Below, piece by piece: positions 1 to 64,000 of a DNA stretch of 64,000 nucleotides. Position 1 is the first letter of the stretch. Each line of letters opens with the position of its first letter. The DNA comes from Takakia lepidozioides. Taxonomy: Eukaryota > Plantae > Bryophyta. The position numbers were made by a program, and so were the translations under genes. The notes under the pieces were generated by a model. The model searched no databases. It saw only the letters and a program-made list of their open reading frames with translations, and was not told where the DNA came from. The DNA lies in contig CM060732.1 in NCBI GenBank assembly GCA_030704615.1, forward strand, positions 41,726,001 through 41,790,000, given 5' to 3'.

Positions 1-1930
1 CCGATTGATTGACCAAGATCATATTATAAAAATAACAGAAAATATATAATTAATTATTTTATATAGTTTCCCATTTTTTAACAGTTTTCTCCGAATAATA
101 AGTAAACAGAATAAAATCGAAAAGCTCAGGCTGTTGGGCTCGTGGGAATAGGTAATCAACGAGTTTTTGTAGCCAGCGATCGGTTGTGATTGGGCTATCT
201 TTACTCTCTTGGGATTTGTTTATTATTATTAATAACGATAAATATATTAGTTTGCGGATCTGACAGGCATCTGCCGGGGTTCGGCGCCGCGTAACTGACG
301 GCGCCGGTCGCCGGTCGTGTATGCATAAAGCCCTGGCGTTCGCGTTCTGTCTCGCAGATCCTCTCCAGCATTCAAGCGTTGGACATCGCAGCGACTGTAA
401 TTGCTGCCGCCATTCTGCTCCACCTAGGGTATATTGTTCCGATTCATCTCCAGGGGTACCTCCTTTGTAGTGATCTACAAGGGGGACTCGAAATCAGTCC
501 GGCATCCAGTGATGGAATAAGTTTAGTGGAATGCAGTACGGAGGTTTGTTGTGTTTAATGAACGGCTGGCAAGAGCCACGAAAAATAACCCTGCGCAGCC
601 TAAATTCTGTTTGTGCTGGCGACGAGCTGCTGGGAGTGAGCGTTTTCTGGCCTGAACTCCGTTTTTATCTCGCAACTTCGTGACCGATCACTTTCGCAAT
701 CAGTCAGATCAGATCTTGTGGGAAGTTGTGTATCCGCAGTGTACGCTCGTGTACACCCTGAATGAAAGGTGATGTTCTGGTTGCAAGTGTGCTCGCTGTG
801 ATGAGCTGGTGATTATGCACTGTTCTTGCGTGGTACATGCTGTCCAAGGGCTGACTGAATGTCTGTGGAAGTCGGCTTCGAATCTGGAGGGAGAAAGGCC
901 TTTTCAGACCTGTGTTCGCTCTTAGAAGGACTATTCCTGTGACTCCATATCGGCGGCAGGGCGTGCTTGAGGCAAGAGAAGGGTCGTATGAAGGGATGCC
1001 GTCTGGTCTTGTTATTTGAGAAGAGATTGGATTCACTTTACCTCAAGAGGCATAGAGGTAGGGAAATTCTCAAGATTAGCGCATTGTATTATCTCAATTA
1101 CTGCGCGTTTGTATTTGCAGGCATAGATTTAGATGCTGTTCTGTTCCCTCATTGGTATAACCAGTCTTCTTGGAATGGTCGGAAAAGTGCCCCGCAGTCC
1201 AGAGACACCTAGAGAGTATCAGTGGGAGACATATTCTACTGTGGTAAAGACAGGAATCAAGAAAGAAAGGAAGGGAGGAAGGACGGGGTTTCGATATAGC
1301 GTCACTGAGATAACGTGCGGAAGAAAAGCGGGGGACAGAGAGACATCTGCAATACTTTATGATTGTGCTTGTCTTGATATCTGGTGTGGTTTGGTGATTT
1401 TTGCAGGTCCTAGTGATGATCGGTCTACAAAAAGATCTAAAACGTACCTTGTGAGGCACGTTGGTCACAGTGTTCCTTGCCAGAGAGGACATTGTAGTGG
1501 AAGGACAAGGACATCTCCTAGATTAGTTATACCACGAAAGAAACAGTTGATAACCTGCTACTCAAGAATTCGCATAGGTATTCTGTTGGCAATGCAGACA
1601 TGAGGCGTTGTCATATATTCGTTTGAAGTCTATACAGTTGCTGTGCTTTTGTATGTTAAGAGACATCGATCACTTTCTGGATTGTAGTTTGATTAATGTA
1701 TGCTCTGTGCTCACCAGTTCAAGCAGTTTCAACTGATGCAGCATTTGCCTTTCCAGATTTGCTTGCAAGTATTATTATTCCTGATTGATCCAGCACGAGT
1801 TGTACACATACTGTTTATGGGGAACACCGTCTTCTGCATACAGTAGAAAGGCTTCAATTCACATCTTTAAATTTACCAGTCAAAGTGCGTAGGAGTGTCT
1901 CATTAGCTATACATCCCTCAGCAGAAGGAA

Positions 1931-4900
1931 ATGGAAGGACCACGCATGCCCCAAATAGTAGAGACTTCAGCATCCAGTATTGTTGGCAGAGTGGTGGTGG
2001 GAAAGAAGGCAGACCTCAAAAATTGGACACACAGATTGGCGCACTCAGGAGGGAGTAATGGCCGCACATTTGATCTCAAGGTCATAGCTTCGGGTTCAAA
2101 TGGCTCTCATGTTACGAGCACAGAGAGGGCCTGTTGTGTGACATTAAACATCCTCGAGGCAAAAGACTTGAAGAAAACAGCATCAGGGCCCTACGCAAAA
2201 GATCCCATTTTCAAAGTGACAGTGGAAAATGTTCTACGGAGGTCAACTGGTATGAAAATGGACGTCAATCAGGTGCTTTTTCCAAGTGAAACCTGTTAGC
2301 AACTAAAATCGAAGTGAAGAGTAATGTAGTTTGTAGGTCGAGGATGTCCAAAAGATCGCTGTATCATTTTTAGCCAGAGGGGAAACCCTTGTGAGTCTCA
2401 TGAGTTACAGGTGTATCCCAATTGAGTTCATGCTTGTCTAAATGCTAATCAAATACCAAGTTTGTGGAGTGCTACTCTGATGGCAAGACCAGGGTTTGTA
2501 TCAAGTGGTGACTGATCCCTCACTGCCAGTAAACCCTACATGGATGTACTTTCCAAACCATTCATGTCAATTGTGGCAAACAACAACTTACTGTCATAGA
2601 CAACCTGTTCTATGTAAATAGTTCAAAAGCTCTTATTGCTTGAACCCCACCATCTGCACCTCTTGCGTATATTGGGAACAGAGAAATTGTGAGAGTTGTG
2701 TGTCATTCTCTCTTTCTTTCACTTCAGGTCAATGAGAAGACTCACAACATTCAAGTACATAGCAACAGATACATCTCGATATCCCATCAAAATGGTGATA
2801 AGCATGTCCATGGCTGATGAATGCAAGGTGGTATTACTGCATCACGCCAAAGACCATACCCTGTTGATCACTTATGGTGCTCTTCAATCCATATAACATA
2901 AGCCCTCCTGTTGCCCAACATGACTTGGTGTCCATCTAAAGTTGCAATCCCTGGAGTCAAGGAAGAATCAAAAAATTCTGTGTACTTGCACTTCAAACAT
3001 TCTTAAGTGCAGGGCATTGCTTTTCCCTGTCCCATTACATTGCCACAAGGGGAAGATGCCCATCTCTTGACCCTCTTATGGCCCTTTGGAGAATGCAAAA
3101 TGTGGCCATGGTCAGTGCACTCTGGCTAAGCATGAGACTTAATCTACGGCACTGACCTGTCAAGTAGTGTGAGATTTCAGAGACATGAATATCGTTGTGC
3201 TTGTTGGCAATTCTTGGACTCGCAATGCCCACATTGAGACCACTACTAACAGACTAAGAGCATGGCTATGGCCTTTCCCGACCCTATTGTCCCAGAAGGT
3301 CTGTCCTCTAAGCTAGTGGTCACTTGGTTGGTAGCTGGTCTGGTCTGTCTCCCAGAAGGGTATACACTTACAGCCCACCATCTGCACACACGGACTAATT
3401 GTTGGCTGGTCTCAGGATGGAGTCATCAAAGTGGACAAAAGTTTCCATTACGATGTCAGAGATTGGAAGACAGCAACACTCTCGGTGCATGTGGTGGCGC
3501 GTGGTATTCTGGGCATGGAGGAAGCCCTTGGGAACTGCATCAACCTTTCAATAGCGGACTTGTTGGTGGTATGAACTTTCTTCCCTCCTTATCTCTCTGT
3601 ACCTCTTTCCCTTGATGTTGAGATATTTTCCATTGCACTGAATGTAGTTTGGTTGTATGCATTGTGGGGGGTTTTTGGGGGTTAGACAGGGTGCCTACTT
3701 TGAATTAGCATAAATAGTGTAAAGTCCGATGTAGTCTAAAACTGAATCATGAAGGATAAACTGCTGTTTGTAGCAGAGGGGAATATATGTCATTTGGACT
3801 AATTAAGAATAAAACATCTTACTAGCATCTGACAGCAATGTGGCAAAATGATCTTCCAGGAGAGCACCAATAGGAAGGATGCGGAAGGGAGGTGGTACGA
3901 TCTCTTTTCAAATAGCAGAAACCGGATAATGCCTGGCAAAGTGCGTATGAAAGTATTGGTTGCAATGGCTGAACCTGAGCAGACAATTTCTGCCTTTGTT
4001 GGAACCTGGAATGTGGGGAATGCTCGTCCCCCAGAAGACCTCTCCCCATGGCTGCCAGTTGATGCAGGCTTCGAAATTGTCGCAATAGGTGCTCAGGAGT
4101 GTGATTATCAACCACGTGTCCCATTTAGTGAGTGCAGCAGGGATTGGACTCATACTCTGCAAACTCACTTAGGCAAGCAATACAAGCTGGTCAATGCAAC
4201 TTCCCGTGGTCAAATGCGGCTGGTTATTTTTGTTCGTAGAGATGCTGAAAAGGCAATCTCTGAAGTCCACAGTGATAGCGAGGCAACAGGGGTAGGACAT
4301 GTCATGGCTAATAAAGGGGGAGTAGGAATTGCATTCAAGTTCTGGGACACAGGGTTGTGCTTTGTGAACTGCCATTTTGCTGCCCATGCCGGACAATGTG
4401 ACGCACGCAACAGCAACTACAGAGAAATTGCAAGCCAGCTTAAGGTTGGCCTTCAAGGCATGGATATTCTGAACCAGTTTCACCATGTGTTCTGGCTTGG
4501 AGACTTAAACTATCGTCTGGACTTTGAAAAGGTGCAGGTGAAGCCCATGACACCTGACCGCACTTTCTGGACTAAGACTGTCAAGCAGATCCATGAAGGC
4601 CGCTGGGCAGAGTTACTAAAATACGATGAGCTACGGAAGGAGAGAGGAGCGTCACGTACTCTACATGGATTCAAGGAGGGAGAGATAACATTCCCTCCCA
4701 CGTTCAAAATTCAGCGAGACACCCTTGATCAATATGATCAGAAACGGATGCCTGCGTGGTGCGATAGGGTGCTTTGGCGCACTTTGCAAGGGTGTCATGC
4801 GAACCTGGGATCGTATTACTCTGCTCCTGATATTCTTACCAGTGACCACAAGCCTGTGGGGGCCACATTTCAATTGACGGCTTACGCCCTACCTTCCTCA

Positions 4901-5706
4901 AGCTCTGTAGGGGGTGATGAGGACGACAAAAGGTGGACAATCTTCCCCTTGCTCAGGGACAAATTAGATTAGCCAGTCTTGTTTTGTCAAAACAGAGAAC
5001 TGCTGCAAGGATCATACCTCGTCAGTCATAACTTAAAATGCATCCAGTCTGCGTGGATGAGACACAAATTAGTCACTTTACTAAAGATCTTATGTTGCGT
5101 AGAAAAGAGTCATTTTCTAGTTCTTTTTGGCTGTTTGACTAGTCTCAAGAGCTTACGATCTGATTAAGTTTGGGCAGGTGGCACATTCGTTTCACATCGC
5201 TGCGTGCAAAGAAGCTACGGGCCTCCGACATCAATGGCTTCTCTGACCCATATGTCTCATTTGTGGGACCTAACCTGTTCCAGGAGGCGCACACTAAAGT
5301 AAAACACCAGACCCTCAATCCTGTATGGAACCCTTTACATGAGCTTCCAACATTGGTTTTGAGTACATTTCCACTCGAGCGAATTGAGAGGGAGTACTTA
5401 CTACTTAGAGTACTTGACCGTGACTACACATCAGCTGATGATACTCTTGGGTATGGAGTTATTTCACTAGCACAAGCTGTGGCCGCTTTCAAACGGGGAT
5501 CACAGGACATAGCCCACTTTAAGGTGGGACTTTCCCACCATGGGTTGCCGGCGGGGACTCTGGAAGGGGCTATGAGACTCACATGGGAAAGAAATGTGGT
5601 CAAGCGACAGCTGGGTTTTCCTGAGGAGTTTGTGGGCCGCTCTTCTACCTTCAGGGAGACTTTGAAGAAAAGAATTTGTCTCACCAAGAGATACAGCACT
5701 AAATGA
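1931..5706 (+). CDS. C2-domain / inositol polyphosphate 5-phosphatase / C2-domain protein (~706 aa, SHIP-like catalytic domain)
   Basis: Hand-spliced join(1931..2272,3416..3568,3836..4932,5178..5706), all GT-AG, 2121 nt with an open frame. 5-phosphatase motifs: FVGTWNVG, NKGGVG, FVNCHF, FWLGDLNYR, FPPTFK, PAWCDRVLW, SDHKPV. N-terminal C2-like region (VTLNILEAKDL...DPIFKV...TLSVHVV). C-terminal C2 (SDINGFSDPYV...TLNPVWN...VLDRDYTSADDTLG). Confidence 0.9.
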
Positions 5707-5764
5707 CTTGCCAGGCATGAGCGCTTTAACAGATTAGGAGAGACTCCGTCATATGACTGCAAAC

Positions 5765-6773
5765 CACAAGAAGAGGGAATCTGTTGAGCTATGAGCAAGT
5801 CTAGCATTATTGCAGAGTCAACTGGTAATCAAAGTTTGGCACTGCATTTACTGTACCGAGTAACAGCCTCTTTTAAACAGTTTTTTTTCAGGCTTTCCTA
5901 GTCTGGTTCAGGAAACTTACCAGAGAAACTTCGGATGAGGGGACTCTGTGACCTAACAGACGAGTAATTGGCAGTTTTGCGGACACAATGAGGTCTCTTT
6001 GAAGGAAGATGTGCAAAGTCTGGAGATAGAGCAGTTTGTATGACTGCAACATCTGCAGTGAAGGTCGATATACGAGCTTTCTTGCGCCCCACAAAGCAAC
6101 TCTTGACTGTTTATCTTGAGCTTTGAAGGGTAAAGCCATGTCACCGGTATTGAAGCAGGGGTGGGATTGAAAGGATCCCTGTTAATTTCCATGTGGATCT
6201 GCTCTTCAAAGTACAGAACTCAACCTTTTAAGTAGCTGTCCTTACTGGATTGCCTTCTCAGGTCTAGTCAACTTGAGGAAGCGCAAGGTGTGTTAGATGT
6301 ATACTAAGATGTAAGCTTAGGTATTTCAAAAGTTAATGTCCACTTTCTGTAGTTAGTTGCGGCAAGGCAGTGGTAAGGCCTATTTGTAGTCATAGAAGGT
6401 CTGAGGTGATATTGAGAATTACTGCAGTGCAGAGAGAGATGTACTCATTACCATAGACTGATCTCTGACAGGGCCACAGAGCCCAAGCCCTTTTGGGACA
6501 AGCAGGAAGAGGGCAACATGGATAGGAGCATCAATGAACGTCACAACAGCGAAGAATAGTACTTTACCAGGACCTCAAGGTTCAATGCAATGTACACCAT
6601 CTATTTCCTAATGTTCTGAATATAAAGAGTCTGCTGATTGCCTGACTCAGGTATCACAGGAGTGATGGCACTATTTCTTCAGGAGGAGGGGGAGAAATAG
6701 CCCTTTTTTAAAATAATTGAATTGGGAAGGAGCTCTGAAGCTTTGTTGAGTTTCAAAAGAGGGCAAGCAATTA
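5765..6773 (+). repeat. Segmental duplicate A (direct copy at ~11173-12163)
   Basis: Near-collinear sequence from cacaagaagaggga to gggcaagcaattag in both places. Starts just 3' of the 5-phosphatase stop codon. Confidence 0.9.
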
Positions 6774-8545
6774 GAGGCTACGGCAAACGTCGTCTTATGA
6801 GTACATTCTCTCTCTCCCCCCCTCTCTCCCCATTCCCTCATGTTTTTAGGCAGAAGAAAGGAGGAGCACCTTGGGGGTTAAAGGCCAGGCCAGAAAGAAA
6901 GTAAGAGAAAGAGTTGCTCAATTCATGAGTGGGATATAATCTTAGTGTCCTACTAGATAAGAGATAGAAGTCGATGCAAGGAAACAATGGGCTCAAACCG
7001 ATCTAACATCACCTACAGCCCTGAGGAGATCAGACACTAGAAAAGAAGGTGGCTCAGACAGAGTGGGGAGGCATGTATTCAAGAGGATGATCAAGTTTAG
7101 GGCGGAGTTTGCAGTCATTTACTAGACACTGAGCATACAACTGCAAGAACAACTCATGCTGATGTAGAGCAACTGTGCACGATTCTTTCTTTGAAGAGGA
7201 TTAAGCATCAGGTCTGCATCACTATCACACCTCCAGAAAAGATTTGAATGGCCTCAAGTTACGACAAGGAGTAATGATTCCCAGAACTACATTCAAAATG
7301 TGGATTTTGTGGTTTGAAGCCAAGCAATTTGCTAGTTCAGCAGCACATGAGGGAAGGGGGTATCTCTCCCACCGAAGAGCTCTTTTTTGAAAGTGAAACT
7401 AGAATGGGTTAACAATGATTGAGCTAAAACATCCAACAAAATACCCAAAGAAATCAGTATAATTCAGTTCAAATTACAGTTTGCAAGCAATTCTCATCTA
7501 TGCTAGACATTGGCGGATTCTAGTATGAGGGTAAGCTAGAGTATGATCTTAGTGAACCGGTGTTCTGTAAGTGATCACCACTCCTTGCACCTTTGCAACT
7601 GTGCTGGTATACCTTAGTTCACACTCCAACACAAAAGCAACAAACTTGCAAACCTCAACATGTGTTCTGCAATGTAAGCATCATCACAATGCATGTTAGA
7701 CGGATAACAAAAACTACTTTCCCCTTCTAACTTCTCCCTTCAGCCCACAATGATCATATAAGGAGTGAGATAAGCTAGCACAATCCATCACCAGAGTTTC
7801 CCATCCGAGGCTGATGATTAGCAGGAAGAGTGAAGCTGCAAGGATATACACATCAATAAAACTACTTTCGTCTCTTGGATGGCGCTGCACCACTATTCTC
7901 CTCGTATTCCTCTCCAGATGATGTATCCAGAAGGTCTGCATCGGCATCTTCAAAGGGCACCTTGTGGCGCTGCAAGTATGAGGCCACAACCTCCATACAC
8001 TTCTCTTTCAAATCTACCAGAGAAGACGAGAGGGGCCGGTGCTCGCTGCCTTCGGTTATTGCCAGATGTTGTTCCTCTGAGCCCAGAATTAGGATCGCTG
8101 CAACGACCGGCCGAGCTGCTTCCCTTGGCTGGACGCCCTCCATTGTAGAAATAGCGTTGGCAGTGGGCACCTACATGCAATACAGAAATGGCTAGCTATG
8201 AGGGACTCATTAGCTCATGGAGGTGTGGGTGAAACTCTGCAATCAGATGACTTACAGAGAATTGAGTGTTGATTCCAAGACTGGCATTTCTTACACTGAG
8301 CATTTGGCCCCACTGGCGATTTTGGAAAAATGAAGAAAGAAAACACTGTAAAAGACCATCTTTGAGTCGTAGCTCCCCAGGCTTAACATCCCATGTTTCT
8401 GATCAACGCCCATCGTGGTGGGAAATCGATAGCCCTAAACTGATAGCTCTCTCTGGTTCCTACTGCAACTCTCTTTGCGCTGCGGGCTTCGACTGTTTGT
8501 GCCCTCTCCTCTTGGCGTCTGCCGAGCTTCTGCAATCCGGCCATC

Positions 8546-9004
8546 ATGGGTCGTATGCACAGTGGCGGGTGAGCTCTAGCTTCTGCTAACAGGCTTGCAT
8601 GTGTGTTTCTGTAGTTTGTTGATCCATGGACGTAGGGTGAATGTCTGTTGTGTAAGCAGTTCCTTTGCCTGATGTGCAGGAAGGGCATGTCCTCATGGGG
8701 CCTGCCATACAAGAGAACTCCCCACGGCTGGTTGAAGATCACATCCCAAGAGGTGGGCAACTCGCGAGATCCCGTTCTCTTCTCATGGCTGTGTATATTT
8801 AGCGTCGCGGTGGCGTTTGGGTGTTGTACTCGTGTGTTTGCAATCTTTTTCTGTGTGGGTGTTTCGATATGGTAGGTTGAGGACCATATTTGCAAGCCGG
8901 CAAAGAAAGGTCTGACGCCATCACATTGGTGTGATTTTGAGGGACTCTCATGGTATTGCGCAGCGTGACGGGGAGCAAGGTCCTCTGCATTCTCAAGGGC
9001 CATG
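8546..9004 (+). pseudogene. RPS13: 40S ribosomal protein S13 pseudogene, exons 1-3 only
   Basis: Exons 8546-8568 (MGRMHSGG), 8680-8752 (KGMSSWGLPYKRTPHGWLKITSQE) and 8876-9004 (VEDHICK..KKGLTPS, frameshift, [10 protein letters not shown]). Introns are retained and exons 4-5 are absent. Confidence 0.88.
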
Positions 9005-9015
9005 GTAGCGCTTAA

Positions 9016-9829
9016 CCCTTAAGTTCCCAAGCGACCTGAATCGGGTCACTTTGAATTTGCAGTTCGACCTAATTTTTGCAGATCTAATCTGATGGGGCCC
9101 ACTCCTGAAGCTTTAATGACAAGGGATTTGTCTGGAGTATGATGCAAAAAACAAAATTAAATTAAAAAAAAGCTACAACCCTCAAAAAATATCTTAGATC
9201 TCTCATTATTTTGGGACCTGAAAAAGGCTTGTTGACCACTGACTTGGCAGTAAACAAGCCCAAAACAGATTGCACTCCAAAATCAGAAAATTAGCAATTT
9301 TGGAAAAAGCACTTCACCTTGTGGTGTGTGAGCATTAGGCTACATACACACATCCACCATTGGCTTTTAAAAATTTTATAGAAAAAAAAGTACTTCATTT
9401 GGAGGCACATTTTCTCTTGTCAATTTTGAGATTTCAACCCCTATGTAATGGCATGCATAGCAACCATAGGTGAAAAAATCAGTTGGACCTGCAATTTAGT
9501 GGGGTCACGGCCACTCCACTATTGATTTGGAAATGGTGGGTCTTGGGGCAAGCAAAATTGGATAAAGCTACGTTTTGATTTGGTCAAACCTATTTCTTTC
9601 TCACTTTTTCTTTGGGACCTGATATTTGAGGTCCGGGCCAACGCTATAATCTCACAATTTGCACGGTGGACTTGGCTCATTTTTTGGTATGTCATGCATA
9701 AATGAGCTGGGCCCATTTCTATAAGGCTGGAATCTCTGGATGATTTTTGGTAGGTTTCTAGGAGCAATTTACTGCAGCTGGGTACCCCAAATTGGCAAAA
9801 AGTCAAAAAAGGGCTTGGGAACTTAAGGG
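9016..9829. mobile_element. Non-autonomous TIR DNA transposon, piggyBac-like (814 bp)
   Basis: Perfect 17-bp TIRs CCCTTAAGTTCCCAAGC (9016-9032, 9813-9829). TTAA on both sides (9012-9015, 9830-9833). The paralogous empty site gtagcgcTTAAacccttcc has a single TTAA at 16958-16961. No transposase ORF. Confidence 0.85.
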
Positions 9830-10019
9830 TTAAACCCTTCCTTATTTTTGCCCTCTGTATGCCACACTGCCAAGCCCTTTGCCAACAAGGGCTTAAACAG
9901 TGAGGTATCAGTGGTCAATTCCGGTAAAAGTCTTCTTCTGCTGTCGCTCTTGTCGAGATTTTGAAGGGAACTTCTCCTTTTTCCCTTAACCGTCAATCTG
10001 TTTAGAACCTTCCTGAAGT

Positions 10020-11435
10020 ATTATCCAATGTGTCATGTGCTGCTACATTCAATGCGGATAGTTTTTTTATTTTTATTTTTATTTTAAAACAGGGGACAGA
10101 GGCCCTTGTAAGCAGTGAACTACAGAACTACAAAAAAAGGGGTTACTTCCCCTCTTTATTTAAAAAAAACAAAAAACTACAGAATGCACAGATTGGACGC
10201 AGGCATGTTTACACAACAGCACAGTTTCCATCAGATATATGTCTCTAAAGCTCTTACTCCTGGAGGTGGGTTCCACTACTGGCCAGCATTGTAGGCCACG
10301 AAGATTAGAGAGCTCTGCTTGCATGCAGGTGTTCAACGATGCTTTTGGTTGAAATCTTCTTTTTTTCCTCAACAGCTAAACCTGGATACAGTGAATTTCA
10401 ACATGTGAAACACTGGGCCTGAGATGTATCAAAGGAACCACCTGTCTGAGGCTCAACTTCTTAAACTTCTAGGTTGGCCATGATCCGGAGAGTTCTGCTC
10501 ACTGGTAGAGGTGCTCAACAGGCGTGTGATACCTTGTCTTTTTGTCAATGAGTGAGAATTAATGGTTACTGACAGTCACAGATTTTTGCAAGGAGAACTG
10601 ATTCAATTATATACTAGGACACATCACACGGAATATGCTACTTTTTATGGTGACCATATGTAATCTGCCCAGTGCTGCAGATCTTGTGTGAACTCAGTCT
10701 TATCTCAAGGTTGCGTCCCATCCTCCGCAACTTCACACTCACTCAGGCTCCAGTGACCAGGCTCTGCTTTCTTTTGCAATCTTTTGCTTCGTGCAAAACA
10801 CTCTATGTATACTTAGTGAGTAAAGGTGAACCTTACAAGCTGGGTTTGATTTGTCACCGAGTGATGGCACCTCAGTTGCTGATACACCAAGAGGGCAGGC
10901 CGATGTTTTAGTGATGCAGTCTGCTGTTATGGTCTCGGTTCATGCCACTAATTTTGTCATTTGGACGGTAAACTGTGTGCTGATTCTGGGGTTACCTTTC
11001 TGGACGAATTGAAATACTTTCAATTCATTCTGCTATAGCTCTAAGTTGAAATGGAAGGCATTTCTGATGGATCGTTTGTCTCGTTGTTTGGTGGATGACG
11101 TTCGAGACTATGCTTGATGACCAGTCCACTGGGAGAGGGGCACACATTCTCTGGTCTGTATTTGGTTTTTCTCACAAGAAGAGGGAGTCTTTTATGAGCT
11201 ATGAGCAAGTCTAGTGCGATTATTGCAGACTCAACTGGTAATAAAAGTCTGTCACTGCATTAACTGTAGTAAGTACTAACAGCCTCTTTTAATAATCGAT
11301 TTTCAGGCTTTCCTAGTTTGGTTCAGGAAACTTACTGGAGAAAACTTCGACATCTGATAAGGGGACGGTGCGACCAAACAGACGAGTAATTGGCAGTCTT
11401 GCGGACACTGCAAGGAGGTCTCTTGAAGGAAGATG
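10020..11435 (+). repeat. Left arm of a ~1.4-kb inverted duplication (right arm ~19465-20887)
   Basis: The reverse complement of 19465-20887 aligns by eye along the whole length, e.g. gaggtgggttccact / agtggaacccacctc and tcaggctttcctagtttgg / ccaaactaggaaagcctga. Confidence 0.9.
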
Positions 11436-12163
11436 TGAAAAGTCCAGATGGAGATAGAGCGGTTTATGTGACTAGATGTGACTGCAACATCTGCAGTGAG
11501 GGTGGATATAACTAGGTTCCTTGCGCCCCACAAAGCCACTCTTGAATGTTCATCTTGAGCTTTTCAGGGTAAAGCAATGTCACCACCATTGACGCAGCAG
11601 TGGGATGGAGAGGATCGGGCTGTTAATTTCCGTGTCGGCCTGCTCTTCAAAGTACATCTAACGAGCATCTAACTCAACAATTTAAGTAGCTGTCCTTACT
11701 TGCCTTCTCAGGTCTAGTCCACTTGAGGAAGTTACAGCCGCTGCAGTCGTAAGCTGGCCTATTTGTAGTCATGTAGAAGGTCTGAGACACATGCTATTGA
11801 GAATTACTGCAGTGCGGAGAGAGATGTACTCATTACCTAGACTGCTTCTCTGACAGGGCCACAGAGCCCAAGCCCTCTTGGGACAAGCAGGAGAGGGCAT
11901 ACATGGATAGGAGCATCAATGAACGTCACAACAACGAGAGATTTGTACTTTACCAGTCCTGATCTGAAGGTCCAATGCAATGTACACCATCTATTCCTAA
12001 TGTTCTGAATATAAAGAGTCTGCCGATTGCCTGACTCAGGTATCACAGGAGTGATGGCTCCATTTCTTCAGGAGGAGGGGGAGAAATAGCCCTCTTTCAA
12101 AATAATTGAACTGGGAAAGAGCTCTGAAGCTTTGTTGAGTTTCGAAAGAGGGCAAGCAATTAG
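11173..12163 (+). repeat. Segmental duplicate A, second copy
   Basis: Matches 5765-6773. Confidence 0.9.
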
Positions 12164-12961
12164 TGTGAGAAGGGAGAAGTGCAAACCCAGGCTGAAGCCA
12201 AGGTGCAAGGTGCGAGCCAAATACAAAACTTGAAGAAAGCATAACAAGAAAATCCAGATGACATCCACAAACTCCATTTCTGAGTCAAGAGTAACAGGGA
12301 AACCCAAAGACTCGATTAAGTCTTCCGTTGACAGGGGTGAGACGAGGGTTGAGAGTCCGACTCGGTTTGCCAGAGGTGCCTCCATTGTGCAAATTAAGGT
12401 GTACCAGTGCCCATGAGCTGTTGTTGCTGCAGGGGTGGGGAATGCCGCATTGTATTCGTTATTGAATGATTCAAGTGATAGGGAATGCCGGTCGGTTTTC
12501 ATCGTAGTTCACTGCGCATATTGATCGAAGAGGAACTACAGGTAAGATTGCAAAGAACCAGCCTAACGCACCAAATCTCCATGTTCAAGACCGAACAGAT
12601 GAAGTTAAGCATATACTAAATGCACACATGAACCTGGTACTGCGTTAAGGAGAGGGAAAATTTCTAGATTGAAGTGCATGCATGCACTGGCAGCAAAATC
12701 TACTTTACACTGCTGAACGTTATTACACGACCGTTCCTGACAATGAGGAAGATGATCAATACACGAACGTTATTGACAATGAGGAAGATCACACAGGAGG
12801 CAAATTGAAATGTTGTATCCGTTTCATTGCATCGAATGGAGTACCAAATCATTACAGAGCAGGTGCGTGATGGTCCGCATGACCCACAGACTCGCAGAGA
12901 GTAGTATGCAAGAAACTAGCAAACATTTTGTGTTACTTCAATGCTGGCACACAGTCAGCAA

Positions 12962-13729
12962 TCATCCCTGCGCTGGTGGCGCTGGTGTGAAACCTATGCG
13001 TCGAATGTTGATACCAAAGAAAGCACAACGGTCGGCATCGTTCCTCAGCGGCGCACTGCGGCAATAGTCCGTGACGGGTCCTGTGACGCCTCTGGTAGCG
13101 ACAAAGACGCCCGTGTGAATGAGGCCTTCGAGGGCTACTTGCGGTATTCGGTTCAGTCCCCAGCCCGGCACAGCCAGACTAATGAAGCTCACCATCGTCC
13201 GACCAAAGGCCTCGAAGGTATGGATGAGCTCAATGTGCGAAGGAAAACCGGTCGCAGGATCCCTCATTGTTGTGCAGACGTAATCAACCACCGCCGCTGC
13301 AACTCCGCTGGGCAAACCACCCTGCAAATTGTTCTGAAACAGATACGATCCGTCCTCACGGCCGATCAAAGTCATATCGTATGCCTGCTCGAGAAAATGG
13401 TTCAGGATGTGGGTGGTCATAATGAAAGTTACTCTGTACAACCAAACTGTTCGAGACACATATTTTGTCGAGTTAAACTGACCCGCGTTTTGCTTAAACT
13501 CCTCAAAGCTGCTGCTTTGCAGCTTCAATTCGGCAACTCTGCCGGGTTCGGCTGAATTCAACCTGGCATCCATGTTGAACTCCCGCCCCTCCAAGCTCCG
13601 TTCACTCCCATGTTTCTGTACGCTGGCCCCGCGGAGGAGATGAGGCCCATCTGAGCCCTGTGCACTTCGTGCTAGTGCTGATACAAAGCAGACACAGAGC
13701 AGGGCCAACAAAAGCTGTACGTTTGCCAT
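12962..13729 (-). CDS. Secreted protein of unknown family, 255 aa, single coding exon
   Basis: Uninterrupted ORF with an N-terminal hydrophobic signal peptide (MANVQLLLALLCVCFVSALA). A degenerate paralog lies at 25219-26668. Upstream there is a splice acceptor (ctacag, ~13806-13811, minus) and a TATA box (~14446-14453, minus). Confidence 0.75.
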   Translation of the reverse strand: MANVQLLLALLCVCFVSALARSAQGSDGPHLLRGASVQKHGSERSLEGREFNMDARLNSAEPGRVAELKLQSSSFEEFKQNAGQFNSTKYVSRTVWLYRVTFIMTTHILNHFLEQAYDMTLIGREDGSYLFQNNLQGGLPSGVAAAVVDYVCTTMRDPATGFPSHIELIHTFEAFGRTMVSFISLAVPGWGLNRIPQVALEGLIHTGVFVATRGVTGPVTDYCRSAPLRNDADRCAFFGINIRRIGFTPAPPAQG

Positions 13730-14445
13730 ACTGAACTTCGATAGCGCTTCAATTGCTGCTGGAAGCTGCCGATATTCAATCGCAACTGAGTTTGTAGTTC
13801 CTGACCTGTAGACATAGTCAAGGTGGTTGAGTGATTATGGAGAGCATGCATGGAAAATATGAGCGTGCTAAATGATCCACCATCTATAGATAGCGCTCAT
13901 AATCTGTTATCCTCCTTCTTTCACTCATTCCATTTGTGCTGCTGGATTGGGCTGTATTGGCCACCACTAAGTATCTAGCTAGTTCTACTTGTTGGAATTC
14001 TGCTAATAGTTTTGTACGTTTCTATACATAATCAAGGATTAGCTCGATCATGCAATCTGGACTGTAACAAAAGGCACAGCTCGGGTACAGGGGGATTAAA
14101 AAATATCTAGCCGGAACACAACAGTACAATGTTCACAAGAACATGCAATATTACACAAGGTAGAGCGATACATATAAGTCTACCTCTATGCACTATAGAA
14201 TAGAACAGAAGGTAGAGCAGCATATAAACAAGCTGTCTACCACTGTGCAGTAGGAGACTAGAAATCCAAGAAAGAAAAAACCAGGGAAACCCGATGTAAT
14301 CACGGAGGGACAGGACCGTAGAGAGCAAGGGGATGCCAACTCACCAACCAAGTCCACCTCCCTCTAACCACGCCCGTCAAGCACAATACCAGAAGGACCT
14401 GCAGCACCCAAAGATCAGATGAGGACTCGCAAGGGAACTGCTGGC

Positions 14446-14453
14446 TTTTATAG
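14446..14453 (-). promoter_or_regulatory. Putative TATA box (CTATAAAA) of the secreted-protein gene
   Basis: Plus-strand ctggcttttatagc. The same motif is at ~27313-27326 upstream of the paralog. Confidence 0.5.
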
Positions 14454-15149
14454 CAGCTGTCTCTCTCCCGTCTCTGTGCCCCCGAGACCACGATGGCCAC
14501 ATTCTCGGCATTCCCGCTTGTAGAAAAGTGAAGTCTACGTAACCGTCCAACTAGATCCCATTAATAGTATGAATGTTATAAAGAATATTCCAGAGCCTTG
14601 GGCCATGCATGCACTATTGATCTCACACGCACTGCTGATCGAGGCTGATCTGCATATCTCGAGGGAGTGAAATTAGTTCCAAGGATTTCTAATCGAGGCT
14701 GGTCTACATGTTTCGGGGGGAGTGAATATTTTTCCAAGGATTTCTGGTGGAAGAATTCGTGAACGTCCTCTAAATTGTAAGGTTTTGAGTTGTGGATGAC
14801 TGGTTTTGACTCGTAGAATATCTCGCACGTGAGGAGATGTGATGATGCCCAGGAAAGTTGCGGGGCGACCTGTGAGATGGACCTCGACAGGAGGGTGGCC
14901 CCCTTTATATAAACATAAGATCAGCTGCTAGAGCGACTCCGGTCCCTCTCTTGCCCTGGCAGCCTCTTTGCAGCAGTGAAGATCTTTCTAGATCAGTGAA
15001 AGATCTTTCTAGAGGTCTTGTATGTATCGATTTCAGCTAGTGTTCTAGTGTCCCCGGGTCTTAATATTTGCTTTCATCTTTCTTCTCTAGCGTGAATCAC
15101 TTTTAGCACTTGTATTACTTGTAGGTAATAACGCATATTCAGCCTCCGG

Positions 15150-16119
15150 CACTTGCTTGCGGCACAGCCAGATCTCACGGTCTGGCAGGGTTTGTTCAGC
15201 ACTTTCTTTCGGGGATTGGTATTCATCTTACTCCATCTTTTCTCCAAGCAATGCTTGGCGCCAGGAGCACAACTCCATCTCAGATCCTAGGTGCAGAGTT
15301 CGCATGTGTACCATTGCAATCCGAGGCCCTCTTCAGGCTTACAATCTTTCTCCATAGATTGCAGGCCCTTCCACCCAAAGGGCTAGTGGCAAGGGCCCTC
15401 ACAACATCTATGAGGCTCAAAGCAGCAGGTTTCAGGAACTCCTGGTATGCTCGAGTGGACAGTTTATTTCAACGTAACGGACTTTCTACTGCTTTCCTAT
15501 TACCAATGAACCCAGATGAGGTGGACATCACATCCAGACATGACCGCAACAGACTCATTAGGAGAGAGCTTATGGAATTACATGTCAAGAGAACTTGGAA
15601 GCTACCCAATCTCACGACAAAGCTCCACTTCGAGAGACATTCTTGGTGCTCCGCGATGATAGAATCTTGAGACCAAATTACCTTTCAGAACCCTTATCTC
15701 CTTCCCTCCTGAGGGCATTGGGGCGGTTCAGGGTGGGTTCCCACAACCTACGGATAGAGACTGGCAGATGGGAAAACCTGTAACGGGAGGACCGCCTATG
15801 TCCAGCTTGCATAGGGCGCAGCAAGGAAATTGAAACTGAAGAACACTTCTTCTTCTACTGCCCTCTATACTACGAGATCCGTGGGAGATTCCACTGTTTA
15901 TTCAGTGGAACCCAAACTCTCACTGATGTCTTCCACTATGAGGATCAAAAAATGCTTGGCAGCCTACCTACACGAGGCCTTCACCCTTAGACAATCGCTA
16001 GAACATTAATTGTGGTTTCTGGATTTGTTCCTCTCTCATGTTTTCTTCCATTTTGTCCCATAAGCTCTATGAGCTTTCCGCGGACGTTATAAAGCACCAT
16101 TTCATTTCATTTCATTTCC
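15150..16119 (+). mobile_element. 3' fragment of an RTE/RTE-X-like LINE with (ATTTC)n tail
   Basis: Disrupted frames give ALGRFRVGSHNLRIETGRW...RLCPAC...ETEEHFFFYCPLY, a typical C-terminal zinc-knuckle region of non-LTR ORF2. Ends in atttcatttcatttcatttc (~16099-16119). The 5' limit is approximate. Confidence 0.7.
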
Positions 16120-16479
16120 ATGCAAGGACAATGACCCTCAAGGCCAGGTTTAGAACGTCCAGATTCTGAAACTCTGCAATCAGATTACTTGCAGAGAATT
16201 GAGTGTTGATTCCAAGACTGGCATTTCTTACACAGGGCATGTGGCCCCACTGGCGATTTTGGAAAAATGAAGAAAGAAAACACTGTAAAAGACTATCTTT
16301 GAGTCGTACCCCCCAGGCTTTAACATCCCATGTTTCTGATCAACGCCCACCGTGGGAAATCGATAACCCTAAACTTATAGCTCTCTCTGGTTCCTACTAC
16401 AACTCTCTTTGCGCTGCGGGCTTCGACTGTTTGTGCCCTCTCCTCTTGGCGTCTGCCGAAGTTCTGCAATCCGGCCATC

Positions 16480-17694
16480 ATGGGTCGTATGCACAGTGGC
16501 GGGTGAGCTCTAGCTTCTGCTGGCAGGCTTGGGTGTGTGTTTCTGTAATTTATTGATCCATGGACGTAGGGTGACTGTCTGTTGTGTTAAGCAGTTGCTT
16601 GGTCGGATGTGCAGGAAGGGTATGTCCTCATCGGCCCTGCCATACAAGAGAACTCCCCCCGGCTGGTTGAAGATCACAACCCAGGAGGTGGGTAACTTGT
16701 GAGATCCCGTTCTCTTCTCATGGCTGTGTATATTTGGTGTCGCGGCACCTGGCGTTTGGGTGTTGTACTCATGTGTTTACAATCTTTTTCTGTGTGGGTG
16801 TTTCGATATGTAGGTTGAGGACCATATTTGCAAGCTGGCAAAGAAAGGTCTGACGCCATCACATTGGTGTGATTTTGAGGGACTCTCATGGTATTGCGCA
16901 AGTTAACAGCGTGACGGGGAGCAAGGTCCTCCGCATTCTCAAGGGCCATGGTAGCGCTTAAACCCTTCCTAATTTTTGCCCTCTGTATGCCACACTGCCA
17001 AGCCCTTTGCCGACAAGGGCTTAAACAGTGAGCTATCAGTGGTCAATTCCGGTAAAAGTCTTCTTCTGCTGTCGCTCTTGTCCACATTTTGAAGGGAACT
17101 TATCCTTTTTCCATTAACTGTCAATCTGTCTAGAACCTTCCTGAAGTATTAGCGGAGATAGTGTCTCTTGAAGATAATGAGAACTAGAAATAATCGCGGC
17201 TTGGACTCCGGCCTCCATGGATTTATTCGGTGAGTTCTCTTGGATTTGACAGGTTTGGGACAAGAGATCCCAGAGGACCTTTATCATCTGATTAAAAAGG
17301 CTGTGGCTGTCCGCAAGCATTTGGAGAGGAACCGGAAGGATAAAGATTCCAAGTTCCGCTTGATTCTGATTGAGAGCCGTGTCCACCGTTTGGCTCGTTA
17401 TTACAAGCGCACCAAAAAGTTCCCCCCCAACTGGAAGTAGTAAGTTCAACATCACCTGTTTGCGAGTGTGGTCCAACTTCCAATTTTTCTGAGCTAATTG
17501 CTGATTGCTTGTGAGGGCTCCTGGGTGTCGAAGGAACTCTCTTGATACACGAAATGCAGGTATGGTGAGGTAATTTTCGGTAACATGGGGGACAAGTGAA
17601 AGCCGAGTTCGATTGGCTAATTTGAGCTCTCTCTCCCTCTCTCCCTGCTTGTGCAGTGAGTCAGCGACGACCAGCTGGCACCTTGTTTGCTTGA
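16480..17694 (+). pseudogene. RPS13: 40S ribosomal protein S13 pseudogene, five exons
   Basis: MGRMHSGG / KGMSSSALPYKRT / frameshifted exon 3 with TAA / [52 protein letters not shown] / degenerate last exon 17657-17694. A telo-box-like AACCCTAAA lies at ~16365 upstream. Confidence 0.9.
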
Positions 17695-18199
17695 AAGTTT
17701 AGTAAGTTTTTAACTCCGAAGGAGGAAGACCCCAGTGGAGGGTCGAATGTAGTAGAGCTTGCTATCCAAGCTTTAAGCTCTTAACTGTTCCTCTGTTCTT
17801 AGCTGTTTTCAATTGCATCAAAATAGATTTTCTGCAGGAGCACTACTTGTAGCAGTGGGGTAGTTTTGGGCTGGATTTTCTCAGATTACAATCGAACTAC
17901 AATCTCATATTTCAATTTGAAATCAACTTAAGAAGAATTTCGGTCAAACCCCTGTGACATAAGGGTATGCAGATGGGTATGCATTCAGTTGATGTTTGTA
18001 GTTGACAGCTCACAAGAATTAACTCAAACAATGGTTTCTATCAAGCAAGCTGCTATACGGGATCCAAGTGTCTACTGTAGAGTGCTCAGTATGTCAAGTA
18101 CTACTTAGCTTTGATTATTTAAGATGTATGTCATTTCCATCAATCAAGTCAATATTGATTTCTGGGAAAATTGCTTTAACTTGGTCTTTCGTGTGGGTG

Positions 18200-19451
18200 C
18201 AAATGCCGTGGTGCGGATGCTGAATCTGATTCAACCAGTAGTAAGTGGAGGTAGTTTACAAAGTTTTAATTCTGGACCGATTTGGCCGTGATCTTTTGAA
18301 CCTTTGTAAGCATGGGATTAGTCTGTATCTTATGCTGGAGAATGAACGCCAAAATATCCCTGGTGTTCCTGCCATGTATTTTGCGCAACCATCGCCAGCC
18401 AATATCCAAAGAATAGTCTTGGATATGTCATGTGGGGTTTATGAAAGCTTTCATCTCAACTTTGCTTCATCCCTTTCTTGGAGGAGCTTGTTGCGGGTAC
18501 ATTGACGACCAATTGCATTCAATGTGTTGCTATGGTTTGTGACCAATATCTTGAGTTTGTCACTCTTGAGAATGGGATGTTTCTCTAGCTCAGCCCCTTA
18601 TTATGTACAGCTCAATGACCCAGCTGCACAAGAACAAGATGTGGAAGTTGTGGTAGAAAGCATTGCAAATCGGCTCTTCTCAATAATTCGTTGTGCAAGG
18701 TATGTGAACAAAGTCTCGTATTTTATCATAGTTCACATCAGGAAATACGGGGAGTTAAAGCTTGTTCAAAAGAGGAAATGGGCCAATGGCATTGTAGAGG
18801 AAGGGAGAGCAATTTGAATTGTGCATTGTGTCACGGGCCTCTACACGATATTTTTCTCTTGTCATGACGTAATTGCCAATGCTAATTATTTGAGTTTCAT
18901 ACCCTGGCAGATTCTTCTGTGTGTGTTTTTGTGACCATTCTTGGCCAGAATTACCATCTATGTGTGACCCTAGTATATCACTGGAAGTGTTTGTTACAGA
19001 TCTAACTAGAATTCATTGACGTTCACCACAAGAAGTCAGTTGTCATCAATCACAGTGTAATTTATCTTGATGTTCCTTTGTGCCAGAGGTGGGCCAGCAG
19101 AGATGGTTGCATCCCTCCTTGACACTCGTCTCAGGGACCACAAAACAACCTTTTCACAGAAGCTGGACACTTTGGAACCTCTATCTGTGACCAGTCTTAT
19201 GTCTCTTCGACCGAAACTTTGAGCTTTCTGGAGCATTGCAGGATATATGGAGCTACCGTCCACTGGTGCACGACATTCTGGGCATGAAACTGAATCGGGT
19301 TACCGTACAGTCAGAAGTTGTTGTCCCCACCTTGAGAGGGAATGGCGCAGGGAAATCCTATAAACTGGACGATGGGGATTCCTTTTGGGTGGGCAATGCA
19401 TCTGCTCCCTTTCCAAGGGTGGCAGAGGAAGTTGAGACCCAGTTGAACAGG
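18200..19451 (+). pseudogene. SLY1: SLY1 (Sec1/Munc18 family) pseudogene, N-terminal and central fragments
   Basis: VYKVLILDRF...YFAQPSPANIQRI...FHLNF; DQYLEFVTLE; YVQLNDP; RGGPAEMVAS; WSYRPLVHDILGMKLNRV; PFPRVAEEVETQL. Frameshifts and deletions are present. Confidence 0.85.
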
Positions 19452-19464
19452 TACATGTCTCTCT

Positions 19465-20887
19465 TACATCTTCCTTCAAGAGACCTCCTTGTGTCCGCAA
19501 GACTGCCAATTACTCGTCTGTTTGGTCGCACCGCCCCCTTATCATCGAAGTTTTCTCCAGTAAGTTTCCTGAACCAAACTAGGAAAGCCTGAAAATCGAT
19601 TATTAAAAGAGGCTGTTAGTACTCACTACGGGTCCTGCAGTGACCGACTTTGATTACCAGTTGAGTCTGCAATAATCGCACGAGACTTGCTCATAGCTCA
19701 TAAAAGACTCCCTCTTCTTGTGAGAAAAACCAAATACAGACCAGAGAATGTGTGCCCCTCTCCCAGTGGACTGGTTATCAAGCATAGTCTCAAACGTCAT
19801 ACACCAAACAACGAGACAAACTATCAATCAGAAATGCCTTCCACTCGCCTTCCGTTTCAACTTGAGAGCTATAACAGAATGAATTGAAAGTATTTTAATT
19901 TGTCCAGAAAGGTAACCCCGGAATCAGCACACAGGTTACCGTGACAAAATTAGTGGGCATGATCGGAGACCATAACAGCATCAGACTGCATCGGTAAAAC
20001 ATCGGCCTGCCCTCTTGGTGTATCAGCAACTCAGCTTGCAAGATTCACCTTTACTCACTACGTCGTCTACATAGAGTGTTTTGCAAGAAACAAAACATTG
20101 CAGAAAAAGCAGAGCCTGACTGGAGCCTGAGTGAGTGTGAAGTTGCGGAGGATGGGACGCAACCTTGAGATAAGACTGAGTTCACACAAGATCTGCAGCA
20201 CTGGGCAGATTACATATGGTCACCATAAAAAGTAGCATATTCCGTGTGATGTGTCCTAGTATAATTGAATCAGTTCTCCTTGCAAAAATCTGTGACTATC
20301 AGTAACCACTAATTCTCACTCATTGACAAAAAGACAAGGTATCACATGCCTGTTGGGCACCTCTACCAGTGAGCAGAACTCTCCGGATCATGGCCAACCT
20401 AGAAGTTTAAAAAGTTGAGCCTCAGACAGGTGGTTCCATTGATACATCTCAGGCTGAGTTTCACATGTTGAAATTTACTGTATCCAGGTTTAGCTGTTGA
20501 GGAAAAAAAGAAGATTTCAACCAAAAGCATCGTTGAACACCTGCATGCAAGCAGAGCTCTCTTCGTGGCCTACAATGCTGGCCAGTAAGTGGAACCCACC
20601 TCCAGTGGAGTAAGAGCTTTAGAGACATATATCTGATGGAAACTGTGCTGTGGTGTAAACATGCCTGAGTCCAATCTGTGCATTCTGTAGTTTTTGTTTT
20701 TCTTACAAATAAATTTTAAATATAAAAGAGGGGAAGTATCTTGGCCCTTCTTTTTGTAGTTTTTTTTTTTTTTTTGGTTGTAGTTCTGTAGTTCACTGCT
20801 TACCAGGGCCTCTGTCCCCTGTTTTAAAATAAAAAAAATAAGAAACTATCCCAATTGAATGTAGCAGCACATGACATATTGGATAAA
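19465..20887 (-). repeat. Right arm of the inverted duplication of 10020-11435
   Basis: Reverse-complement alignment by eye. Confidence 0.9.
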
Positions 20888-20925
20888 TGTGAAGTTGAGA
20901 GACAACAAGGCTGTTTTCAGGCAAA

Positions 20926-21747
20926 CTAGGGTAGCCTGTGCCGTTGGCCCAAGTGCAATCTCCTATGTATCCAAGTACGTGTCCCATGTCCATGCCCAAG
21001 TGCGACCTCTAGGATAGCCTCTGCCTTTGGCCCATGTGTGAAAAATTGAAATCTAAAGCCAAGTGCAATTTCCTATGTATCTCCTATGTCGAGGCCCATC
21101 TAAGCCCAAGTGCAATCTTCTATGTCAAGTGTCCACTATCATCTTGGGCCAAGTGCGATATCCTATGTATCCAAGGGCGTCTCCTATGTCGAGGCCCATC
21201 TAAGCACAGTGTGCAATCTCCTATGTATCCAAGTATGTCTCCCATGTCAAGGCCCCATTTATTTATTTTCATGAATTTATTGAGTAATAATATCCAATTA
21301 TTGATATATCTCCCATTTCTAGGGTAACCTGTGTCATTGGCCCACTTGTCCAATGTCATCTAAGTCCAAATGCATTTCTTTTCCTTGTTAGGGTAGCCTT
21401 TGTCGTTGGTCCAATGTCATCTAAGTGTCATCTAAGTAAGCTTTTTTTCCACAAAGCCTACGACCAGATGTGAACAGGAGACTTTCCCTTGATATCTCTC
21501 TTGTCGGGCCCAACCATTGTCCTAGGAATGCCCACTTTGGCATTTTTTCCATTTTCTCTGAATTTCCAACGACCAAAAGTACTTGGAATTCCGTATCTCC
21601 CACACCGCATGTCCAAAAGTCCTGAGACCAAGCCCGTGCACCCCTCCTCGTCGCCAGAGCCGGGGCCATGCGGTTTGGGACATCTCAAATCTACAAAACA
21701 AAAACAAACAAAACAAAACAAAACAGTCGTCTCGCTTCATATATTGA
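20926..21747 (-). mobile_element. Non-autonomous Helitron (822 bp) with internal minisatellite
   Basis: On the minus strand it starts TC and ends with the hairpin TGGGCCAACGGCACA followed by GGCTACCCTAG. Inserted between A and T with no TSD. The empty paralogous site caggcaaa|ttgtgcagag is at 24563-24580. Confidence 0.88.
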
Positions 21748-21780
21748 TTGTGCAGAGACAAATAGTAAGGGATCCTCATT

Positions 21781-21975
21781 AAAAAAATGGCCTCCTTGAA
21801 GGGCCCCTTGAAACCTGGACTACCTTAGGTGCTTTGGGATCAAAGAGAAGATATGATTCTGTGTCAGGCGCCAGTCTGACCTCCATCAAGCCCTCCAGCT
21901 CTTGTGAGAGCCAACTGCCGCCCACCTGACAGGAGATTTTTCACTCCAGCTGTCACCGCACTCATAGATTCTCTC
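21781..21975 (-). pseudogene. SLY1: SLY1 C-terminal fragment (opposite strand to the rest)
   Basis: The minus strand translates with frameshifts to SMSAVTAGVKNLLSGGRQLALTRA..EGLMEVRLAPDTESYLLFDPKAPK..KGPFKEAIF. Confidence 0.8.
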
Positions 21976-22618
21976 AAACACCTCGAGATCTGTAAATTCT
22001 GCAATGGAAGTTGTATTGATAGATCAAGGGGTGTGACTCTCCCTTATTGGCCCCAAGGAGGGAAGTTCTTCCCCGAGTTGCAAAATCACAATTCATCCTC
22101 ATGTGAGTCAACTTGCTGAGAAAGCCACAATTTTGCCCAGTTTTCCCTCCCAACCCCTGGACTGAGTTACAAGGTTACTACCCTGCATAGCTTACAATGA
22201 ATCTCTACATGACAGGATACATTCTTGGCAACACGTCTTCAACCCTGAATGTCATAGGCAAGCAAAACCAAAAGGAAGAGAAGAAATATCGCCTGATTTG
22301 AGGCTAATGTATAGGAGGGGCACGCAGACTAAAAGGACAATCACAGGCACGGACAATAAATCCTGAAACTGAGATAGTCAAAGAGATGAATTTGTCCAAA
22401 ACTTTCAAAACGTCACGTGGGTCATAATTCAGAAAATAAACTCTCTGGATCCAACTGGGCAGAGAAAATGACCTTTAAAGAGAGTCCTAAGAGGTTTCAA
22501 TTACATTTGTAGAAATGAGAAACTTTTCAAACTGAGTAGGAGAGGGAGAGGTGACCATCCGGAGTAAAAGCAAAACACAAGGATGCTGCACCTGCCGATC
22601 AAGTCCACTCCCATAGCA

Positions 22619-24095
22619 TCATTTTGGGGCCCATTGATTCTTCATGACGCGGATAGGTGTCCCATAGGGCGTGCTGATGAGCCCAAAGGCAATGCCGAGC
22701 CTCTCACCATAGTAGGCAAGAAAAAATTCTATTTGCTCCTCCTCAACATCATGTAAAACAAAGTGTGTGTCAGGCACATACCCGGCCTCCTTCATGTGCC
22801 CAGACAATCACTTCAGCTCAGCATGGATTTCCTCAATTTGTGGATGTAATTTGTATTCTACACTGAATGAATGCACCTGATTGTGGACCTCAATACAACT
22901 GCGCCCTGGCTCCTTTCTGACACCTCTGGCCTCCACCATTTTCCTCACTATTGCTTTATCGTCCCACCTGCCAGCTGCTGCATGGATGTTTGAGAGCAAT
23001 ACATAAGCTGATGAGTCCTTTGGATCACACTCCAGAATCTTCTTTGGCTCTCGTTCTGCCATCTCAACATGATAGGCACCAAGCAAGGCCCCTCACACCA
23101 AAGCACCTGCTTCAATTGGCGTTTTATTAATAAATTCTTCTGCCTCGTCGAATGATCGCCCTGCAGGCCAAGGTCCACCAGGCAGCCAAAATGCTCCACT
23201 GTAGGAGTGAGGCCATAGTCTCGACTCATTGGATTGAAATAGTGACTGCCTTCCTCCACTAGGCCTGCATGTAGCCAGAGAAGAGATATAAAACTAATAT
23301 TGTTTGGCTTCATACCATCATGTTGCATTTGATCAAATAGCTGCAGGGCCTTCCTACCATACTCGTGCTGAGCACACCCTATAATCATTGCACTCCATGA
23401 GACCACGTCTCGCTCAGCCATATTGTTGAACACTAGACGGGCCTCCCACATTTGGCACATGTAACAAGGGCAGTCTTCAACTTAATATATGACGGATTTC
23501 CAGCTTTGACAATGATCTCTTTGTCCTTCTGCAGGGCGGCACAAGCATTGAGAACACAAATTATGAACGTGACTCTGTCGGGCATCACACCTTCCTCTTG
23601 GATTGTATCATAGATTTTAATGGCCTCTGTGCCACAACCCTACTGGGCATATCCTGCTATCACGACGTTCTAGGAAACCACATCCCGTTCAGCCATTTGA
23701 TCAAATACTTTTAGTGCATCCTTCGTGCTCCCATATTTGGCATACATTTCGACCAGGGTAGTCTCCAGAAAGATGTCTCGCAAAAATCCAGCTTTGATGA
23801 TGTGAGCATGGGCCTCTTCACCCTTTTCCAGGCCCTCTAGCCTACCACACGCATTGGGCACACACGTAACCGTGACCCTGCCGGGCATCACCTCTGCCTG
23901 TTGCATTTGGTCATAGATCTCAAGAGCCTCCATTCCACACCCATGTTGAGCATATCCTGCGATCATGGTGTTCCAGGAGACCACATTTCGTTGAGCCATA
24001 TTCTCGAACACTTGCCGCGCATGCTGCAGGCTCCCGCAGTTGGCATACATGGCCAAAATCCAGCTTTGAGGATGCCACCATGGACGTCTTTGGCA
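22619..24095 (-). pseudogene. PLS-E-DYW pentatricopeptide repeat pseudogene (DYW domain truncated)
   Basis: P/L/S motifs (VVSWNTMIAGYAQHG), E domain, PG box RKEPGRSCIEV, AGYVPDT. The HSE site reads YGE. Multiple frameshifts and stops. Confidence 0.9.
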
Positions 24096-24282
24096 CAGAC
24101 GATGACGATGGAGTGAGCCCCTCACAAAGGCAGCATTTATTTCCTTGTGTTCCTCACAAAGCTAGACACAGGGTCGATGGGCACTGAGCAAGCAATGCCT
24201 TACGAGTACATTCGTACATTCTCTCTGTATCTGTCGGACCATAAGAGGGCTCAACACTCAACACCTCCACGAAAATCTGAAA

Positions 24283-24478
24283 ACTCGAGAACTTATTTTC
24301 GGGCTTTTCGGGCAGTCCAGGCAGGTTCTTAAGAAAAACGTCAGACGATGACGTGGCTGAATATGACGACGTGGCGAAGATGACGTGGCTAGATATGACG
24401 ACGTGGCTATGATGACGTGGCACTATGGCATTCTCTCTCTACGCTAAACTAGTCTCCGACCTTCGGTCGTCACTAGAA
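24283..24478 (-). mobile_element. Helentron/DINE-1-like terminus with GCCACGTC array, copy 1
   Basis: The minus strand starts TT-CTAGT-GA-CGACC-GAA-GGTCG-GAG-ACTAG, then ttagcgtagag, five GCCACGT repeats and ctgcccgaaaa. Homologous to 39040-39197 and 50044-50155. The repeat is directly seen, but the class assignment is inferred. Confidence 0.6.
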
Positions 24479-25218
24479 TAAAAATAAAACACCGTCCAAA
24501 TTGAATGTAGCAGCACATGACACATTGGATAATGTGAAGTTGAGAGACAACAAGGCTGTTTTCAGGCAAATTGTGCAGAGAAATAGTAAAGGGATGTACA
24601 TGCCAAACGTAGGCATCAAAGTAGACTGGTTTTATTTTGGGATCTGATTACAAAGTAGGGTTCTTCAACCTCAAATAGTCAAGAGCTAAACATCACTAAT
24701 CCCAAGGCATCTTACCATGTCCAGGTGAATGTCACACTCGGTTTATGCAAAGCCAGTGGGAGCCCAGTACACTTTGAGCTCCAATTTGAGTAACAGGCAA
24801 TGTTCAGATAGCCATAGCCACATCCTAGGTAGAAGAAGTATGACCCCCACAACCTGCTGGCCTCATTACAATCCAGACCAAGCCAGAAAGCAGACGAAGG
24901 TAGTCGACACATCACAATCCTTGACAGACCCCATGAAGGTCTGAAACAAGTAAGTTCACAGAACCCAACAAGTTTATTTCCGGTACAACATTTTCCTGAC
25001 AAGGGATGCCTCCCAGTCAAGCCATCATGCTAGCCTTCCACTGAATCACAAGGACAAACTATTGACTCCTACAAAGACAGGTCTGGGCACATAGGCCTTG
25101 ACGTCCACATTTCATCTGTTGCTAGATTAACAGCTACTGTGTTTGGGCAACTCAATACACTGACCTACAGTGTGAACCTTGCATCCCAAGATCATGTTGC
25201 TGAATCCAGCAGTGGCAG

Positions 25219-26668
25219 GGGGATCCTGCGACCGGTTTTCCTTCGCACATGGAACTCATCCATACCTTCGAGGCCTCTGGTCGGACGATGGTGGGCTTCA
25301 TTAGTCTCGCAGTTCCATGCTGGGGACTGCACCGAATACCGCAAGTAGCCCTCGAAGGCCTCATTCACACGGGCGTCTTTGTCGCTACCAGAGGCATCAC
25401 AGGACCCGTCACGGACTATTGCCGCAGTGCGCCGCTGAGGAACGATGCCGACCGTTGTGCTTTCTGGAATATCAACATTTATCGCCCGTGAGGGATGATG
25501 ATTGCTGACTGTGTGTGTGCCAGCAAAGTAACACAAAATGTTTGCTAGTTTCTTGCATACTAGTGTCAGGGCGAGTCTGTGGGTCATGCGGACGGACCAT
25601 CACGCACCTGCTCTCTAATAAACTCTGTGATTTGGTACTCCATTTGATTCAATGAAACGGATACATTTCCATTTGCAACCTCCTGTGTTATCTTTCAATG
25701 TTGTCAATAACGTTCGTGTATCATCTTCCTCATTTCTGGTAAAGTTCATGGAACCAACATTCCTAACTTTGCAGTTAGTCATTGCTTGAATTACTGCTGA
25801 TAAAGCTATCTTCCCTATCCATGGCTGTTGCAGCCTTTAATCAGGCGGCCATTCATGAACCCTTCTTTCTTTGTTCCTGAGTGCTCAGTATTTGCTTTTG
25901 GGCTGCTTGTGGAGGGTCCTCTCTCTGTCTTGTTTCGTGCTTTCACTGCTCCATACCTGATGACGACGGCGACAGTATCCAGGGCTTCCAGCAGGACGGA
26001 CATGGTTATACCTTGAGGGCATCACAACAAAAGCAGTAGCTAGAGGTGTGTCTGTTGTAACGAACCTGGCAGATCGGCAGATGAGTCGGCCAATTCTTCA
26101 TCTCTCTCAGGCCCGTACCAGCTGGAATGCTCTTAGCAGTGCTTCCTTGTCAGTGGGAAGTGAAACAATCCCCAGAGTACTCACACTAATTGCTTGCCCT
26201 CTTTTGTTATGCATACGAAATCAATAACCGACGTCCGGTATAACTCCGTCGGGCAAATTAGCCTGCCCATTGATCTGAAAAAAAATACGTTCCGTCCGCA
26301 CGGCCGATCAAAGAGATATCGTATGCCTGCTCGATAAAATGGTTCAGGATGTGGGTGGACATAATGAAAGATACTCTGTACAACTGGTCAAACTGTTGGC
26401 GAGTTATATTTTGTCGAGTTAAACGAGTTCTGCTTAAACTCCTCAAAGCTGCTGCTATGCACCTTCAATTCGGGAACTCTGCCGGGTTCCGCAGAATTCA
26501 GCCGATCCATGGTGAACTCCCTCTCCTCCCAGCTCCGTTCACTCCCATGTTTCTGTACGCTGGCCCCGCGGACGAGATGAGGCCCATCTGGGCCCTGTGC
26601 ACTTGGTGCTAGTGCTGAAGCAAAGCAGACACAAAGCAGGGCCAACAAAAGTTGTACGTTTGCCATAA
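25219..26668. pseudogene. Rearranged paralog of the 255-aa secreted protein
   Basis: The N-terminal half is on minus (26668 to ~26205, frameshifted, ending VIDFVCIT). The C-terminal half is on plus (25219-25491, DPATGFPSH...INIYRP). Upstream 26670-27745 matches 13730-14970. Confidence 0.85.
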
Positions 26669-28582
26669 TGAACTTCGATAGCGCTTCAATTGCTGCTGGA
26701 AGCTGCCGATATTCAATCGCCACTGAGTTTGTGATCACTTCCTGTACCTGTAGACATAGTCAAGGTGGTTGAGTGAGTATGGAGAGCATGCATGGAACGT
26801 ATGGGCGTGCTAAGTGATCCACCATCCATAGGTAGCGCTCATAATCTGTTATCCTCCTTCTTTCAGTCATTCCATTTGTGCTGCTGGATGGGCTGTGTAG
26901 CTAGTTCTACTTGTTGGAATTCAGCTAATAGGTTTGGACACTTCTATACAGAATCAAGGATTAGAGATCATATACTGTAACAAAACGCACAACTACACGA
27001 TGATTAAAAAATATCTAGCCGGAATGTGCAACAGTACAACACAAGAATGTATGCAATATTACATAAGGTAGAGCGAGCATATACACAAGCTGTCTACCAC
27101 TGTGCAGTAGGCGACTGGAAATCCAGGGAAGGAAGGAAATCCAGTGAAGGAAGAACTAGGGTCCAAATCCATGTTATCAAGGGACAGGAACGTAGAGAGC
27201 AAGGGGATGCCAACTCACCAACCAAGTCCACCTCCCTCTAACCACGCCCGTCAAGCAGAATACCACAATGACCTGCAGCACCCAAATCAGATGAAGACTT
27301 GCCAGTGAGCTGCTGGCTTTTATAGCAGCTGTCTCTTCCCTGTCTCTCTGCCCCCGAGACCACTATGGCAAGATTCTCGGCATTCCCGCTTCTCGGAAAA
27401 ATGGAAAAAATGGAGACTATGTAACCGTCCATCGAAAGGTCCCATTAATAGTATAGCTCACACGCACTGCTGATCGAGGCTGCTCTGCACATCTTGGGGG
27501 AGTGAATATCGTGAATATCCCAAGAATTTGGGGTGGAAGATTCTCGGACGTCCTCTATTATTTATGGAATTGTGTGTGACGAGTTGATGACTCGTAGCAT
27601 ATACTGGAATAACTCGTCAGGAGACGTGTTACCGTCAAGCGATGACTGATCTGTCACCTCGACAGGAGGGTGGCCTCCCTTATATTAACTTCTGAGAGCT
27701 GCTAGAGCGGACCCGGTCCCTCTCTTGTCCTTGGCAGCCTCTTTTTAATTGTGTTACTATCAGCTGATCATTCTTCCACTTACGATCGCGGGACTCGTTC
27801 AATTGGGCTGCTGCTTTACAACTAGATAGCTCTAGAACGCAATCGATACTGACTTAGTTTTCATTCTATTACTATGTTGTATGTATTGCTATATTGTTGA
27901 CAGTTGTATTGTTGTCGTTCTATTTACTCAGACGCCGCAGCTTACAGAAAGGAGGCCACATGTTGCAGTGCTTGCTCTGCAGGGGTGTCTAAATCATGTA
28001 GAGTTGAGCTGCTACATTGGAATCGAAATTCCCCTAGTAACTCGGGCAGATCCACTAGCAACTTCTGTAGATGTATGGTAAATAGATCTGCGCTAGATTG
28101 GAGAAAGTTATCGGTCGAACAAACAAAATGTTGTTCAACCGATGTTCCTTGATGTTGATTGCGCTTTGATGTGGATTGGGCTTTGAATCCGACTCTCAGT
28201 GTGCTTACGAAATTGGAGCTGGGCCGCAATGACATGTGCAGGGATCTCCCTTTTCGAGCACATTCACTAGCTTAATTTTGTGCCTATGGTGCCCTACGTT
28301 GTCTAGAACAATCTGCAAGAACATACAACACTCGTGCATGATCCTTTACAGCTCAATGACGATGATTGTCTTTCTCTGAGTGTGAATATGGCATGCGATC
28401 TAGCCTCTCAGACAGATGTGGATTGACCTGGACAGACTGCACCTAGGTCGCCAATTGTCGAGGGTACGTGTTCATGTTACAACCCAGGAGCTACAATGCT
28501 TCGGGACAGAACGAGATCGAAACATGCACTAGATACTCCAAAAGTGATACTCTCAATTGAAGAATCTCGTCAGTGATCTCAT

Positions 28583-31500
28583 TGTTGGAATTCGACAGAG
28601 AATAGAGATAAAAGATGAACTGATTACTGAGAACTCTCCACCCAACCATAGGACCACAACAAGCTGTGTCCACCCTCCGAGCTCTCCCTATTTATATTCA
28701 AAGTCTAATCCAGAAATAGCTGAGATAACTATAGCATAACTCCATGCTTTTACTTATGTTATCTCCACCTGCTATTATGGTACAATGACTTGAGTCACTA
28801 ATAATTGAGGCTAACTTTAGCTATCTTTTAGCTAACCGAGGCTTATCTCTATTGTTGACTGTGACTTGTCAGTATGTCTGGTTGTAGATATGTTTAATTA
28901 CTTCCAACACTCTCACTCAATTAAACCATATCATTGAGCTACTTCGTTTGTCTTTGGAGAAGAGACACCAAGTAAGGTTGAACATTTCATGTGTTTTGTT
29001 TGTGGTAGACTTTTCATCAAAACATCCGCAACCATATCTCCTGTATCACAATAGATCATCTTGATCTCTCCCTTGCATACAACTTCCCATATGTAGTGAT
29101 GTTGCACTTCAATGTGCTTCGTCCTTGAATGATATTTCGGATTCTGACTCAGTGCAATCGCACTTTGATTGTCACAATAGAGAGTTATAGGTAGTGATTA
29201 GAGATGATCCAAATCTCCAAGCAACTTCCGTAACCAAATAGCCTCCTTTGCTGCTTGTGTAATGGACATGTACTCAGCTTTTGTTGATGACAATGCTGTT
29301 ACAAAGTTGATTTTCTACTATCAACGTCTCATGCCCAGTCAGCATCAGCAAACCCAACAAACTTAGATCTTCCACTCTCTTATAGAGTAGACCAGAGGTT
29401 GATGTTCCTCTTAGATATCGAAATATCTTCTTCACTGCTTTCCAATGGGTTTGTCCGGGATTTGAAAGAAATTGTGAGACCACTCCCACTGAATGTGCAA
29501 TGTACAAACCATGCAATACACCAAACTGCCGACTGCGCTTTGATAAGGAGTTTTCCTCATATCTTCTTGCTCTTCTTGAGTCTTAGGTGTCATATCCTTC
29601 GTAAGTTTCAAACCAACTTCGAGAGGAGTTGATGTTGGCTTACTCATCTCCAACTTAAACCTTTGTAGAATTGTCTCAATGTATTGTCGTTGATGCATGA
29701 ATATTGTATGGTTCACTCAATCTCTGCTGATTTGAATACCAAGACAGAACCGAATCTCACCCATGTCAGTCATGACAAACTCAGCACTCAACAGTGCTTT
29801 GGTTTCTGGCAACAACCTTTTATGATCGTTGGTGACAATGATTGTGTCATCCACATATAGAGCTATGACCACAAATTGCTTTCCCATCTTTTTCACATAG
29901 ATGTTTGTGTCAGCAATGCTTCGCTCAAATCTTGCCTTTAAGAGGTAAGCATCGATCCTAGCATACCAAGCTCGAGGACTTTGTTTGAGTCCATACAAAC
30001 TCTTTTGCAGCTTACACACAATATCACTTCCTCCTTGTACAAACCCTTCAGGTTGTCTCATGTAGATCTCTTCTTGTAGTTCTCCATTCAGAAATGCGGT
30101 CTTAACATCCATTTGATGAACTTCGTGATCATGTTGAGCTGCAAGAGCTAACTCCTTTAATTTGTGCATAGCCTTTAGCTACAAGACGAGCTTTGTACCG
30201 GTAAATAGATCCATCAACTTTGTACTTCAACTTGAAGATCCATTTGCAACCAATGGCTCTTCGTCCTGTATACAACCTAGTGAGTGTCCATGTTTTGTTT
30301 TGCATCAATGAATCCAACTCTAAGTTGATTGCTATTTCCCATTGTAGGTTGTCTGGAGAGCGCATCGCTTCCTCATATGTAGCAGACTCAACCACTTGTG
30401 ATGCTTCTTGCATAGCTTCGATGGCACTCATAGATATAATCAGCCTACTAGGAGCTTTTCTTTCCCGCTGAGATCTCCTTAGAATTGGCACATCTTCAAC
30501 TTCATCTCTTGCTCCTCCAAGTGATGTGGTTTGCATTGGCCCGCACACATTAGAATGTACAATCTCCAATATACTTGTGGCTCTTTGTCCACCATCCTTA
30601 GGAAATTGACCTCGATGTTGCTTCCCTTCAAAGCAACCTTTGCATAGACGCATATCGCTCATCTCCTTCAATGATAGTCCTTCCACAAAATGGCTTGAGA
30701 GTTGTATCTGTCTCAACTTCTTAATGCTCACATGACCTAACCTTCTATGCCACAACTCTGTTTCTGACATGACAGGTGTAGATCCCAACTGTGGTGAAAA
30801 TGTGGTAAGAGCACTAGAGACATGATGTTGTAATCTATACAAGCAATTATCAAGAAAAGCTCTTGCTACCACAACTTCTGAGCTATCTGTGATAGTACAA
30901 CTCTCATCTTGGAATACCACTATGTATCCCTTTGCAACAATTTGCCTTACAGACAGCAGGTTCTTTGTTAAAGTAGGGACATGTAAGACATTTTCCATCT
31001 CTATGGTTTCCCCTTCATTGAGCATAAGATAAACTGAGCCTTCTTCACCAATGACATGCTTGCTATCATCTCCCAAAAGAACATATTGTGTAAGTGAAAG
31101 AGATCTATAGGATAAGAAATGCTCTCTCTGAACTCATATGTTGAGATGCTCCTGAATCAACATACCACACATGCTTCTGTCTAGTAGTGGCTGAGAGAGA
31201 CACAACAAATAGAATAACATTCCTCTGATGAGTAGCTATGTTTCCTTGACTCTCTCTGCTGCGTTCATCTGCAATGCAATCCTTGATCATGTGACCAAGT
31301 TTCTTGCAATAAAAACACCTCACTTTGGCCTTTTTGATCTTTGAGCTAGATTGAGGTTTCTGAAACCTCTGGGACTTCTGAGACATATGTGAAGGGAGTC
31401 TTCTATTCAAGACTACTCCAGTCTTGCCTATGAACAAAGCTTTGTCTACCTCTGTAGACGTACCTTGACATTTTCTTCTTGTTTCCTCCTTGAGGAGAAG

Positions 31501-32463
31501 TCTTATGACAACATCAATAGTTAAGTTGGTTTGTCCTGCTAGAGACACCACAAAACCATCATAGGATTCAGGTAAGGTTGCCAATAGCACCACTGCGGCG
31601 TGTTCATCAGTCACATTAGTTCCCACAGAGACTAGTTGATCTCGAACACACAAAACAAATTCAAGTATTGTTCAACTGAGTCTGACTCGGTCATCTTCAG
31701 ACCATAGAACTTTTGCGTCGCATACACTTGCGATGTGACATCCTTCGTCTCATATATGCTTGCTAGCTTGTCCCAAACATCTTTAGCATTCTTAGCACTT
31801 ATAATGAGATGCAACTGTTTGTCTCTCAAGCTTGTGATGATGCTAGCTCTTGCTTTCTGATCTTTCCTATCCCATATGGCTTGGCCAACAATAGTGTCAG
31901 GTCTTGGGACTAATCCATCAGTCACTCCCCATAGATCTTTGTCTAGAAGGACCATCTCCATCCTAAACTTCCAGGTTTGATAGTTAGCTCCATTGAATCG
32001 ATCTTCCACTCTCACATCTAATGCACTCGTCATAGACATAGAAGGAGGATTGCTAGAAGACGACGCTCCAGCCATAATCAAGTTCTCTCAATCTCAACTA
32101 CCAACCCTCACCTAGAAAAGAATTGCTCTGATACCATGTTGGAATTCGACAAAGAATAGAGATAAAAGATGAACTGATTACTGAGAACTCTCCACCCAAC
32201 CATAGGACCACAACAAGCTGTGTCCACCCTCCGAGCTCTCCCTATTTATATTCAAAGTCTAATCCAGAAATAGCTGAGATAACTATAGCATAACTCCATG
32301 CTTTTACTTAAGTTATCTCCACGTGCTATTCTGGTACAATGACTTGAGTCACTAATAACTGAGGCTAACTTTAGCTATCTTTTAGCTAACCGAGGCTTAT
32401 CTCTATTGTTAACTGTGACTTGTCAGTATGTCTGGTTGTAGATATGTTTAATTACTTCCAACA
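28583..32463 (-). mobile_element. Ty1/copia LTR retrotransposon, degraded, integrase core deleted
   Basis: 327-bp LTRs TGTTGG...CCAACA at 28583-28909 and 32137-32463, with about 6 mismatches by eye. PBS TGGTATCAGAGC (tRNA-iMet) at 32125-32136. Domains: gag, CCHC knuckle, protease WYVDSGASQHM, GAG-pre-integrase, RT (QMDVKTAFL, LYVDD) and RNase H. Frameshifts are present. Confidence 0.95.
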
Positions 32464-32629
32464 TATAACATGAGCCAGAGAGAAACAACCTCATTTTGCA
32501 TATATGTATGTGAAGTGTACAATTAACACATGGTCTTCCAGCTACATCGATCACTATCACATCAGCGGATACAGTAGCCACAAGCACAATAAAACCACAG
32601 GGAAACCAATGTGATACGTTCACATTGAG

Positions 32630-32897
32630 TACCTACAAATAACAGCCAACTCACACTACGCCTGCATTAAACTTCTGCCTGCTGCACACACACACGACGA
32701 AGGAGCACAGTAGCGTAAGCGCTCTGCATGGCCCAACAAACCCATAAACCTCACTGTCATACCTACAAATAACAGCCAACTCACACTACGCCTGCATTAA
32801 ACTTCTGCCTGCTGCACACACACAACGAAGGAGCACAGTAGCGTAAGCATGAAGCTGCTCTGCATGGCCCAACAAACCCATAAACCTCACTGTCATG
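32630..32897. repeat. Tandem duplication, ~130-bp unit x2
   Basis: tacctacaaataacagcc...cctcactgtca occurs twice head-to-tail. Confidence 0.9.
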
Positions 32898-33456
32898 GGC
32901 AATGAGAGTCGGCACTGTAAAAGATCCTGGATTTTGGAATTGCTCGACTCCGTTAGCATGCACTCATGAACAAGTAAGCTTCGTTAGGTTTGTTTGTCCC
33001 TTTGCACACGATGCTATCTAAGCCTACTCTACATGTTATCGACTGGGAGTCGACAGACAGCGGCGGTCCAAATGCTGAGTCTAGCACCCATCTTATTAAT
33101 ATCGTAAGTACCTCTACTGGTCACTGCCAGGGCCCTGCAAGCTCCACAGTGGCGACGAGTTGTGGACGGAGGCAACTACGGAGACGGAGGCGCGAGGCTC
33201 GTGTTGTGTAGCGTCCAGAATTAGGGTTGGGGAAAACGTTTGGGACAGGTTCGGCAGCCCAAGAACGTTTGCTGGTCGTGTTTACGATGGCAGAGCTGCT
33301 GGTGACCTGATGTGGAGGATGAAGGCACTTCCTTGTTAGATTCCTCTCCGGTCTGATTGTTGTGAGGATAGTGTTTGTAGTTGATGAGTTCTGGCGGGGG
33401 TATCGAGTGTTGTGAAGGTGTTGTTTTTGGAGAGGGAGAGAGGGGAAGGAGGAAAA

Positions 33457-36400
33457 ATGAGTTCGAAAGCAGCGAACGGGCCGGGAAAGGCTGCGTTGCT
33501 GCCCCCGTCACCGCCATCCTCTGCCCTGTCCGCAAAATGGGATGGGTTATACACTTATGTGAAGAATTTTAGACTAAAAACCAAGCAGCAGGAGCTATTG
33601 ATCAGAGTGAGTGCGCTGGTGCTCATTTACATTCTGGCATTCGCGACACGCCTATTCAGTGTGCTGCGTTATGAAAGTGTAATCCATGAGTTTGATCCTT
33701 ACTTCAACTACAGGACGACTCTCTTCTTGACAAAGAAAGGATTCTATGAGTTCTGGAACTGGTTTGATTATGAGAGCTGGTATCCTCTTGGCCGAATCAT
33801 TGGTGGCACTTTGTACCCTGGCCTCATGGTCACAGCTGCATTCATTTATTGGACGCTACGATTCTTCAGTTTTGCTGTTCATATCAAGGACGTGTGCGTG
33901 CTCACTGCCCCGTTCTTTGCATCAAACACAGCGATTGTCTCCTACTTCTTTGGCAAGGAGCTTCGGGATAGGGGGACAGGACTCATTGCTGCAATGTTTA
34001 TGGCAATCTGCCCGGGATACATCTCTCGCTCGGTTGCAGGATCTTATGATAATGAAGGCGTTGCGATCTTTGCCCTGGTCTTAACTTTTTATCTATTTGT
34101 CAAGGCTGTAAACACTGGCTCTCTAGCGTGGTCTGTGGCGGCAGCATTCGCATATTTTTATATGGTCTCTGCTTGGGGAGGTTACATCTTCATCATCAAC
34201 TTGCTCCCGATCTATGTGTTGGTGCTGTTGGTGAGTGGGCGCTATTCACTCCGTCTGTACATTGCATACAACACCATCTACATCTTGGGAATGCTGCTGG
34301 CAATGCAGATTCGGTTTGTCGGTTTCCAGCATGTGCAGTCGGGGGAGCACATGGCAGCCATGGGCGTTTTTTTCTTGATGCAGGTAATATTGCTACTCCA
34401 CTTCTTCCTCATTTCCACTTGCCCTTTCAGTCGAGCTTGAAGGTTGCCTTTCACTATAATTGCTTGATGGTCACATGGTTGAGGAAACAGAGGACCCTGC
34501 ACACGATTATCCTTGTCATAGATGGACTGTAACCACACCTCATAGGGACTTACAATTGAGTGAGACTCGTTAAATCGTGCATTAGCGGGAACTTGCCTCT
34601 GGGGAGACTCTCGAAGAGATAGGGACTTACAATTGATGAGACTCGTTAAATCGTGCATTAGCGGGAACTTGCCTCTGGGGAGACTCTCGAAGAGACTCCA
34701 CTTCTTCCTCATTTCCTCCCACTTGCCGTTCAGAGTCGAGCTGAAGGTTGTGCCTTTCACTATAATTGCTTGATGGTCACATGGTTGAGGAAACAGAGGA
34801 TCCTGCACACGATTATCCTTGTCATAGATGGACTGTAACCACACCTCATAGGGACTTACAATTGAGTGAGACTCGTTAAATCGTGCATTAGCGGGAACTT
34901 GCCTCTGGGAGACTCTCGAAGAGAAATGCTGGAACCCCTTTCAACTTGTCACTCCATCCAATGGCCCTATTTCAAGCTTCGCTGACACTGGTGAATTAGG
35001 TCTTATACACTCGACTTGCTATGGCAGGAGGACTGTATGGGCATGTAGGAAGACTTCATTTTTTTTCAACTTGCAATGGCTTCCCTCTTGAAGGAGGGCT
35101 GCCTACTTCGTACTGCGTGCAATTCCCACATTGCCTTCAAGCAGTAAGTCCCACAACAAGCCAGGGCTTTAATAACACCCTCTCTATTGATATTTTGGGG
35201 TTGCCACACACATGTTCAGGGAGTCAAAATGCCCCAATCCATCTTAAAGTAACAGAAACATGTCTCAGCAATATCAATGCAGGAACTGACCTGCCATTAT
35301 AGGTTTGCTCGCGAATCTTCATTGTGCTTGAAGTCTGGTTAGTGGGTACCTTTGCATTTGGGTGGAACTAACTCCACAGTTAGTTTATGGATGGCAAACT
35401 GGCCCACTAATTCTTCAAGCATGTAGCATAACACCTTGGCCAAAATGTGCTAAACCTAGGCTTTGACTTGCAGAGTGCAAGATGGCGATTGAAAACCTTC
35501 CACATTGCATTTGTGCTTGTGGAAGATTGTAAGTGGTGGACCAAAGGAGATAACAGGATGCAGAAGATCAGATTGTATTGTAAGGGTTTATGTGCAGAAC
35601 TGCAGACATGTGGAGAGAGATTTTGATGGGTCCCCCTTGCAATGCAGGTATTCTATTTTGCCAATTGGGTGAGACAAGAGCTCGGGGATCCCAAACTGTT
35701 TCGATCCTTCCTTAAGATTACAGTGAGAATTGCAGCCACTGTTGGAGGTCTGGGGCTTGGTGTGGGTATGGCAACAGGGTACATTTCTCCATGGACAGGC
35801 AGATTCTACTCTCTTCTGGATCCGACATATGCTAAAGATCACATCCCCATCATTGCCTCTGTTTCTGAGCACCAACCGACGTCATGGTCTTCGTTCATGT
35901 TTGATTTTCACATTCTCTTGATCCTCTTCCCCGCAGGCCTCTACTTCTGTTTCAAGAAGCTCACTGATGCAACTATCTTTGTTATTATCTATGGTATGAC
36001 CAGCTTGTATTTTGCCGGAGTTATGGTTCGTCTCATTTTAGTGGCTACCCCAGCTGTTTGTTTAATCATTGCTGTGGCGGTGTCGGCTAGCCTCAAAAAC
36101 CTGTCTGTGCTGGTGAGAGAGAAGATCCCAGTCCTGTCGTCTGCCAAGACTTCGGGGAGTCAGAAGGCCTCTGCAAAGGTGAATCCTTTATCTAGGGCCA
36201 GTCACTAATATACATGTGGCAAATAAATATACTGAACACCGGAGAACCTTCGCTAAACCTGACTTTCTGTACTTGCAAGTCTGAAGCGAATTCTAACTGA
36301 TTCTGGGTGGTGACCTTGTTACAGAGTGGGATTGACCAGCCGTTGCCGTTCCAAAAAGAGGGCTCATTGCTATTTTGATGCTGGGCAGTCTATACTTGTT

Positions 36401-38044
36401 AATAATTGTGTTTCACTGCAATTGGGTGACATCGGAGGCTTACTCATCACCATCAATCGTGCTGGCAGCACGGCAATCCAATGGAGACCGTGTCATATTC
36501 GATGACTTCCGTGAGGCCTACTTTTGGCTCCAGCATAACACGCCTACAGATGCCAAGGTCATGTCATGGTGGGACTACGGATATCAGATTACAGCCATGG
36601 CCAACCGGACAGTGATTGTGGATAACAACACCTGGAACAACACACACATCGCGACTGTCGGACGGGCAATGTCTTCCTATGAGGACGAAGCCTATGAGAT
36701 TATGCAGCAACTGGATGTGGACTACATACTTGTGGTGTTTGGGGGGGTAACCGGATACTCCTCAGACGACATCAACAAGTTTGTGGACTGAAACCCCTGG
36801 TGTCATGTCCATTTTCCACTTTTTAAGGTTCTTTGGTACTCAATGTTTTCATTGTACGAGTATGAAAAAGCTTGCAGTTGCACTTGTTTAAGACTTCTTT
36901 GCCAAATTCCAGGGGCTCCTAGGCCCTTCTTACCACGGGGCCACTTGTATGGGTTGGAAACTGTGTTTGTTAGCCAACCATGTTTGGGGCTAATGCTAGA
37001 TGGAAGAATGTCAACTAATATTCAAGCTGTTTTATTCGAACTGATAAAATCTGCTTGGTGGCTGAGCTTGCAGGTTTCTTTGGATGGTACGTATTGGAGG
37101 AGGTGTTTTTCCTATTATCAGGGAGTCTGATTACCTAAACAATGGCGAATATCGAATTGACAAGGAAGCTGCCCCCAAGATGCTTCAATGCTTAATGTAT
37201 GCTTGGTGACAGTGTTTCTGTCCTTCCTTGCACCTGTGCAATCTGCTTTCATACTATCTGTTTGAATTGGGTACATCGTGATTGACAGAGTTATCAAGCT
37301 AGCTTGATTACTTCAGAAAATGCTGGCAGTACATAGTATCTGTCATAGGAAATTTCGAAAAATGATATCATGAAACCATCAAAACGCTAGCATGAAACAT
37401 TAGTATGCTCAACAGCATCGTCTCTCAAATCGACAGTCTCTTCATCATCCACTTCCCAGGGAGAGGTTGGGACTAACAAATCCATTTGTGGATGCTGAGC
37501 AGGTACAAGCTATGTTACTACAGGTTTGGAGAACTGAGCACAGAGTATGGCAAACCCCCTGGGTAATTCTCATTTCTAATCTCTTTGTTCTTAAAAAAAT
37601 AGGCACTGTTATGCATCTAGCCCACTCCTGTTGTGTTCCACTACTCACAACAGTCTACCAACTGTGCTTCTTTGGAAGTTTTAGATAGTTGATTTTTTCC
37701 TCCTCTGAGAGGTTGCCATGGTCATGGTTCTCTGTGGGTTGTTTCAAAAGTCAGCACTAATTAGATCCCAGAAAAGATGGGCGGAAATGGAACATAACAG
37801 AGTCCCTCGATGGCTTTGAATCAAGTCATATGTGGCAGCCCTAAACTTTCATTTGTCAGTTGAAAGTTTGGGAATGAAATTCAAGCTGCCTTTTTGTGTT
37901 TTTCTCTATTGCAGATGGGATCGTGCCCGAGGAGCAGAAATTGGAAACAAGAATGTGGAGCTGCAGTATGTGGAAGAGGCGTTCACGTCATCCAACTGGA
38001 TTGTTCGAGTTTATAAAGTGAAACCCCTGGATAACCGGTGGTGA
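33457..38044 (+). CDS. STT3B: Oligosaccharyltransferase catalytic subunit STT3B (one apparent frameshift)
   Basis: Exons 33457-34383, 35648-36178, 36325-36778, 37074-37196, 37503-37562, 37915-38044. Motifs [42 protein letters not shown] 1-nt deficit near 36352-36362 puts TGA in frame. Confidence 0.88.
34394..34924. repeat. Nested tandem duplication in STT3B intron 1
   Basis: A ~225-bp unit (34394-34618, 34695-34924) is separated by an extra ~76-bp copy of its 3' end. Confidence 0.9.
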
Positions 38045-38887
38045 TTTTCATTGCGTTGTGCCTCACCTTCCCGGGGTACACATGCCTGTACTTTTTGAGA
38101 TCACAGGCTGCACTGCCCCTGAGCCCTCAGCATTTACTTTTTTTGTGAGGCAACCCTGTTAACTTAATTTGACAGACAAGTTATGTTCAGGATCAAGAGT
38201 CAAGTCTGTTGTGCCAACACGTCTCAGAACTTAGATTATGCAAGCGCCACCCATACCTTCATGGGGTCTCTTGTTGAGAGTAGAGGTCACATGTTTTCAG
38301 GATTATGAAGACCTGGTGAACTTTCAAAGAAACACACACCTCAGCATTTCTACACATTCTGGAAATTTCCTTGCCAGAATGTGGTAGGCTAACTACCTTG
38401 GGAGAGAAAGGTTTATATTTTTTGTTGACTTTGTCAATTTATCAAGATCCTTTAGGTCATAATTACCTTGCACTTGAGTGAGTTATATGAGGCGAATCTA
38501 GGTTTCAGTGTTGGCCAAGAAAGGAAGACAAGAGAATGACTTCTCCAGCTCAGGTTGAACTTGTTTTTCAACCATCTAGAAGTTTTGTGCTGAGACCAGA
38601 GTTTTATGGTACTCATTCTCAGGGTTTTCATATTTTAGGAGCTGTATCACCCAACTATTCCATTGGTTTGATGGCTTGCAGATCATTCTGCCCTGACAAT
38701 TCAAGGAAATCTCTTCTCAGGGTCGGGAGTTGCTGTGGAGAAAATTGCAACCGAAAAGTCTAATTATGATGATTTTATCCTTGTTTAGGGGAATGTGGAT
38801 TTGCCAAATTAATTTACCAAATCATAAAGTGTCTATATCCAAGCTCCTTTAGTGCATTACTCTGAAAGCATACAAGACAGAAAACTT

Positions 38888-39197
38888 ACAAGACTGTCTG
38901 AAGGGTCTATCGGGTTTTGCTGCCTTCGTGTTCTTTCAGTTGCATTGCACAACATTGTAGTGTATTGCATTTCATGTGGATGCAGCACATGGGGTGTTTA
39001 TTTGTGTTGGGCTCTATCGATTGCACTAGGGTTTAGGAATTCTAGCGACGACCGAAGGTCGGAAGCTAGTTTAGCGTAGAGCAGGAATAGGGTGCCATAG
39101 TGCCTCGTCATCATCGTCACGTCATCGTCGCCATGTCATCGTCGCCACGTTTCGTCGTCGTCAATTTTCGTCGGACCTGCCCGAACTGCCCGAAAAT
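38888..39197 (+). repeat. Duplicate block (copy ~49888-50155) containing Helentron-like terminus copy 2 (from 39040)
   Basis: Shared caagactgtctgaagggtc...cactagggtttaggaat, then TT-CTAGC-GA-CGACC-GAA-GGTCG-GAA-GCTAG and cacgtcatcgtc repeats. Confidence 0.85.
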
Positions 39198-39265
39198 GTC
39201 TTTGCAGCGCGAGGAAGGGACGACGATACGGTACCCGCCATCCTTGAGCGCGGAGGGGTTTCAAG

Positions 39266-40540
39266 CAATGTGGTGAGGGCACGTTCTTCTTCGACCTATT
39301 TCAGCCTGTTTTGCCTTCTCATCAGACTCAGGCCGTGTTTCAATCTCTGCCTGCTCAGCTGCACCGTGGTGGTTCTCACATACCAATCCGACATTACCTG
39401 ACTACAGAGACAAGCAGCACACACAAGAGGTCCTTGTGGGTTGATGGTCGGTCAAATCCTCCATGGGTCATGACACAAGGTCAAGGACAATGTGGTGAGG
39501 GCGCCTTCTTCTGCACACACAAGAGGTCCTTTTGGGTTGATGGTCGGTCAAATCCTGCATGGGTCACGACACAAGGTCAAGGACAATGTGGTGAGGGCAC
39601 CTTCTTCTTCGACCTATTTCAGCCTGTTTTTCCCTCTCATCATACTCGGCCCTGAGATGCATATGGAATTCTGTAAGTTAGCTCGTTGCAGGGTGGATCT
39701 GTGGTGGTTTGGAGTGACTTTGACAAGTTACTGCCGATGTGGCAGCGGGAAAGTATCCAAAAACAGATAACAGAGATGAGGAGAAGCTGGGACAATGGAG
39801 ACAAAAAGGTGAATGCCCGTTGGACTACAGAGTGAAGCAGATGCAATTCAGAATTGGAACTCTGTAATAAGTAGGGTTGGGGTGTTTGCTGACAACCGCA
39901 ATCGCAAGGTGTGGCTTTTCTTAATGTACGATGTGAAGAAGTTTGTCCATCCTGCAAATGTGGGCTCTTGGTTCCTGTTAGTACCATGATTTGGTATTCT
40001 TCCTGATGTTTACAAGGTTCTCGGGAGAGTCAGATTGGTCTTAGCAGGCCGTGTTTCAATCTCTGCCTGCTCAGCTGCACCGTGGTGGTTCTCACAGACC
40101 AATCCGACATTACCTGACTACAGACACAAGCAGCACACTCAAGAGGTCCTTTTGGGTTGATGGTCGGTCAAATTCTCCATGGGTCAGGACACAAGGTCAA
40201 GTACAATGTGGTGAGGGCACCTTCTTCTTCGACCTATTTCAGCCTGTTTTGCCCTCTCATTAGACTCGGCACTGAGATGCATATTGAATTCTGCAAGTTA
40301 GCTTTTTGGGTGGATCTGTGGTGGTTTGGAGTGACTTTGACAAGTTACTGCTGATGTTGCAGCAGGAAAGTATCCAAAACTGATAACATAGATGAGGAGA
40401 AGCTTTGGAATGAACACTTTCTGACGCCAGTCAATGGTGGGACAATGGAGACAAAAGGTGAATGCCTTTTGGACTACAGAGAGAAGCAGATGCAATTCAG
40501 AATTGGAACTACTGTAATTAGTAGGGTTGGGGTGTTTGCT
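39266..40540 (+). repeat. Local nested tandem duplications upstream of the PPR pseudogene
   Basis: 39329-39890 is repeated at ~40046-40540. The subunit caatgtggtgagggc...ttcttc occurs four times. Confidence 0.85.
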
Positions 40541-40758
40541 GGAAGAGCTTCACATCGTCGGTGTCAGCTGCTAGCAGCAAGGCTGAGGATGTATTCATGA
40601 TTTCTCCACAGGCAGGGATAGCTGAAGGACCATGGATAGAGGTCCAGATTCATCCAAGAGGGCCGGATATCAAGCTCCAGATTACCTATGATTCCCTGTG
40701 GATCAATAGCTACAAGAAACCTGCATGAGTAGATGGTCAACTAAAGGCAGCAACTGCA

Positions 40759-43700
40759 GTGACACAGTTGATAAAATCAGGCACCTCAACTATGACCATT
40801 GCTTCTGAAAGAAGATCAAGACAAGGAGTCCACAATGCCTCTTCTGGCACTTTTGGGCATGTGAAGATGCTTTGTGCGGCAGGCAGACTGACAGAGGCTC
40901 TACAGACTTTAAACCAAGGAGGCATTTCAGCAGATTCAGATGTGTATGTCTGTCTCTTGCTTAAGTGCATCAAGATGGAAGATCTGGAAGCTGGAAAGCA
41001 GGTGCACACTCACATTATCAAAAGTGGATTCACGACAAATGTTTTTCTACTCAACACCCTTGTCAACATGTATGTTAAGCGTGGGAGCATCATGGATGCT
41101 CACCAAGTGTTCAACAGAATGCCTCTACGATCTTTGATCACGTGGAATATAATGTTGGCAGGATTTACCAAGCATGGGTGTGGTAGGAATGCTTTGGAGA
41201 CCTATGAGCAAATGCTGCGCGAAGGGGTGAAGCCCAACCACGTCACATTTGTTTGTGTATGCAATGCGTGTGCAAGCCTGGGAGCTCTGGAAAAGGGGAA
41301 AGAGGTCCATGGTGACATTGTCAAAGCTGGAATTGTATCAGATGTCATTCTGAACACTGCCTGGTGGACATGTATGCCAAATGTGGGTGCATTAAGGATG
41401 TGAAGGGAGTTTTCAACACTATGGCTGAATGAGATGTGATGTCATGGAACGCGATGCTTGCAGGGACGGGTATGGAGGCTTTGGAGACCTATGATCAAAT
41501 GATGGGGGAAGGGGTGAAGCCCGACCACATCACATTTGTGTGCATTTGCAATGCGTGTGCAAGCCTGGCAGCTCTGGAAAGGGCAAAGAGGTCCATGGCG
41601 ACATTGTCAGAGCTGCAATTGTACCAAATGTCATTCTGAACAATACCCTTGTGGACATGTATGAAGGGAGTGTTCGACTGTATGGCTGAACGAGATGTGG
41701 TGTCGTGGAGTGCGATGATTGCAGGATATGCACAGTAAGGGGGCGGGATGGAGGCTTTGGAGACCTATGAGCAAATGATGTGCGAACGGGTGAAGCCCAA
41801 CCACATAATGTTTGTTTGCATTTGCAATGCGTGTGCAAGCCTGGCAGCCCTGGAAAAGTGCAAGGAGGTCCATGGTGACATTGTCAAATCTGGAATTGTA
41901 CCCGTTGTCATTCTGAACACTGCCCTGGTGGACATGTATGTCAAATGTGGGTGCATCGAGGATGCAAAGGGAGTCTTCGACAGTATGGCTGAACGAGATG
42001 TGGTGTCGTGGAGTGCGATGATTGCAGGATATGCACAGCAAGGGTGCAGGATGGAGGCTTTGGAGACCTTGAGCAAATGATGTGCGAAGGGGCGAAGATG
42101 GTCAACTGGAGGCAGCAGTTGCAGCGGCACAGTTGATAGAATCAGTTTGTGTTTGCAATGCGTGTGCAAGCCTGGGAGCCCTGGGAAAGGGGAAAGAGGT
42201 CCATGGTGACATCATCAAAGCTGGAATTGTACCAGATGTCATTCTGAACACTGCCTGGTGGACATGTAGGCCAAATGTGGGTGCATTAAGGATGCAAAGG
42301 CAGTTTTCAACAATATGGCCGAACGAGATGTGGTGTCGTGGAGCGCGATGCTTGCAGGGTATGCACTGCAGGGACGTGGGGCATAGAACTTCCCTGAACT
42401 TGTTTCCAGATGCAGAGAGAAAAGGTAGATTGTCAATACCTGATGTGTGGGCACCCAATTGTTTATATCAAGGTAGGCTCAGCCTCGAGATTTTGGAAGT
42501 TGTTGAACAGAGGTGATGAGCAGAAAACAGATATTGTCTTCAGGCAGCACTGGCACGTCCTGCCATCAGTGGGGACCTGAGAACTTTCATTGTGAGAAAG
42601 GATTGGAACACTGGCTGGAAGCAAACACTGCAGGCATCTTCACTGGCTGAGGAGAGAAGTGGGAGTGGCGAGGAACAATCATAGCACACAGGCATGTCGA
42701 CATGTGTTCCGGTATCCTCCCCACCTCCGGCTTTCCCTCGCACTGTCAATGCAGCCACCTTCAGTTTGTCAACCCAGCTATCTGGCGCCTGTAGGCCCTG
42801 CAAGCGCCCGTAGGTATGCTGTGCTACTTTACAACAGCCTGCATGCAACAGAATGTCATTCTGTCACTTTCTCAGCCGATCAGTCACTTGATTGGTGTTT
42901 AAACTTTTGCTAGCCAACCCAGTGCTGTAAGTAACAGAGACGAGGAGAAGCTGTGGAGTGAATACTTTTCTGACCCCAGTGCTCGTGGTGTGCTTGTGCA
43001 TGCCTGGCAGCCCTGGAAAATGGCAAAGAGGTCCATGGTGACATCATCAAAGCCGGAATTGTACCAGATGTCATTTTGGACACTGCCCTGGTGGACATGT
43101 ATGCCAAATGTCAGCATTGAGGATGCAAAGGGAGTTTCTGACAATATGGCTGAACGAGGTATGGTGTCGTGGAGGGCGATGATCGCAGGATATGCCCATC
43201 ATGGTTGTCATAGGGAGATCCTGCAACTATTGGAAAGAATGCAAAAGGAAGGCTTCAATCCAGACAGTAGTGCCTTTCTATGTGTTCTCTCTGCATGCAG
43301 CCATGCTGGCCTACTGGATGAAGGAAGATGCTACTTCAATTCCTGAGTCCAGATCATGGTGTGACTCCGACGGTAAAGCACTTTGGCTGCATGGTGGACC
43401 TTCTTGGACGTGCGGGCAATTGGATGAAGCAGAGGACCTCATTAATAAAATGCCAATGGAACCAGATGCTGTGGTGTGGATGGCCTTGCTTGGTGCCTGC
43501 AGAAGCCATGGCAATCGCAAAGGTGAGTGAGATGATGAAGGTCAGAGGGGTTAAAAAGGAGCCAGGTCGCTGCTGCATTGAGGTTGGGAACAGGGTGCAC
43601 ACCTTTGTTGTAGGTGACAAATTGCATCCCAAAATTAAGGAAATCCATGCTAAGCTGAGAAGATTGTCTGGGCAGATGAATTAGGAGGCAGGGTATGTGC

Positions 43701-43962
43701 CTGACACACGCTTTGTATCACATGGAGCAAAAGGAAGCTTCTCTTTGCTACCACAGTGAGAAGCTGGCCATTGGTTTTGGGCTGATAAGCATAGCCCCTA
43801 GGACGCCTCTGCGTCTCATCAAGAATCTGCGGGTGTGTGGTGACTGCCACACCTCCACCAAGTTCATCTCAAAGATTGTTGGCCAAGCAATTGTTGTATG
43901 GGATGCTAACCGCTTTCACCACTTTAAAGAATGGGGTTTGTTCTTGTGGGGATTACTGGTGA
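40759..43962 (+). pseudogene. PLS-E-DYW PPR pseudogene (PG-box, C-to-U type)
   Basis: Repeated P-L-S triplets, KKEPGRCCIEV, HSEKLA, RVCGDCH, ending GAT TAC TGG TGA (43951-43962). Many frameshifts and a non-PPR insert at ~42383-43000. Confidence 0.92.
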
Positions 43963-44344
43963 AACGTTGTCTTGTTTGTTGGAATGGTTCGGATGCCTTG
44001 CTTCATTCTTTGATCTGTGTAGCTACTCAGTTCGTCCACCATTTCCTGAGAATGTTGGCCATGATGTACTGTTGAGGGCATTTCCGTACCATAGATCCAC
44101 AGGAAACAGTAGCGGGGTCTACAGGTAGTTAGTGAAGGGGGGGATTTTGACTGTCTCTGGTGAAAGTGGAAAGAAATCAGAGTGCTGTCATATTTCTGGT
44201 GTGGGTGGTGGATCTTCTCCAAAGCTTGAAGATGAAAGTTGATTAGAGGGGCGGCCTTGTGCACAAGTTTGTTCAGCATCTTTTATTTGGACAAGTTTGT
44301 ATATTTCTCGTGGTGCTGCTTCAGATTGAGCAGATTAGTATCAC

Positions 44345-44570
44345 CTTTGTATCTCTTCTGTGTGCATGTAGCTTTGGGGGTCTTGAAGGCCATCACTACT
44401 TTGATTCCATGACTGAAGCTCGTGGCCTCACGCCTACAGTTGAGCATTTTGGCTGCATGGTAGACCTTTTTAGCTGTGTAGGGCGATTGGATGAGGCAGA
44501 GGACCTCATAACTAAAATGCCCATCCAACCAGATGTTGGGGTGTGGAGGTGCCTGCAGAGTTCATGGCTA
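44345..44570 (+). pseudogene. Isolated PPR fragment (L2-S2-E region)
   Basis: FVSLLCACS...YFDSM...[12 protein letters not shown]...[18 protein letters not shown]. Confidence 0.8.
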
Positions 44571-45174
44571 TGTATCATCGCGTGTGATGGACACTTTTGG
44601 GTATGTTAAATGCTACTTACAGTATCTGATTGCCAGCGTATCGTCTGACTCATTGGCAACTCTCAAGGTTAGTGGTGGCATTCTCATAGTAGATAGTAAT
44701 TGTATAGAGCCGCAATGCAGCCACCAGTGGAGAGGTTACTCTAGCTGGGCTGTAACAAACCCTGCTGACCTACTTAGGTGCATATCAAGCACATGCTTGT
44801 GATATGGTAATGAGCAACTAGCATATCATGCCTGCTTCAACTAAGGGAACCAAATGACTCTCTCCATGTGCGACTCCAACAACATTATATAGATCTTGCA
44901 ACACTGCTCTAACATGCTGTTTTGTCGTTCTTGATACTTCAATTTGTGACTTCACTTGAGAGGCTCAAAGTGTGAGAATAGGTTTCTCTCATATTCTATA
45001 CAAACTGATAAAAAGGTCAACCAATTGAGAGGCTAATCAACAGTGTGTTGGCAAGCTTCACAAGCTTTGACTTGTATTTCGTTCTCGACTTGACCCCGGC
45101 TTCCTTCAAGTGCTCAATCATTTTTAACAAGCTTTTTTGATTTATGGCAAATAGAATAATAGAAATTAATATAT

Positions 45175-48100
45175 CTTCTTCTTTTTTTCTTTTTTTCTTT
45201 TTTTCTTTTTTCCTTCGCGGAACAGGGGTGTGTGGCCCTGTTTTACTTTATTGAAAAAGGGAAAGATACAAGCATAGCATCATGAGGAAAAAATAACCTC
45301 AATATCAAAGTGCCATAGAGGTTGATGTAAGAAGCCACTGCTTCGTAACCAAAAGGCAACAGTCTGCAGAGAAAGAGTCTGATAAGGTCTGGTAATGAGA
45401 GAAGAGAAGATAAAGCTTAGACTCAAGAGTCAAGTCCATCTAAGAAAGGGTGTCAAAGGACCGTTGCACAATCGATTTGCCCTTCCTAACTGATTTTCTA
45501 TGCCTCCAATTGACCTCATGGTCCTCCCGATCCAGCGGGGTATGCATCGCACTAAGCGAACTGCCAACCTGATAGGATGGTGTCGCTCCAGAGAACTCAG
45601 GAATCAGATTGCCTGGTGCAGATTTTGCCCCCTTTGCCCCAGGAGTTGTCAAACTCATCGAGAAGTTGAGTCCTTCTTCTCAGGCCACATCTGCATAGAG
45701 CTTCCCCAATAACCTGCCAAGCCTTCCTAGCATCAGACATTAAATCTGATTGAACCATAAACAATATAACCCTAGCGTTGCTCCATTTGTTAGCAAAAAC
45801 AAAACCACATTTGGCTTTCCAGATATTCCATAGCGTCTGAGCTCTGAGGGAAGCCCATACCGGGCAAGGTGACCACAATGCATCCTCTTGAAAATTAAGA
45901 AGTAACACTGAGGTATCATCCCGAGGGAGAGGGTTCCAGAAGGAGTAGAAATTCCGGACCATACGCCAGAAAGCACGGGCAGCGTGACAGTATAGTAGGC
46001 AATGCTCCATGGTTTCAGGCACGTTCATGTTGCAAAGCTTACAAACTGAGCTAGCATCAGAAACAGAGTAAGAGACTGGGAGAATTCTGTTAACCATCTT
46101 CCATAGAAAGCCCGACAGCTTTGCAGCCTGGTCTTTCCTCCAAATATCATTCCAAATGCACTTCCAAGATTTGGGATGGCCAGAGAAATGAGCCCATTTC
46201 TTGGTAAGCTTGAGATCCACTGGGATATGGAAGTTTAGTAAAGAGTACCCTTTCTTGACCATGTAAGAGAAGAAAGGCGAGTGCTTCTTATCTTGCCAAA
46301 TCCATTCACCAGGGTCGAACTGTAGCAAGGTTAGCGGAGCCAACAAAAACCAGAGGAAGTGAGAGCTTTGGTGGCAGCCATTGGCCGCTGAAGGGGCTGA
46401 TCTTGCCAGTGTTCATACAAATGACTCTGATGGCATAGAGGGCAACTTCCTCGCAATGAGAAATTTCAGGAGAGTGTAAAAAACCAGAAGGGTGGACTTT
46501 AAACAACCAGCCCCGAAGGGAAGAGCTATCCCGGGACATAGCAAAGAAAGCTTTTTTGGGAATGATACCCTCCAAACCCCACCATGTGTTGAGGGCCTTC
46601 CTGTTCCTGGGATGGGAGGTCAGAGAAACCCAGCGGTCAGGGAAATCAGCAGTCACCATCCCCCAACCAGCAGCAGCCCGCCTACTGGTCATATCAGAGG
46701 TGACAAGCTCTCTAGGCAAAAGAGTACCATCGCTCCAAAGCTGAGTAAAGTAAGAAACCCCCGCGGCTTCCCAAAATGCCCAGCGAGGTGAACACTTAAT
46801 GAGAGCTTCAGAATCTCTATTGTAATTTCCAAAGAGGGGTTGTCTGAGGGCCTCCTCAGACGTCGTGGGCTGAAGCTGAGCAAGAGAGATACGCATAGCA
46901 GTCCAAGCCCTCCATATGGATCTCCACGCACTGGAACCAGATAGAGGTTTGGCATTCGAGTTTCCACCTTGCACCACCCAACGTGCCGAGGGTGACCAAA
47001 TAGAATGAGGGTTAGGCTTTGCATTTAAGAGATGTTGCCTGACTAGAATACTCCATGGGGCAGAAAAATGCGTGAAAATCCGGGGTATCCACTTGGCAAG
47101 TAGAGCACAGATCTGATAACCAGGGTCAATAACTCCAAGGCCCCCATTTTTTTTCTTTTGTGTTATTTGCTTCCAACTCACCAAAGTTCTTCTATTTTGT
47201 GAAGGGCTGGAGGCTCCCCAAATGAAATTGCGAACTAGGCTCTTAATCTGTTTGATTACAGCTTCGCCCGGTGACCAGACTGAGGAAGAAAACCAGCAAG
47301 AAGCCAAGAGGACGTGGTTGGCTACCAGAGCCCTACCAGCGATGGAGAGATGCATCGAGCTCCAGTGAGACACGCTTCATTTGAGGTTGGAAATGAACCT
47401 TTTTGATCTCTTAATATCATCCAGATCATGACCTATGAGGTGACCCAAAAGCACATGAGCACTCTCGTCTTGAAGCCATGAGAGACCGTTGCTTTCCCCC
47501 CAATCATGGCAGTGGGCAGCAGAGCCAGGCTGCGTAATCCTTGAAATGATACCTTTGGACTTGGGTCAATTAACTTTAAGTCCCGACGCCTCACAAAAAC
47601 AGTCGAGGGCTGAAAGCATTCTGTCCACATTAGACTGAGAGCTATTATCAAGCAAAAGGACCGTATCATCAGCATACGTGGAGGATTTAATGTTGTCCTT
47701 GGGGTCAAGGGACTGGGGGTTTTTGAGGCCCCTAATATTCATGCCTGAATCGCAGCAGGTGATTGAGCCCATCCGCAGCCAGAAGAAAAAGAAAATGAGA
47801 GAGGGGGCACCCTTGTCTGATAGATCGGAACAGGGGGAAGAAGCTCGATAGAGCTCCATTGATGATGACTTTGCTAGAAGCAGACTGAAGAAGGATGCGG
47901 ATCCAAGTGAGGAAGTTTCCATGGATTCCAATTTTTTTGATGACTGCGAGGAGGTAAGTCCAGTCAATGTTGTCAAAGGCTTTTTCAAAATCCAGCATCA
48001 GTAGAGCTAGCGGCTGACTGGTCTCATAGGCAGCGTCCAAAGCTTCGTTAACCAACAACACATTATCTAGGATCATCCTATCCTTGAGAAAGCCAGTTTG

Positions 48101-48500
48101 CTCAGGGAAAATTAATTTACCTAGCAGGGGCTGCAGTCTGAAAGCTAGGGCCTTTGCTACAATCTTATAAACTGCATTAAGAAGAGTGATAGGCCTGTAA
48201 TTTGAGATGGAACTCCTTTCTCCTTTCTTGAAAATAAGAGTTATAACTCCCTGAGCAAGCTGAGAGGGCATGACTCCTTTTTTAAGAATATCATGTGTAA
48301 GAGCAACGAAATCATCACAACATTCCAACCAGATTGATTTGAAAAGCTCCATTGGGAGACCATCAAGTCCTGGGGATTTGAAAGAAGTCAGGGAAGACAT
48401 AGCCTCCTCGAGTTCCTTTGCAGAGAAAGGCTCCGTGAGAGCAGTCAGGTCTTCCTAAGAGACAAGGTTTGGAATAGTAGCTAGGATCTCGGATAAGGAT
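45175..48500 (-). mobile_element. 5'-truncated L1/Tx1-type LINE (ORF2 RT + zf-RVT), frameshifted
   Basis: KSPGLDG, NYRPITLLN, LDFEKAFD, RQGCPLS, YADD and a C-terminal CxxC...ETMEHC. The 3' end has AATAAA, a small hairpin and an (A6-7G)n tail at ~45175-45211. Confidence 0.92.
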
Positions 48501-50043
48501 GATGTACACAGATGTATCTATATTATATCTTTAAATTAATAATCTAAACTGCTTTTAATGGGCGATGAAAAATAGATTAGTATAATTACATGTATCACAA
48601 CCAATGGCTATACGCTAATGGCTCCTCTTTGCAAAGAGTGAAATCTACTTTCATCCATAATAAACCTGAAAATTTCTACACATTGAACACCAAGAATTGT
48701 GGTTGGCCAGTCGTGGAGGCAAATGACAATGTCAGTGCCATGCCATCGCAAGGCCTCACTTGGATGGGCTAAGAATTTTTGATATAACTCTTTAGTGTAT
48801 TTAGCATAAAACATTATGTGGAGTAAAATAAAATAAGTGGATTATATTGGTATAATATGAAAGTACATAAGGTAAAAACACCTAAAATGGATCATTTAAA
48901 GACATGTGTGCAGTTTCAGGTGTGCAGTGTCGTCCTATATATTTTTCTGATGTGGGCACATAGAAATAAAATTTAAATGCAAATAAATAAATAAATAATC
49001 CGAATTATTTTGTAATATTGGTGAATATTCAATGTGAAATCATGTAATAACCTTGAATGGACCAGTAGGGGGTACTATTTTGAACAGCAAGTACACTTTG
49101 TCTGAAGCCAAAGGTGCCCAAAAAGTGTGCATCCTCTTTCACTTTACTGATTAAACAACATAGTAACATGGACCATGTCAGTCAACTAACATAACTATTT
49201 ATTGACCTTAAAGTAACCTCCCACCGTCCATTTGGATTAAACTCAATCCTGATCGTTGATCTAGGTGAAACTCAATTGGAATCGTTGATCACGGCATGTG
49301 ATCCCCTCTCCTACATGTTAGGATTCATTCTTCCTGTCTTGACTTGATAATGCTCTCAAAGTGCTCCCCTGTGGTTATTAACTTGTCCATTAAGTGGTGT
49401 CATCATGATCATATATCAGTTAAAAGGGTTCATTGGAGTTCCATTTGGCCTACCACATGACCTAATTTGGACCACTTGTGATCAAAGCACCTTTTAAAGA
49501 GGGCATATGGTTAGTTTTATGTATTTTTCTAGGGGTGCGTTTTGGGTACCGCTCCATTTTAGGTGTTTCTACCTTATCCCTTCACTGCTTATCAGGGTAT
49601 CCCACTACTTTTTGCATAAGATTTATGGTTCAACCATGAATGAGCCTGGTGGCAGACTTGCTCCAAAAAACTCCATGAGATTTCTGGAAAACTTCATTTG
49701 GGGTATAGCATCCTTGAGTGGGCCCTGCCTATCATCAAACAAGGGAAGCAAGTACGCACTAGACTTCAAGCCACCGACTTCAAGAGACAGCTGATACATC
49801 TGGTAGTTTCTTGCAAAAAACAATGAAATCCAGGATCTATGTATGTAACACCACCCCTTTTTTGTGCAAATTGAACGTAGTGCAATGCAAGACTGTCTGA
49901 AGGGTCTATCGGCTTTTGTTGTCTTCGTGTTCTTTCAGTTGCATTGCACAACATTGTAGTGTATTGCATTTCATGTGGATGCAGCACATGGGATGTTTAT
50001 TTGTGTTGTATTCTATCGATTGCACTAGGGTTTAGGAATGTAG

Positions 50044-50155
50044 TTCTAGCGATGACTGAAGGGAAGCTAGTTTAGTGTAGAGCAGGAATAGGGTGCCATA
50101 ATGTCACATCATCGTAGCCACGTCATCGTCGTCAGCCATGTCATCGTCGTCATTT
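50044..50155 (+). mobile_element. Helentron-like terminus copy 3 (decayed)
   Basis: ttctagcgatgactgaagggaagctagtttagtgtagag followed by gccacgtcatcgtc repeats. CpG-type decay relative to 39040. Confidence 0.55.
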
Positions 50156-51454
50156 TTTGTGTGTCGATTGTAACGGAGCCTCGCAGAGTCGGCAGCGATC
50201 AATCATCTCTTGCTGGTTTGTCAGGACAATGCATCCGTAGAAGAGGCTGGGAGCGTGGACCCTGCGGCAATTGATGTATTAGTGGACCTCACTGATGACC
50301 CTGTAAGACTTTATTTACAACATGTACCTCACTGATAAATGTCTTCATATAGATGCCAGATTGTCTAATACATTGCTAAAGTCTCCACCTCCCTCATGTC
50401 TCAGGTTTGGAGTTATGACACCCCTACTTGTAAACAACTGAAAAGATGAGCCGACTGTTAGGGATGACCACCTTTGCAGTTTGCAGTATGTGAACCGAAT
50501 CAGGGTTCTTGCTTTTGTTCCATAATCAGCTCATCACAAGGGCTGCCCTGCCATCTGCAATCAACTTTCTTCTCCACAGCGGCTGGCAGAGACACCCTGG
50601 TTCTCAAAAATTTCCGCAAACCCACAGCTTTCATTTTTTGCTGGCACGGTGACCTGCTCAGACACTTTCACTCCCAGGAGGCTTCCCCCAAGTTAATACC
50701 ACCAATGGTCGGCTGCTTTTGTAAGCCATGGATAACCCAATTCCAGCTATTCCAACGACATTGTCAATTGGCACCCTTTGAGATATAAATTGCTCCCTAG
50801 GTTGCTGTATTGATTTATGAGATTTGGAGGCAGCTCACTCTCTCTGATTTGTGGTGGTTATCTGATTTGTGAATGCAGGGCATGCGCCTGATGGGAATTT
50901 CACCAGCCATAAGTAATCCCAGCCACCGACTAAAGAAAACCCGGAGGGGCCTCCAGGTGGGCAAGCAATTCTAGTTTATCTGCACCAAAAGGGTGCTGGA
51001 ATGAATGTGGGGATAGATTTTCAAGTTGGTGAACAGAGGTGCAGGACAATGTTCTTCATGTTCCTGAAGAGGGAAAGAGAGAAAGTGAGAGAATCTACTC
51101 ATAGAAGTATGTTTTTTGTAGCCTTCTGGCCATAGACCCCAGCGCCCCACCTCACACAAGCATGGACTTGTTGTGTGTGAGCTGTCCATCTCTCTTAGAC
51201 CCATACGCGGAATGCCAGGCGAAAGTACACTGTATATAGCAGTGGTATGGGCCATTGCTGCATGATCTACCTGCCAATGTTTTGAGGGTACGTGTAGGGC
51301 TATTATCATTAGATATTAGTGGGCATCTGACATTTTACAGCTTCAGGTTTTGGTGCACACGATGTTTTTGGAGCATATAGGGTTTATGCAGGTGCCTTTT
51401 CTAAAGCATTGGGAAAGCAGACATGTTGAATTTTCTGGTAATCAGGTGCATTTT

Positions 51455-53283
51455 ATGAAGGGAGTGTTCGACAGTATGGCTGAACAAGATGTGGTGTCGT
51501 GGAGTGCGATGATTGCAGGATATGCACAGCAAGGGCGCGGGATGGAGGCTTTGGAGACCTATGAGCAAATGATGTGCGAAGGGGTGAAAACCAACCACAT
51601 CACATATGTTTGTGTTTGAAATGCGTGTGCAAGCCTGGGAGCTCTGGAGGTCCATGGTGACATCGTCAAAGCTGGAATTGTACCAGATGTCATCCTGAAC
51701 ACTGCCCTGGTGGAGATGTATGCCAAATGTAGGTGCATTAAGGATACGAAGGGAGTTAATTTCAACACTATGGCTGAACGAGATGTGGTGTCGTGGAACG
51801 CGATGCTTGCAGGGGTATGCACAGCAGGGGCGTGGGATGGAGGCTTTGGAGATCTATGAGCAAATGATGGGGGAAGGGGTGAAGCCCGACCACATCATGT
51901 TTGTGTGCGTTTGCAGTGCGTGTGCAAGCCTGGCAGCCCTGGAAAAGGGCAAAGAGGTGCATGGTTGCATCGCCAAAGCTGGGATTGTACCAAATGTGAT
52001 TCTGAACAAAACCCTCGTGGACATATGCCAAATGTTGGAGCATTGAGGATGCGGAGGGAGTGTTCAACAATATGGCTGAACGAGATTTGGTGTCATGGTA
52101 CACCATGCTTGCAGGATATGCACAGCAGGGGCGCGGGGTGGAGGCCTTGGAGATGTATGAGCAAATGATGGAGGAAGGGGTGAAGTGCAACCACATCACG
52201 TTTGTGTGTGTTTGCAATGCTTGTGCAAGCCTGGCAGCCCTGGAAAAGGGCAAAGAGGTGCATGGTGACATCATCAAAGCTGGAATTGTACCAAATTTTG
52301 GACAGCCCTGGTGGACATGTATGCGAAATGTGGGTGCATTGAGGATGCAAAGGGAGTATTTGACAATGTGGCTGAATCAAATGTGGTGTCATGGAATGCG
52401 GTGATCGTAGGATATGCCCAGCATGGTTGTTATAGGGAGGTCCTGCAACTATTTGAAGGAATGCAAAAGAACGGCTTGAAGCCGGACAGTATCACCTTTA
52501 TATGTGTTCTCTCTACATGCAGCCACACTGGCCTACTGAATGAAGGAAGACGCTACTTCGATTCCCTGAGTCAAGATCATGGTGTCACCCCGCCAGTAAA
52601 GCACTTTGGCCGCATGGTGGACCTTCTTGGACGTGGGGACAACTGGATGAGGCAGTGGACCTGATTAACAAAATGCCAATCAATCCAGATGTTGTGGTGT
52701 GGAAGGCCTTGCTTGGTGCCTGCAGAATCCATGGCAATGTGGAGATGGCTGAACGTGTGGCAACATCTATCCTCAAGTGGGATGAACAGGATGCCGCGAC
52801 TTATGTGTTGCTATATCAAACATCTATGCTGCAGCTGACAGGTGGGACGATACTGCAAAGGTGAGAAGAATGATGAAGGTCAGAGGGGTTAGAAAGGAGC
52901 CAGGTCGCTGCTGCATTGAGGTTGGCAACATGGTGCACACCTTCGTTGTAGATGACAAGTTGCATCCCATAATTAAGGAAATCCATGCTGAGCTGAGAAG
53001 ATTGTCTGGGCAGATGAAGGAGGCAGGATATGTGCCTGACACGTGCTTTGTATTGCATGATGTGGAGGAAAGGAATGTCTCTCTTTGCCACCACAGTAAG
53101 AAGTTGGCCATTGGTTTTGGGCTGATCAGCACGACTCATCAAGAATCTTCGAGTGTGTGGAAACTGCCACACCTCCACCAAATTCATCTCAAAGATTGTT
53201 GGCCGAGCAATTGCTGTATGGGACGCTAACTGCTTTCCACCACTTTGAAGATGGGATTTGTTCTTTGTGGTGATTACTGGTGA
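51455..53283 (+). pseudogene. PLS-E-DYW PPR pseudogene, close paralog of 40759-43962
   Basis: Same motifs, but HSKKLA (catalytic Glu lost). Ends GAT TAC TGG TGA (53272-53283). The 3' flank 53284-53690 matches 43963-44330. Confidence 0.92.
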
Positions 53284-55473
53284 AAGGATGTTTTCTTGGA
53301 AAGATGCAAGTGTCTTGCTTCATTCATTGATCTGTGTAGCTACTCAGACCATTAACCATTTCCTGAGAGTATTGACCATCATGTACTGTTGAGTGCATTT
53401 CCTGTGGCATGTCCACATGAAATGATAGTGGGATCTACCCGACATAGGTGGGAAGTCAGCCCACAATTGCACTTGACTGAAGGGGTGATTTTTGACTGAT
53501 TCTGGTGACAGTGGATGGAAATCAGAGTGCTGTCCTAATTCTGGGTTTGGGTGGTGGAGCTTCTCCAAAGCTTGAAGATGGAAGTACGAATTTTAATGAG
53601 CTTGATGAGAGGGGCAGCCCTGTGCACAAGTTTGTTCAGCATCTTAAATTTGGACATGTTTGTTTGTTTCTCGTGGTGTGGCTTTGGATGGAGCCCTTGA
53701 CGAACTTGCATGAATATTATCAAAAGCTAGCCTTAACCCACCAAGATCCAATCCCATGGTGGTTGCTTGAAAGTTCATATAGTGATTGTACGGGTATTTG
53801 GGTATGTTGTTATTGATTGATGCGGCTTGACTCCCTCACACTATAACATCGGTTTGTGCATGTTGGAGTTCAAGGTTGGGGGTAACTACTTGAGCTGCCA
53901 ATCTCAAACAAGCCAAAAAACTCTCTTGAAATCCCCTTCAAGAAAGTGAGGTCTTTTTCTCTTGCTTCCAGTAACCTTCCAACATCCCAAAACGAAGCTT
54001 TTGGTCTGTCATGTTGGTTCAATTAATATCAATGAAATTACACCCAACTAAGGGATAACTTACGTGAATAATGAGAGGACGATATACTTACTGCTCCTCC
54101 TTTGGGTGTGAGGGCACTGTCATCAGAAGGATTTGTAGCGAGCCGTGGTGCAATGTTCAATTGTTGTGCGAACGGTTGGGATTCCCGTTTCCTCTTTGTG
54201 CTGTTGTGGATCTTCTAGTTTTTCTCTTTATCTCTCTCTGGTCCAGCTTGTAACTTGAGTTTTTGTTCCTGCACGTTCTGAAGCATATGGTGATTGCATA
54301 GTCTTCCAGAACAAGCTCTGATTTTGCTGCCTCGCTGCTGTCAAGTGTGAGTGGATTTGAGGGCGTGTCATCAGGTGTGGAAGTGTCTGCATATTGGGCA
54401 GAAAAGGGGGTTCAACTCCCCCTCACTTCTTGGGCATAGATAGATAGATACAATGAAATACGGAGATGTGACATGAGAGCTTCGGCAACGCTCCGCCATT
54501 CTTCTTTCGAAAAACAATGAAATATGGGATGTATGTATGTAACACCATGGGGATGACCCACCATTGTTTGCAAGGATATGATCCAAAAACAACCATGACA
54601 AAAAGTCATGGGCCCTTCACATAATTGTGCACAATATGAATCTGCTCTTGGGTAAAAATCAAATAATTGTGCTAAGGTTGCAGAAGTGTTTGGCAATATG
54701 ACAAATAGCATGTGAGTGGTCACAACCAGTGTTGGTATGGTATGGGTATATCAGACCTGAGTATCAACCCTGGTATCAGGAACCAGACCAAGCCTGGTCC
54801 TAAATTCTAGATACCTAGGGCGATACCATTGCCTAGCTTAGCGTAGGGTTAGCGAATATCATACCAGTCTGGTGTTGACCGCAAGGATTAAGTATTGATA
54901 CTCGTTGCAAGTGTTTCGTTCGACTAGTATCAATCCTTGTTGACGGGAAGTAGGGAGGAGTGTTAATATGGTGGCCACTTCGCAGCTTAGGGCTGGTGGA
55001 TTGTTGGGCGAACAATCAGGGCTGTGTCGGCGACCATCATTGTTGCTGGGTGGCGCTCAATTCTTACAGCAAAACCCATATGTATGTGAATGTAGAATAA
55101 TAGTTATTTTTCTATTTGGTTAGAACGATGTTTAGAAAGCTAAGTATAAGACATTGAAATCTGAATATAGAATTATTTGGGCTTTTATTGAGTAAAATTG
55201 CAAAATCATCCAATTGGATGAGAATTGGGTATATTCAGGATATTCCTTAGATGCCTTTCAAATATTCTTAAGCGAAACTAAAATTGAGAAACTAAAATCT
55301 TTGCGAAACTATTTTTAACTGCTCACCTATGCCCTCACACTTGCGAAACAAATAACCCCTATACACGATAACCACGTTACCCTATAGGCGTGGGATTTCC
55401 TCACGCTATGCTCACCCGGTACAAGGCCCTTTCCATGATAGACTTGAGAAAAGGGCGCTGAGACTCCAAGATA

Positions 55474-55611
55474 CCTACTTAATTCTATTTTCTCAGTGCG
55501 AAATTAAAACTCTCACCCCCGAAACTCCTACTTAATTTTATTTTCTCAGTGCGAAATTAAGACTTTCACCCCCGAAACTCCTACTTTATTTTATTTTATC
55601 AATGCGAAATT
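55474..55611. repeat. 53-bp minisatellite, ~2.6 copies
   Basis: cctactt..ttttctcagtgcgaaatt starts at 55474, 55527 and 55580. Confidence 0.85.
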
Positions 55612-55773
55612 GAAAGATAGATCAGATATTACCAATGTATCAAAGCCCTGAACCAACGTGCCTATGATCAATGTACCAAAGCCCTGCAACTTGCCTGCAC
55701 TAGTGTGGACTATCAATATTGAACTCACCTAAAGTATGAGAGCAAAGGGCGAGCTTGCCTGTACCAGCTTGAG

Positions 55774-56011
55774 CCTTGGAGCACCGTGTACAACAAACAC
55801 AGGCATTTTTAGGGTTTCAAAGAAATAAAAGGTTCTATTTTGTAATTTTATTCTTAAGAAAATAAATGTTTTCTCTTCTCATGTGCCTAATTCCAAAAAA
55901 TTATAGCATCAAGATGCCTAATTTGAGAAATTGTTTTCAAAACATGCCTAATTTTCTGATTGATTGATTTTATTACTAGGCGCAAAAAAATGCCTAAACG
56001 GTTGTCCAAGG
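55774..56011. mobile_element. Possible degenerate MITE
   Basis: Imperfect TIRs ccttggagcaccgtgta / (rc) ccttggacaaccgttta and internal tgcctaatt repeats. No TSD seen. Confidence 0.35.
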
Positions 56012-56498
56012 ATGGTATAAAGAGAAAGGGGGGCTCTCTTCCCCTCTCACTTAATACTAAATCACTTTCTAGTTACTAGTATCTAGGGGCCTCTGCTCGC
56101 CCCAAAAAAACACAAATGATGACATAATAAATTAATAGAAGTAGAGCAAAGATGAATAAGCCCCCCAAAGATTAAAGTCCTTAGGACATACTAACTTTCC
56201 ATTCTATATCTTTGCATTCCATCTCCAAGGGAAATATCTCTTGGTGGGAATGTATCAATTGTATTCCGTAGGTGACCTATTTTCCTTCTAAGTAGTGGGG
56301 AACAGTCCCAAATGCAAGTTTCCCACATGTGAGTATGTGACCCTCGCTCAGGAACTCATAAGGGAAAAACAATAGTTTTCCCGCTAAGGACTAAGTTATA
56401 AGCTCTTGTCGAAGTCTGGCAAGATAGAAATAACAAGGTACTCGTGGATGTCACGACCGGAGCGCTGCCAAATCAGCTTCCACTACCTATCTGAGCTG

Positions 56499-59400
56499 CT
56501 ACTTACAAAGCTCAAGCATTACGTAGTAGGCAAGTAAAATGGGCAGAAAGACAATTGTTTGAAATGACACCCTGCAAATCCAGCACCAACTCTGTCAGGG
56601 TTTCGCTGAAATCTTACAAATTGTTAATACCTTGGAAATGATCATCAAGTGGGAGAGTGTCATCGTGCCATGAGCTGGTCCTAGTGGAAGTGCATGAATC
56701 ATCTCTCCATCGAGCTCTACATTAATATAGTATCCTGACATATGATTGTTTCTACGTATTGAACTTCATGGTACAGTTGAATGGAAATCTTAAAATGATA
56801 GAGAAGTTCAACGTACGCTGTACTGAAGATGTTGGCATGCAAGTTGTACTCCTTGGCCAACACGAAACAGATGAGTCCTTGTGGCAATGCGCCCTGTTGC
56901 GGAAGCAGGGTAAGGCCTAAGCATTCAAATGTATAGCAACTACCCACTTTTTATAGCACCTGATCAACACAATTGAGCCTATGATATTCATTGGTCATTG
57001 AGACAGTTTGCAAGCATAACTTAGATATGAAGTCATTCGCTTCCGAATCGAGTACTTACATGTTGTTAATCATTTTGAACCATGATCTCGGAAGAAAATT
57101 TCAAGAAAATTTCAAGAAAATTTCGACAGTTTGATGTTTAAAGTTAAACAGACCTGAACAATTGCGAAGCGCAAAGTCTCTCCACGAAGTCCGATCAATA
57201 GGGATGTCAGACCCATGGCCGTAGGTCCAATAATGAATCGCCAAAACGATCCAACGAGCGTATGCCATATTCCACATGATAGCAGCGTCTTCTCACCCGC
57301 CATGTGCAAGCCTGACAGGTAGTAGGAACAGTAGGCAGGTATGAGCCAAGCGTATGTACAGCCATTTCAACACCGATTTATTCAAGAGACAGCAGAGTTA
57401 AGATATATCTTTTAGATCTATGATACAATCAGCCGTACTTGAGAGATCGACTAAGAAGGGAAAACTGATCTCGAAAGTATGTCTTATGGTCCCAGCCTGT
57501 GACTGAAGTAATTGATGAAAGGCTATATACATGCTAAGGAATGTTGAGGAAATCGTTGGGTCACGTTAAACCTCTCTCATTTTCCTTTCCTAACAAAGCG
57601 TATATTGGATGAGGACAGCAGACTGCTCTCGAGGAGTACTAATAGGAATGTACAAGGGCGAGGCCCTTGTAGAGTATGTCGTGCCATTGTCATGCTCTAA
57701 TATTGTAGTTTACCTAGATCAACTACGACTATACGTGTACAGGCTTTCAGAGGCGATACCGATTGTGTACATGCAAAGGCCAACGCCCATCCTGCTGATG
57801 ATGTCGACAGAATTTCTCAGAATGACAGGATAGGCAAAACCCAACCTGCAAAATTAAAGGATCCGAGAATGATTCATCAATTAGCCTGCCTATCGGCGCT
57901 GGTCGGTTACTAATAACAAAATGCTCACTGCTGCAGATAATAACGTCAGATACTTTGTACTCCGGACATCTTTCCGGGTTAGTTTCTCACTATCCCCATC
58001 ATATGCATTCACAATGTCAAGTTGGTGCCTGTGCGAGTGCACGACACATGCTTAATGAATGTATATCTCATTTGTACTCGCTCAAGGAAATGACGTAGCT
58101 TCCAACGTGGTTTCAGTTTGGTACGTACAACTCTTCCTATCTAGATACCTAGATCGCATCTGGAACCGATATCCTTCGAAACGAGAGTCTTGTACCTGCT
58201 TGCAATGAGCGAATACGTGATACCCAGAAAGCTGCCATACAGCACGGGTAGTTGCATCATTTTCTTCATCACCTTTAAAGCCACTTGCTTTGGGAAATTT
58301 GTCTTCACTTCCGGGTACTCTCGACCCCTCCCTAGTGCAGAGTCGATCTCAGATGCTTGAATATGGGCCTCCCCATCAGTGACGGACGTACCCCTGAATT
58401 TTTTCAACTGACTTGCTTGCGCTCGAGTTTCTGAGAACACATTTGGGTCCTTCTCCGCCTCTGATGAACCAATCGTCATTTGACAATTTCCTTCATCGGC
58501 TGATCCTGATGTAGCAAACAGTTGAGCATGTAAATGAGATGTAGAAATAGCTCTGGACTTACTTCACAGTTACATATCTATCATGTGTGTGAGTGACGTT
58601 GCGTCGTCTTTGAGTAGTTCGAATTTATGCCGAGTTTGAGATAACCAATTTATGCATGATGTACCACATTGAGTCAACAAAAACATACTATGAGTTCAGT
58701 GATCTCGGTGAATAAGTACCAGAAATCCCCTGGATTTGAGGAAGTGAGGATTCCGTTCGATGTGATAATGTACAAGAATTGTGGAATTGGGCTTCCTCAC
58801 TTGAGAATCTGCCAGCGGTTGCGACAACCGCATCAGCAGTGCTACCTTCGACGCTCTTCACACCCTTTGAAACAAATGGCTTTACCTTTGCGGAGATATC
58901 AAGAAGAGCTTTGCGAGTTTCATAGAGGATTAGAATTACGTTGATCGACAGCACATATCCAATGAAGAGAGTTGCAATTCCCTCAGTAGCACCAGTGTAG
59001 AGCGGCATTAGAATAGGTATACCAATAATGATATTGTTGGGCACAACTGCAAGCTGCAGGAGAGTGATCACCCAGTCGATGCTGTCATTTGTGAACCATG
59101 CCCACCCACAAAGCATAACTGGAAGACACAGATAGGCATTATTCAGCATAAATGTCGATGAATGGATTGTATGTAAATATACAACTTAGAAAATGTCCGC
59201 AAGTTACAACGGGCTCAACATGGAAAGTCTGCGGTCTGGTAGTAGAAAAATAAGTCCTTGAGACAAATCTACTGATTTGCAATATTCGTGTTGTGATTCG
59301 AAAAATGTCTAGACTACAAACCAGAAGTTCTCGGAAGTTCAGGATTGGCAATTGCCTCGATCCAGACATGGCTGGAAGAAGCGAACCACAGAATCGGCTA

Positions 59401-60402
59401 AGGGTCCCGATTATCCAGAAGATGTCAACTAAAAACGCTTCTGAGATGAGGACAGAATATGATAATATCCAGGTGGGAAAGACATACAGAAGATGGACTC
59501 ATAACCAACCACAATTTGCAGATCCATACGGCCGTGTTGCGAGGAAATAACTCTTAATAGGACAGGGAACTGCACTAGTTAGTGACCGAGAAGCAGAAAA
59601 GATAAGGGCAGCACTTGACTCGAGAAGAGAGAAGAGCGCTGAGAGAGGTTTTTAAAACGTACGCACAAGTTTTCTTCTGATCAGAAAACTATATATAGTA
59701 ATATTCATGTTCAAATGATTCATCTTACCAGACCAAGTGCATATGCTTGCAGCTAGAGTACTGGTCTCTTGATGGATGCTGGTTAACCTTCTTACATAAG
59801 CCTACATGGTCACTTGCAATCTCGCAATATATATGACAAGGTTTGATTGGCTCTATGCTTTCATGATAAGGTCCTTGAACTAGAAGAAATCCTCAAAGAA
59901 TTTCTACCTATGGTTAGGAAACGGTACATGTACTTTCCAAAAGAGCATGTGAACTTGATTATGAAATCTACAGGTTCTTCTAAGATATGAATTCACATTT
60001 CCTTCGTTTCAAAAATAAGATAGTTAACAAGTTTAAAGATCCAACAAACCTCCTTTATCTGAAGTCGTGTCTCCCATCAAAGAGTCTAAGGAGATCACAT
60101 GTATTGCGTGCAATCTATAAAGGAGTGTGTACATAGCTTGGGTCGAGCGTACCCAGAATAAGAAAGATGGCAAGACTGTTTGCTACAATAAGACGCCAGT
60201 TCATTGTGTAGGGGTCGTTGAGGGCCTGTATCTGAAACAGAAGTGCAGGAAAAACGATATATGACGTGAAACTGTTGAGCCCCCGGCCTTGATCAGCAGT
60301 AACGATGTTCCACCATCTCAGCGACCCATATCCGAGGACTAACGCAACATATAGTGGGAACACTGCACTGAGTACATGATAAAACTGCTCCAATGTCAAC
60401 AT
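56499..60402 (-). CDS. PIN: Non-canonical PIN-FORMED family transporter (~450 aa)
   Basis: complement(join(56499..56571,56817..56893,57154..57311,57760..57845,58196..58505,58720..59118,60153..60402)), all GT-AG, 1353 nt with an open frame. The N-terminus FYHVLSAVFPLYVALVLGYGSLRWW and ALPQG..FVLAKEY match PINs. The 86/158/77-nt 3' exons are the conserved PIN sizes. Confidence 0.92.
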
Positions 60403-61099
60403 CTCAAGTGTCCTTCGAGAGTCCTTCCAGATACACAACAAATGAGCACGGGAAAGAATTTCTTGCCCCTCTCAAGTTGCAGTTGGCTTCCCCTCGATGA
60501 AGATGATATAGCGCTTCTACGAGAGTAAAGCACTCCAAATAAAATTTGTTTGTATTTATCGTGCCGTTAAAAAGCAGAGAATGCACCGCGTCAGCTCCCT
60601 TGAGTCCTCGAGTGCATTCCGAAATGCAGAACAGTGCACCGGCCAGTAGATTTTTTTAAATTTGTTTTTGGCATTTCTTTACGTAGATAATGCCCCTCGT
60701 GTGGTCGTTCCCAGATTTTGGGGCCAGTCCCCTCGGGTCAGGCCCTTAAATACGGAATCCCCTCCACTCAGGGCATTTCCGTATGCGTAAAGCAATGCCA
60801 ACAAATTTGTTTGTATTTATCGTGCCGTTAGAAAGCAGAATTCACCGCCTGGCTAATTCTACGCAAATCCTTTCCGATGCTGAACAGGTGGCATGGGATA
60901 TCTGATTCACCCGAGGGAGCTGGTCCAACATGAGACAACCTCCTGACTTGGATCTATTGTTCTACAGTTCCTCGTTCCTTAAACAGCTGCCTCCCTTTGG
61001 GGCCGATTCTCCCCGACTTCGACCACGCTGCAGTGGCGGTGAAATGTAGCCCTCGGAGTCCACGCTAGGGGCAGGGGGTATTTCAAGCTCAATATAAAT

Positions 61100-64000
61100 T
61101 TGTACTCAAGCATTAAAGACAAGAAGACAAGAGGAGAAGATAGTGAAACAAATCTAGATAAAAGCTCTATATGTATTTCTGTTTATAAAAAGGTCTTCAT
61201 ATAGTGAGTAATGTAACTTTTCCTATTTATGATATTAATGGTCATGACTAATGACTAATGGTACTCCTAATATCTAGGATAGTACTAACACTTCATATCG
61301 TAACACTCCCCCTAAAGTGTTACACTTAACATCTGCATACAGTATAAATATTTTTCTCTAGATACGCTCTTCGTAAGAAAATCTGCAGCCATTTCCACAC
61401 CAGTACAATATTCTAATTTTAATTCTCCACTAAGTATTTTTTCTCTTATATAGTGGAATTGTATTTTAATATGTTTTGATCTCGAATGATATTTCGGATT
61501 CGCTGTTAACGCTATTGCGCTTTGATTATCGCACTTGATAATAGTAGCTGTTTGAGGTGCATGTCCCAAATCTGCCATTAACCTCTTAAGCCAAATGGCT
61601 TCTTTTGCCGCTAAAGTAGAGGCAATATACTCAGCCTCGGTTGGAATTTTTCTTCTAACCATTCTTTTACTTCAACTAATAATCCCTTAGGTTCATTGGT
61701 AAATATAAATAAATCATCTACATATAATGCTATAATTAGATAACTGTCCCCATCTCTTTGATATAGACGTTACTATCTGCTGTACATTTTTGGAAATCAG
61801 TTTTTATTAAATATGAATCTATCTTCATGTACCGTGATCTAGACGCCTGTTTTAAACTGTAAATGGACTTATGCAGTTTACATACTAAATGTTCTTTTCC
61901 CTTTTTAATGAACCCTTCCGGCAGCAAGTGGTAGGACAATAGGAGGGGTGACAGGTGTTTGAACTATAAAATATAAAGTCATTCACTCTCTCTTCAGTGT
62001 CTTCAATTTGATATGGTTTGACTCCTTCATTAAAGACTACGTCTCTACTCACTTTTGCAGTCTTAGTTGGCTCATGGTAAAGTCTATAGGCTTTGGAATT
62101 CTCATCATATCCAGTTAAAATGCATTTAAGACTTTTATGGTCTAATTTGGTTATGGTTTCATCCGGAATGTACATATAGGCTTCACTGCAAAAAATGCAA
62201 AGATCATGAGAAACTGTTGGCTTTCGGCCACTCCATTTTTCTTCAGGTGTCATTCCATTCACTGCGTTTGTAGGCAAACGCTTTTGATTATATGTAGCCG
62301 TGGCAACAGCTTCTGCCCAAAAGATCTTTGAAAGTCCAGCAAATTTTATCATACAACGTGCGCTTTCTACCAGATTGCGGTTTTTCCTTTCCGCAACTCC
62401 ATTTTGCTGTGGTGTATAACTGGCAGTCAGTTGTCGTGAAATACCATTATCTCTACAATAATCTTTAAACTTATTGGAAATATATTCCCCCCCACCATCT
62501 GTATGGAGAGTCTTTAGCTTCTTGGACGTATATACTTCAGCAAAGGTTCTAAAGATTTTAAAATATCCAAAAGTTTCACTCTTTAATTTGAGAAAATAGA
62601 TTTTTGTCCATCTCGACGCATCATCTATAAATGTTAAAAAATAAATGTACCCACGATGTGAGGGGATTGACATAGGACCACAAATATCGTTGTGAATCAA
62701 TTCTAAGACTTGTTCAACTCTATGTCCTCCTTGTGAAGGAAATTTATTTCTAGTTTGTTTTCCATATAAGCAACTAGAACATAGATTAATATGAGGATTA
62801 TGTGTTAAATTTATTCCATGCACATGTGGATGTGTGTGAAGCAATTTTAATTTCTTTATGCCTACATGCCCCAAGCGTAAGTGCCATAACTCAGAATCAT
62901 TGACTATGGTATGTTGTATAGCATTTGCTTCAAATTATCTAGGGTATTTTGACATACTGATTTACCAATTCTATAGAGTTTACCATCTTTGGGACAGATA
63001 GTAGCTATTTTCTTATGCTTTTTATCTATGACCATACAATGAATAGGGGAAAAAATAAAGTTGTATCCGGCATATGAGGCCTGACTAACATAAATTAAAT
63101 TTTTCTTTAACCCAAGTACAAATAGCACATTATCAATTGACTTTTCATCTCCTGTGGATAGCATTATCTTAATGGTACCCCGACCATGAATGGGGTGGCT
63201 ACAATTGTCGCATAAATACACTTGTTGTATAGGATCTAAACTGTGAAACGTGATAAAAACATGCTCGGTTGGCTGTCGTGTGCTGTGAAGCACCCGAATC
63301 TATATACCAGGAATCTTCAGCAATTTCAGCAGATAATGAAGTTACAAATAATTTGGTTTCTTGGGAAACTGAACTATTGGTATGACTATGACCATTTCTC
63401 CTTTCATCGGACATTTTCTTCCTACAATTTTGTATGTGGTGACCCTCCAATTTACAATAAAAACATCTCATAACTGATTTTCTTGGACCATTGGAAAAAT
63501 TACGACCAGTATTAAAATTATGACCAGTATTGAAGCTAGGACCAGGGCGATTAAATATGGATTTTTTATTGAATTTAAATGGTGGTCTATTAAATTTTCT
63601 TTCGCCATACAAAGCTGAAGTGGATGTATCATGATCTTCATCACGTCTCCTAAGTTCCTCCTCTTGGAGTAATTTAATTGTATCATTCAGTGTACCAATA
63701 TTGCCCATTTGGGCCATGACAATGCCCGCATATGATTTAGGCATGGATCCCAATAAATTGGCTATTGCATCATTATCACTGACAACAGTACCAGCGGTGG
63801 CTAGTTCATCCATAAGGTTACAGAATTTTTGACATGGGTTTTAACACTATGTCCTTCAAGCATTTTGATATTACAGAATCTCCTTGTGAGGAGATTTTTA
63901 CTAATAACATTAGTATCTTGATATTGTGAGGCTAATTTATTCCAGACCTTTGTGGAAGTCTTTAGGCTTTTGACATGAACTAATAAATTGTCTTTGACAC
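61100..64000 (-). mobile_element. Ty1/copia retrotransposon, degraded, running off the window end
   Basis: gag, CCHC knuckle, protease WYIDSGASQH, integrase (DGGGEY, TPQQNGVAER), partial RT and RNase H (TEAEY, CDNQSAI). A PPT abuts the 3' LTR at ~61305. The outer LTR edge is uncertain. Internal deletions are present. Confidence 0.92.

Follow-up and report, generated by a model that had tools for sequence, protein, structure and literature searches.

A hairpin-plus-repeat module ahead of three PPR-DYW pseudogenes in Takakia lepidozioides, a candidate Helitron2-type 5′ terminus

Each of the three PPR-DYW pseudogenes in a 64-kb stretch of the Takakia lepidozioides genome (the window) lies downstream of a copy of the same module, 160 to 185 bases long, in which a hairpin is followed by tandem repeats. 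We favor, with roughly even confidence, the interpretation that this module forms the 5′ terminus of a Helitron2/HLE2-type rolling-circle element that is itself non-autonomous and carries the PPR-DYW pseudogene as internal cargo. Since neither a matching tail nor a transposase occurs in the window, plain local gene duplication is still a serious alternative.

The module and its PPR-DYW partners

The module copies and the pseudogenes that follow them, at distances of 0.4, 1.7, and 1.4 kb for copies 1, 2, and 3, are located as follows.

24478-24295 (-): module copy 1, with TT at 24478-24477, a two-stem hairpin at 24476-24449, a conserved 16-mer, tandem units at 24347-24421, and a short conserved tail
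39040-39197 (+): module copy 2, with TT at 39040-39041, a hairpin at 39042-39069, tandem units at 39102-39173, and a tail that ends at an ATG
50044-50160 (+): module copy 3, with TT at 50044-50045, a decayed hairpin, and tandem units at 50107-50153; its 3′ part is missing and similarity fades at about 50160
22637-24155 (-): PPR-DYW pseudogene 1, without the N-terminal part present in pseudogene 2, the DYW domain being cut at about 22640
40759-44562 (+): PPR-DYW pseudogene 2, with the N terminus present, PLS triplets amplified internally, and an extra E fragment at 44337-44573
51458-53389 (+): PPR-DYW pseudogene 3, whose DNA homology to copy 2 reaches 53694

The initial annotation had placed the same module before all three PLS-DYW pseudogenes in one relative orientation, and we recover it at each of these positions, with module and pseudogene co-oriented at three of three loci. 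A nhmmer profile built from the three copies detects exactly three full copies in the 64 kb (E values of 1e-55, 3e-48, and 7e-40), and the 17-nt core of the hairpin occurs twice in the window against an expectation of 0.03. Folded as single-stranded DNA, copies 1 and 2 form a common two-stem hairpin (free energies of -6.3 and -7.7 kcal/mol; z of about -2.8), which begins at the first base after the TT. Its outer stem has T-A as the fifth pair in copy 1 where copy 2 has C-G, a single compensatory event; the TT start, the bulged hairpin, and the compensatory pair described earlier are confirmed for these two copies. In copy 3 the inner stem is gone, owing to a 3-base deletion and C-to-T (CpG-to-TpG) changes. 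The short tandem array reported behind the hairpin also holds up, with units of 14 to 18 bp in all three copies (14-, 18-, and 32-bp units were found), and within the repeat unit lies, in reverse complement, TGACGTGGC, a sequence known as a bZIP “hex” site.

The homology between copies 1 and 2 starts exactly at the TT-CTAG boundary, which is the foot of the hairpin; the DNA upstream of copy 1 is unrelated and T-rich, and a 14-nt T-rich tract abuts the head. At the other side, this homology stops at the ATG of copy 2, past which the sequence differs between copies, and between module and PPR the three copies have unrelated spacers. On the opposite strand, the base after the terminal CTAG of the module is A and not T. 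Direct repeats a few bases long are not seen around the module, which likewise displays no terminal inverted repeat or target-site duplication of another superfamily and matches no Rfam family or tRNA-like head.

Pfam detects PPR and DYW domains at all three loci, each with stops or frameshifts, and by tblastn the PPR/DYW coding similarity in the window is confined to the three pseudogene intervals listed above. The PPR arrays have been scrambled by internal duplications, and no poly-A tail is seen at the ends of the downstream homologies. The copies are 12 to 25% apart, and module and coding sequence diverge in parallel (identities of 76.6, 75.2, and 89.0% for E/DYW versus 81.8, 76.8, and 87.6% for the module); hence, what had been counted as two independent cases reduces to one lineage. 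Judged from these identities, module and PPR sequence have a common duplication history.

Junctions, flanking blocks, and the search for 3′ ends

TT precedes CTAG in all four heads that we recognize, namely, those of the three modules and a fourth, diverged head at 54.8 kb. The features that adjoin these heads are as follows.

38886-39038 (+): 150-bp block, first copy, abutting the copy 2 head, with a hairpin of 6-bp stem, a site II motif at 39008-39012, and a telo-box at 39027-39034
49885-50043 (+): 150-bp block, second copy, 94% identical to the first, closing unit 2 and immediately preceding the copy 3 head
24479-24570 (-): segment A1, about 92 nt, with a weak hairpin and a T-rich tract, abutting the copy 1 head
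20836-20925 (-): segment A2, 92% identical to A1 and 3.55 kb downstream of the copy 1 head
54502-54547 (+): 46-bp stretch, 87% identical to 49808-49853; both lie 190 to 310 bp upstream of a TT-CTAG head
54761-54850 (+): Helitron2-like junction containing the fourth head (54805-54848)

The junction at 54.8 kb reads, in order, 12 nt (54768-54779), a 22-nt hairpin (54779-54800), TAAATT, a CTAG head (54807-54820), and the conserved 16-mer (54833-54848), and its 12-mer is complementary to the first 14 nt of the head. This head retains the flanks of the module, AATT before CTAG and then CTAG with 12 of the next 12 to 14 bases, and differs in the filling of the hairpin; 8 plus 14 of 16 flanking bases match at the right spacing, for which our own arithmetic gives a chance expectation of about 1e-7. 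This succession of a putative subterminal repeat, a hairpin, a T-run, and a further head agrees with the head-to-tail grammar published for Helitron2. No PPR was detected downstream of it by tblastn, so that every PPR copy has a module and not every module head has a PPR.

As noted in the initial annotation, copies 2 and 3 have common flanking DNA, which comprises the 150 bp upstream of the module. Because this block recurs abutting the copy 3 head, it also closes unit 2. Similarly, the stretch bounded by A1 and A2 has CTAG at either end (24476 and 20926), each flanked on its outer side by T. Segment A2, which stands at the end of unit 1, contains, about 18 nt from a T-tract, the sequence that forms the weak hairpin in A1; this tract may instead be part of an adjacent LINE tail. 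In two separate cases, therefore, the sequence that abuts a head also closes the unit downstream, a pattern that head-to-tail chains would give. Segment A has no relation to the 150-bp block, and neither pairs with the head. The window contains at least five further local duplications and inversions, unrelated to these and 80 to 98% identical.

No sequence complementary to the arm of the 5′ hairpin occurs elsewhere in the window, even when mismatches or gaps are allowed, and thus the three PPR-linked units have no demonstrable 3′ end. The failure to find a 3′ terminus for these units was reported previously and is repeated here, 3′-type features being restricted to the sibling junction at 54.8 kb. 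A scan of both strands for canonical Helitron 3′ ends (a hairpin with a stem of at least 6, CTRR, and T) returned 0 sites, versus 0.85 in shuffled sequence. The proposed check for ORFs encoding RepHel was negative in the window, where ORFs of at least 150 amino acids (aa) contain no Helitron_like_N, RepHel, or PIF1 domain; the sole Exo_endo_phos ORF (3848-4972) is at least 20 kb from the modules and has no adjacent Rep or helicase domain.

Explanations for the module

The 5′ grammar published for Helitron2 consists of a terminal inverted-repeat arm (ATIR) 0 to 2 bp from the end that gives rise to a 5′ hairpin, a T at the junction, and insertion after T-runs, and compensatory changes are known to preserve the terminal hairpins of these elements (PMC3627910). 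At the 3′ end, a subterminal repeat complementary to the 5′ arm, with a hairpin directly behind it, is expected 20 to 30 bp from a terminus next to T, and insertion leaves no target duplication. The Takakia module resembles Helitron2/HLE2 in its T at the 5′ junction, in the arm and hairpin placed right at the end, in the hairpin-preserving change, in the T-rich target at copy 1, and in the sibling junction, the head-to-tail layout, and the gene fragments inside. It departs from them in that the three PPR-linked units are without a 3′ inverted-repeat partner or 3′ hairpin, their tails are mutually unrelated, RepHel is absent nearby, and the published definition does not include 14- to 18-bp tandem repeats with an ACGT core behind the hairpin. 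Further points against a Helitron2 origin are that all copies lie within 30 kb, among other local duplications that ordinary duplication explains, that the homology between copies 2 and 3 extends 150 bp beyond the supposed terminus, that the spacers behind the modules are unrelated, and that no empty site is available. Metagenome scans, exact-ORF look-ups, and protein word searches outside the window retrieved no copy of the head and nothing else from this genome.

Were the module a Helitron2-type terminus, a RepHel protein encoded elsewhere would nick the T-run next to the 5′ hairpin, and one strand would be peeled off and copied into T-rich targets, with missed termination yielding head-to-tail chains and partial units. 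The piece of PPR gene would then move as DNA, with its introns and flanks, and the copies in the window would be old and rearranged, their 3′ ends lost or swapped. The suggestion that such elements are little described in land plants does not stand: HELIANO found HLE2 elements in 13 of 74 sampled species, Sphagnum included (PMC11417382), and Helitron-5_SMo of Selaginella was listed as Helitron2 already in 2013 (PMC3627910). Canonical plant Helitrons that carry gene fragments are comparable in being DNA transposons that multiply pieces of host genes as pseudogenes, but the canonical (HLE1) ends, i.e., a 5′ TC, a GC-rich 3′ hairpin with CTRR, and an A-T target, are all absent here.

The next explanation, possible although we lean against it, is that a PPR-DYW gene was duplicated locally along with the promoter and 5′ leader that belong to it; the module would then be a CpG-rich core promoter or leader with a bZIP-type ACGT array. 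Two duplications by unequal exchange or break repair would have produced copy 1 in inverted orientation and copies 2 and 3 in tandem. The spacers would later have been replaced through insertions and deletions, and the hairpin would be incidental or regulatory. The confinement of the three copies to 30 kb, in a region with at least five further local duplications and inversions, the co-divergence of module and gene, and the flank common to copies 2 and 3 past the module all agree with this explanation, as does the end of the copy 1-copy 2 homology at the copy 2 ATG, although conservation between copies does not extend past that ATG. Duplication leaves unexplained why the copy 1 homology ends at the foot of the hairpin against a T-run, why a diverged head without a PPR lies in a Helitron2-like junction at 54.8 kb, and why segment A brackets unit 1.

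The base composition and motifs of the module can also be read as those of a promoter. The observed/expected CpG ratio is 1.4 to 1.7, in the top 1% of the window, and the modules are its second, third, and seventh highest CpG peaks, with other peaks situated just upstream of an STT3 ORF (33151-33350) and a putative PIN gene (60501-60700). Site II (TGGGC) and the telo-box (AAACCCTA) pair up in land plant promoters (PMC3212954); copy 2 has both, 10 to 35 bp upstream of the hairpin, copy 3 has the telo-box only, and copy 1 is without the region. A core promoter of this kind would have the two motifs close together near the transcription start, in CpG-rich unmethylated DNA. Being a CpG island that closely follows a site II motif and a telo-box, the module has a promoter-like appearance as well. 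The telo-box count in the window (5 versus 2 expected) is, however, not significant, TGGGC is only a 5-mer, and copy 1 appears to be about 40% CpG depleted while copy 3 retains 6 of 13 alignable copy 2 CpGs, as in silenced DNA.

An origin of the module from a different kind of repeat, be it a piece of a MITE, of a satellite-like sequence, or of a transposon from a different superfamily, is improbable; such a fragment would by chance have preceded the ancestral PPR gene and been copied passively along with it, taking no part in amplification. Structure is confined to the 5′ side, no terminal partner, target-site duplication, or coding partner was found, and co-divergence is compatible with hitchhiking; yet the terminal inverted repeats and target duplications of other superfamilies are lacking too, as are an Rfam family and a tRNA-like head, and the junction at 54.8 kb specifically fits rolling-circle grammar.

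The initial annotation had named the module a Helentron/DINE-1-like terminus, a label that is too narrow. In the strict sense, DINE-1 elements or HINEs are the non-autonomous counterparts of Helentrons that encode an endonuclease, and they combine a pair of palindromic subterminal repeats with central repeats and a stem-loop on the 3′ side; their subterminal inverted repeats of 12 to 15 bp stand 2 to 4 nt from the 5′ end and 38 to 60 bp from the 3′ end, and a short palindrome lies 8 to 35 bp from the T-rich 3′ end (PMC4067079). The layout of TT, 5′ hairpin, and tandem repeats does stand: the palindrome 2 nt from the TT, the T-rich flank at copy 1, and the tandem repeats behind it match the published description of a TT or T-rich insertion site, a 5′ palindromic subterminal sequence, and internal tandem repeats or a microsatellite (PMC4067079). 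The weak hairpin of segment A, 18 nt from a T-rich end, may be a further resemblance, unless the T-tract beside A2 belongs to the LINE tail. The rest of the diagnosis is not supported, as the second subterminal repeat is absent from both strands of the window, the 3′ stem-loop was not found, no endonuclease-RepHel is encoded there, and HINEs are known mainly from animals, which leaves strict membership very improbable.

Relevance to the expansion of PPR-DYW genes

PPR-DYW genes have grown to many hundreds in hornworts, lycophytes, and some mosses. Their expansion in early land plants has been ascribed to retroposition, for which the authors of that model note a weak signal in Takakia (PMC13386178). 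That model addresses the same problem, the multiplication of PPR-DYW genes in heavily editing lineages, but invokes RNA copies, recognized by intron loss, poly-A, and flanking long terminal repeats (LTRs), whereas here the copies have a noncoding upstream module in common that suggests spread as DNA. We found no literature linking Helitrons to PPR-DYW genes. All PPR-DYW cargo in the window is dead and the 3′ ends are missing, and the locus is therefore a supporting example, not proof. The window contributes a 5′ end whose hairpin shows a compensatory change, a junction at a sibling head with what appears to be the full Helitron2 grammar, and a tail-then-head layout.

We think it unlikely, at present, that a Helitron2-type family repeatedly captured PPR-DYW genes, multiplied them as DNA in head-to-tail chains, and so helped to build the very large set of editing factors, functional genes included, in the Takakia lineage. 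A DNA transposon family with PPR-DYW sequence is nonetheless a different and testable mechanism and, if true, would give PPR genes a second means of expansion alongside retroposition.

Module structure and the PPR-DYW loci

Three full copies of a single module lie upstream of PPR-DYW pseudogenes, at the distances and in the common orientation correctly reported by the initial annotation, and a profile built from the three copies recovers these and no others in the 64 kb:

24478-24295, minus strand: module copy 1, 0.4 kb before pseudogene 1 (22637-24155)
39040-39197, plus strand: module copy 2, 1.7 kb before pseudogene 2 (40759-44562)
50044-50160, plus strand: module copy 3, 1.4 kb before pseudogene 3 (51458-53389)

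Both direct reading and alignment place TT as the first bases of each copy, followed by a 28-nt two-stem palindrome that consists of an outer stem (CTAG plus one further pair) and an inner, GC-rich stem of 5 bp with a 3-nt loop. Next come a 16-mer, identical in the alignment of copies 1 and 2 and differing by one base in copy 3, and tandem units of 14 to 18 bp with an ACGT core; in copies 1 and 2, the units are followed by a short tail terminating in ...CCCGAAAAT. The single-stranded DNA fold is identical for copies 1 and 2 (z of about -2.8); the fifth outer hairpin pair is T-A in copy 1 and C-G in copy 2, and the inner stem is gone from copy 3. Rfam and tRNA scans detected no RNA family and no SINE-like head. 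That the module might be a canonical Helitron 3' end read on the opposite strand was ruled out by the A after CTAG and by a stem of just 5 bp.

Downstream of the modules, Pfam identified PPR, E+, and DYW pieces at all three loci, every one interrupted by stops and frameshifts, and tblastn found no PPR/DYW coding similarity elsewhere in the window. A word search with a 214-aa PPR ORF returned relatives at only 32 to 34%, a word search with the ORF running through the module returned none, and exact look-ups of four window ORFs matched no record. In pseudogenes 2 and 3 (41050-42440 and 51410-52440), a PLS triplet of about 290 to 300 bp is amplified to as many as nine register-matched copies, and internal reshuffling sets these PPR arrays apart from genes that have simply decayed.

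Copies 1 and 2 have the module alone in common (24478-24295 versus 39040-39197). Between copies 2 and 3, homology covers 150 bp before the module and about 120 bp of the module itself (38886-39155 versus 49885-50160), breaks off for 1.3 to 1.9 kb, and resumes in the PPR body up to 44331 and 53694, where it stops in both without a hairpin at that point. A 3' end common to the three units (each a module, spacer, and pseudogene) was sought and rejected, with copy 1 ending within the DYW domain. Module identities (81.8% for copies 1 and 2, 76.8% for 1 and 3, and 87.6% for 2 and 3) parallel those of the nonrepetitive part of E/DYW (76.6, 75.2, and 89.0%, respectively) and therefore point to one common history, ((2,3),1). 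Thus, of the two independent module-PPR cases originally claimed, the association is real but the independence is not, as both belong to one lineage.

The spacers that separate module from PPR are unrelated to one another in all three copies. The unit 2 spacer (39329-40750) consists of a tandemly duplicated segment of about 716 bp (blocks of 96% and 85%) containing a 96-bp tandem repeat (39417-39608, 95%) and ORFs without Pfam or Atlas match; that of unit 3 starts with an acidic-rich, short-exon-like open frame ending at a GTAAG donor (50160-50310), which has no family match and might have been captured from another gene. As explanations of the spacers generally, captured genes and upstream PDF exons were rejected for want of Pfam and Atlas matches.

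A fourth head and the tail-then-head layout

Searching with the conserved 16-mer revealed a diverged fourth head (in 54761-54850, plus strand), with a 14/16 match at 54833-54848 and, at the correct distance before it, AATT/CTAG; by our own arithmetic, the chance expectation of this spaced pattern in the window is about 1e-7. Its hairpin has a different filling, and tblastn detected no PPR downstream. The junction that it forms with the DNA before it, at 54.8 kb, consists of the following elements:

54768-54779, plus strand: 12-mer complementary to the first 14 nt of the fourth head
54779-54800, plus strand: 22-nt junction hairpin, after the 12-mer
Between the 22-nt hairpin and the fourth CTAG head: TAAATT

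In Helitron2 elements as described by Bao and Jurka, the 3' asymmetric inverted repeat lies immediately upstream of a hairpin, 20 to 30 bp from the 3' end, and the 5' repeat lies 0 to 2 bp from the 5' end (PMC3627910); the 54.8-kb junction has the same end layout, here as a head-to-tail junction. Both the fourth head and the copy 3 head have, 190 to 310 bp upstream, a 46-bp stretch in common (identity of 87%, E of 1e-9). Beyond the fourth head, another long hairpin spans 54882-54939 (16-nt arms at 88%, 8-nt arms at 100%), and there is no coding content near the junction (54761-54940).

PPR-linked heads are also preceded by candidate tails. Segment A1 (24479-24570, minus strand), 92 nt long and ending in a T-rich tract, abuts the copy 1 head on the PPR strand, and segment A2 (20836-20925, minus strand), 92% identical to A1, lies 3.55 kb downstream, past the PPR and 1.7 kb of unassigned DNA; the interval from A1 to A2 has CTAG at both ends and T on both outer sides. 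A 150-bp block (38886-39038, plus strand) adjoins the copy 2 head and occurs again before the copy 3 head (49885-50043, plus strand), as the end of unit 2. The two tails are mutually unrelated, and neither pairs with the head. Such a pattern results from head-to-tail rolling-circle chains, and tandem duplications yield the same pattern. Directly before A2 is a degenerate tandem array of 85- to 100-bp units (20944-21400, minus strand). Two copies of a 25-nt motif that ends in CCCTAG lie about 395 bp from each other, the second of them precisely at the A2 boundary.

We put at about an even chance the reading in which the module is the 5' end of a nonautonomous Helitron2-type element with a PPR-DYW cargo.

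Promoter-like features and local duplication

Plain duplication of a gene together with its promoter is possible, if doubtful, and draws on several promoter-like features of the module. CpG peaks at the modules are the second, third, and seventh highest in the window (observed/expected of 1.57, 1.37, and 1.22 versus a median of 0.45 in 200-bp windows), and comparable peaks immediately precede the STT3 ORF and the PIN gene. Copy 2 has a TGGGC site II motif and a telo-box 10 to 35 bp upstream of the hairpin, which occur together in land-plant promoters (PMC3212954), and the telo-box count in the window is not significant. Homology between copies 1 and 2 terminates at an ATG, with no conservation past it. 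The argument from CpG retention to a promoter is weakened by the apparent loss of about 40% of sites in copy 1 and of about half of the alignable sites in copy 3 (which retains 6/13 alignable copy 2 CpGs), and the promoter evidence is soft.

Local duplication requires no special pleading, given the many unrelated local duplications and inversions in the window. The region 5765-27744 is a mosaic of non-PPR examples, with identities of 80 to 96%:

8230-10023 with 16167-17151: duplication
10021-11436 with 19466-20886: inverted duplication
12742-14969 with 25220-27744: partly inverted duplication

Taken together, the exact homology boundary where the hairpin foot meets a T run, the compensatory pair, the sibling head in a full Helitron2-type junction, and the doubled tail-then-head layout fit a rolling-circle element better than a gene promoter. 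Duplication with a promoter stays alive because the 3' partner is missing, the copies cluster locally, and the module has promoter-like features.

The coding content of the window includes a LINE, two copia-type elements, STT3, a C2/phosphatase-like gene, and a membrane-transport (PIN-like) gene. The LINE (45175-48470, minus strand) has RVT_1 and zf-RVT ORFs and a 3' end formed by a short hairpin and a (GAAAAAA)n-type tail; a 1.4- to 2-kb repeat (10087-12163 and 19466-20840, with an extra partial copy at 5765-6774) is closed by a similar hairpin and A-rich tail and, therefore, probably represents LINE 3' parts. A copia-type LTR retrotransposon (28583-32463, minus strand; gag, integrase-side, and RVT_2 pieces) is bounded by 327-bp direct repeats with 98% identity (28583-28909 and 32137-32463) and is a fairly recent insertion.

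Searches for 3' ends and implications for PPR-DYW expansion

For the PPR-linked heads, the whole window was searched for a complement to the 5' arm, allowing up to three mismatches, or gaps, and contains none, and inverted-repeat searches for terminal partners within each unit returned chance-level pairs only. Unit 3 contains a perfect 13-nt pair (49967-49979 and 53412-53424), which was rejected, as it lies inside the copy 2/copy 3 homology, not at its edge, and matches at 10/13 in unit 2. The window contains no canonical Helitron 3' end and no Rep or PIF1 helicase domain among ORFs of at least 150 aa, Pfam had no match in the spacers and downstream stretches, and two exact-pattern scans of metagenome contigs for the hairpin had none. 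That the module is a passive fragment of another repeat appears improbable. An HLE2-reverse layout (stem-loop, left repeat, and far-end right repeat) was rejected in that the conserved 16-mer does not recur in inverted orientation, and a DINE-1/Helentron in the strict sense, close to the vehicle for editing-factor amplification originally proposed, is very unlikely.

The statement that such elements are little described in land plants is outdated: HLE2 elements are already documented there (PMC11417382), and a Selaginella element, Helitron-5_SMo, appears in the literature as a Helitron2 (PMC3627910). PPR expansion is currently explained by retroposition, the signals of which are weak in Takakia (PMC13386178), and our literature search for a link between Helitrons and PPR-DYW genes found no paper. 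Nothing in the window shows a working editing gene produced by such a route. If the transposon reading is true, the module would mark a new family of an already known kind, with an interesting cargo.
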